Source: a virus (Duplodnaviria > Caudoviricetes). From it: a stretch of DNA of 64,000 bases. Both the position numbers and the translations under genes were made by a program. The stretch lies in IMG/VR virus record IMGVR_UViG_3300027996_003878. The stretch is one strand, 5' to 3'. The notes beneath the pieces are model-generated. The model saw only the letters and a list, made by a program, of their open reading frames with translations, was not told where the DNA came from and did no database searches. Of the stretch, positions 1-64,000 are shown piece after piece (within the stretch, counting starts at the first letter, position 1; every line of letters starts with the position of its first letter).

Positions 1-2
1 CT

Positions 3-398
3 TTAAAGAAAGCGCATTTTAATTTATTTGGATCGTACCCCAGCAAAAACAAACTAATGGTCGCATGGGCGCAAGTAGGAATTGAAAATCGAAGAGGAAA
101 ATCTGTCTATAATCATAATCTGGGAAACATAAGCTCAAGAAAAACAGTTCCATATTATGTTCTCGCTGGTCGAAGTTATCTTTCCTTTAAGTCATTCAAT
201 GATGGGGCGATTGGTTATTGGAAAGTAATTCATAGAATGTGTAAGTCCTCAATACCCTACTTTGAAAAGGGGTACTCATACGCTGCTGCGCTGCAACTGA
301 AAAAATGTGGGTACTACGAAGCTAACGAAAAGGAATACGCGCGACAAATGACAAGGGTTTACATTTATGGCGTTAAAAATATTGCTGATAAAATTTAA
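3..398 (+). CDS. Putative peptidoglycan hydrolase (GH73/lysozyme-like), 5'-truncated at the window edge
   Basis: The frame is open back to base 3 (LKKAHFNLFGSYPSKNKLMVAW...). Motifs AQVGIENRRG..NHNLGNI and GYYEANEKEYA resemble the GH73/FlgJ AQAxLESGWG..NNLFGIK and YATDPxYA motifs. Confidence 0.55.
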   Translation, partial: LKKAHFNLFGSYPSKNKLMVAWAQVGIENRRGKSVYNHNLGNISSRKTVPYYVLAGRSYLSFKSFNDGAIGYWKVIHRMCKSSIPYFEKGYSYAAALQLKKCGYYEANEKEYARQMTRVYIYGVKNIADKI

Positions 399-603
399 AT
401 TAATTATATTTTTTGTATTTTCACTTTTTGGCTGCACAACCTCGCAAAGAAGTTATAGATTTGGTAAATTTAAATGTAAAATAAAAAGAGTTTTGCCAAA
501 CTTAGTTTTAAATGCAAGTTCAGGCTTTGTTAATGGATCAAACGAGCAAGTTAATGAAACAAAAGTACAGGTGAATTTAATTAGCGCGTGTGATTATAAA
601 TAA
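367..603 (+). CDS. Small putative lipoprotein
   Basis: Basic N-terminus, hydrophobic stretch and lipobox-like SLFG|C. Overlaps the 3' end of the hydrolase gene. Confidence 0.35.
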   Translation: MALKILLIKFKLIIFFVFSLFGCTTSQRSYRFGKFKCKIKRVLPNLVLNASSGFVNGSNEQVNETKVQVNLISACDYK

Positions 604-641
604 TCTCTTCGATAGTTTTAATAATATTAAAGCAAATATAC

Positions 642-1067
642 ATGAAAAAGATATTCTCAATTGCGCGGTGTTTTGAAAGAAAGATAGCTCAGTTCCCGAA
701 CAGCGTTCCAAATGTTAATAAGCTCTCATTAAATGCAATACAATTTGCAATCAATACGATTCAAAATTTGAATTTATTCGGAACGAATCCTTTAACTGAT
801 TATGATAAGAATAAATTAGAAGAAGTAATAAGAAGACTAGAAGATCAAAATATATACATACCAGACATTGAGGCTGCGCTAAATTCAGAAAAGATAGAGT
901 CCCAAAGAAGGTTTTTAAAGACTGGGCCTAAAATAACTTTAAATGAAATGAGCCAGCTTGGAATAGCCCAAAAAGGAACTCAAATACAAGGCAAAAGCGC
1001 TTTAGATAAACTTATTAATTTGAACAACAGTCTTACAAATAAAATAAATATATCGAATTCTACTTGA
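642..1067 (+). CDS. Hypothetical protein
   Basis: 141-aa ORF after an AT-rich spacer. Its N-terminal helix resembles that of 1914..2303. Confidence 0.6.
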   Translation: MKKIFSIARCFERKIAQFPNSVPNVNKLSLNAIQFAINTIQNLNLFGTNPLTDYDKNKLEEVIRRLEDQNIYIPDIEAALNSEKIESQRRFLKTGPKITLNEMSQLGIAQKGTQIQGKSALDKLINLNNSLTNKINISNST

Positions 1068-1538
1068 TTATTCTTCAACTTTTAAATTGATTATTTCTTC
1101 TAAATCATTAATATCTTCCCAAGACTGATCTCCTTGTAACTGAAAAGCCCCCATATACCTCCAAGGAGGGCTGCCATTCCAGTCTTCTAAAGACAAGATA
1201 GACCATTGAAGATCGCCATTTTGCTTTTGATAAAGATAATATGTCTGACCTGGTTTTTTTGAAAAGTTACATTTCGCTTTATGTAACTTTAAACTAAAGT
1301 AGGCATCGTCTAAGATACGCTGGGCTTGAGCTTTTAAATACTCAATTTGATCAAAAATGACACTTAATTTAGAAGTAGATGCAGCTACAACAGCACTTTC
1401 CGCGCTTGTACTTTGCGCTCCAAGGTCGGGAAGCAATACTCTGGGTGAAAGGCGACTTACGCCGTAAGGAGAGGAGTTATCTCGCTTTTTATGGTTATCT
1501 CCACTGTAAGCCACAGCTTTATCTTTTTCTTTAAACAT
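1068..1538 (-). CDS. DUF2452-like protein
   Basis: SSPYGVSRLSP, QIEYLKAQAQRIL, AKCNFSKKPGQTYYLY, SILSLEDW and GAFQLQGDQSWE match the recalled DUF2452 pattern. Confidence 0.7.
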   Translation of the reverse strand: MFKEKDKAVAYSGDNHKKRDNSSPYGVSRLSPRVLLPDLGAQSTSAESAVVAASTSKLSVIFDQIEYLKAQAQRILDDAYFSLKLHKAKCNFSKKPGQTYYLYQKQNGDLQWSILSLEDWNGSPPWRYMGAFQLQGDQSWEDINDLEEIINLKVEE

Positions 1539-1547
1539 TTATATCGA

Positions 1548-1886
1548 TTAATATATACAAAGCTTACCCCAATATATATCTAGAACAGCGATTGTAAATC
1601 CTGGAGGTCCAAAGTTATTTTTTAATATTGAAGCAAGCGCTGCCTTTATAAATATAACGACATCCGCAAGATCTCTATTATCTAACTCTTCAAAGGACCT
1701 AAGGACCATTATTCTTAAATCTAGCTGCTTAATATTGCTAGGGTAATCAGGGTCTGCGGCAACTCTTGCGTCAAACTCAGTGCCGCTTATGACTTCATTA
1801 ATATGCAACTGCCTTACAAGGCGAGTCTGTACATTGTCAGTCAAATCGTTATTTACAAATATAATAGCAGAAGGACGAATAACCAT
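1548..1886 (-). CDS. Hypothetical protein
   Basis: 112-aa ORF, co-directional and tightly packed. Confidence 0.7.
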   Translation of the reverse strand: MVIRPSAIIFVNNDLTDNVQTRLVRQLHINEVISGTEFDARVAADPDYPSNIKQLDLRIMVLRSFEELDNRDLADVVIFIKAALASILKNNFGPPGFTIAVLDIYWGKLCIY

Positions 1887-1913
1887 TTTGGCCTTGCAAT
1901 AAATTGAATTATA

Positions 1914-2303
1914 TTATTTTTCTTTTTTTCTCAAACTTTTAAGCGACTCCACTTCAACAGAATCACCCTTAAGGGTAACTTTACACTCCTCACCATCCAC
2001 AATATAGGTAACAGAGCCGTCATCCGCCAACATCGCCGCAGATGCATCGCACAAATTCATATTTCTTAACATTTCGTTTGTGCCTAAGTAGGCTTCTTTT
2101 GCGCCTTCAAGCTTTTCTTTTTGAGCGTCCAACTCAGACTTTAATTTATCATACTTAGACTCTAATTCTTTATATTTTTTATTACAATCTTTATAACACT
2201 TTTCGTGCCTAAGTAATTCTCGCGTCAACTGACCCTTCGTTTTACGGAGTTTGGCCGCTCGCTTTTGAAGTCTATACGCTAACTTATAAAGTTTTGCATT
2301 CAT
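1914..2303 (-). CDS. Coiled-coil hypothetical protein
   Basis: K/E-rich heptad segment (YKELESKYDKLKSELDAQKEKLE). Confidence 0.7.
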   Translation of the reverse strand: MNAKLYKLAYRLQKRAAKLRKTKGQLTRELLRHEKCYKDCNKKYKELESKYDKLKSELDAQKEKLEGAKEAYLGTNEMLRNMNLCDASAAMLADDGSVTYIVDGEECKVTLKGDSVEVESLKSLRKKEK

Positions 2304-2365
2304 AACAATATATGAACATATTACTAATTAAAATAATCATATTAAAAGTTTAAATTGTACAATAT

Positions 2366-2641
2366 TTAATTTAAACTTTTATAAAACGAATCAATATTCA
2401 CGCCTAAAAAGGCGTCATGAATCTCTTGATCTATCTTCTGATCTTTAAGAAAAGTAGGCCACACCTCAGAAATCATTCCTATTTCCTTTTTACTCAAACT
2501 TAGCAAGTACTCTTTTAGAATATCCTTTTCCATCTTCACGATCAAAGAGGGGGCAGAGGAAAATCCCTTTTGAAACTCTAAAAGACGAAACATGCTTCTT
2601 AAGGTATTATAAATTTTTATATCACTTTCGACCTTCATCAT
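2366..2641 (-). CDS. Hypothetical protein
   Basis: 91-aa ORF in an operon-like array. Confidence 0.6.
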   Translation of the reverse strand: MMKVESDIKIYNTLRSMFRLLEFQKGFSSAPSLIVKMEKDILKEYLLSLSKKEIGMISEVWPTFLKDQKIDQEIHDAFLGVNIDSFYKSLN

Positions 2642-2646
2642 TGCCT

Positions 2647-2952
2647 TTAATTAAGAATTTTAGTGCCAGGCGTTACTGCATTTATTTCGCTTTCAATATC
2701 CTCTTTCGCCATATCTAAAGTATCCTTAATAAGACCAAGAAAATCTTCTTCGTATATATTAAGATCTAAAGATAACTTGACGCTAAAAGATATTAATACT
2801 GTTAATAATTCCAGCCTAGAATCATCAAAATTATTTAGTTTAATTATTTCATTGATCGTATTTTCTATCTTTTCACTATACTCATCCAAATATCTTTCGC
2901 TTAGCTCTATTTCAATGTACTCATCTAAGCCCAAATCATCATTTTTACTCAT
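2647..2952 (-). CDS. Acidic hypothetical protein
   Basis: 101-aa D/E-rich ORF in an operon-like array. Confidence 0.65.
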   Translation of the reverse strand: MSKNDDLGLDEYIEIELSERYLDEYSEKIENTINEIIKLNNFDDSRLELLTVLISFSVKLSLDLNIYEEDFLGLIKDTLDMAKEDIESEINAVTPGTKILN

Positions 2953-2964
2953 GAAAATAAAACC

Positions 2965-3615
2965 TCAATCAATATAGCAATCAGAAAAATTATCACTTAC
3001 AATAGATTTAATTGGCTCTATAAATCTTAGAAGCAAGTCTGTAGTCATTCTAACGTCCTCAGCCGCTTGGTGAGCCTTCCCCCTCTTAACCCCAAAGGAT
3101 TTGACCAAAGATGTTAAATTGTAATATCTGCGCCTTTTACCAACGCAAAGATCGAATAATGTTGCAATTTGCTTAGTGTCAAGAACCCTATTATTATTCT
3201 CTAAAGCAAATGGAAATGTATCATAAGAGCCTGCCTTTCGCCATAACTCTCTTAATGCGTCAATATCAAATTTTGGATTTTGACCAACAAAGACTCTATC
3301 CATCGCAGACATTCCATCTTCCATCACCCAAAGCTCAATCTCAGAAATAACATCAGCTGGCTCTTTGTAGTTCTCTTTTCCAAACTTTGTCAAATGCATA
3401 ATATCATCACGATTATGACCATTGATCGCTAGAGCCTTATCTTCAATTGTAGAGGGATCTAAGGCCTTTAGCCGCCACGTGGATTGCTCTCTTGTATAAT
3501 TTGAACCTTCATCGGAAGTCAGCCGACAAGCTGAAATTTCAATAACATCATTTTTAACTGCATCTAATCCAGTGGTCTCGCAGTCTATGACATAAATAAC
3601 ATAACCAGGTATCAT
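2965..3615 (-). CDS. DEDDh 3'-5' exonuclease (DnaQ/RNase T-like)
   Basis: ExoI IDCETTGLD, ExoII GQNPKFDIDAL, ExoIII AHQAAEDV. Confidence 0.9.
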   Translation of the reverse strand: MIPGYVIYVIDCETTGLDAVKNDVIEISACRLTSDEGSNYTREQSTWRLKALDPSTIEDKALAINGHNRDDIMHLTKFGKENYKEPADVISEIELWVMEDGMSAMDRVFVGQNPKFDIDALRELWRKAGSYDTFPFALENNNRVLDTKQIATLFDLCVGKRRRYYNLTSLVKSFGVKRGKAHQAAEDVRMTTDLLLRFIEPIKSIVSDNFSDCYID

Positions 3616-3666
3616 TGATTTATGAACAGATCAAAACACTCATATCGAATGATTTGATCATGCTTA

Positions 3667-3855
3667 TTAATCAGAGTCTTCGTCATTCGAAAATTTTAAT
3701 GAAACACTTGAGCTTGCTGAAATTTTAGACAAATATATACTTATACGTTCAGCGGTGACATTATCAATAGGTATCTCGATCCGCTGTTTTTTATCATTAC
3801 TAAATGAAAGAAAAGGGACTTTTCCATTGTACCTTATACCATTATAAATTATCAT
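3667..3855 (-). CDS. Hypothetical protein
   Basis: 62-aa ORF coupled to the upstream gene by an ATGA overlap. Confidence 0.55.
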   Translation of the reverse strand: MIIYNGIRYNGKVPFLSFSNDKKQRIEIPIDNVTAERISIYLSKISASSSVSLKFSNDEDSD

Positions 3856-4154
3856 AATTTAATCTTTTTAATATTACTCTTTATATCTTTTAGCTTAAAT
3901 ACACCCGATTTAATTTGAGCTATTAAGAACTGCATACCATCAACTGAAGATAAAAAAGACCTCTCTTTTTTTGTAAGCCTATTTGAGTTGATGCTAATAA
4001 TTACTTTTTTATCCCTCAAAACCTCCCAACAAAGACCATTATTTGGAAGCATGACTTTTCTAATACTAATTATTTCATGCACAACATTGGAGTCATCGTC
4101 AAATAACGCATCCTCTTTGGTCATATTGAAGTTTTTTTCAAATTCAGTTGGCAC
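3852..4154 (-). CDS. Hypothetical protein
   Basis: 100-aa ORF in an operon-like array. Confidence 0.65.
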   Translation of the reverse strand: MPTEFEKNFNMTKEDALFDDDSNVVHEIISIRKVMLPNNGLCWEVLRDKKVIISINSNRLTKKERSFLSSVDGMQFLIAQIKSGVFKLKDIKSNIKKIKL

Positions 4155-4186
4155 TTTTTTCCATTGAAAATTAAAAGCATTACTCT

Positions 4187-5392
4187 TTACTTACAAGCAC
4201 TATCGGCTGCCACTGAGCCCATAATTGCCGCAGAAAGTATTCCGCTTACCTTTGCACTCTCGCCCGCTATAAACATATCATCTATTTCAGATTCTAAATT
4301 TGAGCCAAGACGTATACCCGCAGCTAATGGTCTAATATTAGGTATATGAAAATATCCATTAGTCATGATATTTGGTATAAATGCCTGTATTTCCTCTAAT
4401 TTATCATGCAGCCAATCATATTCTGGAAGTAATGATAACAAGCTATTTTTGTTTCTAAAATTTTTAATTTTTTCTCGACTAATTCTATCATTATATAATA
4501 AATATGAAAGTTTAGCTACACGTTCTGTATATTTAGTGGCTTCATCTTCCACATATTTTGAATATAGTAATGAAAAATACACTTTTTCTGACTTCCAACG
4601 ATCCTCATTCGAACGGAACGAAGAAATAACCAAATCAGCATGGTCCTCAGGAATAACTGAGCCAGACCAACTAAATGGACCAATGTTTAAATTATCTTTG
4701 TTAATTGATAAGTGAGATTTATTAAGATCCTTCATGTGTAAGGCAGGCATTTCCACCATAACACCATACTCAGCAAGACTGTCGTCAGTGTATATTCCAA
4801 ATTTCTTATAAAGATCAGTAACCCAACGCCAACCAGTACGACCAACGCATAAAATTATTTTTTTACAAGAATAGTCGCCCTTTTCACTTGATATTAAAAA
4901 ACGACCCCTTTTCTTGATTACATCGTATACCTCGTTATCAAAGCTCCAAAAAATATTATTATCTTCAATTTTATTTGATATCACTCTGGACAATTGATGA
5001 ATGCTGCTAGGTTTCCATTGAATATGAGGATTTAAACTATAATTAAACCCACTATCTTTAATCTTATTTAAGAAGCTGACGCTAGGAAGCTTGTCTTCTT
5101 TTAAATTTAAACTGTTTGCCTTCTCTAACCAAGAATAAACCCACTGGACTGTGGGCCTTACCTTCCTTCCGTCTATTAATTCTGAGACCTTGTCAGCGTC
5201 ACCTGGATAAATCTTTCCATCACCACCTGGAAAACAGCCAAGCCACCCCTCCAGCTGCCTTCGTCGCTTTCCTGGAGGCCTGCCGACATCAAATAATATG
5301 GTTTTAACATTTTTATGTCTTTCAGCTATCCTTAACGCCGCAAAAGCCCCGGCAACACCTGCCCCAATAATACCTACATCAAAATTATCCAT
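4187..5392 (-). CDS. NAD(P)/FAD-dependent oxidoreductase (COG2509-like)
   Basis: Rossmann motif VGIIGAGVAG, GCFPGGDGKI (compare GAGTFSDGKL), IILCVGRTG, and C-terminal DMFIAGESAKVSGILSAAIMG. Confidence 0.8.
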   Translation of the reverse strand: MDNFDVGIIGAGVAGAFAALRIAERHKNVKTILFDVGRPPGKRRRQLEGWLGCFPGGDGKIYPGDADKVSELIDGRKVRPTVQWVYSWLEKANSLNLKEDKLPSVSFLNKIKDSGFNYSLNPHIQWKPSSIHQLSRVISNKIEDNNIFWSFDNEVYDVIKKRGRFLISSEKGDYSCKKIILCVGRTGWRWVTDLYKKFGIYTDDSLAEYGVMVEMPALHMKDLNKSHLSINKDNLNIGPFSWSGSVIPEDHADLVISSFRSNEDRWKSEKVYFSLLYSKYVEDEATKYTERVAKLSYLLYNDRISREKIKNFRNKNSLLSLLPEYDWLHDKLEEIQAFIPNIMTNGYFHIPNIRPLAAGIRLGSNLESEIDDMFIAGESAKVSGILSAAIMGSVAADSACK

Positions 5393-5627
5393 AATAATCG
5401 CTGAAATATATTATTAATATATAAAAACTAAAAATCCTTATCGTTTAATGCGATATGACAATTGAGCTTTCATGCCTAGTTAGGCAGAACTCGAACTTTT
5501 TATCAGAAAGATTAAATAAAAAATAAAATAAAATAAATGTATAAAGAATTAATTATTAATTATTAATAATATAGCATTTAATTAATTAAAATTTATAATT
5601 AATTATTATATTATTAATTGGAGAAAA

Positions 5628-6275
5628 TTGATTTATTTACTATCACTAATATTGGCGGTAGGTTTATTTAGCTTATTTTTGAATTTGAATAGCGTCTATT
5701 CAAAGCGAAAGGTTATAAGTTACAAATACAAACTTCCTAGAATGATTACCAGAAAGGTAAGAATAGATAAAAAATTTAGTAAAAAAGAAAAAAAGATTAT
5801 TTTACAATCTTTCAAAGAGTGGGAGGAAAAAAGCTGCGGCTTAATAAAGTTTATTATTATAAATCATTCAGCCAATCCTTACTTTGTTAAAGATGGTTAT
5901 TATTATGACAAAGAGCATATTCCCAATTGCAACACAATTGATGTAGTAAGGGCAATTTCTTCAGATGATATTATAAAATATTTGGATGGCTATTATCAAT
6001 TAGGCGTTTATGGTTTTGCTTACGGAGATCATGAGCCAGGTTTTATTTTAATTGTAATGAATCGTTTAAAAACAAAGAAAGCGATTAAAGATGTCACAAT
6101 GCATGAAATCGGCCACATGCTGGGAATCATGCATTTAGATGATGAATATGCATTAATGCATAAATACTATGATAAGAGTAAATGCAAAGGTATATCTAAT
6201 AAAGATATTAGATCTTTTATATACAATGCATGTTGGGATCCAGATCGAAATCCAAGCGAAACAATATTTGATTAA
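5628..6275 (+). CDS. Matrixin-family (metzincin) zinc metalloprotease with N-terminal signal/TM anchor
   Basis: HEIGHMLGIMH (HExxHxxGxxH) followed by Met-turn ALMH. Hydrophobic N-terminus. Confidence 0.85.
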   Translation: MIYLLSLILAVGLFSLFLNLNSVYSKRKVISYKYKLPRMITRKVRIDKKFSKKEKKIILQSFKEWEEKSCGLIKFIIINHSANPYFVKDGYYYDKEHIPNCNTIDVVRAISSDDIIKYLDGYYQLGVYGFAYGDHEPGFILIVMNRLKTKKAIKDVTMHEIGHMLGIMHLDDEYALMHKYYDKSKCKGISNKDIRSFIYNACWDPDRNPSETIFD

Positions 6276-6285
6276 GCTCGTCAAT

Positions 6286-6320
6286 AAAAAAACGACTCCC
6301 GAAAATATAGAGAGCCGTTT
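6286..6320 (-). terminator. Rho-independent terminator downstream of tRNA-Gly (possibly bidirectional)
   Basis: Minus strand reads AACGGCTCTC-TATATTTTC-GGGAGTCGTT-TTTTT: a 10-bp stem with G-U pairs plus a U-tract. Confidence 0.75.
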
Positions 6321-6326
6321 GGTCGG

Positions 6327-6398
<72 letters not shown>

Positions 6399-6426
6399 AA
6401 CTTGTTTGTGAATGCCTTATGCTTTA

Positions 6427-7047
6427 TCACTCACTAACTCGTAAAAGAATTCGTGGGGGTTTTTCCTCCGCAAAGTAAACATCTCCAAATTCTTTTGGCA
6501 GGGATGTCTGAATACTTGAAAATTTTAAACTCTTGTATACGTAGTAAGATTTTTCAAGCTCGCTAGGATCTTCGAAGCCAAGACCTCCACCTCCACCCTT
6601 AATATCTAGACTTCGAAAAGACACATCACCACCACCGTTATGGATAAAAGCCAGCCAAATCCAATTGACATCATAAGCAAAGTCAATTGGAGCCTCAATA
6701 ACAGAATTACCCTTCAGATTAAGTGTACCCGAGTCTACAAGCAGACTGCCAGGCAGCCCATTGGCATTCGCATAAACACCTAACCTAATACTTTTATCAC
6801 TGTCAACATTACTTGTACATTCAATTGCAATCTTATCAAATTGAACTCGCTGCTCCAAAGACATTGGGGCAGCATACAGCGTATGAGCCGGCCTTGCCAC
6901 CTGTAGGACGCTATCTGGTGTTAATCCAAGTCCATTATCATACCATCTACCTTTAATGAGGCCTGGTGTTGATATATAAACTGAATTAATGCAAATATCT
7001 TTGCCCAAAACTGACACATAAGTGCCTGCGCCTGCCTTAATGCTCAT
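6427..7047 (-). CDS. Putative virion beta-sandwich protein
   Basis: IRLGVYANANGLPGSLLVDSGTL and WIWLAF resemble motifs in phage fibre-associated domains. Lies in the structural block. Confidence 0.45.
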   Translation of the reverse strand: MSIKAGAGTYVSVLGKDICINSVYISTPGLIKGRWYDNGLGLTPDSVLQVARPAHTLYAAPMSLEQRVQFDKIAIECTSNVDSDKSIRLGVYANANGLPGSLLVDSGTLNLKGNSVIEAPIDFAYDVNWIWLAFIHNGGGDVSFRSLDIKGGGGGLGFEDPSELEKSYYVYKSLKFSSIQTSLPKEFGDVYFAEEKPPRILLRVSE

Positions 7048-7050
7048 AAC

Positions 7051-7509
7051 TTATTCTGGCTTATAGAACCTTAGAGTCTCTAGGTCTAGACTCCACTTTT
7101 CATCACCATTAATGTCAATGCCATAAGACTCGGCTAAGGTTCGGCTTGTTGCAATCATTTCCTCTTTGACGGCCTGTAGGCCTTTTAAGCATTCGCCTTT
7201 GTCTCTTTCGGCCTTTTGTTTTTGAGCCATTTCTTGCATAGCAAGATCTGCAAGAGCCATTTTTAATCTATTAAATCTACCTTGAATGCTAGATAGTTTC
7301 TTCTTGTCCGCTGGCTTTAAATTAATAAAATCCGGCCCCTTATCCGCCGTAGTAGCCTTGATCTTTGAAGCCCCAGCTGACGTCTTGCGTGTAGAAGTTT
7401 TTCTTGACTTAGACTTACTGACCGTCTTTCGCTTAGGCGCATTGCTCACAGTTGATGCTGTAGAATAACTTCTCTTAGACTTAGTGCTGCTTTTTTTTCT
7501 CGCCGCCAT
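7051..7509 (-). CDS. Basic K/R/S/T-rich (histone H1-like) protein with a coiled-coil C-terminal half
   Basis: N-terminus MAARKKSSTKSKRSYSTASTVSNAPKRKTVSKSKSRKTSTRK. GGAG SD upstream. Confidence 0.6.
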   Translation of the reverse strand: MAARKKSSTKSKRSYSTASTVSNAPKRKTVSKSKSRKTSTRKTSAGASKIKATTADKGPDFINLKPADKKKLSSIQGRFNRLKMALADLAMQEMAQKQKAERDKGECLKGLQAVKEEMIATSRTLAESYGIDINGDEKWSLDLETLRFYKPE

Positions 7510-7581
7510 ACTATCACTCCATTAAAAATAACTTTTGTCTTAATTTCTTAATTACATTATATAGCCTGACTATATATTATG

Positions 7582-7628
7582 TTTGTATATAAAGTAAGTA
7601 AATAAAATTTACTTACTTTATATACAAA
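7582..7628. repeat. Perfect 22-bp inverted repeat with a 3-nt loop
   Basis: TTTGTATATAAAGTAAGTAAAT-AAA-ATTTACTTACTTTATATACAAA. Confidence 0.95.
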
Positions 7629-7663
7629 ATTACCGCCTCTCTCTAGAGAGAGGCGGTAATTTT
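7626..7663. terminator. 38-bp perfect palindrome, probable bidirectional terminator
   Basis: AAAATTACCGCCTCTCTC-TA-GAGAGAGGCGGTAATTTT, with T-runs following on both strands. Lies downstream of 7715..9562. Confidence 0.8.
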
Positions 7664-7714
7664 TTTCACTTATATAACATAGTCTTATGCATTATTCTTA
7701 CTTATACCTAGTTA

Positions 7715-9562
7715 TTAGCTAATTTCGACAGTTGCCTTAACAGCGAGCATAACGTCGTAGTTACCATCGCCATCCGCAGCGCTTGTCATACAAACACCAA
7801 GCTCAGCAACATACTCGCCAGCAGCACTCGGCGCTGTTGTTGTTGCATTACCAGCGTTAACGAGTCCGCCGTCCATATAGACAAGGTCACCAGCTGAAGG
7901 AGCGGCTGTAAAGGCCATCGGAGCAACACCGCTAACAATAGCCTCGCCAGATGCGTCAGATGTCTTGCAGACACCGCCAAAGACGGAGCTTGAAGCGCCT
8001 GAATTATCAGCAGCAGCAAGCGTCTTATTAGCAGAGTAATAACCAAGCTCACCAACACTAAGTGCTGACGTGTCAATTCCAGGAGCAACAACCTGAGCTA
8101 CAGACTCAACTGCGCTACCCATATCGGTCCAAGAACCGTTGATGTAGCCCAACATTTGGCTTGTGCCCGTATCATAAATGATCATACCATTTGTAGGCGC
8201 TGCGATTGATGCATTTGTGGTCTGTGTGACCTGCGGGGCCTTGTCGGGCTGTTGGTTCAAGATAAGAGCGTCACCTGCATGCTGGAAATCAGCAATATCG
8301 CCACCTGAGTTGATCATCAAGATAGAGTAACCATCGCGAACAACAGTAAGTCCAGCTGAAATTTGACCACTAAAGTAGTTAACACCAGAGCCAGACTGAG
8401 TCATGCTGGGGTTTGTGCCTGAAACGTCAAATGTGTAGCCGAGGAAGCTTGTTGAGTTAATTGCAGCCAAAACACCACCATCAACATAGAGGCCAGAGCC
8501 GCTTGCTTGAGCGTAGGTGCTTGAGTAGAAGTTGCCAGTAACAGTCGTATCGCCGGCAAGTGTGTTAGCACCAAGAGCGCTCTGAGTGATACCGCCAGTA
8601 GCGTTATCAAAAACGATTGTAGCGCCCGTAGCGTCGGTGAATGTATAATCGCCGCCTTGGTGGGTGCTAGCGCCAGTGACATCAAGACCGCCATCAGCAT
8701 CAAGATTACCAGCTAAGGTCACCTGAGCAGCTGTTGACTGTGTGATTGCGCCAGTGGCTTGAGCGATTGTAAAAGCGCCGCCTGTAGCGTCAGTCATTGT
8801 GAAATCAGCGCCTGAGACATCAAGACCGCCATCAGCATCAAGATTACCGCCAAGCGTGACTTGGGCTGTACCTGTCTGCGTCATCGTGGCATCTGCCTCT
8901 GTGATTCTAAAGACACTTCCATCAGTAGCCGTGAACAAGAAGTCACCACCAGTGATGTCAACACCGTCTTGCGCGTCAACGTTACCAGAAAGTGTGACCT
9001 GCGCGCCACCTGTTTGTGTAAGGGCGCCAGCCATTGTTGTTGCGCCGGTTACATCAAGACCACCATCGGCATCAAGATTGCCAGAAAGTGTGACCTGAGC
9101 GCCACCAATCTGATCAACTTGACCAGTTAAGGTTGTAGCGCCAGTGACATCAAGACCTTGATTAGCATCAAGGTTACCGTCGAAGTCTGCTTGACCTGAA
9201 CCGAAGTTCCACGTCGGGTTGCCCGTAGCAGTAACGTTACCAGCAGCATAATCTGTGGTAGCGTTGATTGTCAAAGTATCAGCAGCTGCATCACCAAGGG
9301 TGATATTGCCTTGAAAATCTGCATCACTTTCAAAAGTGCTGTTACCAATAACAGTCTCTGTACCATCAATTCTAAGGTCACCCTTGATTGTGGTAAGAAC
9401 ACCGACAGAGCCGATGTCAATTGAAGTTGCCGTTGAGGCACCAAGTAAAAGTGAACCAGCCTGATCTGTATCAAGACCAGCAGCCTGTTGTACTTCGAGT
9501 ACTGAACCACTCGGGAGCTGTTGAATTCTACCCGAAATGGATAATAAAGGTAAATTAGCCAT
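7715..9562 (-). CDS. G/A/T-rich repetitive fibre or decoration protein with a C-terminal DUF2190/cement-like domain
   Basis: About five internal repeats of AQVTL[SGA]GN[LV]DADGG[LV]D[VI][TS]G. AGGAG SD. C-terminal domain resembles that of 9949..11595. Confidence 0.65.
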   Translation of the reverse strand: MANLPLLSISGRIQQLPSGSVLEVQQAAGLDTDQAGSLLLGASTATSIDIGSVGVLTTIKGDLRIDGTETVIGNSTFESDADFQGNITLGDAAADTLTINATTDYAAGNVTATGNPTWNFGSGQADFDGNLDANQGLDVTGATTLTGQVDQIGGAQVTLSGNLDADGGLDVTGATTMAGALTQTGGAQVTLSGNVDAQDGVDITGGDFLFTATDGSVFRITEADATMTQTGTAQVTLGGNLDADGGLDVSGADFTMTDATGGAFTIAQATGAITQSTAAQVTLAGNLDADGGLDVTGASTHQGGDYTFTDATGATIVFDNATGGITQSALGANTLAGDTTVTGNFYSSTYAQASGSGLYVDGGVLAAINSTSFLGYTFDVSGTNPSMTQSGSGVNYFSGQISAGLTVVRDGYSILMINSGGDIADFQHAGDALILNQQPDKAPQVTQTTNASIAAPTNGMIIYDTGTSQMLGYINGSWTDMGSAVESVAQVVAPGIDTSALSVGELGYYSANKTLAAADNSGASSSVFGGVCKTSDASGEAIVSGVAPMAFTAAPSAGDLVYMDGGLVNAGNATTTAPSAAGEYVAELGVCMTSAADGDGNYDVMLAVKATVEIS

Positions 9563-9621
9563 AATATTCTCCTAATTAAAAAAATGTGTATATTTTATCT
9601 TAATTACGTTAACGTTCGTTT

Positions 9622-9693
9622 TAATCTTACTAATCTTACTAATCTTACTAATCTTACTAATCTTACTAATTTTACTAATTTTACTTAATCTTA
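9622..9693. repeat. 9-bp tandem repeat (TAATCTTAC)n
   Basis: Five perfect copies at 9622-9666, two TAATTTTAC variants at 9667-9684, then one degenerate copy. Confidence 0.95.
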
Positions 9694-9927
9694 AACTTCT
9701 TCATAACGGATATCAGCTCTTAAGCAGCGAATTGATCTTTCATCCGTAAAGTCATAAGGTACACCGTCTTTTGAGATAACGTCACCGGCTTTCCATCCCG
9801 AGGCATCAGGAGCAGGAAACTCCTCCATTCTGCCGTCTTTCATCGGGACCCTGATCATCAATGTTTGGCCCATTTGCTTAACCAAACCAGGTCTCGGTGG
9901 CTCTCCCAAATACTTAAATTGAGCCAT
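9691..9927 (-). CDS. Hypothetical protein
   Basis: 78 aa with a clear AAGGAG SD. Confidence 0.75.
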   Translation of the reverse strand: MAQFKYLGEPPRPGLVKQMGQTLMIRVPMKDGRMEEFPAPDASGWKAGDVISKDGVPYDFTDERSIRCLRADIRYEEV

Positions 9928-9948
9928 ATTTTCTCCTTTTTTTTACAA

Positions 9949-11595
9949 TCATGATAATATCACAAAATCTTGATCAACCATCACAATTAATGTTGTATTG
10001 TCTTTCGCAACGCCTATCTTTTGCACTACCGAACCCGCGCTTGCAGGCGCTACATTTGTAATTTGCCCCGATATTTCCGACAAATAGTAAGCTTCACCCG
10101 TAATCAAACCGGGATAGTTTATCTCACCGTAAAACAAAACCTCTGCCGTGGTCGCTGTAGGTTTATTCAAGATTATTCCTATACTGGGATATTTAGTTGG
10201 ATTATTTGCACTAGCCGTACCAACTGAGTTACTTCCGTTAATATATACAGCATATCCATCCAAAACCAAACTTGTACAAGAAAATAAACCAGTTACCTTA
10301 TTTGAAGTTGTGGCTCCACTAGTACCTATAATAGAGGATCCGCTTCTAGTTAATAAATCTCCATCACTAAGAGAATCAATAGCTAAGCTTTGGCCGCCAG
10401 CTTCTGTTAAAGCAACAACGCTTGGATTTGGATATAACCCAGATAAATCGCCTCCGGCAGGGCCATTATTTATTAAACACCTATTAGATGGATCAACTAA
10501 AGCGCCAATATATTGACCACCATATATTTCAGCAGATCCAGTGCCAATGTCTAAACTCAAATTTCCTTGAATATGGCCATTTTCTAGAAAAAAATCAGCA
10601 TATCCATCAACAGTAACATTTCCGCCAATTTGACCTGTCTGCAAATAAAAAATAGACGTATCATTTACAGTCAGATCTCCATTTATAGAAACATTACTGA
10701 GATCTCCTAAACCTACATCTCCATTAAACTCAAGGGATGTCAGCTTAGATATCCCACCGTTTAGGCCATAATTCCCTCCTGCCGGATACCCTTCAGGATC
10801 AGTTGTATCAAATGTAAAGTCGAATAAAGGAGACGTCACTGTAGTAGATGCCAGCCATGCTCCAGAAACATTAAACATAGTAATACCAGAGCCTCCCAGC
10901 CAACATCCGGTATTAAAAGTTATGTAGTTTGTGTTCCTAGCATACATTGCTAAAGCAGCTCCTATTGTTCTAAAATTACAATTAACAAAATTAATTTCTA
11001 CACCGCCAAAATTAGTAGTCACAGGCGATGCGTCCCCCTTAACTCCAATTAATTGGACTGCGGGAGAGGTTCCATCTTGAGGTCGAAAGTCTAAATTTCT
11101 AAATTGATTATCTGATGGTCCGGCAGAGCCGCTATTAACAAGGCCTGAATAAGGCCCGCCGGAAAGATAAGTGTTTAATGATACTGAGGTGGCGTTGCTT
11201 AATACCAAGCAGGAGCCTGTCGTGGCTTTTATCTGACAGAGACCTTGCCCTCCACGCCCAATTAAACCAACACCACTTTTGCTAATAATTAAATTTTCGT
11301 CATATATCCCTGGTGCAATAATAACTGCGGCAGGGTTTGAAGTGCTAGGTGATAAACCGCTTTCAATATCATCAATAGCATACTGAATCGTTTTATATGG
11401 GCTTGAGGAAGTTCCATAGCCAACACCATCAGTGCCGCTGAGATCAACATATCTTGACCTTTCCGGCAATGGCAATGGTGGTAAATCGCTTGGAGGCCTG
11501 GCCTCCCAGCGATTTGTTGCAGCGTCATACGCAACCACGTAGCCATCAGCAGCTCCAAATGGAGGTGCTAATTGTTTAAGTGGGAGTTTTGGCAT
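9949..11595 (-). CDS. Putative fibre protein with a pectin-lyase-like beta-helix region and a C-terminal cement-like domain
   Basis: YVDLSGTDGVGYGTSSSPYKTIQYAID is the typical lead-in to parallel beta-helix domains. G/N-rich repeats, PAGGDLSGLYPNPSV linker, and C-terminal GLITGEAYYLS..VVQKIGVAK. Confidence 0.6.
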   Translation of the reverse strand: MPKLPLKQLAPPFGAADGYVVAYDAATNRWEARPPSDLPPLPLPERSRYVDLSGTDGVGYGTSSSPYKTIQYAIDDIESGLSPSTSNPAAVIIAPGIYDENLIISKSGVGLIGRGGQGLCQIKATTGSCLVLSNATSVSLNTYLSGGPYSGLVNSGSAGPSDNQFRNLDFRPQDGTSPAVQLIGVKGDASPVTTNFGGVEINFVNCNFRTIGAALAMYARNTNYITFNTGCWLGGSGITMFNVSGAWLASTTVTSPLFDFTFDTTDPEGYPAGGNYGLNGGISKLTSLEFNGDVGLGDLSNVSINGDLTVNDTSIFYLQTGQIGGNVTVDGYADFFLENGHIQGNLSLDIGTGSAEIYGGQYIGALVDPSNRCLINNGPAGGDLSGLYPNPSVVALTEAGGQSLAIDSLSDGDLLTRSGSSIIGTSGATTSNKVTGLFSCTSLVLDGYAVYINGSNSVGTASANNPTKYPSIGIILNKPTATTAEVLFYGEINYPGLITGEAYYLSEISGQITNVAPASAGSVVQKIGVAKDNTTLIVMVDQDFVILS

Positions 11596-11736
11596 ACGAA
11601 ATACTTACAAAATAAAACTTTGGTTATGTTAACATGTCCTCCTTTTTATAAATAAATAATAATAGATTGTTACATCTAACTAATTGACACTAAACATTTG
11701 CAAGTGGTTAAAAAAATTAATTTAATTAATTATTAT

Positions 11737-12312
11737 TTAAATGTCATAATTTAAATCAATTACATCAAAAGCATCCAAATCAAAATTTGCATTAACACCG
11801 TTCCAAATTAGCTTATCACCCGCCGCAATGTCTTTGATCTTTTTAGCAGTCAAACCTGAGCTGGTAGCTGAGAAGTAACACTCAGTGTTTTTCAAACCAT
11901 CACCTACAGCCGCCTGAATTCCATTAACCATTACAGTAACATAGCTGTCATTTTTAGGAGTTTCACTTATTTTAATATTTGTATATGATCCATTGCCAGC
12001 CGTCACTGCTGGAGTTAGCGCTTTGTCTTTAATAGTTGGAACGCCTCCTTCCTCAATCGGTGGCGGCATCGGGCCGGGAGTAAGGCTATTAATTTGCAAC
12101 TCCATGTTATCAAGTCTGGCCCTAACAGTCCCCCACTCACGGCTAGGATCTATGCCCAACTCTTTTTCGATATTAATAGTTGCATCCCTCAAACGATTAA
12201 CCACCTCCGCCTTTACAGGCGTAACCAAATCTATAGTAATTGGCAATTCAACAGATGAATCTATTTGATATGGATATTTACTATATTTAGGCAAAATACC
12301 TCCAAAATTCAA
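11737..12312 (-). CDS. Putative structural protein
   Basis: YPYQID..AEVVNRLRDATINIEKELG..TVRARLD followed by a Pro-rich linker and a beta-rich domain. Start codon uncertain (TTG). Confidence 0.5.
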   Translation of the reverse strand: MNFGGILPKYSKYPYQIDSSVELPITIDLVTPVKAEVVNRLRDATINIEKELGIDPSREWGTVRARLDNMELQINSLTPGPMPPPIEEGGVPTIKDKALTPAVTAGNGSYTNIKISETPKNDSYVTVMVNGIQAAVGDGLKNTECYFSATSSGLTAKKIKDIAAGDKLIWNGVNANFDLDAFDVIDLNYDI

Positions 12313-12420
12313 AAGTAAAAGAAATCTATCTCAATGTTAAAAAATTAATAAATAAAAAAATAAAATATTTATATAATATATAATAAATTGTAGATATATG
12401 TTTAATTATGCGTATAAAAA

Positions 12421-12457
12421 AAAATAAGGCCTGAACTTTTAATTCAGGCCTTATTTT
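12421..12457 (-). terminator. Rho-independent terminator
   Basis: AAAATAAGGCCTGAA-CTTTTAA-TTCAGGCCTTATTTT (15-bp arms) with an adjacent A-run that forms the minus-strand U-tract. Confidence 0.85.
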
Positions 12458-12489
12458 GTATTAATATAATTAATAATATAAATTATTAA

Positions 12490-12831
12490 TTATCGAACCA
12501 CCCCCTTAAAAATCTGCTCTAGAGCCGAAGCCGTCACAGTCTTCGGGTTAATTCGATAATAAGTAACTCGCGCATTATTGTTACTTGCCCTCTTATTGAG
12601 ATCATTAGCTGAAGCGCACTCAACCGTGAAGCCGCCATACTGCGGCTTTCTCAAATCTCGCAAGCGAGAGCCTGCGAAGGGAACTCGAAAGGCAGTTCGA
12701 GATACCCAGCCGCCTTTAGCCTTCAGCAAGGAGTGAAGGACACGCTGAGTGTTACTTGTAAGCTTACGTCGATTAATGCTTTCAACAATAGAGGTAACCT
12801 TCTTACTTTTAAATGATGTATTTGTAGTCAT
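12490..12831 (-). CDS. Putative winged-HTH DNA-binding protein
   Basis: RVLHSLLKAKGGWVSRTAF..GSRLRDLRK pattern. AAGGA SD and its own terminator. Confidence 0.55.
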   Translation of the reverse strand: MTTNTSFKSKKVTSIVESINRRKLTSNTQRVLHSLLKAKGGWVSRTAFRVPFAGSRLRDLRKPQYGGFTVECASANDLNKRASNNNARVTYYRINPKTVTASALEQIFKGVVR

Positions 12832-12872
12832 TAGCTACATTCCTTTCTAACTTTATAAAAAGTTTATTTTAT

Positions 12873-12898
12873 AAAAAAATCAAGCCAACATCAGCTTG
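12873..12898 (-). terminator. Weak terminator candidate
   Basis: Minus strand reads CAAGCT-GATGTT-GGCTTG followed by ATTTTTTT. Confidence 0.4.
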
Positions 12899-12913
12899 AA
12901 AATATGATCATTA

Positions 12914-13099
12914 TCAATTCAATAAGCCTAAGCTATTGATAAGTTTTATAAAATCATCTTTCTCTATCTCGACTGAATTGATAATCGTATTTAAATGATT
13001 GGAACCGTCTTTAGCCGACAAGATAACAACAACATTTCCACTGGAATTCAGCTTTAACTCCAGATAATTATCAATATTTTCATCAAAAGTTAATCTCAT
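12914..13099 (-). CDS. Hypothetical protein
   Basis: 61-aa ORF in an operon-like array. Confidence 0.6.
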   Translation of the reverse strand: MRLTFDENIDNYLELKLNSSGNVVVILSAKDGSNHLNTIINSVEIEKDDFIKLINSLGLLN

Positions 13100-13103
13100 T
13101 GAC

Positions 13104-13388
13104 TTAGATCCTTTTAAAAAAGACGGCTTTCTTTAAAAAAACAAACTTATCAGAGACAAAAGCTGATCCTGATATTAATCCACACCCAATCTTATTAACT
13201 ACCTTGTTATCTTTATTTACCAAGACAAAGGCGAGATTGCCAATGGATGTCATTTTGACAATATCAAAATAACTTAAAGCTATCTTTAAGTTATAAAGCG
13301 ACACATCATCGCCATAACACTCTTCAACCAAATTATCAAAGTCGCCAACTTTAATTCCATTATCGAGAATAAAACCATTACTAATCAT
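13104..13388 (-). CDS. Hypothetical protein
   Basis: 94-aa ORF overlapping the map stop. Confidence 0.55.
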   Translation of the reverse strand: MISNGFILDNGIKVGDFDNLVEECYGDDVSLYNLKIALSYFDIVKMTSIGNLAFVLVNKDNKVVNKIGCGLISGSAFVSDKFVFLKKAVFFKRI

Positions 13389-14181
13389 AAGTAATATCCT
13401 CCCATTTAGTCATTACTTCAGTGTAAGTGTCATGAACAAATATTGTATGCTCAAAATGACAAGAGATATCCTTAGTTACAATCGTCCAACCATCGTCCAA
13501 AACTTTAGTCTTATCACTTTTTAAAGATAGCATTGGTTCAATTGCTATTGTTAATCCCTTTTGAATCCTAATACCCTCTTTTGCTTTCGCTTTGTTATAA
13601 ACAAAAGGATGAGCGTGAGGTGTATTAAGCTCCAAACCATGGCCGCCATAATTAGTAATTAAATGATATGGATAACCTCTTACAGTACGATAAATTGTCT
13701 GGCCTATTATTCCTAGCTGCTTACCAACTGCAATCGAATCAATTGCTTTATCTAAGGATTTTTTACATAATTCGAGCATATAAACATGATCTTTTTTTAT
13801 AGGCTCACCGTAGATTGCAGTGATTGCTGCATCCGCTATTACGCCGTCATAAGTTGCCCCTAGATCTATCTTGACAACGTCGCCCTTTTGCAACACATAA
13901 TCACGAGGAATGCCGTGAACCAGTTCATTATTGACTGATGCGCATATAGAGCCTGGAAACCCTTTATAATCTTTAAAGGTGGCAGTGCAATCAAAAGACT
14001 CTATGCATTCAATTGCAAAATTTTCAATATCTAATAAATTCAAATTTGGCGTTGCGCTCTCTATGAGATGCTTTGACTTGGCTAGAATATTGCCTACACA
14101 TTTCCCAGCAATCCGCTGCTTTTGCAGCCAATCGTCATCTTTTAAAGAAATAAATTCATTATTAATAAATAAATCACTCAT
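13381..14181 (-). CDS. map: Methionine aminopeptidase type I
   Basis: All five metal ligands are recognisable: KIDLG (D), IADAAIT (D), GGHGL (H), IAIEPML (E), HFEHTI (E). Confidence 0.93.
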   Translation of the reverse strand: MSDLFINNEFISLKDDDWLQKQRIAGKCVGNILAKSKHLIESATPNLNLLDIENFAIECIESFDCTATFKDYKGFPGSICASVNNELVHGIPRDYVLQKGDVVKIDLGATYDGVIADAAITAIYGEPIKKDHVYMLELCKKSLDKAIDSIAVGKQLGIIGQTIYRTVRGYPYHLITNYGGHGLELNTPHAHPFVYNKAKAKEGIRIQKGLTIAIEPMLSLKSDKTKVLDDGWTIVTKDISCHFEHTIFVHDTYTEVMTKWEDITYD

Positions 14182-14192
14182 AAAGTCTTTTT

Positions 14193-14393
14193 CTATGAAG
14201 AATATTCTTCATCTAATATTTTTAATGACTTACTGATAAACTCCTGATCCAAGGCATTTATAAGCTGTGCCAATCGAGGTACATCATCTTTGAGAACAAG
14301 AGTTCTGGGGCCATTAATTAAAAAATTTAAATGATTTCTAACAGCAACGATAGATGCCAGCTCATCAAACTTACTTTTAGAGGTATTTGCCAC
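14193..14393 (-). CDS. Hypothetical protein
   Basis: 66-aa ORF in an operon-like array. Confidence 0.6.
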   Translation of the reverse strand: MANTSKSKFDELASIVAVRNHLNFLINGPRTLVLKDDVPRLAQLINALDQEFISKSLKILDEEYSS

Positions 14394-14397
14394 AGGA

Positions 14398-14790
14398 TTA
14401 ATCCATCATTCGGCCTAGATTTACAAACGGCACCACCTTTGGCGGTGGAGGCTCAGATTTAGCTTTTGTCGGATTACTCTTGTTCTTAGCGGCATGACTA
14501 TTGGAAGCATCATCTTGGCCGTATTTTATAATCGGCTCACCGCCACCATTCGACTCTTTTTCTTTTTTTATAATTTCCCCTGATGACTCATCTATTGTAT
14601 CATCTAGAGAAAGGCCCTTCTTAATATAGAATTTTAAGATCACATTATTAAATTCTAAATCTGCCTTTTGACTTTCTAATATATATTTTTCCGCTAATAG
14701 CGCTGAAAAAGACTTTTTAATCTTTGAGTCTTTTATTAATTGCAACTCTTTTTCAGATAGAAATTCTTTTTTTGATTCATCACTACTCAT
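14398..14790 (-). CDS. Hypothetical protein
   Basis: 130 aa with a charged N-terminal helix and a low-complexity Pro/Lys C-terminus. Confidence 0.65.
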   Translation of the reverse strand: MSSDESKKEFLSEKELQLIKDSKIKKSFSALLAEKYILESQKADLEFNNVILKFYIKKGLSLDDTIDESSGEIIKKEKESNGGGEPIIKYGQDDASNSHAAKNKSNPTKAKSEPPPPKVVPFVNLGRMMD

Positions 14791-15175
14791 TATTTAAACT
14801 TTCTTGGATTTCACCATCAAATATAGTCCAATAACTTAAGTCTATTTGTATATAAAGTTTTTTAGACTTATCGACTTCAGATTTATCTTCTTTCAAAATG
14901 AAAAATGGCTTTTTCCACTCTGCAATTATTTCTTTTTCAAAGTATATTTTTACTCCGCCATCTCCGTCGTCTTTTACATGAACGTCATATTTTCTTAGCG
15001 CTTTCCTAAGTTTAATTTTGTGGTCTGTGGTAAAATACTCCACGCCCTCTTCTTCTGGAAAGCATTCTTCCAGAGGAATTTCTAGAACTTCTAAGACGCC
15101 CCGAATAAAATTATATTTTTCGTCAGCTTCTACCCGCCTTGCATCTTCTCTGTTTACATAAATTGAGAATTCCAC
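14783..15175 (-). CDS. Hypothetical protein
   Basis: 130-aa ORF immediately downstream of the RNR gene. Confidence 0.7.
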   Translation of the reverse strand: MEFSIYVNREDARRVEADEKYNFIRGVLEVLEIPLEECFPEEEGVEYFTTDHKIKLRKALRKYDVHVKDDGDGGVKIYFEKEIIAEWKKPFFILKEDKSEVDKSKKLYIQIDLSYWTIFDGEIQESLNNE

Positions 15176-15190
15176 TTTTATTTAAATCAA

Positions 15191-18100
15191 TCAACCGCAT
15201 CCAGAAAAGCCACAATCTAAACATCGAAGGCAGCCATCTTCACGGGCCATCTGGTGCGAGCCACACGAGGGGCAGACATCCGCCTTCTTCTGGCTCTTTT
15301 TTCTTACATGCTTTTTTAACAGTCTAGCTAGGACATTATTTATATCAACGATATTACCGTCTTTAGACAACTGCTCAATTAAATATTCAATAGGCACCCC
15401 ATGACGTAACGATGTAGATATCATTCTCGTAGTCCATGAAAGCTCTTCATTGTCAGCTGACTCAATAATATTTTCTACAAGCACATTATTGGTAACATCT
15501 AATAGATCGTAATGGCCCCGCTTTGCTCTGACCACTTTGCCCTCTGTATATTTTGAAGGTATTTTCCAATTATCATGAAGCCCCATAAAGATCTCATAAA
15601 GCTCATTGTAAAGCATTCCAACAAGAACAACCCACTTAACACCCTTCACCGTGGCGCGATGAATTGCGCACATTAACTCTTTCGGCCTTTTAGGTGATTC
15701 GGACGGGATAATTGCTGTAGGACGGCCATCCTTACTTTTATCTTTATTCTGACTCTTATAAGTCTCATCACTTACAAGAACACCCGTTCTACAGCCATCT
15801 CTGTATACTGTAACCCCCTTACAGCCAGACTCATAACCAGTCATATACACATCGCTAACAACTTCTTTTGTTGTATTGTTAGGTAGGTTAGTTGTATTAC
15901 TTATAGCGTGACTTACCCATCTTTGAGCGGCAGCCTGGCCTTTTACCTTGCTCACCCAATTAATATCATTTGAGGTCGCTTTAAAGTAAGGTGAATCTTC
16001 AATTTCGGTTTTTCCAGTAATTTCCATCCATTGTTTAAATCTATGATGATACACCGTGTATTCCTTCCATTTATCCCCCATAGAATCAACAAAATCAACT
16101 GAGGCGTCAATATCACTAGGATTAATTTTTTTACGTCTTGTATATTTTACTAGGAATGCCGGCTCGATGCCTGATGTTGTTTGAGTCAAAATAGATACAG
16201 ACCCACATGGCGCTGTTGTTGTTAATGCGATATTTCTACGGCCATACTTTTTAGCTAAGCTTCTTATCTCTGGATCTGCATTCCAAATTCTTTTGAGGTA
16301 ATTACAATCAGATTTATCTTCTAATTTGTAATCAAATATTTCAAATGGGCCTCGCTCTTTGGCCAAAATACAGCTGGACTTGTGCGCAGCCAAAGCCATT
16401 GTTTTATATATTTTTTCAATAACTTTTATTGATTTATCAGATCCATAAGTATGACCTAATGCTGCCACCGCATCTCCAATAGCGGTAACGCCTAAGCCGG
16501 TTCTTCGGCCAGCAGAGCAAACTCTTAGAAATTCATTCCAAAGCTTTAATTCAATTTCTTTTACTTCATTCGGTTCAGGATCCAGGGTGATTTTTTCAAT
16601 GATCTTTTCAATGATTTCTATCTCTAAATCAACAAGATCATCCATCAATCGCTGAGCCTTCATTGCATGCTCATAAAACAGATCAAAATCAAATGATGAT
16701 TTATTTTCGAATGGCTTTTTTACATATGATAAAACGTTTAATAATAACAAGCGACAACTATCTGTACCCATCGGGATCTCGCCGCATCTGCGAGTTGTAA
16801 CTGTATTTACAATAATAGATCTGGTTCTAGATTCTTTAATACAATAAACAGTATCTGGGGCAATGCTTTTTCTGGATACTAGTTTGAGAAAAGTTTTTTT
16901 TGTGTAATTCCTTTTAACATTAGAGAGAAGTTGTTTTAACTTTTGATCTTTTTGTGGGTGATTGAATTTAATTAGCTTTCCGAAAGCCTTCCACCCACCA
17001 CAAGTAGTTATAAGTTCATATTGATCTTTTACTTTATAATTAATATTTTTTATATTAGCAGTATGACTCTTTCGTCTTAAATAAATTGAAGATGAAATGC
17101 CATTAGCATGCAGTAGTAGCTGAACATCTCTCAAAAGCCCCCTGTTTGACTGAGCAAGCCTAATAGAGGCATTAGAACGAGATCCCGACTGCACACTGCC
17201 GTCAGCGTAATAAAGTCCAGAAAGATAAAACAATCCCTCTTTTTTTCTAGCATTATTTAATACAAATTCTGGAACGGATAACTTTGTTTCTTTAGAAAAA
17301 TTATACTTTTGCTCAAGAAGATGTTTCAAAAAAGTAGAGCTTATTCTTGTCTTATTACGCCTTTCATCTGTAGAGATATAACAAGAAGATAACTTGCGCT
17401 TATTCCATCCATTCGTCAATTGAACTGAGTTATTTTTAAACAAATTATTGGCAATATCATTTATCAAATGAGTCATTTCATAGCGATGATCGCCCCATAA
17501 GTCTATATGAACTTTATTATCAGAAAATGTCCCATCACCAGCAATAAGGCCCATTAAAAATGAACACATTTCATCATTCGTCATATCTGAACTCAAGCCA
17601 TCTAAAATATCATGCTTTGGAGGTGTGGGCACAGATATTAGAATTTCATGACTTGGTGATAAATCTTTAGCTTCTACCATTCCATCAGTCGTTGCTATAT
17701 GATGATCTGGAGTACACTTTAGATTTTGACCATTACTAAGCTCTAATTCCAACAGCTCAGCAGATTTCTGAGTTATAAACGCACCACCCTCATACTCGCT
17801 ACAAGTCGTTCCTTTTTGATTAAAATCCATCTTCCAATTTGTAGGATCTTCATTTTTAGGATCACCAACATACGAAATACGATTGTCTACAAGAGGAATG
17901 CCTTGACCTTTAATCTGAGAATCTTTAAATTTAACATAACCTGATTCGTCCAAAAATCTCTCATCTCCATGGAAGCAAGGATTAGTTGCACGCTCAGCAA
18001 ATGCAGGATCTTTGTGACGATAAAGATGAGGTATCGAGTTGTTTTTTATATTATCTTCAAATAGAAGGCCAGGCTCCGCCATACCATGCGCTGCATCTAC

Positions 18101-18886
18101 GATCTTACTCCAAAGCTCTTTTGCACTCACCCAACGCTCGACTTGGGGAGATTTTTTATCATCTATAGGCCATCTTAACTGAACATCGTTTTCACTTTTA
18201 ACGGCATTCATAAATTCATCAGATAAAAGAATAGAGATGTTGGCTCCAGTTACTTTTTTCAAATCCTTCTTTATATCAATAAATTTTTCAATTTCAGGGT
18301 GATGACAGCTAATCACTAAAATTAGTGCCCCGCGTCTGCCTCCTTGAGCAACCTCTCGACAGGTATTGGAAAATCTTTCCATAAAAATTCCAATACCATC
18401 AGTTGTTCGAGCTGCATTGTTTGTAGGCACTCCCTTGGGTCGAATATTCGATATATTAACCCCCACGCCAGCACGACGCTTCATAAGTTGGGCTAACTCC
18501 TGATCTGTTTTCAGGATGCCGCCATAAGAATCATAAGTAGACTCTATAACAAAACAATTTCCACTCGATTGCAGCTGAAAGGGATTGCCGACCGAACTCA
18601 TCGGACTCCCTTGCGGCACAATATATCTAAAATTTTCAAGTAAAGAAAATATCTCATCTTCACTCATAGGGTTTTCGTATTTACCCTCTACACGCGCAAA
18701 CTCTTTAGCCAAACGTTTGTGCATATCAAAAGGAGTCAACTCATGATATGATCCTTGATTATCACGAAGAGCATATTTATCAACAAAAACTTTTGCAGCA
18801 AGCTCATCTCCTTTAAAATAATCTAAAGATGCCTCGTACACTTCATTATAAGAAAAACTTTTAACCATTTTTTTATTACTTTTCAA
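15191..18886 (-). CDS. nrdJ: Class II (adenosylcobalamin-dependent) ribonucleotide reductase with an intein
   Basis: PQGSPM, SGNCF, RRGA, ATNP|CGEI split by an insert, TTAPCGSVSILTQTTSGIEP, ISNTTNLP, GCKGVTVYRDG, TSCPD-like domain and C-terminal CPSC..GCLRCLDCGFSGC. Confidence 0.95.
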   Translation of the reverse strand: MKSNKKMVKSFSYNEVYEASLDYFKGDELAAKVFVDKYALRDNQGSYHELTPFDMHKRLAKEFARVEGKYENPMSEDEIFSLLENFRYIVPQGSPMSSVGNPFQLQSSGNCFVIESTYDSYGGILKTDQELAQLMKRRAGVGVNISNIRPKGVPTNNAARTTDGIGIFMERFSNTCREVAQGGRRGALILVISCHHPEIEKFIDIKKDLKKVTGANISILLSDEFMNAVKSENDVQLRWPIDDKKSPQVERWVSAKELWSKIVDAAHGMAEPGLLFEDNIKNNSIPHLYRHKDPAFAERATNPCFHGDERFLDESGYVKFKDSQIKGQGIPLVDNRISYVGDPKNEDPTNWKMDFNQKGTTCSEYEGGAFITQKSAELLELELSNGQNLKCTPDHHIATTDGMVEAKDLSPSHEILISVPTPPKHDILDGLSSDMTNDEMCSFLMGLIAGDGTFSDNKVHIDLWGDHRYEMTHLINDIANNLFKNNSVQLTNGWNKRKLSSCYISTDERRNKTRISSTFLKHLLEQKYNFSKETKLSVPEFVLNNARKKEGLFYLSGLYYADGSVQSGSRSNASIRLAQSNRGLLRDVQLLLHANGISSSIYLRRKSHTANIKNINYKVKDQYELITTCGGWKAFGKLIKFNHPQKDQKLKQLLSNVKRNYTKKTFLKLVSRKSIAPDTVYCIKESRTRSIIVNTVTTRRCGEIPMGTDSCRLLLLNVLSYVKKPFENKSSFDFDLFYEHAMKAQRLMDDLVDLEIEIIEKIIEKITLDPEPNEVKEIELKLWNEFLRVCSAGRRTGLGVTAIGDAVAALGHTYGSDKSIKVIEKIYKTMALAAHKSSCILAKERGPFEIFDYKLEDKSDCNYLKRIWNADPEIRSLAKKYGRRNIALTTTAPCGSVSILTQTTSGIEPAFLVKYTRRKKINPSDIDASVDFVDSMGDKWKEYTVYHHRFKQWMEITGKTEIEDSPYFKATSNDINWVSKVKGQAAAQRWVSHAISNTTNLPNNTTKEVVSDVYMTGYESGCKGVTVYRDGCRTGVLVSDETYKSQNKDKSKDGRPTAIIPSESPKRPKELMCAIHRATVKGVKWVVLVGMLYNELYEIFMGLHDNWKIPSKYTEGKVVRAKRGHYDLLDVTNNVLVENIIESADNEELSWTTRMISTSLRHGVPIEYLIEQLSKDGNIVDINNVLARLLKKHVRKKSQKKADVCPSCGSHQMAREDGCLRCLDCGFSGCG
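16787..17977 (-). mobile_element. 397-aa intein with a LAGLIDADG homing endonuclease, inserted in the NP|C active-site motif, with an atypical C-terminus (TTRR|C)
   Basis: Block A CFHGDERFL, block B LKCTPDHHI, LAGLIDADG-like MGLIAGDG and SGLYYADG, block F DTVYCIKE..SIIVN. Excision restores ATNP-CGEI. Confidence 0.92.
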
Positions 18887-19559
18887 AAGAACTATCCAAA
18901 GATAATATATACTCTTTTATTACTTCCTTAGACTCTTGAATTAACTTTACATACTGAGATCTTGAAATACTCAAGGCCGTGAGAACAAAACTTATAGTAT
19001 TTGGCTTATGCCCATTAAAGCCATACGTCATATTTACTACTTTTTGATTTTTTTCAGGCAACGTATCAATTGCTTTTGATATTATTTCCGCCATTTGTTC
19101 TGACTCTACCCTTTCCAAAGCAGATAGAGAAGTTTCAATTATTGTCGGAATAACGTTTGTTTTGTAGGGCCTTACCTCTTTAGCCACTTTTAATGGGTAA
19201 CGAATTGTTGAATGACAATTCGCAGATCTCGACACCCTAGTACTTATATATTTATCAGCCCACCATCCAAAAATACCTTTTTCAGGATCGTAGGTTCTCA
19301 AAGCAAGAAGAAGGGCTTCCATACCATCCTGCTCTAAGTCTTCATGGTTCGAGAACTTTTTATATTTATTTGTCCTCACAGATACCAAATGCTTCAATTT
19401 TATAATACAATCATTTTGTATTGTCTTAATTTCTAGTATTTCATCAGGACACGTTGACTCTTTCAATCTTTCCGTAGCTTGAAGGTAGTCTGCGGCTATA
19501 TCACTTACCTCTTGATTTCTCGCCTCACGGCTTTTTTTTGTAGATTTCTTGCCCATCAT
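18876..19559 (-). CDS. Sigma-70 family RNA polymerase sigma factor
   Basis: Region 2 HEDLEQDGMEALLLALRTYDPEKGIFGWWADKYI and region 4 AIDTLPEKNQKVVNMTYG..LSISRSQYVKL. Confidence 0.88.
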   Translation of the reverse strand: MMGKKSTKKSREARNQEVSDIAADYLQATERLKESTCPDEILEIKTIQNDCIIKLKHLVSVRTNKYKKFSNHEDLEQDGMEALLLALRTYDPEKGIFGWWADKYISTRVSRSANCHSTIRYPLKVAKEVRPYKTNVIPTIIETSLSALERVESEQMAEIISKAIDTLPEKNQKVVNMTYGFNGHKPNTISFVLTALSISRSQYVKLIQESKEVIKEYILSLDSSFEK

Positions 19560-19573
19560 GGCCTTTGCACTTG

Positions 19574-19738
19574 TTAATCTATAATATCATTATCACCAAG
19601 ATCTAATGAGTTGCCCTCTAATTCATCGATAAAAGACTCAATAGTAAATTTTATAATTTCAATATTATCGATCTCAAGTAATACCTTTAATATTTTTATA
19701 AATCTCTCTTTGGAGACTTTTTTATATTTTTTTCCCAT
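19574..19738 (-). CDS. Small hypothetical protein absent from the ORF track (54 aa)
   Basis: Manual translation gives MGKKYKKVSKERFIKILKVLLEIDNIEIIKFTIESFIDELEGNSLDLGDNDIID*. It fills the gap between two co-directional genes. Confidence 0.6.
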   Translation of the reverse strand: MGKKYKKVSKERFIKILKVLLEIDNIEIIKFTIESFIDELEGNSLDLGDNDIID

Positions 19739-19745
19739 AAATCAC

Positions 19746-20066
19746 TTAAATATTCTTTAAGTCATCCGCAAGCTTCTTCTGCTCTATTTTATTATTATGA
19801 TACTTATCCTCACCAACAAAATTAGCCGCAAGATTCTCATCCCTTGCAGCAGCGCGCTTAAACTTCTTAGCATCCGTTTTTGCCTTCGCTATTGTTTCAT
19901 GATGACCTAACGTCACAATATGCCTGCCAGAACCGCCAGATACGAGTCGCTTTACTGTTCCAGAGGCATTGCATTTTGGACAAACGGTAGGAGGACTCGC
20001 CTTTATACTATAAAAGGCGTCCCATTCATGATCACAATTAGTACATATATGTTCGTAAGTAGGCAT
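19746..20066 (-). CDS. FmdB-family zinc-ribbon protein
   Basis: MPTYEHICTNCDHEWD...CPKC..VKRLVS. Confidence 0.85.
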   Translation of the reverse strand: MPTYEHICTNCDHEWDAFYSIKASPPTVCPKCNASGTVKRLVSGGSGRHIVTLGHHETIAKAKTDAKKFKRAAARDENLAANFVGEDKYHNNKIEQKKLADDLKNI

Positions 20067-20072
20067 AATTTA

Positions 20073-20258
20073 TCACTTTTTTAAAACTAAACGCTTTTCA
20101 ATTATTCGCAGCTCAATATCTTCAGTCCAATCATTTTTGATTCTTTTTTTAAATCTTTCATTTACAATTCTAAAAACTAAAAAAACATCATCCTGATCAA
20201 GAGAATGCTCGACGCGAACTGCTACAGCGACGGTATCATCTTGATAATTTTTACTCAT
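20073..20258 (-). CDS. Hypothetical protein
   Basis: 61-aa ORF in an operon-like array. Confidence 0.6.
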   Translation of the reverse strand: MSKNYQDDTVAVAVRVEHSLDQDDVFLVFRIVNERFKKRIKNDWTEDIELRIIEKRLVLKK

Positions 20259-20277
20259 TTCAGCACTCTCGACTCAT

Positions 20278-21729
20278 TTAACTCTCATGCCAACCTATTT
20301 TTTTCAAATAATCAGAAATGTCTATTGCACCATTGTCACCAGCCGGGCCATTTTCAAAGTTTTCAGGCCGGTACGGCTCTTCCATTTCTGATATGGAGGC
20401 ATTTTTAAAATTCTTTTTTAATACATGCCGCCCCAATTCTCCGTCTCGATTTTTAATAATATGATAAGTCAAATCTGAATATCTATACTCGTTCTTTCGA
20501 GTTTCTATTTGAATGCCTATATTTGCATGGTGCATTATCAATGAGGAGCGGCCAATTCTGTGTAGGCCAATCAAATCCGATGAGTCTTTTTTGCCCTTGT
20601 TTTGAGGTCGATTCAATTGAACTGCTGTCAATGTAGCTATGTTGTGAACCCTTCCAAACTCATGCACCTTGCCTGCGATATAACCTAACTTAAGCCAATC
20701 GTCTCCAGAGAACTCACGATCTTCTAAAAGGCCTAAATAATCAACAACTACAAAGTCAGGCTGAAAGCTATCACAAGCCTCCTGATACCTACGCTCAATC
20801 TCCTCTACAGAAGCGCCTCGGGGCACATCAATAATCTGAAACTCATAGGGATATCTATCAATAAATCTTACAGCCTGAGAAAGAGAGTCTGCCTGAAGCT
20901 GATTCAACTTACAATCTCTTAGTCCGTAAATTGGAACATCCGCCAGTCTAGACATCGTTCTTCTTGCGCAGGCCTCATACGGCATTTCTAATGAAAAGTA
21001 TAAACAATTATATCCCTTTCCAAAATTTTCCGAATCAGTATATATTGTGTTCTGCTGCATCCACATTTGAATTGCCATGTTATTGAGAAACATACTTTTA
21101 CCGCCCCCGGTTTCAGCGGCTACTATAACCATTTCTCCAGGGCAAATTCCATTTTTTATATAGTCTAAAAAAGAATAGCCGGTCAGGATTCCTCTGCCCT
21201 TTTCCTCCTCACTTGCTTTTTGAAAATATTCAAGTTTAAACCGAGGCATATAAGCCTTCAAGGTCTCTTGCTTGAATACCTTCTTCTTCCCTTTCCTAAT
21301 CTCTTTTAAGTTGACAATTTCTGACTGTAAACTTTTAATAATTTTATCGTGATTTAAAGAAGCATCACTAAGATTTGTATTAGATAAAGAATTTCTTAGA
21401 TTGTTTATTACTCTATTGCTATATTTGTTCTTTAACTGATCTAAGTAAAATCCAAAATCAGAATCACTATAATCAACAGAATCTAAAACACTCCAGACAT
21501 TCAAAAAGTTATCAACTATATCTTGTCGCTCTTTAAATCTTGATTCTAGAACCTTGCGAGAGGGAACTTCCTTATAAGCTTTTGCAAAGCTTAATATTGA
21601 CTTTGCGAACAAATAATATTCTTTAGAGAACAAGTTCTCATTGTAAGCGTCTAAGAAGTCAAGCGCGCGACGTTTATTTGTGGTAAGCGCTTTTAAAACT
21701 TGTAACTCACATTGGTCTGACTCAAGCAA
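20278..21729 (-). CDS. dnaB: Replicative DNA helicase (DnaB family)
   Basis: Walker A IVAAETGGGKS, YFSLEMP, VVVDYLGLL, AVQLNR, IIKNRDGE. Confidence 0.93.
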   Translation of the reverse strand: MLESDQCELQVLKALTTNKRRALDFLDAYNENLFSKEYYLFAKSILSFAKAYKEVPSRKVLESRFKERQDIVDNFLNVWSVLDSVDYSDSDFGFYLDQLKNKYSNRVINNLRNSLSNTNLSDASLNHDKIIKSLQSEIVNLKEIRKGKKKVFKQETLKAYMPRFKLEYFQKASEEEKGRGILTGYSFLDYIKNGICPGEMVIVAAETGGGKSMFLNNMAIQMWMQQNTIYTDSENFGKGYNCLYFSLEMPYEACARRTMSRLADVPIYGLRDCKLNQLQADSLSQAVRFIDRYPYEFQIIDVPRGASVEEIERRYQEACDSFQPDFVVVDYLGLLEDREFSGDDWLKLGYIAGKVHEFGRVHNIATLTAVQLNRPQNKGKKDSSDLIGLHRIGRSSLIMHHANIGIQIETRKNEYRYSDLTYHIIKNRDGELGRHVLKKNFKNASISEMEEPYRPENFENGPAGDNGAIDISDYLKKIGWHES

Positions 21730-21730
21730 C

Positions 21731-22486
21731 TTAACGACCCTCTTTTCTAAAGTCTTTTCCTAGCACTGGAATCATACTTACGTAATTCATCAAGCTAGAT
21801 AAGCTTAGCCCTATAGAGCCCTCAAAAGAGCCGGCTATATTTGGAGAATTTGTACACATAAAGATCGGTAATTTATTTTGAGCCCTACACCTAAAAACGT
21901 CTTCCATGATTCTACCAAAAAGATCAGACGACGAAGCTGTCGGCATAAAGCGCGGATCAAACTCATCTATTACTAGAAAATCAACCATTAATAACTCATT
22001 ACGAGCAGACATTTTATTCGAAGAATCATTGTAAATAAGATGGTTAACAATATCATTTACAGTTACATAAAGTGAAGAGAAGCCCCTCTCAACAGCTCTC
22101 TTTAAAATATTCGTGCAGGCAAATGTCTTACCAACCCCATGCGGCCCAGCAAAGCAAACGCAAACGCCGTCAGAATAAGCTTTATCGAAATCACTAGTAA
22201 CTTTATTATAATAATTTAATAAAGTTGGATCTCCTTTAAAATCACGGCTCATTTCTAGCTTCCAATATGACAATGGAATATTGCTTTGTGCATATCTGGA
22301 CAAAGCAGTATTAATTATCATGCACTTTTCACATGCCGAATCTAAAGATGCTGAATTTGATTTGCAGCTGTCACATTCCTTTAAAGTCGCAGACAGCTCA
22401 TGAATCACTTTTCTTTGCGGGATCGTTACGAGAACTCCACTTTGAAAAACTTGGGTAGCCATAATTTGCTTGATTTGGTGCGGCAT
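21731..22486 (-). CDS. DnaC/IstB-like AAA+ helicase loader with an N-terminal zinc-binding motif
   Basis: CDSC..CEKC, Walker A GPHGVGKT, Walker B LVIDE, CTN. Adjacent to dnaB. Start codon uncertain. Confidence 0.85.
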   Translation of the reverse strand: MPHQIKQIMATQVFQSGVLVTIPQRKVIHELSATLKECDSCKSNSASLDSACEKCMIINTALSRYAQSNIPLSYWKLEMSRDFKGDPTLLNYYNKVTSDFDKAYSDGVCVCFAGPHGVGKTFACTNILKRAVERGFSSLYVTVNDIVNHLIYNDSSNKMSARNELLMVDFLVIDEFDPRFMPTASSSDLFGRIMEDVFRCRAQNKLPIFMCTNSPNIAGSFEGSIGLSLSSLMNYVSMIPVLGKDFRKEGR

Positions 22487-22832
22487 GCATATGCCGCTTT
22501 AGATCGTTTATAATATTTTGTTTTCTAGACAATAAAAGATCTTCAAATTTATCTTTATTTTCACTCAATTCTTGAAAATCATTAATAGACTGCTTTTCTA
22601 CATATTCTCTTTCCTGCACTCTATCTTCATCTATAGGTTCAGAACAAACGCTAGCAATCGAAGAAAATACGTTTGTCATTATTATATTTTCATGACAATT
22701 ATTTATAATAAGAACATTGTCGCTATTCAAAGATTTTAATATTGATTTGCCATCAGACCATTCGACCACAATACCTTCAGCAGAAAGGCCGTTTTTCAAG
22801 AAAATTTTAACTTTTTTTCCAATCAATTTCAT
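22398..22832 (-). CDS. Hypothetical protein with a possible N-terminal Sm/Hfq-like fold
   Basis: IGKKVKIFLKNGLSAEGIVVEWSD resembles the Sm1 motif. Confidence 0.4.
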   Translation of the reverse strand: MKLIGKKVKIFLKNGLSAEGIVVEWSDGKSILKSLNSDNVLIINNCHENIIMTNVFSSIASVCSEPIDEDRVQEREYVEKQSINDFQELSENKDKFEDLLLSRKQNIINDLKRHMHAAPNQANYGYPSFSKWSSRNDPAKKSDS

Positions 22833-23092
22833 TAGAATCCAGACCTACACTTGTAACACAAATAAGTTCCATCTTTTTGATTTGGCTTAGTTATGTAAGA
22901 GTTAAAAAAATTGCATTTCACGCAATGCATGCCACCATTATATTTTTTTTCAACAACCTCATCATCTACATAATCTGAAAAGTCATCTATAAAATGGTAC
23001 TCTTCTCCAGACTCATCTACATACCCCGGATAAACACAGGGGTAACAAAAGCCAGGATCAGAGTCAGATGGAGGCGGGGCACTATCACTCAT
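22832..23092 (-). CDS. Small zinc-finger protein
   Basis: CVKC..CYKC pairs. Confidence 0.65.
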   Translation of the reverse strand: MSDSAPPPSDSDPGFCYPCVYPGYVDESGEEYHFIDDFSDYVDDEVVEKKYNGGMHCVKCNFFNSYITKPNQKDGTYLCYKCRSGF

Positions 23093-23094
23093 GA

Positions 23095-23679
23095 CTATAC
23101 AATTGTCTTTAAAACATCGTCCTCAAAGCCTATTGCATGCAATTGATCAAAGAGCTGCTTATACTGACCAAGAGCCGAAGGCCCAGAGTAACTCAATGCC
23201 TGCTTGGCAAACGCTAAGTCACCATAAGTTCTAACAGGCAATCCCAAATTAGATACAATTAGTTGATAGTCCGGCGGAAGCTCTGTCGCCTTTGATATTT
23301 TTTGCATCTCCGCTCGGTATGCAAAAAACTCATTAGCCAAACCATTTTGTAAAAAGAAAGATAATTTCCTAATTTTTATATTTTTTGGAATAAGCTTAAA
23401 ATCATACACCCAATCAATATATTCTTTAATTGTGCGTGGGTTTGAAGTATTTAACATCCAATAAATTCTTTTAACTAAAACAATTTCAGTACATTTAGAT
23501 GGCGGCCCTTGAAAGGAATAACAAAAATTACGGTTATAGGCCTCTTCAAATCTTTTAACAATATAAGCCAACATATGAACCTCCTTCCATTGAGAGGTTC
23601 TTAAAACTTCAATATCTTTAAACTTTAAAAAGAATTTTTGCCAAGGTTTAGATAAAGTCGTTGCCGTCATGTCTGTCAC
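23095..23679 (-). CDS. Hypothetical protein in the replication module
   Basis: 194 aa, between the SF2 helicase and the loader genes. Confidence 0.7.
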   Translation of the reverse strand: MTDMTATTLSKPWQKFFLKFKDIEVLRTSQWKEVHMLAYIVKRFEEAYNRNFCYSFQGPPSKCTEIVLVKRIYWMLNTSNPRTIKEYIDWVYDFKLIPKNIKIRKLSFFLQNGLANEFFAYRAEMQKISKATELPPDYQLIVSNLGLPVRTYGDLAFAKQALSYSGPSALGQYKQLFDQLHAIGFEDDVLKTIV

Positions 23680-23684
23680 CGCAC

Positions 23685-25148
23685 TTAAATTACAGTAAAG
23701 CCTTTCTCGCTAGAATATATTTTCTTTCGCTCTTTTGAGTGCTTACTTAAGTAATGAACATCATCATAAAAATCTATTACAGCTGCTCGTTTTTTGCCTT
23801 TCCAAGGGCGGATTACTCGACCTATTCTTTGTAGCGCACGAACTGAACTCTTCCCCGCACCTGCTAAAATTAACCCGGATAAAGCAGGCATATCCACACC
23901 AATATCAAATATCGTTGAGGCAATTATACAATTCACCTCACCACTTTCTAATCTTTCTTTTGCTTTATTTCTAGCATCAATGGAGTCTTTTCCGCTTAAT
24001 AAGATACAAGGAAGCTCTTCAGATATTTTTTTATACAATATTTTTCCATGTGCAATTTGTGTGTAAAGAACTAAAACTTTGTAATTTTTATCAACAAGAA
24101 TTTTAGCCCACTGAGATACCAATGAATTTCTAATATCATTTTCGACAACATATTTTTTATAAATATGAGGGTATTTTTTGGTAAGCTTTTCTTTGTACTT
24201 TGGAACTTTTACAAATTTAATCAGAGGGGGCACCAAGTATCCTTGATCAATAAGTGGGCTGGCCGATATATCAACGATTTTCGAACCAAAAATTGACTCT
24301 ATAAGCAAGTCACTTCCATCGTCGCGCCAAGGGCTTGCACTCATTCCATAAATATATTCTGGATTTATATTTTTATAAATCTCTTGAATAGTATTACAAG
24401 AGGACATGTGGCACTCATCAAAAATGTTCAACTTAACAGTTTTCATGAGCTTTCTTATGTCATTATACTTGCTATCACCTAAAGATTTTTCTTTGCCAAT
24501 CTTATCTGTTGTAATCTGAGACTTTAACCCTATGGCCTGTCCAATAGTCCAAACACTTACAATATTAATTTTTTTAATCTCGCAAAGTCCGTCTCCAATT
24601 ACCCCAACATCTTCATCAAAAACTTCATTAAAAAAATTGTGAAATTGATAAAGAAGATCTGTGCCAATGACATAAATAAAAGTCGGCTTCCCAAAGTAAG
24701 CCGTGATCATAGCGGCCATAAGTGATTTTCCGCTACCAGTGGCTGACCTTATAACTCCGCAATCCTTATCCTTCACAACGCTAAGCACATCGTTTTGATA
24801 AGGCCTTGGTTCTTTTTTAATTTTCAATAAATTATCATGTATATCAATTGAATTAATTGGCGTCTTCGGCGTTCTTCTGTCTTCAATGATTAAACTCTTA
24901 CCGGCGTCGCTGTAAAAGTCTCTAACTCTATCCAAAAGTCCATATGGAAAAGTCAACCGCTTGGTTAATATACGATGTATTCCATCCCACCTTACAAAAG
25001 AACCATTCTTATAATAACCTTTGTACGCTTTGGTGTATTTCGCCCCCTGTACGTGAAATGATAGCTCATCGTCCAAAGATCGAATAAAAGTTATATCAGG
25101 CTCTTCTTCTATAGCGCAGCCATCTTTATTTATAATTATTTTAGACAT
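23685..25148 (-). CDS. SF2 DEAD/DEAH-box helicase (UvsW/XPB-like)
   Basis: PRPYQ, SATGSGKS, DECH, SASP, IFDIGVDMP, QRIGRVIR. Confidence 0.92.
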   Translation of the reverse strand: MSKIIINKDGCAIEEEPDITFIRSLDDELSFHVQGAKYTKAYKGYYKNGSFVRWDGIHRILTKRLTFPYGLLDRVRDFYSDAGKSLIIEDRRTPKTPINSIDIHDNLLKIKKEPRPYQNDVLSVVKDKDCGVIRSATGSGKSLMAAMITAYFGKPTFIYVIGTDLLYQFHNFFNEVFDEDVGVIGDGLCEIKKINIVSVWTIGQAIGLKSQITTDKIGKEKSLGDSKYNDIRKLMKTVKLNIFDECHMSSCNTIQEIYKNINPEYIYGMSASPWRDDGSDLLIESIFGSKIVDISASPLIDQGYLVPPLIKFVKVPKYKEKLTKKYPHIYKKYVVENDIRNSLVSQWAKILVDKNYKVLVLYTQIAHGKILYKKISEELPCILLSGKDSIDARNKAKERLESGEVNCIIASTIFDIGVDMPALSGLILAGAGKSSVRALQRIGRVIRPWKGKKRAAVIDFYDDVHYLSKHSKERKKIYSSEKGFTVI

Positions 25149-25156
25149 AAAACTAC

Positions 25157-25194
25157 AAACTCACGGTTGCTGAATAACTAGCAACCGTGAGTTT
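25157..25194. terminator. 15-bp-stem hairpin, probable terminator or attenuator
   Basis: AAACTCACGGTTGCT-GAATAACT-AGCAACCGTGAGTTT. Confidence 0.8.
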
Positions 25195-25216
25195 TATTTT
25201 TGAACAACTAATGCCT

Positions 25217-25417
25217 CTAGCTAGGCGCTTCAGGGTACATAAAAGATTGATCGTCATATATTACAACGCGATTCTTTTTTGCAACAAATCTATATAAGTT
25301 AGTATTTGTATTATTTTTCTTATCCTCTGATTTTTTATTCAGAGTTTTCTTATTATGAAGCTTATTCATGCACTTAAAAGCTGATAATTTATCAGCCTTT
25401 TCTTTTATCAATAACAT
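25217..25417 (-). CDS. Possible small basic protein (doubtful)
   Basis: K/N-rich 66-aa ORF overlapping the tubulin stop. The true start may be the internal MNKLH. Confidence 0.3.
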   Translation of the reverse strand: MLLIKEKADKLSAFKCMNKLHNKKTLNKKSEDKKNNTNTNLYRFVAKKNRVVIYDDQSFMYPEAPS

Positions 25418-26795
25418 TTCTAGTCAATCGACCAAACGCAGAGCTTTTCTTTGCAATTTTGTCTTTGACTTTTTGAGCCTGTGATACGGTCTTATCAGTT
25501 CCAGCATCAAGGTTTAATGCTAAATTACGAGTCAAATCTTTGTTTTTAATCGCCTCTAGATGGGTAGATACTTCTTTTTTAAGCTCAGTAACTCTTGAGT
25601 CCGGCAAGCTAAGCCCGCTAAAAAATGAATAGACCTTAATTACATCTTCTTCAATTGTATCATCTACATATATGCCTCTGAAGACGCCAAGAGGAGTTTG
25701 AGCTACGTCTTGAACCATTGCCATAGCATAGTTTATCGATGAGCTTGGTATTTTATCCCAAACCTTTTTATTAGCCAAAAACATTGCTCCAATGTATTTT
25801 GTTTGCTTTAGGTCAAAGCCACTGGCCAATAACCCTGACGTCATATTGCTAATGACTGCCTCAGCAATAGCTGTATCTTCTTCGTAATTATCAATTGTCA
25901 TCCAACCATAGAGACTTAACCCTCCACCATCAGTGACAATCTTTGCCCACTCCATGGGATCCAAGGATTTGACATTTGAAGGCTCTGAGGAAAAGGTGTT
26001 AAATACATCTATAGGCTCAACAATGGCCTTATTGCTAACCCGATAAAACTCCATGGGACTAACATCACTAAAGATGGTTTCGATCTTGGCGTTGTCCACA
26101 ACAATTAAGTTGTTTATTCTCGACGTCTGAACCTCTTTTGCCAGCTTAGAAAGCGCCTCTAAAGAGTTTTTCTTCGTCTGAGGATCCTCATTAGTCATTG
26201 GCAAAACCGTAACAACCAATACCGGCCTTCCTGTCGCTGACAGAATGTCAATCATAGTCTCTACAGACCCACTACCGCTGCCGCCACCTAGAGATGTACA
26301 AAGAATAAAGACCTGACAATCTCCAAGCTTATCATTAACAAGCTCATTTATCTTGTCCTTGTGTGTTTCGGCAGCCTCAAAGCCAAGCTGAGGGTCCTTT
26401 GATGCCCCTCCAAGGCCATACTCAAGCAAACATTTGTTTGACTCAGGTAGATTGATGTGAGTTAAATCTTGCTGCGCTGTATTAAATACAATTGCTTCAT
26501 AGCCAAGATCATAAAAACACTCGGCTAGACGTGAGCCTGCCTGCCCAGAGCCAACAATTCCGAAATCAATACTTCTTGTGCGTCTTTCAACAATCCGAGG
26601 GGGCATATCTTCATCCTTTTGCACGGCCTCTTCGCCACTCTTTTGCTGCTTAGCTTCCATCTGCTTTTTTAAAGCTTGAAGCTTTGCCGCGTCTAATTCA
26701 AGCTCATCTTCAGAAACCATAACTACGGCCTCTTGTGAGATGTCATCGACAATATCATTTTGTGTGGCTTGCCCATTTTCAGTTTTAACAGTCAT
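25392..26795 (-). CDS. Tubulin/FtsZ-superfamily GTPase (PhuZ/TubZ/CetZ-like)
   Basis: GIVGSGQAGSRLAE, GGASKDPQLG, signature TSLGGGSGSG, VVVDN, T7-loop-like SLDPMEW. Confidence 0.92.
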   Translation of the reverse strand: MTVKTENGQATQNDIVDDISQEAVVMVSEDELELDAAKLQALKKQMEAKQQKSGEEAVQKDEDMPPRIVERRTRSIDFGIVGSGQAGSRLAECFYDLGYEAIVFNTAQQDLTHINLPESNKCLLEYGLGGASKDPQLGFEAAETHKDKINELVNDKLGDCQVFILCTSLGGGSGSGSVETMIDILSATGRPVLVVTVLPMTNEDPQTKKNSLEALSKLAKEVQTSRINNLIVVDNAKIETIFSDVSPMEFYRVSNKAIVEPIDVFNTFSSEPSNVKSLDPMEWAKIVTDGGGLSLYGWMTIDNYEEDTAIAEAVISNMTSGLLASGFDLKQTKYIGAMFLANKKVWDKIPSSSINYAMAMVQDVAQTPLGVFRGIYVDDTIEEDVIKVYSFFSGLSLPDSRVTELKKEVSTHLEAIKNKDLTRNLALNLDAGTDKTVSQAQKVKDKIAKKSSAFGRLTRNVIDKRKG

Positions 26796-27745
26796 TCATT
26801 TCCTCTTATATACCATTTATTTTTAAGGTACCAATTAATAGAAAAAGCTATAGTTTCTTTATATTTCGCAGATGGTTTCCAGCCAATACTTTTAAGTTTA
26901 TCACTATTAATTGCGTATCGAGATGCTAAATTATTATCACCTATTATTTCCACCAAATCGTATCCCTGATCAACGCAGGTGCAGATTTCATGAAACATTT
27001 CAATATCAGAAAACTCATAACCAGCAGAAACATTAAAGGTTTCATTTTGATTGGCATTCATCATAATTTGGGTTAGTGCGTTGCATAGATCTCCAACGTA
27101 CAGCCACTCTCTTTGAGTCAAGCCATTATCATATATCTTGGTCTTTTTTTTCTCTAGAATATTCTTCAAAACTCCAGGGATAAAGCTATCGGGGAATTGC
27201 CTTGGCCCAAATAAATCACAAGATCTTAAAATATTGTAATTTAGACCAAATTCAGAACATGCAGCCCTAATAAGAACCTCTGCCGCCACCTTACTTGCAG
27301 CAAAAGAATTAATAGGACTTAATTCTGATGCTTCATCGTGACTTTCTCGACACTTATTTCCATAAACCTCATAGTTGCTTAAATAAAAAATACGCTTTAC
27401 CTCTGCCTTCACGCAAGCATTAATAACATTCGACGTGCCAATTATATTAGTGTCTTGAAATGAATTAAACTGACAATTTTTACCATACGCAGGACGCTCT
27501 TCAGCGGCATGAATTACATAATCAGGTTTTTCTAAAGAAAAAACAACATCCAAAAAATGATTATCTAATATATTTCCAATATAAAATGTATGCCCTTTGT
27601 TTGCATAAACATTATGCAGCCCGAAATGTTTTTTCACTTTATCTAAGCTTACAAATACATAATCTAATTTATTATGTAAAGATTTGCGAATAAAGTTACT
27701 CATAACAAAGCCGCATGAGCCAGTAATAAGCACTTTTTTAGTCAT
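26792..27745 (-). CDS. dTDP-glucose 4,6-dehydratase-like SDR with degenerate catalytic motifs
   Basis: ITGSCGFVMSN, SPINSFAASK (FxxxK instead of YxxxK), FGPRQFP, REWLYVGD. Confidence 0.75.
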   Translation of the reverse strand: MTKKVLITGSCGFVMSNFIRKSLHNKLDYVFVSLDKVKKHFGLHNVYANKGHTFYIGNILDNHFLDVVFSLEKPDYVIHAAEERPAYGKNCQFNSFQDTNIIGTSNVINACVKAEVKRIFYLSNYEVYGNKCRESHDEASELSPINSFAASKVAAEVLIRAACSEFGLNYNILRSCDLFGPRQFPDSFIPGVLKNILEKKKTKIYDNGLTQREWLYVGDLCNALTQIMMNANQNETFNVSAGYEFSDIEMFHEICTCVDQGYDLVEIIGDNNLASRYAINSDKLKSIGWKPSAKYKETIAFSINWYLKNKWYIRGNE

Positions 27746-27760
27746 ATTAATTAAATTAAA

Positions 27761-28693
27761 TTATAAATTATCTTGATACCACGTAATTGTTTTTACCAAG
27801 CCAGTCAAAAGGTTTGTATCAGCTTCAAAATTTAACATTTCTTTTGCACGAGAAACATCAAGCCTTCGTTTAGGCTGACCGTCCGAAACTTCTCCTGTAA
27901 ATAAAACCTCACCATCAAATCCGACTAATTTAGCTATTAAGTGCGCAAGCTCTTTAATTGATATTTCTTTTCCTGTACCTAAATTTATTGGTAATTCAGT
28001 ATCTAGGCTTTGATATACAGCAGATACAATTGCCTTAGCCGCATCTTCCGCATAAAAGAACTCTCTCGTCGCAAGTCCGGTCCCCCAACACCTTACGGTG
28101 GACAATCCCTTATCGACAGCATTAACAAATTTATTTATTAATGCAGGAATAACGTGACTATTAACAAGATCAAAATGATCATGCGGGCCAAATAAATTAA
28201 CAGGAATTAAATGAGCGCCAGCAATGCCGTATTGCTCTCTGTAAGTATTGCCAAGCATCATCAGCGTTCTTTTAGCCTGACCATATGGCGCATTTGTGCT
28301 CTCAGGGTACCCATTAAATATATCGTCTTCTTTAAATGGAGTAGGACAATTTAAAGGATAAGAACATACGCTACCAAGCGTGTACACTCTTTTTACGTTA
28401 AACCTTCGAGCAGATTCAAATATATTAATACCCATTAGGGTATTATCTCTTAAAAAGTCTACTGGGCGATTTTTATTTGCCAATATACCACCACATACCG
28501 CAGCCATATGAACGACTACGTCAGGGCATGTTATGTTAAACAAATGATCGCATTCAACACCAGAAACTAAATCAAATTTCGAACCAACACAAGTAATCGT
28601 GTCATTTAATTCTTTATCTTGTATGTGCTTATCAAAGGCAGCTTCAACGTGTTTTCCTAAAAACCCCGTACCTCCTGTAATTAAAATATTCAC
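27761..28693 (-). CDS. fcl: GDP-L-fucose synthase
   Basis: HMAAVCGGILAN, LGSVCSYP, NAPYGQAK, NLFGPHDHFDLVNSHVIPALI, WGTGLATREF, DGQPKR. Confidence 0.93.
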   Translation of the reverse strand: MNILITGGTGFLGKHVEAAFDKHIQDKELNDTITCVGSKFDLVSGVECDHLFNITCPDVVVHMAAVCGGILANKNRPVDFLRDNTLMGINIFESARRFNVKRVYTLGSVCSYPLNCPTPFKEDDIFNGYPESTNAPYGQAKRTLMMLGNTYREQYGIAGAHLIPVNLFGPHDHFDLVNSHVIPALINKFVNAVDKGLSTVRCWGTGLATREFFYAEDAAKAIVSAVYQSLDTELPINLGTGKEISIKELAHLIAKLVGFDGEVLFTGEVSDGQPKRRLDVSRAKEMLNFEADTNLLTGLVKTITWYQDNL

Positions 28694-28712
28694 CGTTGCT
28701 TCCTTTAAATAA

Positions 28713-29699
28713 TTATAAGTTATCTGCTAGTATTTTTTCTTTTTTAGCTAAATTCAAATCAGCTTCAATCATTTCGTCAACTAATTGAGCGAATGAGTAC
28801 TCTGGACTCCACCCAAGTTCAGCTTTTATTTTAGTCGGATCTCCTTGCAAAGCATCAACCTCTGCTGGTCTTAAATACTTAGCATCAAATTTTACATAAT
28901 CTTTCCAATCTAATTCTAACTTAGAAAAGACCAATTCAAGAAACTCTTTGACAGAGTGCATTCCTCCTGTCGCAACAACATAGTCCTTTGGCTCAGAGGC
29001 TGTTAAGATCATGTAGAGCGCCTTAGCAGTATCCTTAGCGTGCCCCCAGTCGCGCTTAGCATCCAAATTGCCAAGCCTCAATTCATCCTGGAGCCCTAGC
29101 TTTATTCTGGTGGCTGCCCTTGTTATCTTTCTTGTTACAAAATTCTCAGCTCGGCGGGGGCTCTCGTGATTGAACGAAATTGCGTTAACCGCAAACATAC
29201 CATATGACTCACGATAATTAATCGTAGACCAATACGCCGCTAACTTGGCACACGCATAAGGGCTTCTTGGGTGGAAGGTTGTATCTTCATTTTGAGGAGG
29301 GGGCGTAGACCCATAAAGCTCGGAAGTGCTGCATTGCAAGAACCTAGTCTCAGGGCTATACTTTCTAACAGCCTCTAGGCACCTGACCACACCCGTGCCA
29401 GTGACGTCCATTGCGTATTCTGGAACATCAAAGCTAACTCTTACATGAGATAAAGCGCCACAATTGAAAAACAAATCTGGCTTTGTATCAGATATAATAT
29501 TAACCAAAGAAGAGTAATCTGTAAGATCGCCATATACCAGATTAAGATTAGGGTGATTATAAATATGGTCAATTCTCTGTGTGTTAAAATTACTACTGCT
29601 TCTCTTTACACCATGAACCTCGTAGCCCTCCTTCAGCAGAAGCTCAGCCAAATAAGAACCCGTTTGACCTGTAATCCCTGTCAAGCATGCTTTTTTCAT
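28713..29699 (-). CDS. gmd: GDP-mannose 4,6-dehydratase
   Basis: TGITGQTGSYLAE, SHVRVSFDVPEY, STSELYG, PRSPYACAK, FNHESPRR, GNLDAKRDWGHA. Confidence 0.97.
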   Translation of the reverse strand: MKKACLTGITGQTGSYLAELLLKEGYEVHGVKRSSSNFNTQRIDHIYNHPNLNLVYGDLTDYSSLVNIISDTKPDLFFNCGALSHVRVSFDVPEYAMDVTGTGVVRCLEAVRKYSPETRFLQCSTSELYGSTPPPQNEDTTFHPRSPYACAKLAAYWSTINYRESYGMFAVNAISFNHESPRRAENFVTRKITRAATRIKLGLQDELRLGNLDAKRDWGHAKDTAKALYMILTASEPKDYVVATGGMHSVKEFLELVFSKLELDWKDYVKFDAKYLRPAEVDALQGDPTKIKAELGWSPEYSFAQLVDEMIEADLNLAKKEKILADNL

Positions 29700-29711
29700 A
29701 AAACCCTCAAA

Positions 29712-30632
29712 TCAAAAATAATAACTAACTACGCGCCTCAAGCCCTCTTCGAAATCAACCTTTTTCTTCCAGCCCAAAAGCTCAAGATTGCGGCTATACA
29801 ATCTTGTTCTATTAAGCTCACGAGGCACTGCTGGCTTATAAATGATTGAACTTACAGAATCCGTAACTTTCAATAATGAATTCGCTATTTCATTAACACT
29901 TACTTCTTCATTTGAAGATACATTATACACCCCTCGACCTTTTTCTATTAACAATTCAAAAGCATCAATCACATCAGAAATATAAACAAAGTCTCGGGTC
30001 TGATTTCCGGTTCCAAAAATAAATAGATCTTTATCATTAAGAATGTTATCTATAAATATAGAAATAACACCTGCCTCTCCTTTAGGAGACTGACGCTCCC
30101 CAAAAATATTAGCTGGCCTTAAAATACTATAATCTAGATTATGCAATTCTGAATATAATTCAATGTACCTCTCCGAGGTCAGCTTTGACAATCCATAAGG
30201 GGAGCGCGGATTCGTCGCTGACTTTTCTATCCAAGGAAGCATCTCGTAAGGGCAATAAATCGCCCCACCGGTTGACGTGTAAATTAGCTTTTTTATGTCA
30301 TATTTAACACAACATTTTAAAACATTTAAAGTGCCTATTATATTTTCATTTGCATCATTAATTGGATTTTTTATAGAGTCTCTAAGATTTATCTGCGCTG
30401 CCAAGTGAAATACATAATAAAATTTATTTTTTTTAAAGACTGAATCTAATTTATTTATTTTTTTAATGTCACAAAGCTCAAAAGATGCATCTGGATGAAT
30501 GTTTTCCCTAAATCCTGTTGATAGGTTATCTATGACAGTTACTCGATAACCAAGATCTATTAATCTATCAACAAGATGACTGCCGACAAAGCCCGCACCC
30601 CCTAAAACCGCAACTTCAAAACCCTTACCCAT
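29712..30632 (-). CDS. NAD-dependent epimerase/dehydratase (UDP-glucose 4-epimerase-like)
   Basis: GGAGFVGSHL, HLAAQ, STGGAIY, SPYGLSK, NIFGERQ, GEAGVI, QTRDFVY. Confidence 0.9.
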   Translation of the reverse strand: MGKGFEVAVLGGAGFVGSHLVDRLIDLGYRVTVIDNLSTGFRENIHPDASFELCDIKKINKLDSVFKKNKFYYVFHLAAQINLRDSIKNPINDANENIIGTLNVLKCCVKYDIKKLIYTSTGGAIYCPYEMLPWIEKSATNPRSPYGLSKLTSERYIELYSELHNLDYSILRPANIFGERQSPKGEAGVISIFIDNILNDKDLFIFGTGNQTRDFVYISDVIDAFELLIEKGRGVYNVSSNEEVSVNEIANSLLKVTDSVSSIIYKPAVPRELNRTRLYSRNLELLGWKKKVDFEEGLRRVVSYYF

Positions 30633-30657
30633 ATATAAAAATTAATTATTGAAATAA

Positions 30658-31353
30658 TTATCTAAAAAACATAGTCAAATCGCTGGATATTAACTCGTCA
30701 TATATTTTTTTCGTATATTTATTTTTAAATTGCTGCCTTTTAATATTATAATCAGAATCTGTTAGTTTTTTACTAAAATATCTTTTATCAATTTCCATAT
30801 TTATAACGTCATCTTTTTTCACCATACTTAAGCAATTATTTAATCGTGGCATGTCAAACGAATTATCATTTGAAAAATAATTTATTAACTTGCGGAACCC
30901 CATACTCGTGGCTCCCTTTTTAAGATCTTCATATTTTACACATAAAAATTGACTATCTTTAATTTTTAAATATTTTTCATAATGATTTTTTAATAAGTTT
31001 ATTTGGGTATCAACTAAATTATCAGTTATTTCCTCAACTTCACAGCTTAATAGGGAATAAATAACATCATCAGGATTTCGATATAAATATACAATATCAC
31101 TATGGCTAACAACAAGATCAGAGTGTATGTCATGATCGTGAAACCACATAAACCCACTCTTTCTTTGACTGTCTTTTAAATAACTAACCGGGCCAACTCT
31201 TAATCTAGGCCTATTAAAGTAAAGCTCTAATACACAATTTAACCAATTACTTCCGCTCCTCGGGTAACTTATAAGCAAAGGAACGCTTTCCATTCTTTCA
31301 TCATAAGATCTTCCGTTTGTCTTAAACATTTCTTTATAATCCACTTTAGTCAT
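30658..31353 (-). CDS. Sulfotransferase
   Basis: 5'-PSB motif ISYPRSGSNW and 3'-PB motif YRNPDDVIYS. Confidence 0.85.
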   Translation of the reverse strand: MTKVDYKEMFKTNGRSYDERMESVPLLISYPRSGSNWLNCVLELYFNRPRLRVGPVSYLKDSQRKSGFMWFHDHDIHSDLVVSHSDIVYLYRNPDDVIYSLLSCEVEEITDNLVDTQINLLKNHYEKYLKIKDSQFLCVKYEDLKKGATSMGFRKLINYFSNDNSFDMPRLNNCLSMVKKDDVINMEIDKRYFSKKLTDSDYNIKRQQFKNKYTKKIYDELISSDLTMFFR

Positions 31354-31361
31354 TTTTATAT

Positions 31362-32291
31362 TTAAAAATCTATATCAAAAGGCCAAATCTCTAAACCATG
31401 AATACTCATACACAAATCATTTGATATGAAAACATTTTTAATATTACTATTTGCCCGCTTCATATCATATAGCGATATCATGCCCGGAGTAGAGCCTCCA
31501 ATAATCCAATCGCCTTTAAGTGCTAGCCCCCTACCAAACGGCTGACGTGAAATATTTTGCGTTAAATGAGTGTTTGTCATATCTTTGGCAGGAATACGCT
31601 TAATACTATAACGCTTTTTAATACTGCCATTTTTTTTATCTGTAATTAAAATCTGATTATTCTTAGTATCATTCATAATAAGAGAATTCTCATTTAAAAA
31701 TCTAGTATTATGTGTACCTTTCGGTATTTGCGAAAAACTAATAATCTTTTGTTTGTCTATTTTAAACAAACGCGGCTGATTTGTTCCCGAAAAGAATATA
31801 CCAGAATCATTAACAAATACATTATTTATATGATGGCGATCACCCGTCGGTATATCAACGCTTTGTAGAGGGTTAAACTCTTTAATTGACTTCAGCCCCC
31901 TTACGGAATAACCTTTTATAAATTTACGAGACAATAAATCAAAACATAAAATTACATCTCTGCCTGTGGAAGATAAATACAATTTATCTTTATGAATATA
32001 TGTTTCATGACAGCTTTCTAAATATTCATTACTGTATGAGGCTCTTCTTTTGAAATCAAAGCTATAAAAAACAATACTACTTGAGGAGGCAACAATTACA
32101 TTGTCTTTATAAATACATATGCCTCTTAGCCCTCTATCAGCCCCTCGGCCACTCCAATTTATTTTCTCATTCCAATCTATGACGCATTTATATTTATTAG
32201 AATTTAAATCAACTAAATATAACCCGCCATGGCTAACTCTTTTCGCGCTACGCACTATGTGGCTTGCTATAATATTTGGATATTTTTTCAT
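31362..32291 (-). CDS. Beta-propeller-like protein (reminiscent of DUF4915)
   Basis: Repeated beta-blades: GGLYLVD, RGLRGI, HHINNV, THN, FGRGLA, IHGL. Lies between two sulfotransferases. Confidence 0.5.
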   Translation of the reverse strand: MKKYPNIIASHIVRSAKRVSHGGLYLVDLNSNKYKCVIDWNEKINWSGRGADRGLRGICIYKDNVIVASSSSIVFYSFDFKRRASYSNEYLESCHETYIHKDKLYLSSTGRDVILCFDLLSRKFIKGYSVRGLKSIKEFNPLQSVDIPTGDRHHINNVFVNDSGIFFSGTNQPRLFKIDKQKIISFSQIPKGTHNTRFLNENSLIMNDTKNNQILITDKKNGSIKKRYSIKRIPAKDMTNTHLTQNISRQPFGRGLALKGDWIIGGSTPGMISLYDMKRANSNIKNVFISNDLCMSIHGLEIWPFDIDF

Positions 32292-33025
32292 TTATTTTTT
32301 ATACTTAAGTATTTATCTTTCAGCTCCCGATCAATCACTTTTACCTCATCACTAGAAAGTAAAGAAAAGCTCTTATTCGAAGGCTTAAGTCTAGCGCTAG
32401 TATTTGCAGAAGCATTGCCATACCTATAATTAGTTTTATTAACTACATAATTACCCTCAGCCTTAAAGGCTTCCGATCTAGAATTTATATAACTTAATAC
32501 CCCTGAACTGCCTGCATCACAAAACTGCTCTAAAGTTAATTTAACAACAGGTTTATTTAAAGATTTAATTTTATTAAAATAGTGATTGTAATCATATATC
32601 AACCTTTCAACAGGCATATAGCTATTTCTATTCATTGATTTTGCCAGCCTTATAAAGCTTTCAAATAAAGCCTTGGGCTCCCTGAATACAGCTACAATTA
32701 TATCTGAATTGTCAATTACATGATTTAAATATTTAAGCATTTTTGGGTCTTGAGGTCTATAAGTCTCCTTAACACCTCCAAATAAAAAACTATCGCTCTC
32801 TACCCTTCTTTTAACCCCACTCATCAAATCATCAATTCCATTAAATTTGAAATGGATTAGCTTATCAAATGTTAATTGACCAGGGTTTGATAGCAAAATC
32901 CAATGAGGCTCTGACAAACAAAAGCCATTTTTCATTGAATTAAATGTATTACAAGCAATAGTTGTTCCTGAATGAGGCAAACCTAAAACAGATATAACTT
33001 TATTTGACTTTAAATTTAGTCTCAT
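32288..33025 (-). CDS. Sulfotransferase-family protein
   Basis: VLGLPHSGTT (5'-PSB), EPH, GVKE, VFREPKALFES. Confidence 0.75.
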   Translation of the reverse strand: MRLNLKSNKVISVLGLPHSGTTIACNTFNSMKNGFCLSEPHWILLSNPGQLTFDKLIHFKFNGIDDLMSGVKRRVESDSFLFGGVKETYRPQDPKMLKYLNHVIDNSDIIVAVFREPKALFESFIRLAKSMNRNSYMPVERLIYDYNHYFNKIKSLNKPVVKLTLEQFCDAGSSGVLSYINSRSEAFKAEGNYVVNKTNYRYGNASANTSARLKPSNKSFSLLSSDEVKVIDRELKDKYLSIKNK

Positions 33026-33570
33026 ATCGACGCCACTAAAATGTCATTCTTAAAAATAGTTTTCTTAAGCTTAGGATCTAGATACCCATGCTCATAATGA
33101 AACTGGTAATTTGGATTTATATCCAAGAGCAACGTTTTGACTTTATCGAGAGAAATATCCCTCCACTCACCGCCCATAAGTCGAACATCATCAACCAAAA
33201 TGGTATGATTTTTATTTGAATGATTTTTAATTAAATTAAGCTCTTGGTACAAGGGAACATCAACCGGACCTCTAGCCGTATCTCCCTCACTCCAATGGCC
33301 GTCTAGCCAAAAAACACAGGGCTCCGTCACCTTACTTAATATTTCTTTTAATTTAACAGCAGAATCGCCAAAGATAGGAAAAACTTTTCGATCATTAGCA
33401 AATCTATTGAGCGCTCTCTTATAAAAATGATCAGCTAACTCAATGGTATAAACCTCACGAAACCCAACAGCAGAGGCCATCGCTGCCGTATTACCAAGGT
33501 GAGTACCAGTCTCAACAAAAATATTCCCTTTACTCTTGTACTTTCTCAATGTTTCCAAATCAATAGGCAT
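33022..33570 (-). CDS. Class I SAM-dependent methyltransferase-like protein
   Basis: FVETGTHLG, YTIEL, GDS, FWLDGH, ILVDDVR. Confidence 0.8.
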   Translation of the reverse strand: MPIDLETLRKYKSKGNIFVETGTHLGNTAAMASAVGFREVYTIELADHFYKRALNRFANDRKVFPIFGDSAVKLKEILSKVTEPCVFWLDGHWSEGDTARGPVDVPLYQELNLIKNHSNKNHTILVDDVRLMGGEWRDISLDKVKTLLLDINPNYQFHYEHGYLDPKLKKTIFKNDILVASI

Positions 33571-33579
33571 AATAAGCTC

Positions 33580-34572
33580 CTAACGTAATCCAACTAATTT
33601 TAGCAATTCGTTTATACGACTTTGATATGTATGCTCAGCGAGCACCTTGTCACTGCCCGACTTTCCAATGAAATTAGCCAAATCGGGGTTTTTAAGTAAA
33701 AACTTTAGCTTGGGTATTATGTCGTTTACAGAATCCACAATACATAAATCACAATCGTTAGTGAAATATGACTCCCACTTTGGAAATGCAAGTGAGATAG
33801 TCGGCCTGCCCGATGCCATACACATCAGCAACCTGTCAGAAAAGTAATGTGAAATTTCATTAAAATGACTTATACTTAACAAGCAAAAGCTCCTACGATA
33901 TTCGTCTCCAACTTTACTCTGAGCAATCGACCCTTTAGATTTAAGTTGTCTAGGCCAATTAGAGCCATATAAAGCAAATCTATTACCAAAAGTAGATTTT
34001 AAAAGCCTGCAAGCTTCTTCTCGCTCTTTTCTACCCGGATAATTTTCTTTTAAATCATTATTACCTACAAAAATTATATCATATTTAAACTGACTGGGAG
34101 TTTCGTTTTCGCTACAATAATATAAATTTGGATCAAATCCAATTTGCCAATAATAAGCTTTCTTACCAATCGCATCCTGAAAAAATTTCAACTGACCAGT
34201 TGAAGATATTAAATTATAATCCGCAACCCTTGCAATTGATTTAAAGCTGGGCGGTACGTAAGATCTTACATCGCCAGTCCAGTTAGTAATTATAGTATTT
34301 GGCAGCTTTGACTTAATTTCACTAATTGTACCCGCATCAATGGTGTTCAAATGCTGAAGCTGTATGTGCATCAAATCGGGCTTAAATCTCAAAGCCTTAT
34401 CAACAAGCATACGTCGTATTTTATGAACTGTATGTCTTTTTTGATAAAGCTCATACAAGTAATCAAAAATTTCTAATTTTACTCCCGCGCCTCTAAACGC
34501 ATCGTAAACGCCCCGTTGAATCACGTCACCAATTCAACCATAGTTAAGGGGCAAATATAAAACCTTAACCAT
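33580..34572 (-). CDS. GT-B glycosyltransferase (CgeB-like) with an in-frame TGA at codon 13
   Basis: AAGGAGGT SD 7 nt before the ATG at 34572. Reads MVKVLYLPLNYG*IGDVIQRG, in frame with ORF 33580..34524. C-terminal YFSDRLLMCMASG and EHTY motifs. Confidence 0.75.
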
Positions 34573-34617
34573 GTTCAGCACCTCCTTTCTCTTGCAATAT
34601 TAATGAAATAATATTAA

Positions 34618-35349
34618 TTATACCTTTAACCAATTTGGCGGTATCAAGTCTTTTGTATTATGAGTATAACGAAGCTTAGGACCAAACCAGCAAGAAGGAG
34701 CTACAACCTTCTTGCCCTTCGATTTAGACAAGAAGGCTCCCCACCATGAAAAAGATGAGTTCGCTATAATAAAATTTGAACAACTAATCATATTTGCTAG
34801 ATCGATGACTGGGCGCCTTTCCTCAGAAAAACTAAACTGATTGCCAATAAAATTCTTCTTACACCAAGATATATCATCGGAAAATATTAAATAATTTTTA
34901 CTATCACAGACCTCCATTGCTTTTTCATAATAATTATTTTTGCTTAAAATATTATAACACCCTTCATGAATTAAATAATCAGTGCGTCGCACGTGAAGTG
35001 CTGTATATTTATTAAAATTAGATTTTATCTTTGGACTTAAAAGTTTTTTTATTATATTAGAATGATCTTGCCAATATTTATAAGATTGAAAGTAGCCGCT
35101 TAAATTTAACAACTTGCCATTTGAATTGGGAATTGCTCGATAATGAAAATGTGGCTCTAAGTAAATCTGAGAGCGTTGAATTTTTTCAGAAAATTTATCG
35201 CTAGGTATACTAAAGTGATCGGCATATTTCCAACTAGGTAGAATCCAGTCATCACCATAATACAATGCCGCTCCTATAACGCCACTTATTTGAAATAACT
35301 GATTGCCAAGCTGACCCTTTTTGCCTAGCTCTTTAAATGTAAACGTCAT
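34618..35349 (-). CDS. Alpha-1,2-fucosyltransferase (GT11)
   Basis: GQLGNQLFQ, LSGYFQSYKY, ALHVRRTDY, IFSDDISWC, IANSSFSWWGAFL. Confidence 0.93.
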   Translation of the reverse strand: MTFTFKELGKKGQLGNQLFQISGVIGAALYYGDDWILPSWKYADHFSIPSDKFSEKIQRSQIYLEPHFHYRAIPNSNGKLLNLSGYFQSYKYWQDHSNIIKKLLSPKIKSNFNKYTALHVRRTDYLIHEGCYNILSKNNYYEKAMEVCDSKNYLIFSDDISWCKKNFIGNQFSFSEERRPVIDLANMISCSNFIIANSSFSWWGAFLSKSKGKKVVAPSCWFGPKLRYTHNTKDLIPPNWLKV

Positions 35350-35355
35350 AATGCT

Positions 35356-36099
35356 CTATAAGGATTCTAATCTTTGGTAACGTGGTTTAGAGCGAATATA
35401 GCGATCCATCGCCCCTTGCCTTTGCAAAGCAATGCGAAAGTCAGAAATCGGATTTTCATTATTATACATGTACAGTACATCATGTATATACCTACCATGA
35501 TGACCGCCCATTTCTACAAATGGAATGTAGAAAGATAAATCCCATGCGACATCAAGAAACTTCCCGCTGGGATCATAAAAGTCTTCTTTCTTTATCTTCT
35601 TGAAAAGTTTTGCATAAAAAGTACGCAAATGAGACGTACACCAAGGGTGATGTCTATAGATATTCAAATCAATAACGTTACGAGGTATAGGCGCACTACA
35701 GCCTCTTTGATTGTTTGGATAATTTAAATAAGAACCCCATGTAAACCAAACATCTGGATTAGAATAGATGCTGTTTATCTTTTCACAGACATTCTCATGA
35801 GCAAACCAATCATCGCCATCAAGAGTAATTATAACATCATCATCATTACAAGCATGAATCATATTATATAAATTACACATTGCACCAAGACGACGCTTAT
35901 TTTTAATTAATTCAAAATCAACGTCGATATTATTAGACTTTAAAAAGTTTTCAACTTTATCAGCGGTCCCATCAGAAGAGCAGTCATCAGTGTACACGAC
36001 CTTTAAATTTTTATAATTTTGTGTAACAATTGAAGATACGTTTTTCTCACACCATTTAATGTTATTATAACTAGGAACAACCACAACAATATTTTTCAT
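35356..36099 (-). CDS. Glycosyltransferase family 2
   Basis: VVVPSYN, TDDCSSD, LDGDDW. Confidence 0.88.
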   Translation of the reverse strand: MKNIVVVVPSYNNIKWCEKNVSSIVTQNYKNLKVVYTDDCSSDGTADKVENFLKSNNIDVDFELIKNKRRLGAMCNLYNMIHACNDDDVIITLDGDDWFAHENVCEKINSIYSNPDVWFTWGSYLNYPNNQRGCSAPIPRNVIDLNIYRHHPWCTSHLRTFYAKLFKKIKKEDFYDPSGKFLDVAWDLSFYIPFVEMGGHHGRYIHDVLYMYNNENPISDFRIALQRQGAMDRYIRSKPRYQRLESL

Positions 36100-36152
36100 A
36101 ATTTCCTTAAACTTGTTATTTATAGGATATATCAGAACTATTAAGAGGTATA

Positions 36153-37109
36153 ATGTCCAGCCCTAAACTAAACATAAATATAATTTATTCGCCTCAAAAA
36201 AGAGGCCCCCACGTTATCTTTGAAAACAAGCTTGCAAAGGTATACAATAGTAAAACTTACGATCAAAAAAAAATAAACATTGGAATGGGTTGGTACTCAA
36301 TTCGAAACCCTAAGGCTGGCGATAGCTTAATTGTAATAGAGCCTCGATGCGTTTTAGAAAGAGATTATAATCCAAAGTTTATATCGAAATATAAATATAT
36401 ATTTACATGGGCAACTAAGGCATTTAATAATATCAAGCTCCCGAATACAAAAATTATTGAGGTAAATCACCCCTGCGCGCATAGCAAAATAAACATAAAT
36501 AATCTTTCAAAGAAGTGGACTCCCTGGCAACAAAGGGAGAATGAAGTTGTTTTCATTGCAAATAACAAATCGTCCCCTCACATCTCACAACTTTACACAT
36601 TAAGAGTGAAGCTGGCTGATATGTTTCACCATCAATCTAAGATGAAGGTATCTTGGTACGGTCAAATACCGCTAAACAAGCCTTATTACAAAGGAACTGT
36701 AAAGTCTAAATTTGACGTCTTGTCTAAGGCAAAATTTACAGTATGCTCTGAAAACTCTTATCACAAAAAATACTCCCACAATTACTTTACAGAAAAGCTG
36801 CCCGACGCTTGGAAAGGCGGAGCGGTACCTTTATACATGGGTTGTTATAATATAGACGATTTTAAATTCCACCCCGACTCTTATATAGATTTAAGAAAAT
36901 ACGTTAAAAAAGATTTTACACCACAAAGCAAATATCATGAAATTGATAAGAAGCTAGTAAAGTTAGTAGATAACTTTACGGAAAATCATTATAAAAAATT
37001 AATAAGACAAGTTAAGCTTGAAGCCGAGAAGCCAAAAGGACTTAACCACATTGTTAGTTATGATAGATTTTACGAAAAAATAATAGAGACAATGTTAAAA
37101 GATAAATAA
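36153..37109 (+). CDS. Alpha-1,3/4-fucosyltransferase (GT10)
   Basis: AKFTVCSENS..NYFTEKLPDAWKGGAVPLYMG matches the GT10 alpha-1,3 motif. Confidence 0.88.
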   Translation: MSSPKLNINIIYSPQKRGPHVIFENKLAKVYNSKTYDQKKINIGMGWYSIRNPKAGDSLIVIEPRCVLERDYNPKFISKYKYIFTWATKAFNNIKLPNTKIIEVNHPCAHSKININNLSKKWTPWQQRENEVVFIANNKSSPHISQLYTLRVKLADMFHHQSKMKVSWYGQIPLNKPYYKGTVKSKFDVLSKAKFTVCSENSYHKKYSHNYFTEKLPDAWKGGAVPLYMGCYNIDDFKFHPDSYIDLRKYVKKDFTPQSKYHEIDKKLVKLVDNFTENHYKKLIRQVKLEAEKPKGLNHIVSYDRFYEKIIETMLKDK

Positions 37110-37122
37110 TATTATACCGCCG

Positions 37123-39306
37123 TTATAAGATATTAAATTTATCCAAAACTTCATTGTTATATTTATTTATTTCATCCTTATTATGGAAGCAATTTTTGTT
37201 ATTTTTTATTTTTGAAATATCATCTATCAAAGAATCAAGACCATTAAACTTATCTTTATTCAAATAAACTGTATTAGATTTTTGCTTTAAATACAAGTTA
37301 GACGTCAAAATAGGAATTTTAAAGAAATTAATCATATTCATAAATGAAGATATATAGTTAACATTATTATCTATATCTAAGACAAATTCAGCCATTTGAA
37401 TCACATAAAGCAATTTTTTATATGGCATATATTCGTTTACTGACTGTATAAAGCTCGGATAAGCGCCCCTTCCTCCAACTAGGACAATTTTCGGATAGCT
37501 ATCCTTCCAGTTACGAATCACAAAGTCCAAAGATTTATCATCCCTGTAAAACATAAGTACATACTTATTGTTTTTAAAATATTTATCTTTCGTACAAGTC
37601 GTCGCGAACAAGGGCTTACATTTCAGATGCACCCTTGCGTCTGGGCAAATTGTCTTCAATAACTCAAAATTTTCTAAACAAGGAGTGTATATGACTTTAC
37701 TTTTTTTAAGCACCTCCAATTGATCTTTCGACAATGATATTTTATCAAAAGAATCGACCCAAATATGAGAAGAGGGAACCAACATGCCGACTTCGCCAAT
37801 CAATAAAGAGCCTTTACTTAGACCATTACTCGCATTTAATAACTTCAAGTTAGGGCAAAATGCTTTTAATTTATTATAATAAAGAAATCCAGATGGGGTG
37901 GTCACCGCAATATTATTATTAAATTTAGTGAACTTTATATCTGAATCAGGAATGTAATATCTTGCAAAGAGTTTTGAAGTTGCATAAATTAAATCATCGT
38001 TATATTTTTTACTTACAAAGTTATCTATATTAGATTTTTCAAATATTTTTGAAGACAGAGGTGATATTATCGAGCTATCTAAAGAAGGAATGGCGTGTGC
38101 ATACGTAACTTTTCCATCATTTGCAATAGTAACCCTTGCGATGACGATATCCCCTGAACTCCTCTGCGCCTCTCTTTTTATAAATAATTTAAATGGCGGG
38201 ACTGCATTGCCAGAAGAAAGCTCTGCATGCGCATGAAGTTTACATTTAGCCTCTTTTAATTGAGGAGAAAGGCGGAATGACTCTGAAGTAATCACTCTAT
38301 TAGAGCGATCCATAATACCTACTTCTATAAAACCATTTCCCGTTATTTTCTTTGCAAGAAAATTTACTGTATAATACAAACCCGCCGATAAGGCAGGTAT
38401 AGTTTGTCTTATCAAGGCTCCGCGAGACATGCAAAGGCTTGACTTATTGTTTACATCTAAAAGCCGAACAAGACTTGATGTGACCGCACTGGCATTTAAA
38501 GCTTTTAAGCCATTAGAGTCTACTGTGTCGAAGATAACGCCCACAGGCACCTCTGACATGGTTCCTAAGAGCAGGTCTCTGCCGTATCGCTGCACTTTCC
38601 CACCAGAGCCGCCTGAGCCCTCATTAGGCCGCCTAACGCTCGGGGTTGGCTTGTTTCTATGTTTAAATATGTTTTGATTATTCCTTCTGCGAGCCGGGGG
38701 AGCCTTAGCGCCAGAGCCAAGAGAATAAGATAACACTTCACATGAGCCTAAAAAAACCAAGCGACTGCCGGATTTTTTATACATATTTGCAGGTCTCGTT
38801 TTCAAAACAATATCAGCATAACACCCATCCAAATAAGCGCCATGGCTTGCAAATAACCGACCATTAGAGACTTTTAAATTTTTATAATGCTTACAATACG
38901 AAAGTAACTCCTTCCAATTACCCTCAGACTTAGCCTCATTCTTCACAAAATACAAATTCACTTCTATTAACTTAATATCACCAGAGCTGTGCGCTGTTCT
39001 TGATAATTCAAAAGATTTAAAATTAGAAAAATCTGGCTCTATTATCTCCTGAGATTTCGATGATACAACATGATTTTTATTATGAATGCCGCTATTTTTA
39101 AATTCTGTAATTTTAAATAATCCATTTCCCGATTTGCGAGAGAATACCAAATCACAGCGCTCAATCTCACCCACGCCGCTAAAGTTGAACTTTAACCTTG
39201 CTGCCTTTCCTTCCAGGAGGCAACCGTCATTATCGAACCTACAAGATCTGTAAGAGGTAATAAAACTTTTAAGATGCAAGCCAGTGATTTGTTTTATACT
39301 AGTCAT
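37123..39306 (-). CDS. Mosaic protein: two repeated beta-sandwich-like modules plus a degenerate GT-B-like C-terminus
   Basis: Duplicated ..GNG..SSGDI.. module. C-terminal region has a GT-B-like alternation of strands and helices. Confidence 0.45.
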   Translation of the reverse strand: MTSIKQITGLHLKSFITSYRSCRFDNDGCLLEGKAARLKFNFSGVGEIERCDLVFSRKSGNGLFKITEFKNSGIHNKNHVVSSKSQEIIEPDFSNFKSFELSRTAHSSGDIKLIEVNLYFVKNEAKSEGNWKELLSYCKHYKNLKVSNGRLFASHGAYLDGCYADIVLKTRPANMYKKSGSRLVFLGSCEVLSYSLGSGAKAPPARRRNNQNIFKHRNKPTPSVRRPNEGSGGSGGKVQRYGRDLLLGTMSEVPVGVIFDTVDSNGLKALNASAVTSSLVRLLDVNNKSSLCMSRGALIRQTIPALSAGLYYTVNFLAKKITGNGFIEVGIMDRSNRVITSESFRLSPQLKEAKCKLHAHAELSSGNAVPPFKLFIKREAQRSSGDIVIARVTIANDGKVTYAHAIPSLDSSIISPLSSKIFEKSNIDNFVSKKYNDDLIYATSKLFARYYIPDSDIKFTKFNNNIAVTTPSGFLYYNKLKAFCPNLKLLNASNGLSKGSLLIGEVGMLVPSSHIWVDSFDKISLSKDQLEVLKKSKVIYTPCLENFELLKTICPDARVHLKCKPLFATTCTKDKYFKNNKYVLMFYRDDKSLDFVIRNWKDSYPKIVLVGGRGAYPSFIQSVNEYMPYKKLLYVIQMAEFVLDIDNNVNYISSFMNMINFFKIPILTSNLYLKQKSNTVYLNKDKFNGLDSLIDDISKIKNNKNCFHNKDEINKYNNEVLDKFNIL

Positions 39307-40072
39307 CGCCTTTATTTATATATAGTGACTTTACTCTATTAGCGTACAATCTGCAATTTTCATAAAATTTTGCCAAATTATCCTGATGAGCTTTTGTCTT
39401 AAACTCTCTATACTCACCGCGATCATTTTCACCTTCGCCAAGATGCACGCCATTCTCTTTTAAATACCCAAGGCGGAAGCCTAAGACCCTCGTCCGCATT
39501 CCCCAATCACTATCCTCCATTCCATAATACTTATAATCATGCTCATTAAAATATCCCAACATTTTATGTAAAGATTTATTAAAAACCATGCAAGCGGTCC
39601 CTAAATTACCCTGAGGTTTGTCCTGAAACTCAAACCCGTTTTTACTCACTAAGGTATAGTCAACATGCTCAAAATTAACCCCAATGGATCCATATTGAGG
39701 GTTATTTTTTACAATTTCAATGCAGTCAGTAAGCCAATTATTGGGAACAAGGACATCATTATCAATTGTAGCATACCAAGTTGTGTCTAAATCATTAGCC
39801 AAACTTAGCGCTTGGTTTCTAGCAATGGCAATTCCTTTATTTTCATTATTAAAATGAACTACCAATTCATTCAGACTGTCACAGCCAGGCTTAGTTTCAA
39901 TAAGTTCTTTTAAATATTTTATTGTATCATCTTTTTCAGAAAAATTATCAATTATAACAAGATTAAATGGGTGATTTGTTGTTTCAAACAAATTAGCCAA
40001 CATTTTTTTTGTCAAATCTAGACGATTAAATGTTACCATCATTACAGTTGCAATGTCTTTCATATTTTTCAA
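39299..40072 (-). CDS. Glycosyltransferase family 2
   Basis: MMVTFNR, IIDNFS, NKGIAIARN, IDND, YGMEDSDW. Confidence 0.88.
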   Translation of the reverse strand: MKNMKDIATVMMVTFNRLDLTKKMLANLFETTNHPFNLVIIDNFSEKDDTIKYLKELIETKPGCDSLNELVVHFNNENKGIAIARNQALSLANDLDTTWYATIDNDVLVPNNWLTDCIEIVKNNPQYGSIGVNFEHVDYTLVSKNGFEFQDKPQGNLGTACMVFNKSLHKMLGYFNEHDYKYYGMEDSDWGMRTRVLGFRLGYLKENGVHLGEGENDRGEYREFKTKAHQDNLAKFYENCRLYANRVKSLYINKGDD

Positions 40073-40076
40073 CCTT

Positions 40077-41054
40077 TTATTTTTTTAAAAAGAGATCTGC
40101 AATTTTATTAGGCGATAGATCTCTGCTAGTGTATATAACATTTTTATTTCCTAAAAATGTATTGTTCTTATTTAAATTAAAAGAAGTTTTTTGCGGTAGA
40201 GATATTAATCTACCACTCGATACAGCATTTGATACTAATAAATAATCTATTTCCTTCGAAAGGACCCCCGAAGCTTTTTTCAATAATATTAAAATAAAAC
40301 TCCATTTAAAGGGACAAACGACCGCTGAACTGTACAAATATGCTGATTTTTTATTAGAAATAATGACAGCCTGCACCCCTCCTTGCTTTAGAAAGGCCAC
40401 AAACGAACGCAATTGATTCAAGCTCCACCTCAAGCACTGCTTATTATGAATCGAATAGCCCGTAACATCTGGAAAAATCACTACGAACGGCTTTTGCGGG
40501 CTAAACTTATTTATCTTAGCCCAGCTGGCAAAGCCTTTACATGAATTGAAATTAAGATTCCTAAACTTTGGAATGAACTTATTGCTCCAATCAACAAGAC
40601 CATTGCTAACTATTTGTTTAATCAAACAGATAGGGTTTTTAAAACTCCTAGTGCTTGCTATAGACTTTGCTTTTAGGTAATTATTTAAAGAATTAAAATA
40701 AACATTTCTTTTTTTATCTAGAAAAATAGGCGCAGGATATTTTTTCACCAAGTCTTTTAAAGAGCTGTCTGCCTGATCTGAAACAATACCTTGCAATTTG
40801 ACTAGTTCAAAAAAGCAATTTTCGCCGGACCAACGCAAGGATGAATTAGGAAAATTATAATTCAACATCTCTATTATAGCCAGTGAGTAAAAAGACTCTA
40901 AAGCGCCCCCATGAGCTATAATAGTTATCTTCTTTTTATCAATTATTTCACTCAATAGATCATAATCAATTTTTGGCGCTATAATCCCACCCTTAACTTC
41001 CCACGGAATCCCCGGAGAAAAGGGCAAATATTTAATTTTAGGACTTGACTTCAT
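40077..41054 (-). CDS. GT9 (heptosyltransferase)-like protein, divergent
   Basis: AHGGALESFYS..ML, VVIFPD..WSLNQL..FL..G and LLKKAS follow the GT9 layout, but the canonical GD and DSG motifs are altered. Confidence 0.45.
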   Translation of the reverse strand: MKSSPKIKYLPFSPGIPWEVKGGIIAPKIDYDLLSEIIDKKKITIIAHGGALESFYSLAIIEMLNYNFPNSSLRWSGENCFFELVKLQGIVSDQADSSLKDLVKKYPAPIFLDKKRNVYFNSLNNYLKAKSIASTRSFKNPICLIKQIVSNGLVDWSNKFIPKFRNLNFNSCKGFASWAKINKFSPQKPFVVIFPDVTGYSIHNKQCLRWSLNQLRSFVAFLKQGGVQAVIISNKKSAYLYSSAVVCPFKWSFILILLKKASGVLSKEIDYLLVSNAVSSGRLISLPQKTSFNLNKNNTFLGNKNVIYTSRDLSPNKIADLFLKK

Positions 41055-41853
41055 TATAGCAGGGATTTTCTAAATACTTATGATAATCAATCACATACTT
41101 CCCTAGCCATTTTTCCTGAAAAAATCTAACATTATGAGACAAAAACATCTTATTTACAGGGTTTTTGTTTAACGATGCAGATGTCTTGTGCTCAATGTTA
41201 GTCGAACCGCAGCACACAACTTTTTCCTTTTGATTGATACTAATTTCTAAATTTAGATCTATATCCTCAAAGCTCCAATGTAAGTTTTTATTTAACTTCC
41301 CCGCCTTTTTATAACTGGAAGCCTTTACAAGACAACACGCAGCTGTGACCGCTTGAAAATATCTATTTTTCCTATCAAAAGAGCCCGTGCTTTCATGTGA
41401 CTTGATGTGCCAAGGCATATTTCCATGATTTCTGGAAAAAGCTACACCACAATGGCTTATTAAGTTTGTGTCAGGGAATAGAATTCTAGCACCACAGATT
41501 GCAGAATTTGTTTTAGACATTAAATCAATCATATTTGATATAGAAGCATCATCACAAAAACTGATATCATTATTTAATAATAAAACTAAATCATCGTCAC
41601 TTACACCAGACTCATCAAATAAAGAATTTACACCGACAGAAAAATTATCTCTATTGTGATCTTTTTTCAATAAATGAATTTTAGAAGAGCCTTTGCTCCA
41701 TTTGCTTATTTCATCAGGAGAGCCGTCCTTGCTCCCGTTATCACGAATCCACCAATTCCAATCAAATTTACTTAAGTTCGCCTCAAGCCCAGGCTTAAGC
41801 TTTTTAAGCATATCAAGGCCATTCCAATTTAATGTAAGTGCAAAAATCTTCAT
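41038..41853 (-). CDS. Glycosyltransferase family 2
   Basis: LTLNWN, RDNGSKD, LLNND, AVTAACCL, EDIDL. Confidence 0.88.
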   Translation of the reverse strand: MKIFALTLNWNGLDMLKKLKPGLEANLSKFDWNWWIRDNGSKDGSPDEISKWSKGSSKIHLLKKDHNRDNFSVGVNSLFDESGVSDDDLVLLLNNDISFCDDASISNMIDLMSKTNSAICGARILFPDTNLISHCGVAFSRNHGNMPWHIKSHESTGSFDRKNRYFQAVTAACCLVKASSYKKAGKLNKNLHWSFEDIDLNLEISINQKEKVVCCGSTNIEHKTSASLNKNPVNKMFLSHNVRFFQEKWLGKYVIDYHKYLENPCYNEVKS

Positions 41854-41869
41854 CTTTCAAACCCCTCAA

Positions 41870-42565
41870 TTAAACTCTTCCAGACCACTTGTCTGTAAAA
41901 ATTCTTTTCGCACCTTGATATAGCTCGCTAACACCCAGCTGATGGGCAGTTATGTGTCCAAAATGGATGACGGGAATCGGCACAAGTCTAAAGCCAATAC
42001 CTATTTCAGATGCCCTAAAACTTAAATCTGTATCCTCAAAAAAAGCAATACCAAACTCTTCACTAAATACCTGGCCATCCTTTGTCAAATCTAATTTATT
42101 CCAAGTATTTTTAGACGCACCAAGACACCAGCCACTCATATAATTAATAGGGCGACTTTCATCATTTGTTTCATATACAAAATCAAAAGTTTCAGAGACT
42201 AGCCCCCCTGTTGGACCAACCAATACATCATTCTCTTTATCTATAGCGTCAATCAGATCATCAACCCAAGAATCTCGACGTGACTTAACCCTTATGTCGT
42301 TGTTAAGAAATAAAACAGACTCTCCGCTGGACTCACGATAACCTCTATTACAACCTTTGGCGAAACCCTCATTCTGATCATTGCGTAAATACAATATATT
42401 ATTGTACCCCGAAAGCTCTCTGTGAGTTTGGTCTGTACTGCCGTTGTCCACAACTACAACCTCGCAATAATCAGGAAGCAACGCTAAATCCTTCAAACAA
42501 GCCTGCGTAAAATTAAACTTATTCCAAACAGGAATAACAATGCTTATCTTATATTTTTTATCCAT
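41870..42565 (-). CDS. Glycosyltransferase family 2
   Basis: IVIPVWN, VDNGSTD, GFAKGCN, FLNND, FEDTDL. Start reassigned to the ATG at 42565 (GAGG SD), removing the overlap with the upstream gene. Confidence 0.9.
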   Translation of the reverse strand: MDKKYKISIVIPVWNKFNFTQACLKDLALLPDYCEVVVVDNGSTDQTHRELSGYNNILYLRNDQNEGFAKGCNRGYRESSGESVLFLNNDIRVKSRRDSWVDDLIDAIDKENDVLVGPTGGLVSETFDFVYETNDESRPINYMSGWCLGASKNTWNKLDLTKDGQVFSEEFGIAFFEDTDLSFRASEIGIGFRLVPIPVIHFGHITAHQLGVSELYQGAKRIFTDKWSGRV

Positions 42566-42566
42566 A

Positions 42567-43688
42567 CTATACCTCGCATAAGGATAACATCTGACTCGCC
42601 ACATTATCCCAAGTAAATTTATCAACCGTCTCACTCATAGCCGAGCTAAATTTTTCTTTTAAAGCGTCAAGGTTATCAACAGCATATTTTAACTTAGAGG
42701 AAGCGTCTTCTAGATCTGGAACAAACATTTTTGCGTAAACACTAGGCGTCCAATATTGATAATTCTTTGGACACCTACCTTCTTTTCCAGATACTAGCAA
42801 TGAATTGCGATCATTCATAAAATCTAAATTTCCACCATTATTTGAAGCTATGACAACATTACCAGCCGCCATACCCTGTAAGCTAGGTATGTGAAAGCAC
42901 TCTATGTTAGAGAGCGAAAAATGAATATCACAAGTCAAAAAAAGAGACTCTATATTATCGATATAATCATAAATAACTTCAATATCTGCATGATTTGGAT
43001 TTTTCCTTTTCCATCTTTTAAAAAGATCAGAAAAACTCAACTCAAAAGGTTGCATGGGTTTTTTATTCACAACCTTTAGGACCAAGCAAACATCATCTTT
43101 TTTTGTAAAAGCTCTATTATAAGCATTCAAAATGCCTTCTAGATTCTTTCTTCTGTGAGCCTGACCGCATACATTTAAAATTTTTACTTTTTTATTTGTT
43201 TTTAATTTGTAAAACTGATCATCTGGCAACTCAAAGTCATCTTTATTGATGCCATGATGTATCACAGCCAACTTGCCTTTAGGGATATTGTTGTTTAAAA
43301 AAATATTTTTAGAATATTCTGATGATGGAAGTAATTTATCTATGAAATTATGATACTTCGCCCAACCCTTAGGTATTACAGAGCCATCGTAATTATAAAT
43401 GCCAAATCTATTTTTGGCTCCGTGAGATAAATAAGCAGGAAAATTATGCATCGCAGTATAACTAAACTGCATGTCGTATTCTTTGTATTTATTTAATAAA
43501 TATTTATCAACACCTTTTGATCTAAAGCCAAGTAAATTTGGCTTTAGATCTTCAGGAAAATGCTGAATACCGTTGGTAGACATAAGATGAACATCATGAC
43601 CCAACTTTATAAATGCCCTTGCAAGATTTCTCCCTACGACCGACCAGGAGTGGTTCTTACCAAGAAATTGTTGCGATATTATTCTCAA
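42567..43688 (-). CDS. Glycosyltransferase family 4 (GT-B)
   Basis: LLPSSEY, HRRKN, ECFHIPSLQGMAAG..VIAS..GGNLDF, FTWD. Confidence 0.88.
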   Translation of the reverse strand: MRIISQQFLGKNHSWSVVGRNLARAFIKLGHDVHLMSTNGIQHFPEDLKPNLLGFRSKGVDKYLLNKYKEYDMQFSYTAMHNFPAYLSHGAKNRFGIYNYDGSVIPKGWAKYHNFIDKLLPSSEYSKNIFLNNNIPKGKLAVIHHGINKDDFELPDDQFYKLKTNKKVKILNVCGQAHRRKNLEGILNAYNRAFTKKDDVCLVLKVVNKKPMQPFELSFSDLFKRWKRKNPNHADIEVIYDYIDNIESLFLTCDIHFSLSNIECFHIPSLQGMAAGNVVIASNNGGNLDFMNDRNSLLVSGKEGRCPKNYQYWTPSVYAKMFVPDLEDASSKLKYAVDNLDALKEKFSSAMSETVDKFTWDNVASQMLSLCEV

Positions 43689-43725
43689 ACCTCAGCCTAA
43701 CAAAAAAGATCATATTAATAAAAAT

Positions 43726-43759
43726 AATAAGAGCGCATAGCAACAGCCGCGCTCTTATT
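43726..43759 (-). terminator. Rho-independent terminator at the end of the structural operon
   Basis: AATAAGAGCGC...GCGCTCTTATT (11-bp arms) with an A-rich run on the left that gives the minus-strand U-tract. Confidence 0.75.
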
Positions 43760-43814
43760 TGACCCTTAATATTTTAAGGAAAGAAAAATATCTCGATAAA
43801 TTTAATTTAAATTT

Positions 43815-46757
43815 CTAACCGCTAAACAGCCCTTGCACCTCTGACGGCTCAATGACTAGAATATTGTTATTCCAACCAGCTTTCTTTAAATAAACAATAA
43901 TTTGTATCTTAGAAACTAGTGTCATATATATGGGGTCATTTTCAAGATCCTTGATACTTAGCCTAAGAATACCAGAGCCATAATCCATATACACGCCAAT
44001 GATATCATCAATTATAATACCATAGCCATCACCATAGCCATCTTCTACATATCCATCTAGGTTCGGAACAAATGCTTGTAGAGATGTATTAAATCTTATT
44101 CTATTTAAAGCTAAATCTTCAGCCTTAACAGTAGTACAGTCTGCGTATCTCATCGCAGGGTAACCTGCCTCTGTAAAGCCATCTCCTCGATCTAACACAA
44201 ATTTTTGAAAAACATTAATTGATTTTTCTTCAAAAGGTATAGCCGGTAATTGCAAAACAACTGTGCCAACCTCAAAATCATGCTTAAAGAAACTTCCGTC
44301 AGGCCTGAGTATCTGACCCTTTCCTATAAGCAAATTGTCAGGAACAAAGAAGTCATTTCTACCTGGATCACAGCTTAAATCTAATTCATTGTAATCTCTA
44401 CATATTGATGTTGTCTCTTCTTCACAACTTAACTGATTTACAGACTCGTCCGTGGTAAATGTGCAAGGCACCAATTTAGCATCAGTATCGATTGCGACCA
44501 AATGACTCTGCCAATAAGGCTGCGGCAGTATTCTATAAAAAACACCAGGAAATGGAACTTGTTCAAAAACTGGATCCAAATCAATCTTTGGAGGGGCTAA
44601 ATAGCCATCATAAAGTAATTCCCATGGATTTAACGTAGAGGGATCGACAATGTTTTGGCCAGTATAACCATCCAACCTCACATAGCCATCACAATCAAAA
44701 TAACCGTCATACCTTCCAACGCTTTGCTGGACCTGCAAACAAAGATGGGTAAAAGAGCTGCCTACTGGAAATGCATTTATTTTTTTATTTACATAATTTG
44801 TAATTAACTCAACATCTGTAGCAGTTATATAGCCATCACCATCTACATCAGCACGAAGCAACTCAAAAGTAGTAAAGTATCCATCAACAATTTTCTGTTG
44901 AGTTGAGTTATAAAACAAACTCTCTCCAACTAGCGATGAAGCTAAAGCAATATCATCTTTAGTAATGTATCCATCGCCATTAACATCTCCATAACCATCG
45001 ATACAAAGAGTGGTTCTGAATATTCTAAAATCTTCTAAGCAACAATCTACATTTGGAACTATCTTGCTGCCGAGTAAATTCAAAGACAATAAATCTGCAT
45101 CTGGATTTATAATACAAAAAGTATCATCTTTAGCCAGTCCGGGATAACTTTGAAATTTATCCAATTGAGGGTTTTGCTTAGGATTCGTATCCTGGGCGCA
45201 ACCTATTAGAAAAGGCTCAGTTGTCTTTTTTAAATCTTCTAGCTCCGACTCTTTAATAAAAGAAAACGATGGAACAAATTGCTTTCTAGAGAATACATCA
45301 TTTCCAGTTCGTTCATTTTGAACGACAACGCTTTCTTTTTCTACAGCCTGAATTAATCCTACATTCAGGATATCCTCGCCAGTATCTACAAAAGATTTAT
45401 TTTTTTCTTGATTATCAATTGTAGCGCCAGTACTCGGATCTGTGATGGTTTTTGGGATAATTACACCGCGCCCAAGATCATAACCTTGTCCATCCGCAAT
45501 TTTAGCTGCATCCGTCCAAACTTGAAACCACAAGTCATTTTCTGGAACATCAGTCCAAACACCGCTAAATACAGTGAGCCTTGATCTATCTAATCGATTG
45601 TTTCCAGTTCCAATAAATACAGTACCAGAATTTGCCGCACCTGCTCTTTGCAATGTAACTGCATAGTAGTTATCAACAGATATTGCAGATGAACTAGGAC
45701 TTGCTAAATTTGTTGAATTAAAAACAAAATCAATAGGCTGCAAGACATCTGTAAGAACATAACCAAGATCTTTCAAAGTACTTTGAGAAATACTTAATTG
45801 CTGTAATGGCCTTTGATTAGGATCAAAGTCAATAGCTAACTCTGGAACAAGATCAGTGGGGCATTTTACATTTGTCTGAAGAGAATAAATACTGACTATT
45901 AAATCACCAGTCCAATCGAAAATATCCTCTATTGGTGTGCTATAGCCATCATCTCTTCTAACGCCCAATAATAAAGTTATTTTTTGTAAATTATCGGTCG
46001 TGGCTTGGAACTTCTGACCGACCTGAGTTGTCACGTCACCTGGCAAAAGCTCACGCGAAGGAAGTCCAGTAATATTAATATTTAAATCATCAGCATTGTA
46101 AGTGAGGCCTATCCCATCTTGAATAACTTGAAATAATGATAAACTCGTACTTGGCAGCTTCCAATCTCGCCAAAAAATATCAGGCTCGAAATCTTGAGCA
46201 ACCATCTTTGAATCTTTAGATAATTGAAAAGATGACGCTTCCTTGACAACAATTTGTCCACCTAAATTTCTAGAACAATTATTGTTACCTTTAAAATCAT
46301 TAAAAAATAAAGCCAGAATTTTTGCATAATGCTTGGACGTTACTTGTGATTCATTTTTATAAAAATAAAAACGATCCATTTGAAGCTGACCATCAAATGA
46401 AAGGCCTATTACAGCAACTTTTACACTATAACGTCCAAATACGTCAGCACCTGTTAGCTTTATTTCTAACTGATTTCCCTGATTTACATCACTAGGCTGG
46501 CTTGTAGGCTGAATTCCATAGCCATCAAAATCACCAGCAGCAAGAAGCGCTGCGGCAGTGGCGTCAGGTTTATCTGAGTCAAATAAAACCGGCTGCTCAG
46601 CAGTTGAAGGCAGTATTCCTGAGCCAAAATGATTATTGACGATAGCTGCATCGAGCTGATTATTTGCATCTTGCTCAACTTCCATATCAGTTTGATCAAC
46701 GCGCTGAGCGTCAAACCAACGATTCTGCAATGCACTTACATCAATTCTTTTAGTCAT
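43815..46757 (-). CDS. Large virion-associated protein with a dockerin-like double Ca-binding loop and 13 DGY motifs
   Basis: GDVNGDGYITKDDIAL and ADVDGDGYITATDVEL. Last gene of the baseplate operon. Confidence 0.65.
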   Translation of the reverse strand: MTKRIDVSALQNRWFDAQRVDQTDMEVEQDANNQLDAAIVNNHFGSGILPSTAEQPVLFDSDKPDATAAALLAAGDFDGYGIQPTSQPSDVNQGNQLEIKLTGADVFGRYSVKVAVIGLSFDGQLQMDRFYFYKNESQVTSKHYAKILALFFNDFKGNNNCSRNLGGQIVVKEASSFQLSKDSKMVAQDFEPDIFWRDWKLPSTSLSLFQVIQDGIGLTYNADDLNINITGLPSRELLPGDVTTQVGQKFQATTDNLQKITLLLGVRRDDGYSTPIEDIFDWTGDLIVSIYSLQTNVKCPTDLVPELAIDFDPNQRPLQQLSISQSTLKDLGYVLTDVLQPIDFVFNSTNLASPSSSAISVDNYYAVTLQRAGAANSGTVFIGTGNNRLDRSRLTVFSGVWTDVPENDLWFQVWTDAAKIADGQGYDLGRGVIIPKTITDPSTGATIDNQEKNKSFVDTGEDILNVGLIQAVEKESVVVQNERTGNDVFSRKQFVPSFSFIKESELEDLKKTTEPFLIGCAQDTNPKQNPQLDKFQSYPGLAKDDTFCIINPDADLLSLNLLGSKIVPNVDCCLEDFRIFRTTLCIDGYGDVNGDGYITKDDIALASSLVGESLFYNSTQQKIVDGYFTTFELLRADVDGDGYITATDVELITNYVNKKINAFPVGSSFTHLCLQVQQSVGRYDGYFDCDGYVRLDGYTGQNIVDPSTLNPWELLYDGYLAPPKIDLDPVFEQVPFPGVFYRILPQPYWQSHLVAIDTDAKLVPCTFTTDESVNQLSCEEETTSICRDYNELDLSCDPGRNDFFVPDNLLIGKGQILRPDGSFFKHDFEVGTVVLQLPAIPFEEKSINVFQKFVLDRGDGFTEAGYPAMRYADCTTVKAEDLALNRIRFNTSLQAFVPNLDGYVEDGYGDGYGIIIDDIIGVYMDYGSGILRLSIKDLENDPIYMTLVSKIQIIVYLKKAGWNNNILVIEPSEVQGLFSG

Positions 46758-46762
46758 AAAAC

Positions 46763-49700
46763 TTATTCTATATAATCAAGCGTAGCCTTGGATTGAGCGG
46801 GCTTCAACGACTCAATAAGGGTTTCAAGTACTTGTTTTGTTTTATCATTACCCAAAACTATACCAAAAGAATCTAAGATTTTTATGGTAAAGTTAAATAT
46901 ACCGAAATTTTCATTTATCAATATAGCTATATCATCAGTTTTAGATATTAAGGTATTAAAGTTTAATAAATATGTAGTAAACACATCCTCTATGACAGGA
47001 TATACAATTGATCTGTTACTACTGAAGTTAATATCTTTAGGCTGACCAGCTACCGTAAAAGTGTTTCTTGATATATTGCTCAATCTTAAATTATCAAATC
47101 TCGCCTGAGCCAAATTTGCTGAAAAGATATCAGATCCAACGAAAAACTCATTTATAACATCTTTAAAATTTAAATCGGCAGTTAGAATAGAGTTATCTAC
47201 ACCCGCAAGACCTTGACCAAAAACGGCCCCTTGTCCAAATAAAAGACCACTCCCGAAGAGTACAGTTCCTTTTTCTTCTCCATCTACAAACAATCTAATT
47301 TCATCTAAGTTGTCTTTTCGATTAAACTTATATGTAGCCATAATTCTGTGCCACGTATTACGCGACCAAAAAACTGGCTGCCTTACTTGATAATCAATAT
47401 CATTAATGCGAACATTAAAGGTTATGAACCCAGCCTCATCTTTGTAGATAGAGATTCGGTCTCCAACCACACCGCTTGGTACATAATAAACTTTGACAGG
47501 TGTATTTTGAAAAGGTAACGCTTGCCCTAAATTTATTGTTTGAAAATCACTCGCAAGCTCTCCGCCTACAAAGTAATTCACGCCAGTATTATCTGTATCT
47601 GTTTGTAATCTAACGCTTAATATTCTCGAAGCACGGCCGGACAATTTCACAGAAGCTGATGTTAGACTAACTGACTCCTCTATCACTGAGCTGCTTGCAT
47701 CAAAATAAAACCTTCTATTTGGATCATTTGCTGTATCAAACTTTGGACTTACCCAAAATTCTATACTTCCCTCTGAAGCTGTTGACAAAAACCCTTTATT
47801 ATCAACAATTAAAGGATCTTTTCCAACAACCAAGCTTTTTTCAAATCTAGAGTTTACACTTGAGCTTGACTGTAAAAATGTTTTATCTGCTGTAATCCAA
47901 AAATCTGAATCATTTACAAGCGGCAATGAATCAAAATGAAGCAACATTAATGTATCACTATTTGGCTCAAAGGGCCTTAAGCTGGTAAAATCAGTTGTAA
48001 TGTAATCTACATTATCTTCTACCGGCTCGCCTACACGAATATCTGTCAGCGCCTTTGATAGTATTCTAAACTCATCAATAACAGCATTTGCCTGATTTCT
48101 CCCATAAAGGTCTGACCCAACAAAAGCTTTTTCATTTGAAAGCGGATTGAAGTCCACCTGTAAATAAGTTTGAAAATCAAACTCAAACAAACCTTGATTT
48201 AAAGTCCATGGCGTATTTACAGATCCAGCCTCTTCAAGCACAAAGAATCCGTTTTGAAAGCCGCTTCTCCCAATACTGATATTAAAAATATCATAAGAGC
48301 CACCTGAAAAAGCAACCGGAGGAGCCGGAGAAAGCCTTACGCTATTGGTATCTATCCGGCTAGAAATTGTATAAGTACCAGCTGCCGCTGGCGGTGAGTT
48401 AATAACGAGAGCATTTCCGACCATCGAATCTGTGAAATAGCCCTGATTGTCAGTTACAATATCCGTCAAACCATCGCCAAACAAATTACTGCCAGCCTGC
48501 ACCTTATACGCAAACCTAATTATAGGAAATAAGGAATTGCCATTTGGCTCTGTTATTGAAAATGCCTCTCTTACCTCTACAGAGATTGTATCCCTAGATG
48601 GGACAATCGGAGTTGACTCGACATCAATCGAAGATATTGTTAAAAATTTATTTACAGTATCTAACGTGGTTGGCGATGTGAAAGTCAACGTTTCAAAAAC
48701 AGGGCCACCGGCCGTTGTTCCGTTAATTGTGACTGTAGGAGGATTCGTGAAGTCAACATTACTACCCGTTATTCTTACTGCTAAAATTCTGCCCTCAATA
48801 CTGTTGGAAGGCTGACTTGCAGTGAGCCCAGTTGCAACATAACGACCCAAAACTAAAGTTGCATTTGAAGGGCCTATAGCTTCTAATGGAAATAATATTG
48901 ATATTATTTTTGTTTCATTTAAATTTATAGGTGGAGGTAATTGTGTTTTAAAAATGCTTGTAGTGTTACCCCAAATGTATGACTTATCGCGGGCTCTCCT
49001 GAAATTAAGACCCAGCGTGCGTATTGCGATTTGATCTCCAGCACTAACATCACCAAGAATTGTTAAAACATTTTGCAACAAAGCGTTCTTGCTGATTTCA
49101 TATGCCGGCAACACCGCATCAGGTCCAGGAAGCTCTGTCTCAATGCCACCGCTAATTTTTGTCACAATAATATTCTTATAAAGATCAATATCAGTTGAAA
49201 CAACTGAGGAAAATTCATTTACTGAAAATCTAGCATCCTCTAGGCTAGAGGGCATAGGGCTGTCCAATGTAAGAACATTGTCACTAATAGCCAATATTGT
49301 ATATGTAAAAAATCCTGGTTCTTTTATGCTTATTGTATTTCCCGGAACTATACCCTGAGCGCCAAAATTAATTCCATCGGATATTACAATATCTGAACCA
49401 ACAACAGTATTTAAATCAGCTCCAGTTATAGCATTGGCGGGCACGGGGGTTAGAAGCAGTTCGGGCTTTACGGTTCTAAATCTATCACTAGAGGCACCTA
49501 TAGGCCTACCGCCATATCTCATTATATTAGGAACTTCTTGCCCATCTATAAATAAATGCATCTCATCCTGGCGCTCCAATGTATTAAGCTTCCAGGTAGT
49601 TGCAATATGATGTTTCTCTCCCGCCTTCCAGTCTTGAATGTCTGCGCTTATTTTATATACATTTTTTCTATTTTTAGTAGGACCGCCCTTATCATAAACT

Positions 49701-52700
49701 CTAAAGTTTAAATAACCACGCCCATCTTTATACAATGAAAATCTATCAATATCTTTTTCCTTGCCAAAATCGAATATATAATGCTCATTGTCGGCCATAA
49801 AATCTATGCCGTCGAACGAAAAATAACCGTCATAACCATCGTAACCATCAAGTTTAAAAGTAAACTCAATGCTATCCGTACCGCTTCTTAAAACATCCGT
49901 TATTTCACCAAGTCCGCTGATAAACTTAACATCATAGACCTCTCCAGAGGATTTGACGGTTCCCTGATAGATGCTACCACCATAGCCATCAACTGAATCT
50001 TTTACGATGACTTTCCATTTGCTTTCATCATCGTTGTAAAAAATAAAACAACCAGTCTCAGTAAAAATTGCCGAAGGCAAGCCTATAGGACTTTCCTTAT
50101 CTTTTCTATTTAAAATAAACTTATTGTCAGAATCATAAGTAGGATTATGACTATCAGCGCCAATAAATATTCTAGAAGAATCTAAAACAAATCCATTTTT
50201 AAATATCTGAAATGTTAAAGAAGCATCGTTGTCTAATCCGTTCCAATCAGGTATTACCCAGGTCTCTAGAGCGCCTTCTTCAAGCCTTAGGTTGCTAGTG
50301 ACAGGAAACGTTACCGTCTCACCTTCTTTTTCTAGTAAAACTCCAGTGTCGAATTTTCCAGATAATAACTGAAGATCTCCAGTGGTACTTATCTCGTCTG
50401 GATCTAGATAACTAACCCCTAGCGCCCAATGAATAAATGCCGCCTCTTCTATTTCAGGATCTATATGCGTAATGCTAGAAACCAACGATTTAATAGCGGG
50501 TATTGTCGGGCCTTTTGTAAATGACTGAAGCGCGCCAGTCAAAGCATCACGATAACGCTCTCTTGGTAAAGTTGTATCAAAAGAATTTAAAACTGGAAGA
50601 TTAACCAACGTTCCAAAGTTTTGCAACAATGAATCACGAAGAGCACCTACTTTATACGAAACAAAATACGTATCACCTTCATTCAACGCAGTAGTTTGTG
50701 TGAAATCTAATTTATTATCTCCATACTCATAGCTAACTAAAATTTCATCTGCAAGATAATTGTAATCAATAAAGTAATCGCCACGGTTGTAATCAACCAC
50801 AGGCGTTGCTGCGCCGTTTAGTCTTAAATTATAAGTTATGGTAACTGAATCCCCAACAACGGCCCCTGAGCCGCCGCTAAGAGTTATGTCATAACCGGCA
50901 AATGTACTCCCAGCTACAAATAACTCTACATTGTCAGAGTCTCTTACAACACTTTCGACGTTTGAAATTTCGATTCCAGGCGATAAAAACGTAGCCTTTA
51001 CCACAAGACCGGGCTCAACAACGCTTGATTCTGATTTTTTTACAGACAATGGATCAAGGGTAATAATATTATCAGACACACTGGCATTACCAGCAAAGTT
51101 AGTGGGTGTAATATTATTATTGAGATCAAAAACATCTACAATGTTTCTTACATTTTTAACATCGTCTGTAACGGTAATCGTGTCCGATGACACCACATAA
51201 GGAGATGTAACATCTCCATTAAAAAATCTTTCTGCTGCGATATCAAAATCTATAGGAAATACTTCATTGTCTGTAAATGAATTATAATTTATATGAAAAT
51301 TAGGCGGCGTTGCAAAATTAATATTATAATAAATATCAGATACGCTTGTAATGTGAGCATTGGCTGTTTTTATCGCAGGCTTACGGTAGTTAACTGTGCC
51401 CAAATTTAAATCTTGAGCAGGGAGAACTGCAAGATAAACTACACCATTTTGATAATCAACTTGATACTGTCCAACTGTCAGGCGGTCAGTATTTTCGCTC
51501 TCAGTAAGGAAATCTGAGTCATAATAAAGCTCAGTTTCAAATAAATCACCCCTGCTAAACGTCACACTGCTATTAAAGCTAGCGCCTATTACGTCTTCTG
51601 ACGCACCTATAATCCTATTGTTTTCTAATAGAATTTTTAAAATTCTTATGCCCAGAATGTTAGAGAACTCATTATTAACCAAGACTAATTCGTTTAAGAC
51701 CTCAGCGAATGAAGCTCTTTCTTGCACTACAGACTCAATCCTGGGGGTATTTATTGAGGAGAAGTAAACACGATTGTCATTAAACCGTGTAACATTGTAA
51801 ATCTCTCCACTCGTTTCATTATAAATTCTGAAGACATTTGTAATCGGCGTGTTTTTTACTGCTAAAGAGTTGGATGAAAGTATTCTATTTTCAATTCTTT
51901 CATCTAAAATTTCCTCATGAATCTGCGCTCTGTAGTCAATATCCGGGACTAAATTTGACTCATATTCAAATGATAATTTAGCATTTTGACCAATCAAGCT
52001 TCGCAAGGGATTTGCTACTAACTCAGAGGTTGACGGATCATATGTATAGTCTAAACGATTGCTATAAATTCTTCTATATCTATAAGAAGCTAACGGCGGA
52101 TAATTGCCCGTACCATCATTTGTAGTAGCCCCAAACACAAAAACCCTGCCTGTGTTATAGTCAATAGAATACTCACCTGTAAATGAAGGAAGTCCTTCCA
52201 GCCTAAAGGGAATTTCTTTTAAAAATGCAGGGTGAGTTGCGCTGAAAGGAGGGTTGGAATTGGGGTCTAAAAACGTAACTCCATTTAACTGATCTATTGG
52301 GATGATGTCACTACTATCTACAATTGGAGAATTATCTAATGTGAATTCCGTAAGAACAGGAGGCACGGCCTCTCTGGTTACTTCGACAACTTCTGATACA
52401 GTTATAGTATCCTCTAAAACATATCTTCCACGAGACTTATACTCATAATCAATAACAACTTCATCAGCAGGACCCGGCACAACAAAACCATCATCCAGCA
52501 CAGTAGAATTTAATTTAAATTGATTATTCTCTAGAGTTAATAGTGGTGATGCGAAGTTCTCATCATATCTAGAATCTTTTATTTGATAACCATAAACTGG
52601 GATAATATATTCATATGTACCGCCAGATGCATATTTAATTAATACTTTATTTAACTTGCTAACAAAATTATTTTTTGCCGTCAGGATAAAATTATTAAAA

Positions 52701-53401
52701 GTTCCAGAGCCCGCGCCGGCCTCTAAAGCTTCATTAAAAACATCAGATCTTAATAATGTTATCGGGAGCCTTGGAAAGCTTGAATAGTCAAAGCTTATTG
52801 ATGTCTTCTTGCCACTCAGTGACTTTCCAACTCGTATAATTTCATAAGCCCCTTCTTCATTTAACCGGTCGTAAGGGCCAACACCACGAACTTTTCCCTC
52901 ATTGGCTACAATATAGCTTAAATAATTATCATTCTTAAGCTGGCCTATGTCATGTAACGCTCTTGATAATGTGAATACCTGCGAGTTAACAATATCGTTA
53001 ACAATTGTCCCTGGATCCAAATTATAAATATTACCGCTAAGTAATTGCTTTAAATTTCTTCTAATTTCATCTTCTTCAATCTCTGGACCCAATAAAGAAA
53101 CAACATTGGTGCGCCCATCTTCTAATAAAAGGCTTTGTCCATTTTTTGACTTAAATTGTATTGAATCAGACGATTTAAAGGTAATAAAATACACACCACC
53201 TGGCACCAATGGTTCGGTTAGTATTCTTAAACCATTTCTTACTACTTCAACCTTTTTAACAGCAGGGCTTATTAGTCCTGGTGTATTTGCAACAATTTCA
53301 ACATTAGATGTATTAATAAGCGGATCTAAAAAGTCCGTAAAAATAGCTTTAATTGTAATGCTATTTACTGCCGCTAAATCTTTAAGTCTTAAGTTGGCCA
53401 T
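46763..53401 (-). CDS. Very large baseplate wedge-associated protein with LamG/concanavalin-A-like domains
   Basis: RYRDALTGALQSFTKGPTIPAI resembles the gpI/gp7 wedge motif. LamG-like segments EGALETWV..HHIATTW..LFIDG..IDEFRI and EGSIEFWV..WHRIMATY..LFVDG..FDNLRLS. Follows baseplate J. Confidence 0.65.
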   Translation of the reverse strand: MANLRLKDLAAVNSITIKAIFTDFLDPLINTSNVEIVANTPGLISPAVKKVEVVRNGLRILTEPLVPGGVYFITFKSSDSIQFKSKNGQSLLLEDGRTNVVSLLGPEIEEDEIRRNLKQLLSGNIYNLDPGTIVNDIVNSQVFTLSRALHDIGQLKNDNYLSYIVANEGKVRGVGPYDRLNEEGAYEIIRVGKSLSGKKTSISFDYSSFPRLPITLLRSDVFNEALEAGAGSGTFNNFILTAKNNFVSKLNKVLIKYASGGTYEYIIPVYGYQIKDSRYDENFASPLLTLENNQFKLNSTVLDDGFVVPGPADEVVIDYEYKSRGRYVLEDTITVSEVVEVTREAVPPVLTEFTLDNSPIVDSSDIIPIDQLNGVTFLDPNSNPPFSATHPAFLKEIPFRLEGLPSFTGEYSIDYNTGRVFVFGATTNDGTGNYPPLASYRYRRIYSNRLDYTYDPSTSELVANPLRSLIGQNAKLSFEYESNLVPDIDYRAQIHEEILDERIENRILSSNSLAVKNTPITNVFRIYNETSGEIYNVTRFNDNRVYFSSINTPRIESVVQERASFAEVLNELVLVNNEFSNILGIRILKILLENNRIIGASEDVIGASFNSSVTFSRGDLFETELYYDSDFLTESENTDRLTVGQYQVDYQNGVVYLAVLPAQDLNLGTVNYRKPAIKTANAHITSVSDIYYNINFATPPNFHINYNSFTDNEVFPIDFDIAAERFFNGDVTSPYVVSSDTITVTDDVKNVRNIVDVFDLNNNITPTNFAGNASVSDNIITLDPLSVKKSESSVVEPGLVVKATFLSPGIEISNVESVVRDSDNVELFVAGSTFAGYDITLSGGSGAVVGDSVTITYNLRLNGAATPVVDYNRGDYFIDYNYLADEILVSYEYGDNKLDFTQTTALNEGDTYFVSYKVGALRDSLLQNFGTLVNLPVLNSFDTTLPRERYRDALTGALQSFTKGPTIPAIKSLVSSITHIDPEIEEAAFIHWALGVSYLDPDEISTTGDLQLLSGKFDTGVLLEKEGETVTFPVTSNLRLEEGALETWVIPDWNGLDNDASLTFQIFKNGFVLDSSRIFIGADSHNPTYDSDNKFILNRKDKESPIGLPSAIFTETGCFIFYNDDESKWKVIVKDSVDGYGGSIYQGTVKSSGEVYDVKFISGLGEITDVLRSGTDSIEFTFKLDGYDGYDGYFSFDGIDFMADNEHYIFDFGKEKDIDRFSLYKDGRGYLNFRVYDKGGPTKNRKNVYKISADIQDWKAGEKHHIATTWKLNTLERQDEMHLFIDGQEVPNIMRYGGRPIGASSDRFRTVKPELLLTPVPANAITGADLNTVVGSDIVISDGINFGAQGIVPGNTISIKEPGFFTYTILAISDNVLTLDSPMPSSLEDARFSVNEFSSVVSTDIDLYKNIIVTKISGGIETELPGPDAVLPAYEISKNALLQNVLTILGDVSAGDQIAIRTLGLNFRRARDKSYIWGNTTSIFKTQLPPPINLNETKIISILFPLEAIGPSNATLVLGRYVATGLTASQPSNSIEGRILAVRITGSNVDFTNPPTVTINGTTAGGPVFETLTFTSPTTLDTVNKFLTISSIDVESTPIVPSRDTISVEVREAFSITEPNGNSLFPIIRFAYKVQAGSNLFGDGLTDIVTDNQGYFTDSMVGNALVINSPPAAAGTYTISSRIDTNSVRLSPAPPVAFSGGSYDIFNISIGRSGFQNGFFVLEEAGSVNTPWTLNQGLFEFDFQTYLQVDFNPLSNEKAFVGSDLYGRNQANAVIDEFRILSKALTDIRVGEPVEDNVDYITTDFTSLRPFEPNSDTLMLLHFDSLPLVNDSDFWITADKTFLQSSSSVNSRFEKSLVVGKDPLIVDNKGFLSTASEGSIEFWVSPKFDTANDPNRRFYFDASSSVIEESVSLTSASVKLSGRASRILSVRLQTDTDNTGVNYFVGGELASDFQTINLGQALPFQNTPVKVYYVPSGVVGDRISIYKDEAGFITFNVRINDIDYQVRQPVFWSRNTWHRIMATYKFNRKDNLDEIRLFVDGEEKGTVLFGSGLLFGQGAVFGQGLAGVDNSILTADLNFKDVINEFFVGSDIFSANLAQARFDNLRLSNISRNTFTVAGQPKDINFSSNRSIVYPVIEDVFTTYLLNFNTLISKTDDIAILINENFGIFNFTIKILDSFGIVLGNDKTKQVLETLIESLKPAQSKATLDYIE

Positions 53402-56400
53402 TACCTTGTCTCAATATTAACTACAACATCATTTGAAATTATATACTCATTTTCCTGAGCCTCTATGCTCAAGACAGATCCTTCTTGATTTGCTCTATTA
53501 AAATATATAACTCTAACTCTATCGACACCATTTACCGTGTATGCTGCATTAATAAGATCCGAGGAATCTATTATTGTGCCAAGCTCTTGTGCATTTAACG
53601 TTGATATAATAGCATCGCTTACATTCTGCTGAACAATCGCAGTTGAGTTAACAAATGCCTCTGTAACAACAACATTCATAGTTACGTCAACCGGCAACGG
53701 TGTAGCCGCCTTGACGAGCACATCAGCAGTTACCGGCCGTACACTTTCAACCGTCAATGTTGAGTCTGTTATCAGTCTATCACTATTATATCTAATTGAT
53801 ATTCTTTCATTTGCCTTTGGTGCAAGATAATCATAAATAGCTGTATATCGCGATCTTGCATTAGGCTGATTGAAATTTCTAACAACTAAAGATGCTGAAC
53901 TAGAAGAAGTACTAGTAAATCCGCTCGAAATAGCTATTGTATCAACAGTGACAAACTTTTTATTTGTTATTAAGGTGCCACCCTTGCTAAAATACACATT
54001 TTCACTATCAATTGATGTAGTGATATAAAATCTAGCCCTTAAGGCATTACCAGCCACAGGCGCATTTTCTAAATTATTGGGCGTAGAAGGCAGCTCAACC
54101 TCAGTGACACTTAATGATGTATCTGCAATAGACTCATCTAAAACAAGACTATTATCATTCAAAGAATAATTCTTTATATCATATTCATTTAGAACTTCTA
54201 ACACTTGCAAGTCAGAGCTTGCTTCTACCCGCTCCATCTTAACAAGTCTTGCAACTTTTACATTTGAAGGCACTTGCTCGACAGAGCTTAATCCCAAAAA
54301 CGATTTAATCGCACTAGATAAATTCTGCTTTAGACCGGAAAATGCAGTAGTAAAAACAACGTCAAAAACAGCTTGTATTGTCGTACCACTTGCAGTTATC
54401 ACGCCAGGCGAAATAGCTCCAGAAATTGTCATGCTTAAATTTGTTGGACCTTGTCTTAGATTTTTATAAATCCCACCTCCTAACAAAAATAAATTTGTAG
54501 AGGGTTGAGTTCCAACGCCAACGGCAGTTTCAGTATCAAATTCATTTTGAGAACGGATTGCTGGCAAATCTGATAGGGCCGTACCAGGCAAAACTGTATT
54601 AACATCCGCAATATAAGTGCATTCAACCAAGCGCCCGGCAACCGCACTAGCAGATGGAGTGATGCTAATTAAATTGGCATCAAAGCTACCCTCTACATCG
54701 CCATTAAATACATCTATAGCATTATAGACAACCGAAACCTGATCGCCTAAGCTAGCAATCGTATCACTTGGTAAAAATATTACAGAACCACTAAATGTCC
54801 CATCATTTGCAGTCGTATTCCACAGGTGACCGCCATTTTCACTTTTTGTGACACTAACAACATTAGAAACCGGCTCTGAAACAACCAAAGCCAACTCGCC
54901 ATTTATCAAGGTTACATCTACAACTTCCTCTGTAAAAACGTTTACAGAAATAACTGAGCTAACATTATGAGTGACTGTAGCTGTTAAAAAAGAACCCGAA
55001 GAAATTAATGTAGCTACTTCACGCCTAACTAAGTTAGACATGTCCCAATCTACACTATCTTGCACTGCTCTTGCGTTATTGCTAAATACAATATTGTCAA
55101 AATCAAAATAAGGATCATAGCTATAGATCCATGTATAATCAACCTGAAGAGTATCACTTACAGCTGGCAAAGTATTTCCTCTAATTTGAATTACTCCAGT
55201 GTTATTTACTGAACCTGAACCATCAGGATTTTGATTTGCTACTATGTATCTTTCACCTGTTGTTAAATTAAATACACGGGTTACGTTTTTAATTGGGAAA
55301 TGTGATAATTGTATTCGGGATCGATCTGAAGCAATTACTCTACTATTTTCATTTGAAACTGAAATATTTTGTACTGCACTACTTACTTCTAAAACATCAG
55401 AAAAAGCCAAAGGATCTTGTCCATTAAAAATACCTTTGGTCTTATCTTCAGTAAACCCAGAGATACGATCAGAAATCCAATGCAACTTATCAAAACCCCA
55501 AGGGCTTCCTGCATAAGCGCCTTGATCAAATATAATTTCATAATTTCCGCTTACACGACCCAACTCATCAACGGATTTTTCTACAAAATTAGAGCCACTT
55601 ATAGAGCCACTTACTTGAATAACATTATTCACCGGCTGGCTAGGTAAAATTCCAGTAGAAAGATTATCAATACGCTTTCTGGTTACAGTTTTATCTTCAT
55701 CACCAGGGACTTGACCTAATACAAAATCATTTTCGCTGTTTGTTGGATCGCCGGTATTACTTTGATCATTATAAATATAACTATCAGTCACTTCTTGCAA
55801 GCGTGTGCCGAAAACATAGATGTCAACTTTACCGCCAGTGCCATCTGATATAATTGTTCGTTGACCATCTTCCGCTACAAAAACTTGAGTTCCATCCCTG
55901 GTCATTAAGGGATTACCAGGGCCAATTACAAGAGCATCAATGACAGAAGGATCTCCTAAGACAGCGTTTTGATAACCCAGAGAAGTGCCTGTATTGGCGC
56001 CGCTAAATATACCTAAAACTCTATTCCTAAAGGTTGCATCATCTTCTACATCAGCGCCGCCGCTAAAAGGAGATGAGTTTGTTACAAAGTTAATTCCAGA
56101 TATATTTGTATTATTAAGTGAATAAGTTGAAATATTACCCTGCTGACCCGCAGATACCGCCTGAACTACAACTTCAACAGCAAGCTCATCTGTTGATCCT
56201 ATAAAATCTAAATCAGCTCTGTATTTAGAAGCTATCGCTCTGTATTGACTTTCAAAAGTAGGAGTAACAACAATTCCGTTTACAACTGAAAAACTTGAAC
56301 CATTTTTCGCAGTTACAATGTCTCCCTGAGATACTGCTATAGAAGTACTCAAATTTGAGAATGTCATAATAGCAATGCCGCCAGCTTGATTTCCATTTTG

Positions 56401-56640
56401 CCTAGTAGCGCCAAAATTCTGAGCAAGTTTATCTAAATCAGAGCCTACAGCCAATCGCAATGACTGCAAGGACGAAACATTAGCAATTTCGTCATACAAG
56501 CGGGACAATTGAGCAGATGGCCCATCAATTACAACATCACGAACTACAGTACCAGGCTTTGTGTCTAATAAGGGCTGAGCTGTACGAATAAAATCAATCA
56601 AACTCAAAATAATATCATTTGTACTTCTCGTTCTGACCAT
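53401..56640 (-). CDS. Baseplate J-like wedge protein (gp6-like) with a large insertion
   Basis: DTKPGTVVRD, GSDLDKLAQNFGATR, GGADVEDDATFRNR, GRLGT-like GGKVDIYV, and a C-terminal GVDRV domain. Confidence 0.85.
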   Translation of the reverse strand: MVRTRSTNDIILSLIDFIRTAQPLLDTKPGTVVRDVVIDGPSAQLSRLYDEIANVSSLQSLRLAVGSDLDKLAQNFGATRQNGNQAGGIAIMTFSNLSTSIAVSQGDIVTAKNGSSFSVVNGIVVTPTFESQYRAIASKYRADLDFIGSTDELAVEVVVQAVSAGQQGNISTYSLNNTNISGINFVTNSSPFSGGADVEDDATFRNRVLGIFSGANTGTSLGYQNAVLGDPSVIDALVIGPGNPLMTRDGTQVFVAEDGQRTIISDGTGGKVDIYVFGTRLQEVTDSYIYNDQSNTGDPTNSENDFVLGQVPGDEDKTVTRKRIDNLSTGILPSQPVNNVIQVSGSISGSNFVEKSVDELGRVSGNYEIIFDQGAYAGSPWGFDKLHWISDRISGFTEDKTKGIFNGQDPLAFSDVLEVSSAVQNISVSNENSRVIASDRSRIQLSHFPIKNVTRVFNLTTGERYIVANQNPDGSGSVNNTGVIQIRGNTLPAVSDTLQVDYTWIYSYDPYFDFDNIVFSNNARAVQDSVDWDMSNLVRREVATLISSGSFLTATVTHNVSSVISVNVFTEEVVDVTLINGELALVVSEPVSNVVSVTKSENGGHLWNTTANDGTFSGSVIFLPSDTIASLGDQVSVVYNAIDVFNGDVEGSFDANLISITPSASAVAGRLVECTYIADVNTVLPGTALSDLPAIRSQNEFDTETAVGVGTQPSTNLFLLGGGIYKNLRQGPTNLSMTISGAISPGVITASGTTIQAVFDVVFTTAFSGLKQNLSSAIKSFLGLSSVEQVPSNVKVARLVKMERVEASSDLQVLEVLNEYDIKNYSLNDNSLVLDESIADTSLSVTEVELPSTPNNLENAPVAGNALRARFYITTSIDSENVYFSKGGTLITNKKFVTVDTIAISSGFTSTSSSSASLVVRNFNQPNARSRYTAIYDYLAPKANERISIRYNSDRLITDSTLTVESVRPVTADVLVKAATPLPVDVTMNVVVTEAFVNSTAIVQQNVSDAIISTLNAQELGTIIDSSDLINAAYTVNGVDRVRVIYFNRANQEGSVLSIEAQENEYIISNDVVVNIETR

Positions 56641-56729
56641 AATCTAACCTGCAATACCTTTATTAATAAAGTTTATACTTACCTGCCCGCCACCTATATA
56701 AATAAATATATATAGAACAGAATAACCAA

Positions 56730-57158
56730 TCAAATGTTCTTCATATTAAATCCCGTTGTCACAGGCGTGAAAGATCTGGTTAATACCTTTATTATCACTT
56801 GGAAAAAACGAGGGTCTGTTTGATTTCTAGTAATGATAACGTCTTTAACAGCGGCTAAAAGCTCCTCTGCGGACGTCAATTGTGTCTGAGACTGAGCCTC
56901 CTGCAACTGCTTTAAGGTCTCTAGTGAGTTTCTTAATTGTGAAGAAGCTATTGTAGTCAAGAAATCTATATCAAGAGAACTTCCCACCAAAGATCTGGAA
57001 ATTGGAGAGCCATACCAGGGATGAAATTGATTACTGCCACTTGCCGTAGTAATCAGCTTCAAAATATCTTGAATCAACTTATCCTTATCTTCGGCTTTTT
57101 TTATATCTCCATTCTCAATTACAATATCACCTTGCTCCACTTTAAAATCAAATGACAT
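56730..57158 (-). CDS. Baseplate gp25/GPW-like protein
   Basis: KLIQDILKLITTASGSNQFHPWYGS. Located directly upstream of baseplate J. Confidence 0.85.
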   Translation of the reverse strand: MSFDFKVEQGDIVIENGDIKKAEDKDKLIQDILKLITTASGSNQFHPWYGSPISRSLVGSSLDIDFLTTIASSQLRNSLETLKQLQEAQSQTQLTSAEELLAAVKDVIITRNQTDPRFFQVIIKVLTRSFTPVTTGFNMKNI

Positions 57159-57225
57159 TTTTACCTTTTAAGCTTAATTAGTTGTTTTATTTATACATAA
57201 TTAAGCGTATAAAGATCGCTACTAA

Positions 57226-58914
57226 TTAAGAATTGACGGTCGCAACAGGCTGATATTTAATGCCTTCCCGTTTATACAGTGTTTCCGTAAAGGACAGGGC
57301 AAGTGATAAGCTTTTTTCAATTTCAGACAAACACTCCCGCACAGAGGGTCGTGAGCCTTGCTTTTGCGCTTCAACTTCATTATTTACAAGAAGAGGATTG
57401 TTTGAAATTAATCTTTGTAAAGAAGAATCATCTAAAAGCCCAATTAGGAACCGTATATCCACTGACCATAATGCAAAATAAATACAAAAAATATCAACCA
57501 AACCCAGTCCCGAAGTCTCGCCAGTTATTAGCTCTATATTAGCCATGGCATTGTGACCACGTATGGCGAATTTTTGCTGATCCCTCTCTTCTTTTTTGAG
57601 ATCTTTGGTTATTTTTTTAACTGACTCGCCATTTGCAAAAGATGACTTCAACCCTGGTATGGCAAAATCACCTAAATCATTATAATCATTAACTGTTGCT
57701 TCTGCTAAATTTAAATTTAATTTTAAATTTAAAATTCTACGAGCAATCTCATTTGTTCTAGTTAAGTTCTGAGTCCATAACGTGCAACCCTGCCTTGACC
57801 CAAACTGCGGTCCATTTGCTGCCGGCTGAGGCACCCAACTAATTTTGTCAATTGACTTTTCCACATCCTGTTGTGCTTCTACTAGTTTTTTTATCACTAC
57901 CTTTAAAAGTTTTATTAAGCTCGCTAAGTATCTAAACTCAAGACTAGTAATATTTTCTAAAAAGAACTTATCTTGATTTTCTAAATCATTTCCTTCACTT
58001 AAAGCCCTTATTGTGTCTTTAAATAAATTTATATCTTCTGAGTTTACAGGCGCCTCCCTTGAGTCATTTTGTATGATAGCTATAGCGTTTCTATAAAAGA
58101 ATGGATTTTCAGATACTGATTGCAAGCGTTCCCGCAATATAAATTCAATACCAGGACGTAAACAAAACTTATCAGGACTGTTTGAGATCTTTGTTAGCTG
58201 CTTTGTAGATAAAAATGGTATACATACACGCAGTTCGGCGGGCTCCACGTTATCTGCAATGAAAGGATCTACAACAAGAGGCCTTAAAAGATGGTTGCCG
58301 CTTACAACGTTTTGATTTAAGTTAGCAGCGAGTAAAGTTACTTGCTCTGGCTTATAATTACTTACTTTTGTTTGAGGGTTTATTTCAAAAAATTCTTCTA
58401 AATATTCTTTTCTTTTAACATCTTTAAAATCTTGCTTATCAAAATCAAGCGGGCCTAACGAAGTATCAAATGAAGCAAATTGAACAAACGGTGACTTGCA
58501 AAATAAATAAGTATAGATGGCTGCATTAAAAGATCTACCGCGATAAAAAGTATCAATCTCACTAGCCCTTTGTTCTCGTAGAGATGATAAATTTCCAGCG
58601 GGAGAGCCCTTAAAGCTTTCATTAGTAGTTTTTATTTTGTCTTCAATAGGGAGCTTAAAGCCCGTGTTGTAAAAAGAACTGCCTTTTGCATCTACAACAG
58701 GAAAACCCAACATTCTATAGAACGCATGACAACGACTTTCTGTAAAACTAGAAGTATTTACCTGACTTTCACCTTTTACCTCAGAATCACTCCGCCTCTT
58801 AAGGCTTCGTATATTATCAATAGGAGTAATAAATCTTCTGGCTAAAGCGCTAATATCGCTCTCAATTTTTTGAAGATTTTCCTCTGAAAATATTCTTTTT
58901 GGTTTACGTGCCAA
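57226..58914 (-). CDS. Hypothetical tail/baseplate-module protein
   Basis: 562 aa, helical, in the baseplate operon. Confidence 0.6.
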   Translation of the reverse strand: MARKPKRIFSEENLQKIESDISALARRFITPIDNIRSLKRRSDSEVKGESQVNTSSFTESRCHAFYRMLGFPVVDAKGSSFYNTGFKLPIEDKIKTTNESFKGSPAGNLSSLREQRASEIDTFYRGRSFNAAIYTYLFCKSPFVQFASFDTSLGPLDFDKQDFKDVKRKEYLEEFFEINPQTKVSNYKPEQVTLLAANLNQNVVSGNHLLRPLVVDPFIADNVEPAELRVCIPFLSTKQLTKISNSPDKFCLRPGIEFILRERLQSVSENPFFYRNAIAIIQNDSREAPVNSEDINLFKDTIRALSEGNDLENQDKFFLENITSLEFRYLASLIKLLKVVIKKLVEAQQDVEKSIDKISWVPQPAANGPQFGSRQGCTLWTQNLTRTNEIARRILNLKLNLNLAEATVNDYNDLGDFAIPGLKSSFANGESVKKITKDLKKEERDQQKFAIRGHNAMANIELITGETSGLGLVDIFCIYFALWSVDIRFLIGLLDDSSLQRLISNNPLLVNNEVEAQKQGSRPSVRECLSEIEKSLSLALSFTETLYKREGIKYQPVATVNS

Positions 58915-58916
58915 AA

Positions 58917-61028
58917 TTAGCTCCCATCATTGGCTACATCAGTTGCATCGCGACGCGGCGCAGGTACGCCCAAATCATCAACAAAGTTATAAGCTAAAGA
59001 AAGCTCATTGATTACAGCGGGATTATCGTCATCACCAATTATAACTTCACTCAAAACTTTGTTATCATAAAGCACGCTCAGAACACCGCTACCAGGGTTA
59101 ACGCTCGATATAGACGCATTGTATGAGGTATAGCCATCATACTCAAAGTCTGATATATCGCCCAATGTGACTTCTCCCTTTAATTTTTTTGCGACCTCAC
59201 TTGCGCAAGATTCAAGCACGTTCTCTGAGACTGAAGCTTCTGTAGGGCCATTTAATACAACTGTGACTTTTATTTCTCTAGTTGTAAATTGAACATCAGT
59301 GTCAAGTGCAACTGTGCTTTTAAACTGACTTACGCCCTTTTGTACAGCCCCACAATAAGCAGCTTTAGTCTGATCTAAAAGATCCCCCGCACACAATTCG
59401 AATTTAGCTTGAAACTCAGCGGTACCTGTCTCAGATACATCTCCTTGAAATTTTTCTAAAGCATCTGTAATACATTCTAATGCACAATTTATATTTGGCA
59501 AAAATCCAGATGATGGGCAAAAGACACCATCAGGCGTTGGGTCTAATCTTTGATCTATAGGATCAATTCCTTCAGCTATTATCACAGCGTTAGTCACAGC
59601 CTTTTCCGCACTAACCTCAGGAATACAGCCAACTGTAATTAAATTATACTCAACAAGAGCACCGTGATTTGGCTTTAACACATACTCAACGCTTGAGATT
59701 TGATAACCATCAGGATAAGGAGGTGGCGATGAAGTATTTATCGGGTTTTGATGAATAAAATCATTTAATGTTGCCTGGGAGCCATTTACAATGTAAGGAG
59801 TTGTATTATCGTCTTCAAACACAAGCCCACCTTCAATGTTCAAGGTGCCAGTATCAGGAACCGGATCTAAATTGTTATCTTTATCAAGAACTCCAATGTA
59901 TGGCTTTCTAACAACAATACAATCGTTAACCCTCATAAACCTAGTACCACCAAAGTCCAGAGGGTTAAAAATAGCCGGATTTAACTGTAATCGAATATCA
60001 ACTAGATAAGGCGCTTTATTGAGAGGCGTGTCAGCTTCAAATGATAGCTCTGGATAGAATATTTTACCGAAAATATTAGCCGGGGTGATAATGTCTCTAA
60101 ACGGGTACGGCTGAACAACAGGATCAACAAGCTGCCACCTCTCGACTCTCAAAGGGGCAAGATTTAATCCAAGAGTATTAAGAGGCGGTGGAAAAGATGA
60201 CTGATCAGCCGCAACTTCACTATAATAAATAAGTTCACCACTATCCGCACTAATTCCACTTGGATTGTCCTTGATGAAATCAGGACAATTCTCTGAATTA
60301 CAGCAGGGACTATTTCCGTCACTATCATCACAAATCGCTGCGCCAGCAAAAGCAGCTAATGATTCAATCACCGCAAAAATCGCCTGAATTGCAATCAAAA
60401 TTGCCAAAAAATTCTGAATCAAACAAAACAAAGATGCTAATTTATTTGCAACTGCTAAAGATGCATCAGCATTCTCATATTGCACCGCTTTAGCAAGATC
60501 TATAAGCTCTTTAAGCATATCCGCAAGCAGCTTTAAAATAACTTCAATAATGTAAGTAACTATAGCTATAATCAAAAGAAGCAAAGCTATTAGCATTTGT
60601 ATTAATGCCAACCACGGGAAAATAGCTAAAAACGGCGGCAGACACTCCATAAACAATCGCTTCAAAGCCGCAGCTATTGCAAAAGGATTCGGTATCGCAC
60701 ACAGCACCTCAATGATACAGCCAAATAAATTAAGCGCCGCCATTATAAAGTTATAAAACGACAAGAATGGCTGAATGGCTGAAAGAATGCTAGATATAAT
60801 ATCGTATTTACTTTTAAAGTTGGTATCAATTGTAGCTTTAAAAGTTCCACTAGGAAATACAGCCTGAACCTGCTCGATAAGTTCAAATAAATTTTCCAAC
60901 AATTCAGTTGGCAGCTCTAAACCAGGTATTGGTATATTGAATGGAGCTGTAGCTATCCCTAAGCCAGGAATAGAAACGCCTGGAAAGTTAGGAGGGTTAA
61001 GAGTTAAATCTGAAGGCTGACAGGGCAT
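58917..61028 (-). CDS. Tail-module protein with a long hydrophobic helical region, a Cys cluster and an Ig-like C-terminus
   Basis: FLAIFPWLALIQMLIALLLLIIAIVTYIIEVIL, CCNSENC, and a beta-rich C-terminus. Confidence 0.6.
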   Translation of the reverse strand: MPCQPSDLTLNPPNFPGVSIPGLGIATAPFNIPIPGLELPTELLENLFELIEQVQAVFPSGTFKATIDTNFKSKYDIISSILSAIQPFLSFYNFIMAALNLFGCIIEVLCAIPNPFAIAAALKRLFMECLPPFLAIFPWLALIQMLIALLLLIIAIVTYIIEVILKLLADMLKELIDLAKAVQYENADASLAVANKLASLFCLIQNFLAILIAIQAIFAVIESLAAFAGAAICDDSDGNSPCCNSENCPDFIKDNPSGISADSGELIYYSEVAADQSSFPPPLNTLGLNLAPLRVERWQLVDPVVQPYPFRDIITPANIFGKIFYPELSFEADTPLNKAPYLVDIRLQLNPAIFNPLDFGGTRFMRVNDCIVVRKPYIGVLDKDNNLDPVPDTGTLNIEGGLVFEDDNTTPYIVNGSQATLNDFIHQNPINTSSPPPYPDGYQISSVEYVLKPNHGALVEYNLITVGCIPEVSAEKAVTNAVIIAEGIDPIDQRLDPTPDGVFCPSSGFLPNINCALECITDALEKFQGDVSETGTAEFQAKFELCAGDLLDQTKAAYCGAVQKGVSQFKSTVALDTDVQFTTREIKVTVVLNGPTEASVSENVLESCASEVAKKLKGEVTLGDISDFEYDGYTSYNASISSVNPGSGVLSVLYDNKVLSEVIIGDDDNPAVINELSLAYNFVDDLGVPAPRRDATDVANDGS

Positions 61029-61056
61029 GATCTTAATTTGCTAAAACAATTACTTA

Positions 61057-63267
61057 TTACGTAATTGGAGTTGTATTTCTTAATATCGGTCTAGTCGTAG
61101 AACTATCAGTCTCCTTGTAAACGCGAACGATAGGTGCATCTAATAATATATCAGACTCAGAGTGGAATACCATATTTCCACCACTAGAAAATCTCATTTG
61201 ACCAGGCGTAACTATATCTATACCTCCTGAATAAATTCTTAATATAGACATTACACCTGCATTGTTCAAAACTCTTATTTCAAATGCACCATTCCTAAAA
61301 GCAGAATTTTCTAATGAAAAACGACTATCGCTAGAAGAATCTAATCCAACGCCCCCAACCTGAAGCAAGACATCTCCATCAAAAGAAGCTGCGTAACTAA
61401 CTCCCTGCTTATCTCTACCAACGTTTCCGACAATCCCACCCGCATAATCAAACCAAACAGATTGACGATCTACAGTATTTGCTCCAACGTTAATATTAAC
61501 CATACCATCCAAATTAATAGTGCCACTGCGACCACCAGAATTGGCCTCCTCTCCAGATACAGTTAATTCTTTAGATACAATGAATTCAAATTCTTTTGCA
61601 TCAAAGTTCAAAGCACTATCTTCATCATACGGAACTAATTTTTTGAAATCAATTCCTGGAGACTCTGGAGCAGTCTCTCGATATGATTTAGCGGGCTGAT
61701 ATTCAGATATTGTATTAGAAATGTCATGATAAACAGTCCCTAGTTTTATTCGTTTTTCAGAAAATCGATCCAATGGACTAACAAAATCTTTAAGAGAACT
61801 GTCGCCAGACTTTAACTTGACTCCAGATTCATTATCGTCAGCTTTGTAGTTCGCAAAATTTTCAATTAAAATGTCTTTAAAATCATCACTAATAACAAAA
61901 GAGTTTGGCTTAACGCTACCATCCGTCTCATTTGCAGCCTCTACATTTGAAAAATTCTCATACCGAGTGAGCAATCCAACATTTCCAACTTCACTCGATG
62001 CAGGAACATTTAATTTAAACTGCCCTTCTTTATCAATATCTAGGAAAAATCTGCTTCTACTTCTGGCATAATTGTTTTTTAAATTTACATCTGGAGCATC
62101 AACGATTTTATATTTATCACCTTCAACTTCTGGGTAGCTGCTTGATTTAGACGGATCAAGCTCAAACCCTTTTCTAGAATTTATTTCAAAATGATAAGCT
62201 AACGATTTTCTTAGTTGAGAGCGTATCTTTGCAAATGAATTTGGTATATCTGAGCTTTCATTAAACCCAAATCCCTCAGCGGCTCCCACTGGTAATACAT
62301 CTCGATTAAGATCTAGAACATTTCCCGCTGAATCAGATACAGTGCCATATATTTTTTCTATTAAATTGTTTGGCCTCTCTAAACTTAGGCTTAACGTATC
62401 TGCTCGAATATTTTCTCTATTGTCTATAATTTTAGGAGTATTAGACCCCTTGTACGCCTCAAACTCTACTCTATCTGAACGTACATTGAATTCTTGACTA
62501 CACTCATAAAAAACTTTTCTAGATTCTGTAAGCGGTGGATTTCTGACGCGATCAATTAATCCAATATTTTTTGTATTCTCGCTAGCACCGCCAAGCCACG
62601 AAACTCCAAATTTAGGATCAATACCAATAGAATCCAATTGTCGCTCGTATGATTGAGTATCTAATAACGAGTAAAGAAGCTCTCTATCAATAACATCGTG
62701 CTTGTCTCTATGAATTTGGCCTTCCATAGATCGAGCAGCATCCGTAAATGATAAAGATGTAGAAAAATTATCACTAATTATACTGCCATTTGTTATTCCG
62801 AACTCTTTTGTATTAATGTGCAAAACATCTTTGGTTGGCCCTTTTCCAATTCGAATACCACCGTCGCCGGCCTCGCCGCTTGGAGCTAGCTGTATAGCAT
62901 TTTCCTCATCGGCCTGAACTAAAGCAGTGCCTGGCTCCAGTCTAGACATCTTGGTTAGCCCAGTAGTGCCATCTACATCAGTAAATGCATCATCCGTAGG
63001 CAAGTAAGCTACAATATGCCATTCGCCTAAACTTTGGCGACACAAAACATTACTACCTTCAGCCGGATACCCCCCTATAAACTGAGAAGACTCACCAGGC
63101 CCGGCCCAAGCTAACGGTATTTTGGCAGTGTACGATTGTTCTTGATGATCCGTTGTAACATCTAATAGCCGTATCCTTACGTTACCATCATCAAAATATT
63201 CAGTTATTTGAGCCTTACGTAAAGCCGCTTCTGGCGCCCCAAATTGAGCTATATCATCATATGCCAT
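61057..63267 (-). CDS. Baseplate central spike (gp5/gpV-like), OB-fold N-terminus with a large insertion
   Basis: AQITEYFDDGNVRIRL..IPLAWAG..GGYPAEGSNVLC..WHIVAY OB-fold pattern. C-terminal short beta-repeats. Confidence 0.65.
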   Translation of the reverse strand: MAYDDIAQFGAPEAALRKAQITEYFDDGNVRIRLLDVTTDHQEQSYTAKIPLAWAGPGESSQFIGGYPAEGSNVLCRQSLGEWHIVAYLPTDDAFTDVDGTTGLTKMSRLEPGTALVQADEENAIQLAPSGEAGDGGIRIGKGPTKDVLHINTKEFGITNGSIISDNFSTSLSFTDAARSMEGQIHRDKHDVIDRELLYSLLDTQSYERQLDSIGIDPKFGVSWLGGASENTKNIGLIDRVRNPPLTESRKVFYECSQEFNVRSDRVEFEAYKGSNTPKIIDNRENIRADTLSLSLERPNNLIEKIYGTVSDSAGNVLDLNRDVLPVGAAEGFGFNESSDIPNSFAKIRSQLRKSLAYHFEINSRKGFELDPSKSSSYPEVEGDKYKIVDAPDVNLKNNYARSRSRFFLDIDKEGQFKLNVPASSEVGNVGLLTRYENFSNVEAANETDGSVKPNSFVISDDFKDILIENFANYKADDNESGVKLKSGDSSLKDFVSPLDRFSEKRIKLGTVYHDISNTISEYQPAKSYRETAPESPGIDFKKLVPYDEDSALNFDAKEFEFIVSKELTVSGEEANSGGRSGTINLDGMVNINVGANTVDRQSVWFDYAGGIVGNVGRDKQGVSYAASFDGDVLLQVGGVGLDSSSDSRFSLENSAFRNGAFEIRVLNNAGVMSILRIYSGGIDIVTPGQMRFSSGGNMVFHSESDILLDAPIVRVYKETDSSTTRPILRNTTPIT

Positions 63268-63275
63268 AAATTACC

Positions 63276-63998
63276 CTAACTGATACTAGAACCAACGTCA
63301 TCAATACTCTGGGGAAGCGAAGACTGAATATCTGAAATTTGTGATTTGACAAACTGCTTTTTCAATTTATCATATTTTTCATTAATCTTATTTTGATCTT
63401 CACTTATACTGCTAGAAGGCTGAATAATTCCCGGAGGCTGCTCTACAAATCTAATCCAAACATCAAGAACAACGTTGAAAAAAGCCTCTTTCCCAGGCTT
63501 ACCAAGCGCCCCCGGCCCCTCTGAAGAATCAACCGCACCACCTATGTAGTTTAAGTAATAATCTGTAAATAAATCCCAGGCCCTTTGAGATGGCGAAGGA
63601 GTGACGTCTCCATCTTTACCATCCTCATCCAAATTAACAAGCCTTATAGTTGGACTATCTTTCGACACAACAAACTCCGGCTTATCGATTGCCGGCAAAA
63701 GAACATTACCATCATCAAGGGCCACTTGAGATGGATTTGTAAGCCACCCTATAACTGCATTAGCTGCATTTAAAATAGAGACCCTTGGAGAGATATCATT
63801 AGTCTTGTAATGTCTTATTTCCAATATCATCCTTCTACCTGTAGTGCTTGAAGATGTGTATCCAGCAAGGGCAATCGCAATATTTTTTAACACATCTATA
63901 TTCTGCTTTGCAAAAGTACCAGTTACTAGCGCCTTCAAGGCACTTGCGCCCGTTGGAAACCCAACACTATCAACAAGCAGCGCTCCAACTGAAAGCGA
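63276..63998 (-). CDS. Hypothetical tail-module protein, 5'-truncated at the window edge
   Basis: The frame is open from the ORF-track TTG at 63938 to the window end (SLSVGALLVDSVGFPTGASA-LKALV). Confidence 0.7.
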   Translation of the reverse strand, partial: SLSVGALLVDSVGFPTGASALKALVTGTFAKQNIDVLKNIAIALAGYTSSSTTGRRMILEIRHYKTNDISPRVSILNAANAVIGWLTNPSQVALDDGNVLLPAIDKPEFVVSKDSPTIRLVNLDEDGKDGDVTPSPSQRAWDLFTDYYLNYIGGAVDSSEGPGALGKPGKEAFFNVVLDVWIRFVEQPPGIIQPSSSISEDQNKINEKYDKLKKQFVKSQISDIQSSLPQSIDDVGSSIS

Positions 63999-64000
63999 AT

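Follow-up and report, generated by a model that had tools for sequence, protein, structure and literature searches.

How can an intein leave its host protein if its last residue is arginine? This question is raised by nrdJ, a gene for a class II (adenosylcobalamin-dependent) ribonucleotide reductase (RNR) with one intein inside, located on the minus strand of the 64,000-nt stretch of viral DNA that we analyzed (hereafter the window). The third step of splicing, in which the intein is freed from the +1 residue, is attributed in a review of intein mechanisms to C-terminal Asn, Gln, Asp and Glu only (PMC4031507). The window intein ends in Thr-Thr-Arg-Arg. A preliminary description of the locus offered three readings of this ending: an undescribed splicing chemistry, conditional or assisted processing, or an inactivated reductase carrying an endonuclease that is still mobile. 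We asked whether the ending is real, how widely it is shared, and which of these readings the related inteins and their host genes favor.

The host gene and its intein

The open reading frame list and the translation place nrdJ at 15191-18886 on the minus strand, as are all features below, with 1231 codons counted from a TTG; translation probably begins at the ATG at 18868-18866 instead, which yields a product of 1225 aa. The gene comes from a marine jumbo phage. Its product matched the Pfam family Ribonuc_red_lgC at 2e-76, as well as lgN and TSCPD. An allele without the intein (P0265) scored 453.5 bits against the NrdJ model TIGR02504 NrdJ_Z (cut-off 399.95), which identifies the enzyme as NrdJ, and the NrdJ residues N302, C701 (the thiyl Cys), E703 and the redox pair of C711 and the Cys of the GNCF motif were all found. 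The N-extein (17978-18886, residues 1-303) holds the GNCF cysteine and the active-site Asn302 and finishes with the letters ERATNP. The C-extein plus stop codon (15191-16786, residues 701-1231) begins with CGEIPMGTDSC and closes with a Cys-rich C-terminal tail. Its first residue, Cys701 (TGC, 16784-16786), is the +1 Cys, which has two roles: it is the nucleophile in splicing, and in the reductase it is the NPCGE cysteine that carries the thiyl radical. The intein occupies the commonest intein site of RNRs, immediately ahead of this cysteine.

Translation of 15191-18886 reads ...AFAERATNP/CFHGDE...IIVNTVTTRR/CGEIPMG, where slashes mark the splice junctions. The intein-free allele belongs to the same phage population (P0265, locus L028); it reads ERATNPCGEIPMG (ATNPCGEI) at this place, falls short of the window gene by exactly 397 codons and shares 99.2% nucleotide identity with it. 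The precise gap of 397 codons fixes the boundaries of the intein, and the high identity shows that the intein was gained or lost recently. Between the window and this empty allele, the sole close pair, dN/dS was 0.27 on 20 differing codons. Translation and empty allele together confirm the 397-aa intein of the preliminary description, which splits ATNP/CGEI and ends in T-T-R-R/C with the AGA codon at 16787-16789. Of the limits given there, 16784-17977, the upper one holds, but 16784 takes in the codon of the +1 Cys and the intein proper spans 16787-17977. We also considered an intein end at 'IIVN', six residues upstream, and rejected it: the residue that follows varies among relatives (G, T, N, S, A, C), the Asn aligns with the 'AN' of block F in canonical inteins, and none of the 397 residues is present in the empty allele.

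Profile matches, a structural model and the length of the empty allele all describe the 397 aa as a splicing domain of the HINT type into which a LAGLIDADG homing endonuclease is inserted. Block A (17939-17977) opens with Cys1 (TGC, 17977-17975), which is present in 135/135 aligned inteins. Block B, GQNLKCTPDHHIAT (17690-17731), contains the TxxH motif T89-P-D-H92 and aligns to the NrdJ-1 intein (8ubs). The first LAGLIDADG motif, FLMGLIAGDGTF (17525-17560), has a GDG end, with conservation of 92-100% at these three residues; the second, YLSGLYYADGSV (17192-17227), has an ADG end with Asp and Gly conserved at 91% and 93%. Block F, TVYCIKESRTRSIIVN (16805-16852), includes Cys379 (F:4, 16841-16843), Glu382 (16832-16834) and Arg386 (16820-16822), the latter at position F:13, where His is the usual residue. 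Finally, block G, TVTTRR (16787-16804), consists at its end of Arg396 (G:6, CGC, 16790-16792) and Arg397 (G:7, normally Asn, AGA at 16787-16789). The earlier statement that blocks A, B and F and both LAGLIDADG motifs are intact is accurate except for block F, which is present but has Arg at F:13 and Cys at F:4.

The N-terminal Cys1, the Thr-x-x-His of block B and the +1 Cys on the C-extein are those of an intein. The last residue is Arg397 and not Asn, Gln, Asp or Glu, and the assisting His residues at F:13 and G:6, which are common but not universal, are replaced by Arg386 and Arg396. The score against the Pfam family Intein_splicing, 32.0 bits, fell under the cut-off of 35.8 bits. The match to LAGLIDADG_3 (PF14528) was clear at 3.3e-15; together with the two motifs with acidic ends and a Foldseek match to I-DmoI, it predicts an endonuclease of this family. 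An AF2 model of the intein (pLDDT 88.6, pTM 0.91) had the solved inteins TliVMA, PI-PfuI and PI-SceI as its top Foldseek matches, which indicates a HINT fold. PI-PfuI (the Pyrococcus furiosus RNR intein, 1dq3) and TliVMA/PI-SceI have the same HINT plus LAGLIDADG two-domain build as the model (E 5e-15 to 9e-16, TM about 0.5). Their sequences are only 10-18% identical to that of the window intein. They end in the canonical Asn. The window intein is a genuine, mobile LAGLIDADG intein of class 1 type.

The Arg-Arg ending is not an artefact

An error of sequencing or assembly, or Arg codons read in a non-standard way, would account for the oddity of the ending itself and for nothing more, and we give either a negligible chance. 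Three contigs from independent seawater studies (X7, X9 and X10) agree letter for letter over 16784-16792, and RR/C is also found in five further members of the cluster from separate assemblies, which bears out the earlier argument that a single miscall does not account for the terminal Arg codon. Related loci were searched for with a 12-sequence alignment as seed. In 12 other loci, the terminal Arg is written AGA, CGA or AGG and the penultimate one AGA, CGA, CGT or CGC. Conserved RNR arginines elsewhere in the nrdJ of the window are encoded by AGA, CGC, CGA and CGT. The variety of codons at the ending, and the use of the same codons at conserved arginines of the enzyme, rule out a reassignment of Arg codons.

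A clade of Arg-ended inteins

Relatives of the window intein were drawn from the best 150 of 1371 representative matches, and an RR/C or xR/C junction was present in at least 103 of those retrieved. Among the 135 full inteins aligned at the NP/C site, 92 end in Arg and 43 in Asn or Gln, a share of Arg endings that overstates their frequency, since an Arg-ended intein served as the seed of the searches. The preliminary description had allowed for a simple inactivating mutation, in which case close homologs should all end in Asn. Instead, homologs at 24-60% identity, the range of the 92 full Arg-ended inteins relative to the window intein, almost all carry RR/C. On the tree, a clade of 99 rows (the 92 Arg-ended inteins with four Asn-ended and three Gln-ended ones nested among them) is separated from 36 Asn- or Gln-ended inteins with an SH-aLRT of 99%, and at least four to five switches of the terminal residue are required. 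Judged by this distribution, the Arg ending is a trait of a clade and not a lesion, and the clade is large, mostly viral and so far known from metagenomes only. No Arg-ended intein was found in the cultured-phage collection, whose relatives of the intein end in Gln or Asn only (for example Bacteroides phage SJC03, with a Gln-ended intein, and SPbeta-like phages). We likewise found no description of Arg-ended inteins in the open-access literature, including PMC3653736, PMC2677866 and a preprint on actinophage inteins.

The residues expected to take part in splicing are nearly invariant in the Arg-ended group (n = 92): Cys1, His92, Cys379 and Arg397 are conserved at 100% and Thr89 and Glu382 at 99%. 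The penultimate Arg is conserved at 95%, with A, S, Q and V tolerated in its place. Position F:13 is basic in 92/92 Arg-ended inteins (R in 87, K in 5), whereas it is H, N, E or S and never basic in 43/43 Asn- or Gln-ended inteins, including the revertants nested within the clade. When independent pairs were compared, F:13 and G:7 changed in the same direction in 4/4, although the switches are too few for significance (p = 0.125). In the clade, Arg-or-Lys/Arg/Arg has taken the place, as one unit, of the C-terminal catalytic residues His(F:13)/His(G:6)/Asn(G:7). At G:5 the window intein has Thr, and relatives have A, V or M. The host enzymes belong to very different RNR subtypes (the +2 residue is G, A, V, F, S or H), and all 92 retain the N-P ahead of the junction, the +1 Cys and the +3 Glu.

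Splicing or persistence without splicing

These inteins could in principle persist without splicing. A homing gene drive might repeatedly invade dispensable phage RNR genes and kill them, and the hosts sampled would then all have been invaded recently. The conserved endonuclease motifs and the recent mobility revealed by the empty allele agree with this scenario, as does the lack of Arg-ended inteins in the cultured phages of the collection. Phage RNR is moreover an auxiliary gene, and it is probably dispensable. We nevertheless consider this scenario improbable. A drive acting on DNA alone needs neither Cys1, the TxxH motif and Cys F:4 nor the Arg set, which are conserved at 95-100%, and the active-site residues of the reductase are retained in 92/92 hosts. 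The RR ending is also retained in mini-inteins of 160-162 aa and in forms of 263-313 aa with a decayed endonuclease. The mini-inteins are 67-80% identical and their exteins 63-85% identical, and this matching divergence indicates that they have diverged together with intact host genes; without an endonuclease they are unable to home, yet they lie in full-length RNR genes and keep their RR. Finally, dN/dS ranged from 0.1 to 0.5 between diverged loci and was below 0.5 for the exteins in nearly all comparisons, values that are indicative only since dS was above 0.74 everywhere, above 1 in most pairs and often saturated.

Of the three readings in the preliminary description, the one that invoked new chemistry gains from the finding of RR/C in homologs. 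The one that invoked an inactivating mutation and a dead RNR is disfavored, because splicing residues are conserved at 99-100%, F:13 covaries with the terminal residue and mini-inteins keep RR in intact, co-diverging hosts. Our best explanation, to which we assign a probability of about 0.55, is that the Arg-ended inteins splice and yield active NrdJ through an undescribed last step that needs the terminal Arg. One Arg-ended intein was found in a Ca. Muiribacterium MAG, where it lies in the sole class I/II RNR; a class III NrdD is also encoded, and the surroundings of the intein-bearing gene look phage-like (dUTPase, exonuclease, methylase). None of the genomes covered demonstrates a need for splicing. 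A second bin, G002, was mixed.

Candidate chemistries for the last step

Under this explanation, the first two steps would proceed as usual, with an N-S shift at Cys1 and transfer to Cys+1, and the release from Cys+1 would depend on the terminal Arg. As a speculative chemistry, which we favor only tentatively, this could be a fourth kind of step 3: the N-epsilon of the C-terminal Arg, which occupies the chain position equivalent to that of the Gln carboxamide nitrogen, would attack the backbone carbonyl of its own residue at the scissile bond, and the intein would be freed with a six-membered lactam, comparable to the glutarimide of Gln-ended inteins. The basic neighbor at F:13 and the conserved carboxylates Glu382 and Asp91 may activate the guanidinium by lowering its pKa or by deprotonating it. 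Evolution from Gln offers a rationale for such Gln-like chemistry: the change from Gln to Arg (CAR to CGR) takes one transition, and 21/36 inteins of the sister group end in Gln, as do others nested within the clade. On the other side, the guanidinium group has a pKa of about 13.8 and is a very poor nucleophile. We know the delta-lactam of Arg only from activated Arg in peptide synthesis, and we are aware of no case in biology where cyclization of Arg cleaves a backbone.

Splicing might instead take place without the Arg side chain acting as nucleophile, which we regard as unlikely but as the more serious of the other routes. In one version, Cys+1 would undergo an N-S acyl shift, the freed amine would take the N-extein from the Cys1 thioester, and the intein would exit by hydrolysis or head-to-tail cyclization; in another, Cys F:4 would attack the last carbonyl and form a thiolactone. 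The three basic residues would serve in both as an oxyanion hole or a strain device. Cys1 and Cys+1 are invariant, and Cys F:4, a proven nucleophile of class 3 inteins (PMC4031507), is found in 100% of the Arg-ended group compared to 70% of the other inteins. That last figure also means that Cys F:4 is common among Asn- and Gln-ended relatives and not specific to the clade. Furthermore, the last Arg is invariant while the penultimate one tolerates A, S, Q and V, which is the pattern of a chemically essential side chain and argues for the participation of the terminal Arg.

The cluster of three basic residues at the C-terminal junction, with Glu382 and Asp91 conserved beside it, could also point to splicing that is conditional or assisted. 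Arg/Lys-Arg-Arg would then form a putative anion-binding site for phosphate or a nucleotide, and splicing would be arrested until a ligand, a change of redox state or pH, or a partner from phage or host acted at this junction, thereby gating the maturation of RNR during infection. That splicing can be conditional is already an accepted notion for other inteins, and the insert sits on a residue essential for RNR activity. Still, we think it very unlikely that this explains the ending: neither a ligand-binding motif nor a conserved partner gene was found, the diversity of RNR subtypes and of contigs argues against a specific trans-acting partner, and a gated reaction would itself require a cleavage chemistry that does not use Asn.

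A conserved and mobile clade of this kind implies either a further, undescribed route of C-terminal cleavage or a family of non-splicing inteins that persists against expectation. If the Arg lactam is correct, a guanidinium side chain would for the first time be seen to drive backbone cleavage, and these inteins would make up a new mechanistic class that is widespread among marine phages. New cleavage chemistry would be relevant to intein mechanism and to protein engineering, where it could give tools for cleavage and ligation, perhaps with other pH or redox control. Annotation would also improve, since Arg-ended inteins are now likely called defective, and for structural studies the clade offers convenient mini-inteins of 160 aa.

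Relation to known inteins

A close parallel is provided by Gln-ended class 1 inteins such as those of the Chilo iridescent virus RNR and of Pyrococcus abyssi Pol II (PMC4031507), which have the same architecture, Cys1, TxxH motif and +1 Cys, and an epsilon nitrogen on the last residue. The Gln-ended intein of Bacteroides phage SJC03 is inserted at the very same NP/C site. In contrast to these, the Arg-ended inteins finish with the guanidinium of Arg rather than a carboxamide, and their F:13 is Arg or Lys rather than His or Asn.

Class 3 inteins have Asn as their last residue and no nucleophile at the N-terminus (PMC4031507). Their Trp(B:12)-Cys(F:4)-Thr(G:5) set has Cys F:4, invariant in the Arg-ended clade, in common with the inteins described here, but the window intein possesses Cys1 and ends in Arg and is not of class 3. 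Nor is it a bacterial intein-like (BIL) domain: those lack the +1 nucleophile and reside in non-conserved or secreted proteins, whereas the window intein is followed by a +1 Cys and occupies a classic intein site in an enzyme that is conserved.

Two further groups are found in RNRs. The NrdJ-1 split intein (8ubs, 9omb) shares the host enzyme and was the only solved chain to come up in a sequence search (E 0.0017); its F:13 His ('THNF') aligns with Arg386 in a weak, sub-threshold stretch. It differs from the window intein in being split, in lacking an endonuclease and in its site, which lies one residue downstream, behind the catalytic Cys (PMC2677866). A C-terminal Asn is described for the split inteins of that study. 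Inteins of proteobacterial class I RNRs (for example the NrdA of Methylohalomonas lacus and Nitrosococcus halophilus) are homologous to the window intein, with 28-30% identity over 83% of the query, but they occupy the site SNLC/C...TKN/TEI after the catalytic Cys and have a +1 Thr, His at F:13 and a terminal Asn.

The NrdJ intein and its intein-free allele

On the minus strand of the window, positions 15191-18886 form a single open frame of 1231 codons that matches the ribonucleotide reductase (RNR) barrel (2e-76), the all-alpha N-domain and, within the frame, a LAGLIDADG_3 domain; the matches to the C-terminal TSCPD region and to the intein splicing domain lie slightly below cut-off and below the family cut-off, respectively. 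The translation runs through the junctions ...AFAERATNP|CFHGDE...SIIVNTVTTRR|CGEIPMGTDSC..., and in the window sequence Cys1 is encoded by TGC (17977-17975), the penultimate Arg396 by CGC (16792-16790), the last residue, Arg397, by AGA (16789-16787) and the +1 Cys by TGC (16786-16784), all on the minus strand. Codons and translation confirm the Arg-Arg-ended RNR intein of the preliminary description with two qualifications: the start at 16784 takes in the +1 Cys codon, and block F, given as intact, is present but has Arg386 instead of the usual His at F:13.

An intein-free allele was found by a C-extein search. Its product (P0265) has 828 aa, that is 1225 minus 397, lacks the intein domain and reads ...ERATNPCGEIPMG... 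across the insertion site. Because P0265 exceeds the curated TIGR02504 cut-off (adenosylcobalamin-dependent RNR), the host enzyme is identified as NrdJ; the insert is exactly 397 residues and precedes the thiyl-radical Cys. The site directly N-terminal to this Cys is described as the commonest for contiguous RNR inteins (PMC2677866). At the DNA level, the intein-free locus (L028) and the joined exteins of the window share 99.2% identity, with 10 synonymous and 10 non-synonymous codon differences (dN/dS 0.27). Intein-plus and intein-minus nrdJ alleles coexist in a single phage population, a sign that the element was gained or lost recently. Between L028 and window positions 16754-18004, three of the ten synonymous differences fall within 10 codons of the insertion point (AAT/AAC at -2, GGC/GGT at +2 and AGT/AGC at +10), a cluster that may be the mark of a homing site or of co-conversion.

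The window's stretch is present in seawater metagenomes from about 19 studies. Covering contigs from three independent studies show no difference over 16784-16792, and RR|C recurs in five further, separately assembled members of the 90% cluster. The ending is not an error, in line with the earlier point that one miscall would not explain AGA. Modelled by AlphaFold2 with four or five residues of flank per side, the intein gives a confident structure (pLDDT 88.6, pTM 0.91). Its closest solved matches are LAGLIDADG inteins (the TliVMA intein, PI-SceI and PI-PfuI, the last of these from P. furiosus RNR), and its inserted domain matches I-DmoI-type endonucleases.

The Arg ending across relatives

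With the window's intein as query, relatives were collected by word-indexed searching and by exhaustive HMMER searching; the hits were RNR proteins that carry a homologous insert at this NP|C site (1371 HMMER representatives at E<=0.001, of which the best 150 were read). Junctions were counted by mapping all fetched proteins onto the query: among the matches listed, RR|C was found 103 times, HN|C 27, GQ|C 24 and GN|C 14, with small numbers of RQ, AQ, RN, SN and SQ junctions and a few of AR, VR, SR and QR, an Arg-ending share that is inflated because the query is itself Arg-ended. Among the fetched proteins are 135 complete inteins, and 92 of them end in Arg. In a maximum-likelihood tree of the 135, built with the last two residues removed, 36 Asn/Gln-ended inteins split (SH-aLRT 99%) from a clade of 99 comprising all 92 Arg-ended inteins and, nested among them, four Asn-ended and three Gln-ended ones; the terminal residue must have changed at least 4-5 times. 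The tree marks the Arg-Arg ending as a trait of the clade, which answers the earlier question of whether RR|C is conserved in same-site homologues. A subset of 33 Arg-ended inteins shares 24-60% identity with the window's intein. Their group's host C-exteins are 26-100% identical to the window's (median 41%), and the residue after the catalytic Cys differs between hosts (G, A, V, F, S or H).

Class I RNR relatives from proteobacteria (P0080-P0121) carry homologous LAGLIDADG inteins inserted one residue later (SNLC|C...TKN|TEI). These are fully canonical, with His at F:13 and a terminal Asn, whereas the window's intein has Arg386 and a terminal Arg. Since homologous inteins lie before and after the catalytic Cys, one lineage has used both sides in different RNR classes. 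Cultured-phage relatives end only in Gln or Asn, for example in Bacteroides phage SJC03 (TSQ|CAEI) and SPbeta-like phages. The open-access literature searched contained no mention of Arg-ended inteins. A conserved, mobile intein clade without C-terminal Asn, Gln or Asp would be unexpected to specialists.

Conservation, codon use and endonuclease loss

In the Arg-ended group (n = 92), the residues of the early splicing steps, Cys1 (100%), Thr89 (99%) and His92 (100%), hardly vary at all, and neither do Cys379 at F:4 (100%), Glu382 (99%) and Arg397 (100%); Arg396 is 95% conserved, with A, S, Q and V as alternatives. In a weak, sub-threshold stretch of their alignment, the F:13 His of the solved NrdJ-1 intein falls on position 386. 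This position is basic in 92/92 Arg-ended inteins (87 Arg, 5 Lys); each of the 43 Asn/Gln-ended ones, among them the revertants that lie inside the Arg clade (P0008, P0012, P0122, P0127, P0075, P0129 and P0136), has His, Asn, Glu or Ser there. On the tree, this covariation runs in the same direction in four of four independent pairs (p = 0.125), too few for significance. Viral contigs and two metagenome bins supplied 12 additional loci, in which AGA, CGA or AGG encodes the last Arg and AGA, CGA, CGT or CGC the penultimate one; such varied codons indicate that selection acts on the amino acid. Codon recoding is excluded, the same codons encoding conserved RNR arginines within the window's nrdJ. 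Taken together, the data show that the window's element is a genuine intein with recent mobility, that it belongs to a large clade with an Arg ending, and that purifying selection keeps its splicing residues and its terminal Arg.

Two lineages of mini-inteins (160-162 aa) lack the endonuclease and several other inteins (263-313 aa) have a decayed one; Cys1, the F:13 Arg and the RR ending are retained in every case. The five mini-inteins from one of these two lineages share 67-80% identity, against 63-85% for their hosts' exteins, so these immobile inteins co-diverged with intact full-length hosts. The N-P, +1 Cys and +3 Glu are kept in 92/92 hosts, and nearly all pairwise extein comparisons between diverged loci give a dN/dS of 0.1-0.5, values that are indicative only as dS is saturated. 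A gene-drive parasite that does not splice is an improbable reading of the clade, fitting poorly both with the mini-inteins and with the conserved HINT residues. Some RNRs with an Arg-ended intein (P0003, P0006-P0008, P0010, P0012, P0036 and P0041; 1500-1660 aa) are 300-400 aa longer and carry extra HINT/HNH-type domains (PF13392, PF13403 and PF07591); second inteins are probably present at other positions in these proteins.

A possible route to splicing

We infer that the window's intein still matures NrdJ, with a probability of roughly 0.85; about 0.1 of this figure stands for conditional or assisted splicing, by itself a distinctly improbable account. The insert lies at the tip of the radical-Cys loop of the established RNR structure, so unspliced NrdJ should be inactive. 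The preliminary description had offered undescribed splicing chemistry, conditional or host-assisted processing, or a dead RNR with a mobile endonuclease; the first is the best supported of these, with splicing itself presumed.

Published step-3 residues are Asn, Gln, Asp and Glu (PMC4031507). A terminal Arg would need a different reaction. The favoured candidate, tentative and speculative, is cyclisation through Arg N-epsilon. This atom has the same place along the side chain as Gln N-epsilon-2, and its attack on the residue's own carbonyl would close a six-membered ring, as in glutarimide formation from Gln. A single CAR-to-CGR transition could turn Gln into Arg, and the Arg clade is sister to a group of mostly Gln-ended inteins, with more Gln-ended ones nested inside it. 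The obligatory basic F:13, together with the clade-enriched carboxylates Glu382 and Asp91, could lower the guanidinium pKa or deprotonate the guanidinium. In peptide synthesis, delta-lactam formation is a well-known side reaction when Arg is activated; in several enzymes Arg serves as general base. The main rival, which we consider rather unlikely, is a thioester route via Cys+1 or the invariant Cys at F:4, with the basic cluster providing only the catalytic environment.

Genomic neighbourhood

The window belongs to an IMG/VR viral contig of 94 kb. The neighbours of nrdJ make up a replication module of phage type: a DnaB-like helicase (483 aa; 20278-21729, minus strand), a helicase-loader-like ATPase (21731-22486), a UvsW-like helicase (23685-25148) and a PhuZ-like tubulin/FtsZ-family protein with a TubZ-like C-terminal domain (25392-26795, minus strand). 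PhuZ-like tubulins are typical of jumbo phages. Immediately upstream of nrdJ, a 227-aa ORF (18876-19559, minus strand) has a weak sigma-70 region 2 match, and an M24 methionine-aminopeptidase-like gene (13381-14181, minus strand) lies downstream; both are unusual phage cargo. GC content is 0.39-0.46 over 6001-12000 against about 0.35 in the rest of the window, and two large ORFs in this GC-richer part (7715-9562 and 9949-11595) have no Pfam match. Beside the intein-free nrdJ, L028:1-1467 encodes a DnaB-like product that is at least 819 aa long and has a faint LAGLIDADG match, compared with 483 aa for the window's DnaB-like ORF; the strains may differ reciprocally in whether nrdJ or dnaB contains an intein.

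What the first reader, a model, noticed from the sequence alone, without database searches (positions are those of the whole stretch)
26792..43688. 17-kb phage glycan factory: GDP-fucose pathway plus alpha-1,2 and alpha-1,3 fucosyltransferases, sulfotransferases and a methyltransferase
Seen: gmd, fcl, two further SDRs, two sulfotransferases, a SAM methyltransferase, GT11, GT10, four GT2, GT4, CgeB-like and GT9-like genes in one block, directly downstream of the baseplate operon. Established: Gmd plus Fcl make GDP-L-fucose, and GT11 plus GT10 together build Lewis-type difucosylated epitopes in Helicobacter pylori. Inference: the phage builds a fucosylated, sulfated, methylated glycan on its virion or on the host surface (shielding, superinfection exclusion or mimicry). 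No Wzx/Wzy/ABC exporter is present in the window, which favours cytoplasmic protein or virion glycosylation.
Basis: partly seen in the sequence, partly recalled or inferred. Interest (0 to 1): 0.78.

Follow-up and report, generated by a model that had tools for sequence, protein, structure and literature searches.

The report
Jumbo-phage fucose/sulfate glycan-building gene island
A widespread uncultured marine jumbo phage carries, directly after its tail-fibre genes, about 18 soluble enzymes able to build a fucose-containing, sulfated, methylated sugar chain; relatives keep the same island core with different tailoring genes, and its most likely but unproven job is to sugar-coat the phage particle itself.

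Summary
Window 26792-43688 holds 18 tightly packed genes. They are Gmd, a true GDP-L-fucose synthase, a GalE-like epimerase, an RmlB-like dehydratase, two PAPS-type sulfotransferases and a small SAM methyltransferase. There are also GT11 and GT10 fucosyltransferase homologues with their motifs, four GT2, one GT4, one GT9-like and one CgeB-like GT.

It is not a chimera. Contigs from four independent seawater metagenomes bridge both junctions. Relatives at 40-68% protein identity, including a 459-kb phage genome rated complete, keep the order baseplate J, 2200-aa protein, 980-aa dockerin protein, GT core, variable tailoring genes, RmlB-like gene, tubulin.

No cluster protein has a membrane span. 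No initiating phosphoglycosyltransferase, Wzx or Wzy/ligase was found in any of the four phage records. A relative encodes APS kinase.

The acceptor is unknown. Glycosylation of virion proteins in the cytoplasm is the best reading (about 0.5). Remodelling of the host surface is the main rival (about 0.3). Similar gmd-fcl-GT11 clusters are already annotated in T4-like cyanophages, so this is a new, larger, sulfating variant of a known kind. Other windows of this scan noted the same stretch.

The parts
26792..27745 (-). RmlB-like NDP-hexose 4,6-dehydratase (SDR1). It is the last island gene, overlaps the tubulin gene start by 4 nt, and is conserved in all four compared phages.
   Evidence: PF01370/PF16363. 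TIGR01181 scores 214 bits, below its cut-off. E 1e-43 to solved dTDP-glucose 4,6-dehydratases. Synteny.
27761..28693 (-). GDP-L-fucose synthase (Fcl/GMER).
   Evidence: NF047922 is the best hit at 240 bits, below its cut-off of 500. E 1e-51 to solved GDP-fucose synthases, with aligned catalytic S-x-C, YxxxK and GPHD positions.
28713..29699 (-). GDP-mannose 4,6-dehydratase (Gmd).
   Evidence: TIGR01472 scores 443 bits against a cut-off of 415. PF16363 at 408 bits. 66-68% identical in G001 and G003.
29712..30632 (-). GalE-like UDP-hexose 4-epimerase (SDR4). Found only in this phage among the four compared.
   Evidence: E 7e-74 to the solved UDP-glucose 4-epimerase 4zrm..
30658..31353 (-). PAPS-type sulfotransferase 1.
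   Evidence: PF00685 scores 31.8 bits against a cut-off of 22. The 5'-PSB motif YPRSGSNW and the 3'-PB motif RNPDDVIYS were read.
31362..32291 (-). Beta-propeller of an uncharacterised family with no Pfam model. It has 22 invariant residues, which suggests an enzyme.
   Evidence: 90 homologues and invariant H/E/N/R columns. Model pLDDT 93. Only generic propeller matches. A homologue sits inside a sulfotransferase-rich polysaccharide cluster of a Vicingaceae genome.
32288..33025 (-). Sulfotransferase 2. It is divergent and has no Pfam hit.
   Evidence: Atlas feature score 0.97 and structural TM 0.64-0.71 to Sulfotransfer_1/_3 clusters. Motifs GLPHSGTT and FREP...S. 37% identical homologue in G001.
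33022..33570 (-). Small class I SAM-dependent methyltransferase with an FkbM-like fold.
   Evidence: Atlas structural TM 0.84 to FkbM and class I methyltransferases; model pLDDT 0.90. No Pfam hit.
33580..34572 (-). CgeB/YkvP-like glycosyltransferase. Its homologous N-terminus (ATG at 34572) is cut off by an in-frame TGA at 34534-34536, inside a 9-nt insertion. The remaining ORF restarts at the GTG at 34524.
   Evidence: PF13524 at 78.7 bits. N-terminal comparison with the G001 and G003 homologues. The insertion is present, with no gaps, in contigs of four independent runs. TGA is an ordinary stop in 5 of 23 neighbouring genes.
34618..35349 (-). GT11 family fucosyltransferase homologue (alpha-1,2 type).
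   Evidence: PF01531 at 73 bits. phrog_2644 at 183 bits. Motifs GQLGNQLFQ and HVRRTDY.
35356..36099 (-). GT2 glycosyltransferase (a).
   Evidence: PF00535 at 67.6 bits.
36153..37109 (+). GT10 family fucosyltransferase homologue (alpha-1,3/4 type). It is the only + strand gene, and the opposite orientation is conserved in relatives.
   Evidence: PF00852 at 29.2 bits against a cut-off of 23.9. The C-terminal ENS...YFTEK motif aligns to FucTA (E 5e-4) and FUT9. It is on the reverse strand also in G003, L029 and a third contig.
37123..39306 (-). 727-aa lineage-specific protein: two CBM-like beta-sandwich domains plus a C-terminal CgeB/GT-B-like domain.
   Evidence: No Pfam, NCBIfam or PHROG hit. 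194 cluster representatives. Model pLDDT 83. Foldseek matches to tandem CBM51/CBM22 and to CgeB/YkvP-domain proteins at E 1e-17. hhalign to the island's CgeB family is weak.
39299..40072 (-). GT2 glycosyltransferase (b).
   Evidence: PF00535 at 60.9 bits.
40077..41054 (-). GT9-like GT-B glycosyltransferase, supported by structure only.
   Evidence: Atlas structural TM 0.67 to a PF01075 cluster. No Pfam hit. Conserved in G001 and G003.
41038..41853 (-). GT2 glycosyltransferase (c). Core gene, present in all four phages.
   Evidence: PF00535 at 34.3 bits against a cut-off of 23.3..
41870..42565 (-). GT2 glycosyltransferase (d). Core gene. The start is corrected to the ATG at 42565.
   Evidence: PF00535 at 73.6 bits. 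Homologues align from residue 29 onwards. ATG at codon 24.
42567..43688 (-). GT4/GT-B glycosyltransferase. It is the first island gene and a core gene in all four phages.
   Evidence: PF00534 at 29.6 bits against a cut-off of 26.4. PF13439 also hits, but below its cut-off..
43815..46757 (-). 980-aa structural protein with a dockerin-type Ca-binding pair, always directly upstream of the island. It is one candidate acceptor or scaffold.
   Evidence: PF00404 at 36.8 bits. Same neighbour in G001, G003, G004, L029 and L030.
46763..56640 (-). 2212-aa protein and baseplate-J protein. This is the structural module that the island follows.
   Evidence: PF04865 at 70.8 bits. 42-57% identical in relatives.
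25157..26795 (-). Tubulin/TubZ-like gene (25392-26795) followed by the only strong hairpin terminator of the region (25157-25194). This marks the downstream border.
   Evidence: PF00091 at 65 bits. 15-16-bp stem terminator.

Best explanation
This is a resident, lineage-conserved glycan-synthesis island of an uncultured marine jumbo phage.

Shown from sequence:
- Gmd plus Fcl can convert host GDP-mannose to GDP-L-fucose.
- A GalE-like epimerase and an RmlB-like dehydratase can supply further activated sugars.
- About eleven soluble glycosyltransferases are encoded. A core of GT4, GT2, GT2, GT9-like, GT2 and the 727-aa CBM-CgeB-like protein is kept across relatives. GT10, GT2, GT11 and CgeB-like genes follow.
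- Two PAPS-type sulfotransferases and a SAM methyltransferase are encoded.

Inferred:
- The enzymes act in the cytoplasm of the infected cell and build a fucosylated, sulfated, methylated oligosaccharide.
- The oligosaccharide is built directly on a protein acceptor, without a lipid carrier or export step.
- The acceptor is most likely the phage's own virion. Candidates are the tail-fibre or baseplate-distal proteins encoded just upstream, or capsid decoration proteins.
- This would work like glycosylation of chlorovirus and mimivirus particles, of mycobacteriophage capsids and tail tubes, and of the Bacillus spore crust by CgeB.
- The variable 3' half of the island would give each phage strain its own glycan type.
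For: Gene identities.

The island belongs to the phage:
- Near-identical DNA was found in at least 19 marine metagenomes from about 19 studies.
- Contigs from four independent runs bridge the junction with the 980-aa gene and the junction with the tubulin gene.
- The same order is kept in G001 (459 kb, CheckV 100%), G003, G004, L029 and L030 at 33-68% protein identity.
- GC matches the flanks.

The pathway is cytoplasmic and carrier-independent as far as the phage encodes it:
- No cluster protein has a credible membrane span.
- PF02397, PF00953, PF01943 and PF04932 are absent from all four phage records, while the control genomes were positive.

Sulfation is taken seriously by the lineage:
- G001 encodes an APS kinase at 229 bits.
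- Relatives carry other sulfotransferase families.

Link to structural genes:
- The island always directly follows the 2200-aa and 980-aa structural genes on the same strand.
- No terminator-like hairpin lies between them. The only strong one lies after the tubulin gene.

Hints of protein glycosylation:
- There are two CgeB-like enzymes, and B. subtilis CgeB is reported to glycosylate the crust protein CgeA at Thr112 (PMC13577073).
- The 727-aa protein adds tandem CBM-like domains.

Precedents:
- Virion glycosylation by virus-encoded glycosyltransferases in mycobacteriophages (Freeman 2023, as summarised in PMC12619734).
- The same in giant viruses, with clade-specific gene clusters (PMC10117803, PMC9614988).
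Against: - No glycan, glycoprotein or acceptor has been observed. The phage is uncultured.
- No recognised protein-glycosylating initiator was identified, such as a GT41-type N-glycosyltransferase or an oligosaccharyltransferase.
- Absence of exporter genes also fits use of the host's own undecaprenyl-phosphate machinery.
- In cyanophages, similar clusters are conventionally read as host LPS or cell-wall modifiers (PMC1079782, PMC9602691).
- The island is also contiguous with replication genes downstream, so its timing of expression is unknown.
- The CgeB-like gene of this particular phage has a premature stop, so part of the pathway may be decaying.
- The Fcl and RmlB-like proteins score below NCBIfam equivalog cut-offs.
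Confidence: 0.5

Rival explanations
1. Host-surface remodelling. The island's soluble enzymes feed into the host's own undecaprenyl-phosphate pathway, using the host's initiating transferase, flippase and ligase. This builds or alters an LPS O-antigen, capsule or S-layer glycan during infection. The effect would be to block superinfection or to stop progeny virions from being trapped on lysed-cell debris.
For: - The gene repertoire looks like the cytoplasmic half of a bacterial O-antigen or capsule cluster.
- The beta-propeller's homologue lies inside such a cluster, with sulfotransferases, in a Vicingaceae genome.
- This is the standard reading of the P-SSM2 and S-SCSM1 clusters (PMC1079782, PMC9602691).
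- The hypervariable tailoring region resembles serotype diversity.
Against: - None of the 18 genes here, or about 35 in G001, is a membrane protein. None of the four records, including the one rated complete, has an initiating transferase, Wzx, or Wzy/ligase.
- Known seroconverting phage modules are small and membrane-embedded.
- Host flippases and ligases would have to accept a foreign glycan built by about eleven transferases.
- The conserved position next to tail-fibre genes is not explained.
Confidence: 0.3
2. Another cytoplasmic acceptor. The glycan is attached to phage DNA bases, as in hypermodification, or to a small molecule or lipid rather than to protein.
For: - Phage glycosyltransferases are known to hypermodify DNA with glycans (bioRxiv 10.1101/2023.12.21.572611).
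- The island abuts replication genes: tubulin, UvsW, DnaB and RNR.
Against: - No conserved base-hydroxymethylation route was found. A ThyA-family gene occurs only in this record, at a score typical of thymidylate synthase, and not in the complete relative G001.
- About eleven transferases plus sulfation and methylation far exceed known DNA glycans.
- CBM-like domains and CgeB-like enzymes point to glycan or protein surfaces.
Confidence: 0.07
3. Decaying or non-functional cargo. The island is an old acquisition that no longer yields a defined product in this phage.
For: A premature TGA in the CgeB-like gene is fixed in four independent metagenomes. Gene content turns over strongly between relatives.
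Against: - The other 17 ORFs are intact, with catalytic motifs retained.
- Core genes are conserved at 33-68% identity across deeply diverged genomes.
- The 727-aa family has 194 representatives at 50% identity, mostly full length.
- The truncated gene keeps a 314-aa ORF from an internal GTG.
Confidence: 0.05
4. Assembly chimera: a bacterial O-antigen or capsule island wrongly joined to phage DNA.
For: None was found beyond the bacterial look of the genes.
Against: Contigs from four independent runs of four studies bridge both junctions without differences. Synteny is conserved in at least five other phage contigs. Composition equals the flanks.
Confidence: 0.01

Closest known systems
'LPS/cell-wall' gene clusters of T4-like cyanophages: P-SSM2 (24 genes), S-SCSM1 (gmd, fcl, O-FucT, alpha-1,2-FucT, NodZ, 5 GTs) and ACG-2014f (gmd-SDR-GT11-GT6-GT25)
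   Same: - They are lytic marine myoviruses.
- They have gmd plus fcl plus a GT11 fucosyltransferase and several soluble glycosyltransferases in one block.
- In ACG-2014f, no exporter is annotated in the retrieved 25-kb region, and the block lies close upstream of a tail-fibre gene.
- Their function is equally untested (PMC1079782, PMC9602691).
   Different: - Gmd is only about 54% identical, and no DNA similarity to any phage record was found.
- Here there are also two sulfotransferases, with APS kinase in a relative.
- Also new here are GT10, GT9-like and two CgeB-like enzymes, a CBM-bearing 727-aa protein and a beta-propeller.
- The island has a conserved glycosyltransferase core at a fixed locus between the tail-fibre genes and a tubulin gene, across a whole jumbo-phage lineage.
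Giant-virus glycosylation machinery: chlorovirus PBCV-1 capsid glycans, and the Megavirinae fibril glycans with clade-specific gene clusters
   Same: - The virus encodes both nucleotide-sugar synthesis and the glycosyltransferases and methyltransferases.
- Glycans are built in the cytoplasm on virion proteins.
- Cluster content varies by clade (PMC10117803, PMC9614988).
   Different: - Those are eukaryotic dsDNA viruses unrelated to tailed phages.
- The term 'sulfotransferase' does not occur in the 2022 review.
- There the glycans were determined chemically. Here nothing is measured.
Mycobacteriophage virion glycosylation (Freeman et al. 2023, Cell Host Microbe; as summarised in PMC12619734)
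   Same: Phage-encoded glycosyltransferases modify capsid and tail-tube subunits in the cytoplasm and shield the virion.
   Different: - From my own knowledge, those phages use few transferases and host-made sugar donors. I could not read the paper itself.
- Their hosts are actinobacteria.
- No nucleotide-sugar pathway, fucose or sulfate is involved as far as I know.
Bacillus subtilis spore-crust glycosylation (cgeAB and sps genes)
   Same: - Soluble CgeB-type transferases add glycans to a protein shell inside the mother-cell cytoplasm, with no lipid carrier or export.
- CgeB is reported to modify CgeA at Thr112 (PMC13577073).
- The island has a PF13524 enzyme and a second CgeB-like domain protein.
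   Different: Sequence similarity is limited to the PF13524 domain. The acceptor proteins are unrelated. It is a cellular system, not a viral one.
Helicobacter pylori Lewis-antigen fucosyltransferases: FutA/FutB (GT10) and FutC (GT11)
   Same: Families GT10 and GT11 co-occur with a GDP-fucose pathway. The family motifs HxRRxD and ENS...TEK are present.
   Different: - There was no direct significant match to the H. pylori enzymes. The best solved GT10 matches are plant FucTA and human FUT9, at E 5e-4 to 7e-3.
- Acceptor and linkage cannot be inferred.
- The H. pylori glycan is assembled on a lipid carrier for LPS.
Sulfated polysaccharide or O-antigen clusters of marine Bacteroidota (example: Vicingaceae MAG locus L025)
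   Same: They show the same mix of GT2, GT1, SDR, DegT, methyltransferase and sulfotransferases, plus a homologue of the island's beta-propeller.
   Different: The bacterial cluster contains membrane proteins such as Acyl_transf_3 and sits in a cellular genome. The phage island keeps only soluble steps.

Membership tests
De novo GDP-L-fucose pathway (Gmd + Fcl/GMER) | Gmd matches the equivalog model above the trusted cut-off. | tested here: met
   TIGR01472 scores 443.4 bits against a cut-off of 415.
De novo GDP-L-fucose pathway (Gmd + Fcl/GMER) | Fcl is a bifunctional epimerase/reductase with the catalytic Ser/Cys, Tyr-x3-Lys and His residues. | tested here: met
   E 1e-51 to solved GDP-L-fucose synthases. 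LGSVCSYP, YGQAK and GPHDHF align to the catalytic positions. The NCBIfam equivalog score of 240 is below its cut-off of 500.
De novo GDP-L-fucose pathway (Gmd + Fcl/GMER) | A supply of GDP-mannose (ManC/ManB). | tested here: not met
   PF00483 is absent from all four phage records. The substrate must come from the host. This is a dependency and does not break the pathway.
CAZy GT11 (alpha-1,2-fucosyltransferase family) | Pfam PF01531 above the gathering score, plus the HxRRxD motif. | tested here: met
   73 bits against 23.9. HVRRTDY and the N-terminal GNQLFQ motif are present.
CAZy GT11 (alpha-1,2-fucosyltransferase family) | Alpha-1,2 transfer of fucose to a terminal galactose. | not testable with these tools
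   This needs an enzyme assay.
CAZy GT10 (alpha-1,3/4-fucosyltransferase family) | Pfam PF00852 above the gathering score, plus the C-terminal FxxxFENS...YxTEK nucleotide-binding motif. | tested here: met
   29.2 bits against 23.9. CSENS...YFTEK aligns to FucTA (E 5e-4) and FUT9. The margin is small.
PAPS-dependent sulfotransferases (Sulfotransfer_1/_3) | 5'-PSB and 3'-PB PAPS-binding motifs plus a family model match. | tested here: met
   - Gene 30658-31353: PF00685 at 31.8 bits against 22, and both motifs are present.
- Gene 32288-33025: motif-like GLPHSGTT and FREP..S. Only feature and structure similarity supports it, with no HMM hit.
PAPS-dependent sulfotransferases (Sulfotransfer_1/_3) | A PAPS donor is available. 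| tested here: inconclusive
   APS kinase is present in the complete relative G001. It is absent from the 94 kb held for this phage, which is only 22% of its genome. No ATP sulfurylase was found.
Bacterial Wzx/Wzy- or ABC-dependent O-antigen/capsule cluster | An initiating phosphoglycosyltransferase, a flippase or ABC exporter, and a polymerase/ligase. | tested here: not met
   - PF02397, PF00953, PF01943 and PF04932 gave no hit in G000, G001, G003 or G004, while controls were positive.
- No multi-span protein lies in the island.
- ABC-2 (Wzm/Wzt) exporter families were not searched.
Phage seroconversion modules (GtrABC, O-acetyltransferase type) | A small module of integral-membrane enzymes that acts on periplasmic or lipid-linked O-antigen. 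| tested here: not met
   All 18 products are predicted soluble. No Gtr-like Pfam hit.
Virus-encoded virion glycosylation systems (mycobacteriophage, chlorovirus, Megavirinae) | The virus encodes the glycosyltransferases and, in giant viruses, the nucleotide-sugar enzymes. | tested here: met
   Phage ownership is shown.
Virus-encoded virion glycosylation systems (mycobacteriophage, chlorovirus, Megavirinae) | The glycan is demonstrated on virion proteins. | not testable with these tools
   This needs virions or heterologous co-expression with mass spectrometry.
Moraphages (PMC12619734) | Membership of the described 25-genome lineage, which has up to 307 kb and four core glycosyltransferase orthogroups. 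| tested here: inconclusive
   The paper gives no identifiers that I could match. Its text never mentions tubulin. The relative G001 is 459 kb.

The most novel reading that the evidence does not exclude
A large, globally distributed lineage of marine jumbo phages coats its own virion, most plausibly the fibre or baseplate-distal proteins encoded next to the island, with complex strain-specific glycans. The glycans would be fucosylated, sulfated and methylated, and in relatives would also carry formyl- or acetyl-perosamine and Kdo- or sialic-acid-like sugars added by a GT29 enzyme. They would be assembled directly on protein in the cytoplasm. A conserved core of glycosyltransferases, including a new CBM-CBM-CgeB-like enzyme family, would build them, and a hypervariable tailoring cassette would diversify them. 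This would be a viral 'serotype' system and the first sulfated virion glycan in phages.
Probability: 0.35. Interest if true: 0.8.

Novelty: new variant of a known kind. Interest (0 to 1): 0.58.

Why it matters
Whether tailed phages of the ocean decorate their particles with self-made complex glycans is an open question. So far only mycobacteriophages (simple glycans) and eukaryotic giant viruses have experimental proof.

This island gives a concrete, widespread test case:
- It has a fixed locus.
- It has a conserved glycosyltransferase core.
- It has a marker family, the 727-aa protein, with 194 clusters at 50% identity.
- It has a variable tailoring region that includes sulfation, with a phage APS kinase in a relative.

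If the acceptor is the virion, it would change how we think about:
- phage adsorption to marine particles and mucus;
- grazing and decay;
- recognition by hosts.

It would also supply new soluble fucosyl- and sulfo-transferases for glyco-engineering. If the acceptor is the host surface, it would be the largest lytic-phage surface-remodelling module known.

Tried and rejected
- Megablast of the whole island against 50,697 phage records found no match.
- The search for related loci with the tubulin and with the 727-aa protein as single queries found nothing. The baseplate-J query worked.
- Sequence searches of the five unassigned ORFs against PDB chains gave only chance-level hits. PHROGs recognised only GT11. 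NCBIfam gave nothing for them.
- The word-index homology search for the 727-aa protein returned only itself. The exhaustive search was needed.
- Fold searches of the beta-propeller gave only generic WD40/NHL/YVTN matches, so no function is assigned. One bacterial context (L024) was uninformative.
- The profile-profile comparison of the 727-aa family with the island's CgeB family was weak (probability 22%). The CgeB-like call for its C-terminus rests on structure only.
- Expression: no RNA holder is listed for this stretch.
- The Tet_JBP family search hit none of the control genomes, so it is uninformative.
- Moraphage membership could not be decided.
- Freeman et al. 2023 is not held in the library. 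It is cited only through papers that summarise it.
- Sigma-70 promoter-like sites are no more frequent than in shuffles, so they were not used.
- I considered and rejected TGA recoding as the explanation for the CgeB stop, because TGA ends 5 of 23 neighbouring genes.
- I considered and rejected an invertible GT10 switch, because the reverse orientation is fixed in diverged relatives.
- Complex prediction was not used, because an enzyme-substrate pair is a poor case for it.

Full report
**What the window is.** The window is bases 16738-80737 of a 94,369-bp IMG/VR viral contig that CheckV rates 22% complete. An exact copy of one island protein occurs on a 296,258-bp contig. The region around the finding is clearly phage:
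- baseplate J, a sheath-initiator-like protein, and 2212-aa and 980-aa structural proteins upstream;
- a tubulin/TubZ-like gene, UvsW-like and DnaB-like helicases and an intein-bearing ribonucleotide reductase downstream.

The only cultured relative found through baseplate J is Bacillus phage G, at 30% identity.

**Checking the observation.** Between 26792 and 43688 there are 18 ORFs. All are on the minus strand except one, and they overlap or lie at most about 90 nt apart.
- Gmd passes the NCBIfam equivalog cut-off, 443 against 415 bits.
- The neighbouring SDR is a real GDP-L-fucose synthase. It scores E 1e-51 to solved enzymes, and the Ser-x-Cys, Tyr-x3-Lys and His positions align. It falls below the strict equivalog cut-off.
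- The other two SDRs are GalE-like (E 7e-74) and RmlB-like (E 1e-43).
- One sulfotransferase passes Pfam and shows both PAPS-binding motifs.
- The second sulfotransferase has no HMM hit. It is placed among sulfotransferases by language-model features (0.97) and predicted structure (TM about 0.7).
- The 182-aa protein has an FkbM-like class I methyltransferase fold.
- The 325-aa protein has a GT9-like fold.
- GT11 scores 73 bits and carries HVRRTDY. GT10 scores 29 bits, and its ENS...TEK motif aligns to FucTA and FUT9. Both pass their gathering scores.
- Four GT2, one GT4 and one CgeB-like (PF13524) gene are also confirmed.

- The 309-aa protein is a confidently modelled beta-propeller with pLDDT 93. 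Its family has at least 90 homologues, no Pfam model and 22 invariant residues. Fold searches gave only generic propellers. In a Vicingaceae (Bacteroidota) genome, its homologue sits in the middle of a polysaccharide cluster with two sulfotransferases, a methyltransferase and many glycosyltransferases.
- The 727-aa protein has no family hit at all. An exhaustive search found 194 cluster representatives. Its model (pLDDT 83) shows two beta-sandwich domains that resemble tandem carbohydrate-binding modules, plus a C-terminal alpha/beta domain. That domain matches CgeB/YkvP-domain proteins in AlphaFold DB at E 1e-17. Profile-profile similarity to the island's own CgeB family is weak.

**Is it really phage DNA?** Yes.
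- The stretch occurs near-identically in at least 19 seawater, marine or estuary metagenomes from about 19 studies.
- Contigs from four independent runs cover the junction between the 980-aa gene and GT4, and the junction between the last SDR and the tubulin gene. Three of the four runs show no differences.
- Eight IMG/VR contigs encode baseplate J at 49-59% identity.
- In the three I extended, the order is kept: baseplate J, about 2200 aa, about 980 aa dockerin protein, GT4, GT2, GT2, then variable genes, RmlB-like SDR, tubulin. One of the three is a 458,729-bp genome rated complete.
- Three further contexts, reached through homologues of the 727-aa protein, show the same layout.
- Base composition equals the flanks.

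The chimera hypothesis is refuted.

**Architecture across the lineage.**
- The 5' half is a conserved core: GT4, GT2, GT2, GT9-like, GT2 and the 727-aa protein. It is often followed by GT10 (always on the opposite strand), GT2, GT11 and CgeB-like.
- The 3' half is a variable tailoring cassette.
- This phage's cassette holds methyltransferase, sulfotransferase, beta-propeller, sulfotransferase, GalE-like, Gmd and Fcl.
- G001's cassette holds a GNAT, a formyltransferase, three methyltransferases, a GT29 sialyltransferase-family protein, DHDPS-like, KdsA-like and CMP-sugar synthetase genes, and a DegT aminotransferase, plus Gmd and Fcl.
- G003's cassette holds FkbM, another methyltransferase, an ATP-grasp enzyme and DegT.
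- Other contigs carry Sulfotransfer_4, TylF, WbqC, a carbamoyltransferase or PglD-like genes.
- G004 has only the minimal core.
- Island length ranges from about 8 kb to about 27 kb.

**Where does the glycan go?** Nothing here measures it, so this part is inference.
- None of the island proteins has a credible transmembrane segment. The two marginal hydropathy peaks are no higher than those of the soluble tubulin.
- The 94-kb record has no transporter-like protein.
- Neither family of initiating phosphoglycosyltransferase, nor Wzx, nor Wzy/O-antigen-ligase, was found in any of the four phage records. Control genomes were positive.
- GDP-mannose must come from the host.
- A relative supplies its own APS kinase, which suggests sulfation is a selected function.
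- The only strong terminator-like hairpin between the tail genes and the replication genes lies after the tubulin gene. The island is therefore not visibly insulated from the structural genes upstream.
- CgeB, the founding member of PF13524, is reported to O-glycosylate the spore-crust protein CgeA in the mother-cell cytoplasm (PMC13577073).
- Virus-encoded transferases are known to glycosylate virions in mycobacteriophages (summarised in PMC12619734). The same holds in giant viruses, whose clusters are also clade-specific (PMC10117803, PMC9614988).

Together this favours direct cytoplasmic glycosylation of phage structural proteins, at about 0.5.

The main rival, at about 0.3, is that the soluble enzymes feed the host's own lipid-carrier pathway to change the cell surface. 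This is the usual interpretation of the comparable cyanophage clusters (PMC1079782, PMC9602691). DNA hypermodification is unlikely, because no conserved base-hydroxymethylation route was found.

**The Lewis-antigen idea.** GT10 plus GT11 plus GDP-fucose is the enzyme set that H. pylori uses for Lewis x/y. That point is established knowledge from my own memory. Here, family membership is all that is shown. The best solved GT10 matches are plant FucTA and human FUT9, and only over the nucleotide-binding motif. Acceptor and linkage cannot be inferred.

**Comparison with what is known.** Gmd occurs in 241 phage records, mostly Synechococcus and Escherichia phages.
- ACG-2014f has a gmd, SDR, GT11, GT6 and GT25 block close upstream of a tail-fibre gene.
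- S-SCSM1 has 13 such genes, including three fucosyltransferase types.
- P-SSM2 has 24.

The kind is therefore known, though functionally untested. What is new here:
- sulfation;
- the combination of GT10, GT9-like and CgeB-like enzymes;
- the two uncharacterised families;
- the core-plus-cassette organisation at a fixed locus across a diverse jumbo-phage lineage.

I found no paper that describes this island. The moraphage paper notes four core glycosyltransferase orthogroups in aquatic jumbo phages, but I could not establish that this is the same lineage.

**Verdict.** This is a new variant of a known kind, of moderate to high interest.

Noticed in passing
window 34522-34572: The CgeB-like gene has a 9-nt insertion (TGAATTGGT) that carries an in-frame TGA at 34534-34536. 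Homologues in G001 and G003 read straight through (MRVLFAPLNFGDVIQ versus MVKVLYLPLNYG*IGDVIQ). Contigs of four independent metagenomes cover the site without gaps, so it is real. The first beta-strand of the enzyme is cut off unless there is read-through or an internal GTG start.
   Followed up: yes
window 36153-37109; L021 16038-16946; L029 12163-13113: The GT10 gene lies on the opposite strand in every relative that has it, at 37% identity and below. The inverted orientation is therefore ancestral and fixed. That argues against an invertible on/off switch bounded by the 8-bp inverted repeat noted by another reader.
   Followed up: partly
L020 7466-11451 (G001:C1 about 335466-339451): The complete 459-kb relative encodes a GT29 (sialyltransferase family) protein at 85.6 bits. 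Next to it are a methyltransferase gene and DHDPS/NAL-like, KdsA-like (DAHP_synth_1) and CMP-sugar synthetase genes. This looks like a phage-encoded Kdo- or sialic-acid-like sugar pathway with a eukaryote-type transferase.
   Followed up: no
L028 1483-2031 (G001:C1 391880-392335): The complete relative encodes an APS kinase (PF01583, 229 bits), about 46 kb downstream of its glycan island. No ATP sulfurylase was found. The phage appears to boost PAPS supply.
   Followed up: partly
window 43815-46757 and homologues in L019, L021, L023: The tripeptide DGY is strongly enriched in the 980-aa dockerin protein. Counts are 13, 10, 8 and 3 in the four phages, against about 0.2-0.3 expected. The lowest count is in the phage with the minimal island. 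Some copies sit in dockerin-type Ca loops (DVNGDGY, DVDGDGY), and others form runs (DGYVEDGYGDGYG). Their meaning is unknown, and four genomes are too few to correlate.
   Followed up: partly
window 25157-25194: A perfect 15-16-bp hairpin with T-runs on both strands lies between the tubulin gene and the UvsW-like helicase gene. It is the only strong terminator-like site in 20 kb, and it suggests the tubulin gene ends the transcription unit that contains the island.
   Followed up: no
L023 10342-12960 and 14903-15889 (G004): In the phage with the minimal island, an 872-aa protein with nine Big_3_5 Ig-like domains is inserted between the dockerin protein and GT4. A 328-aa protein with a strong N-terminal hydrophobic anchor sits among the glycosyltransferases. 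It is the only membrane-anchored candidate seen in any island.
   Followed up: no
window 58917-61028: A 703-aa protein upstream of the baseplate genes has four hydrophobic segments between residues 88 and 215. It may be a tape-measure-like or membrane-active tail protein.
   Followed up: no
L022 11603-12031 (G003): A TnsA-like endonuclease gene lies inside the variable part of the G003 island, and a LAGLIDADG/NUMOD3 homing-endonuclease-like gene lies inside the L029 island (L029 14748-15827). Mobile nucleases may drive cassette turnover.
   Followed up: no
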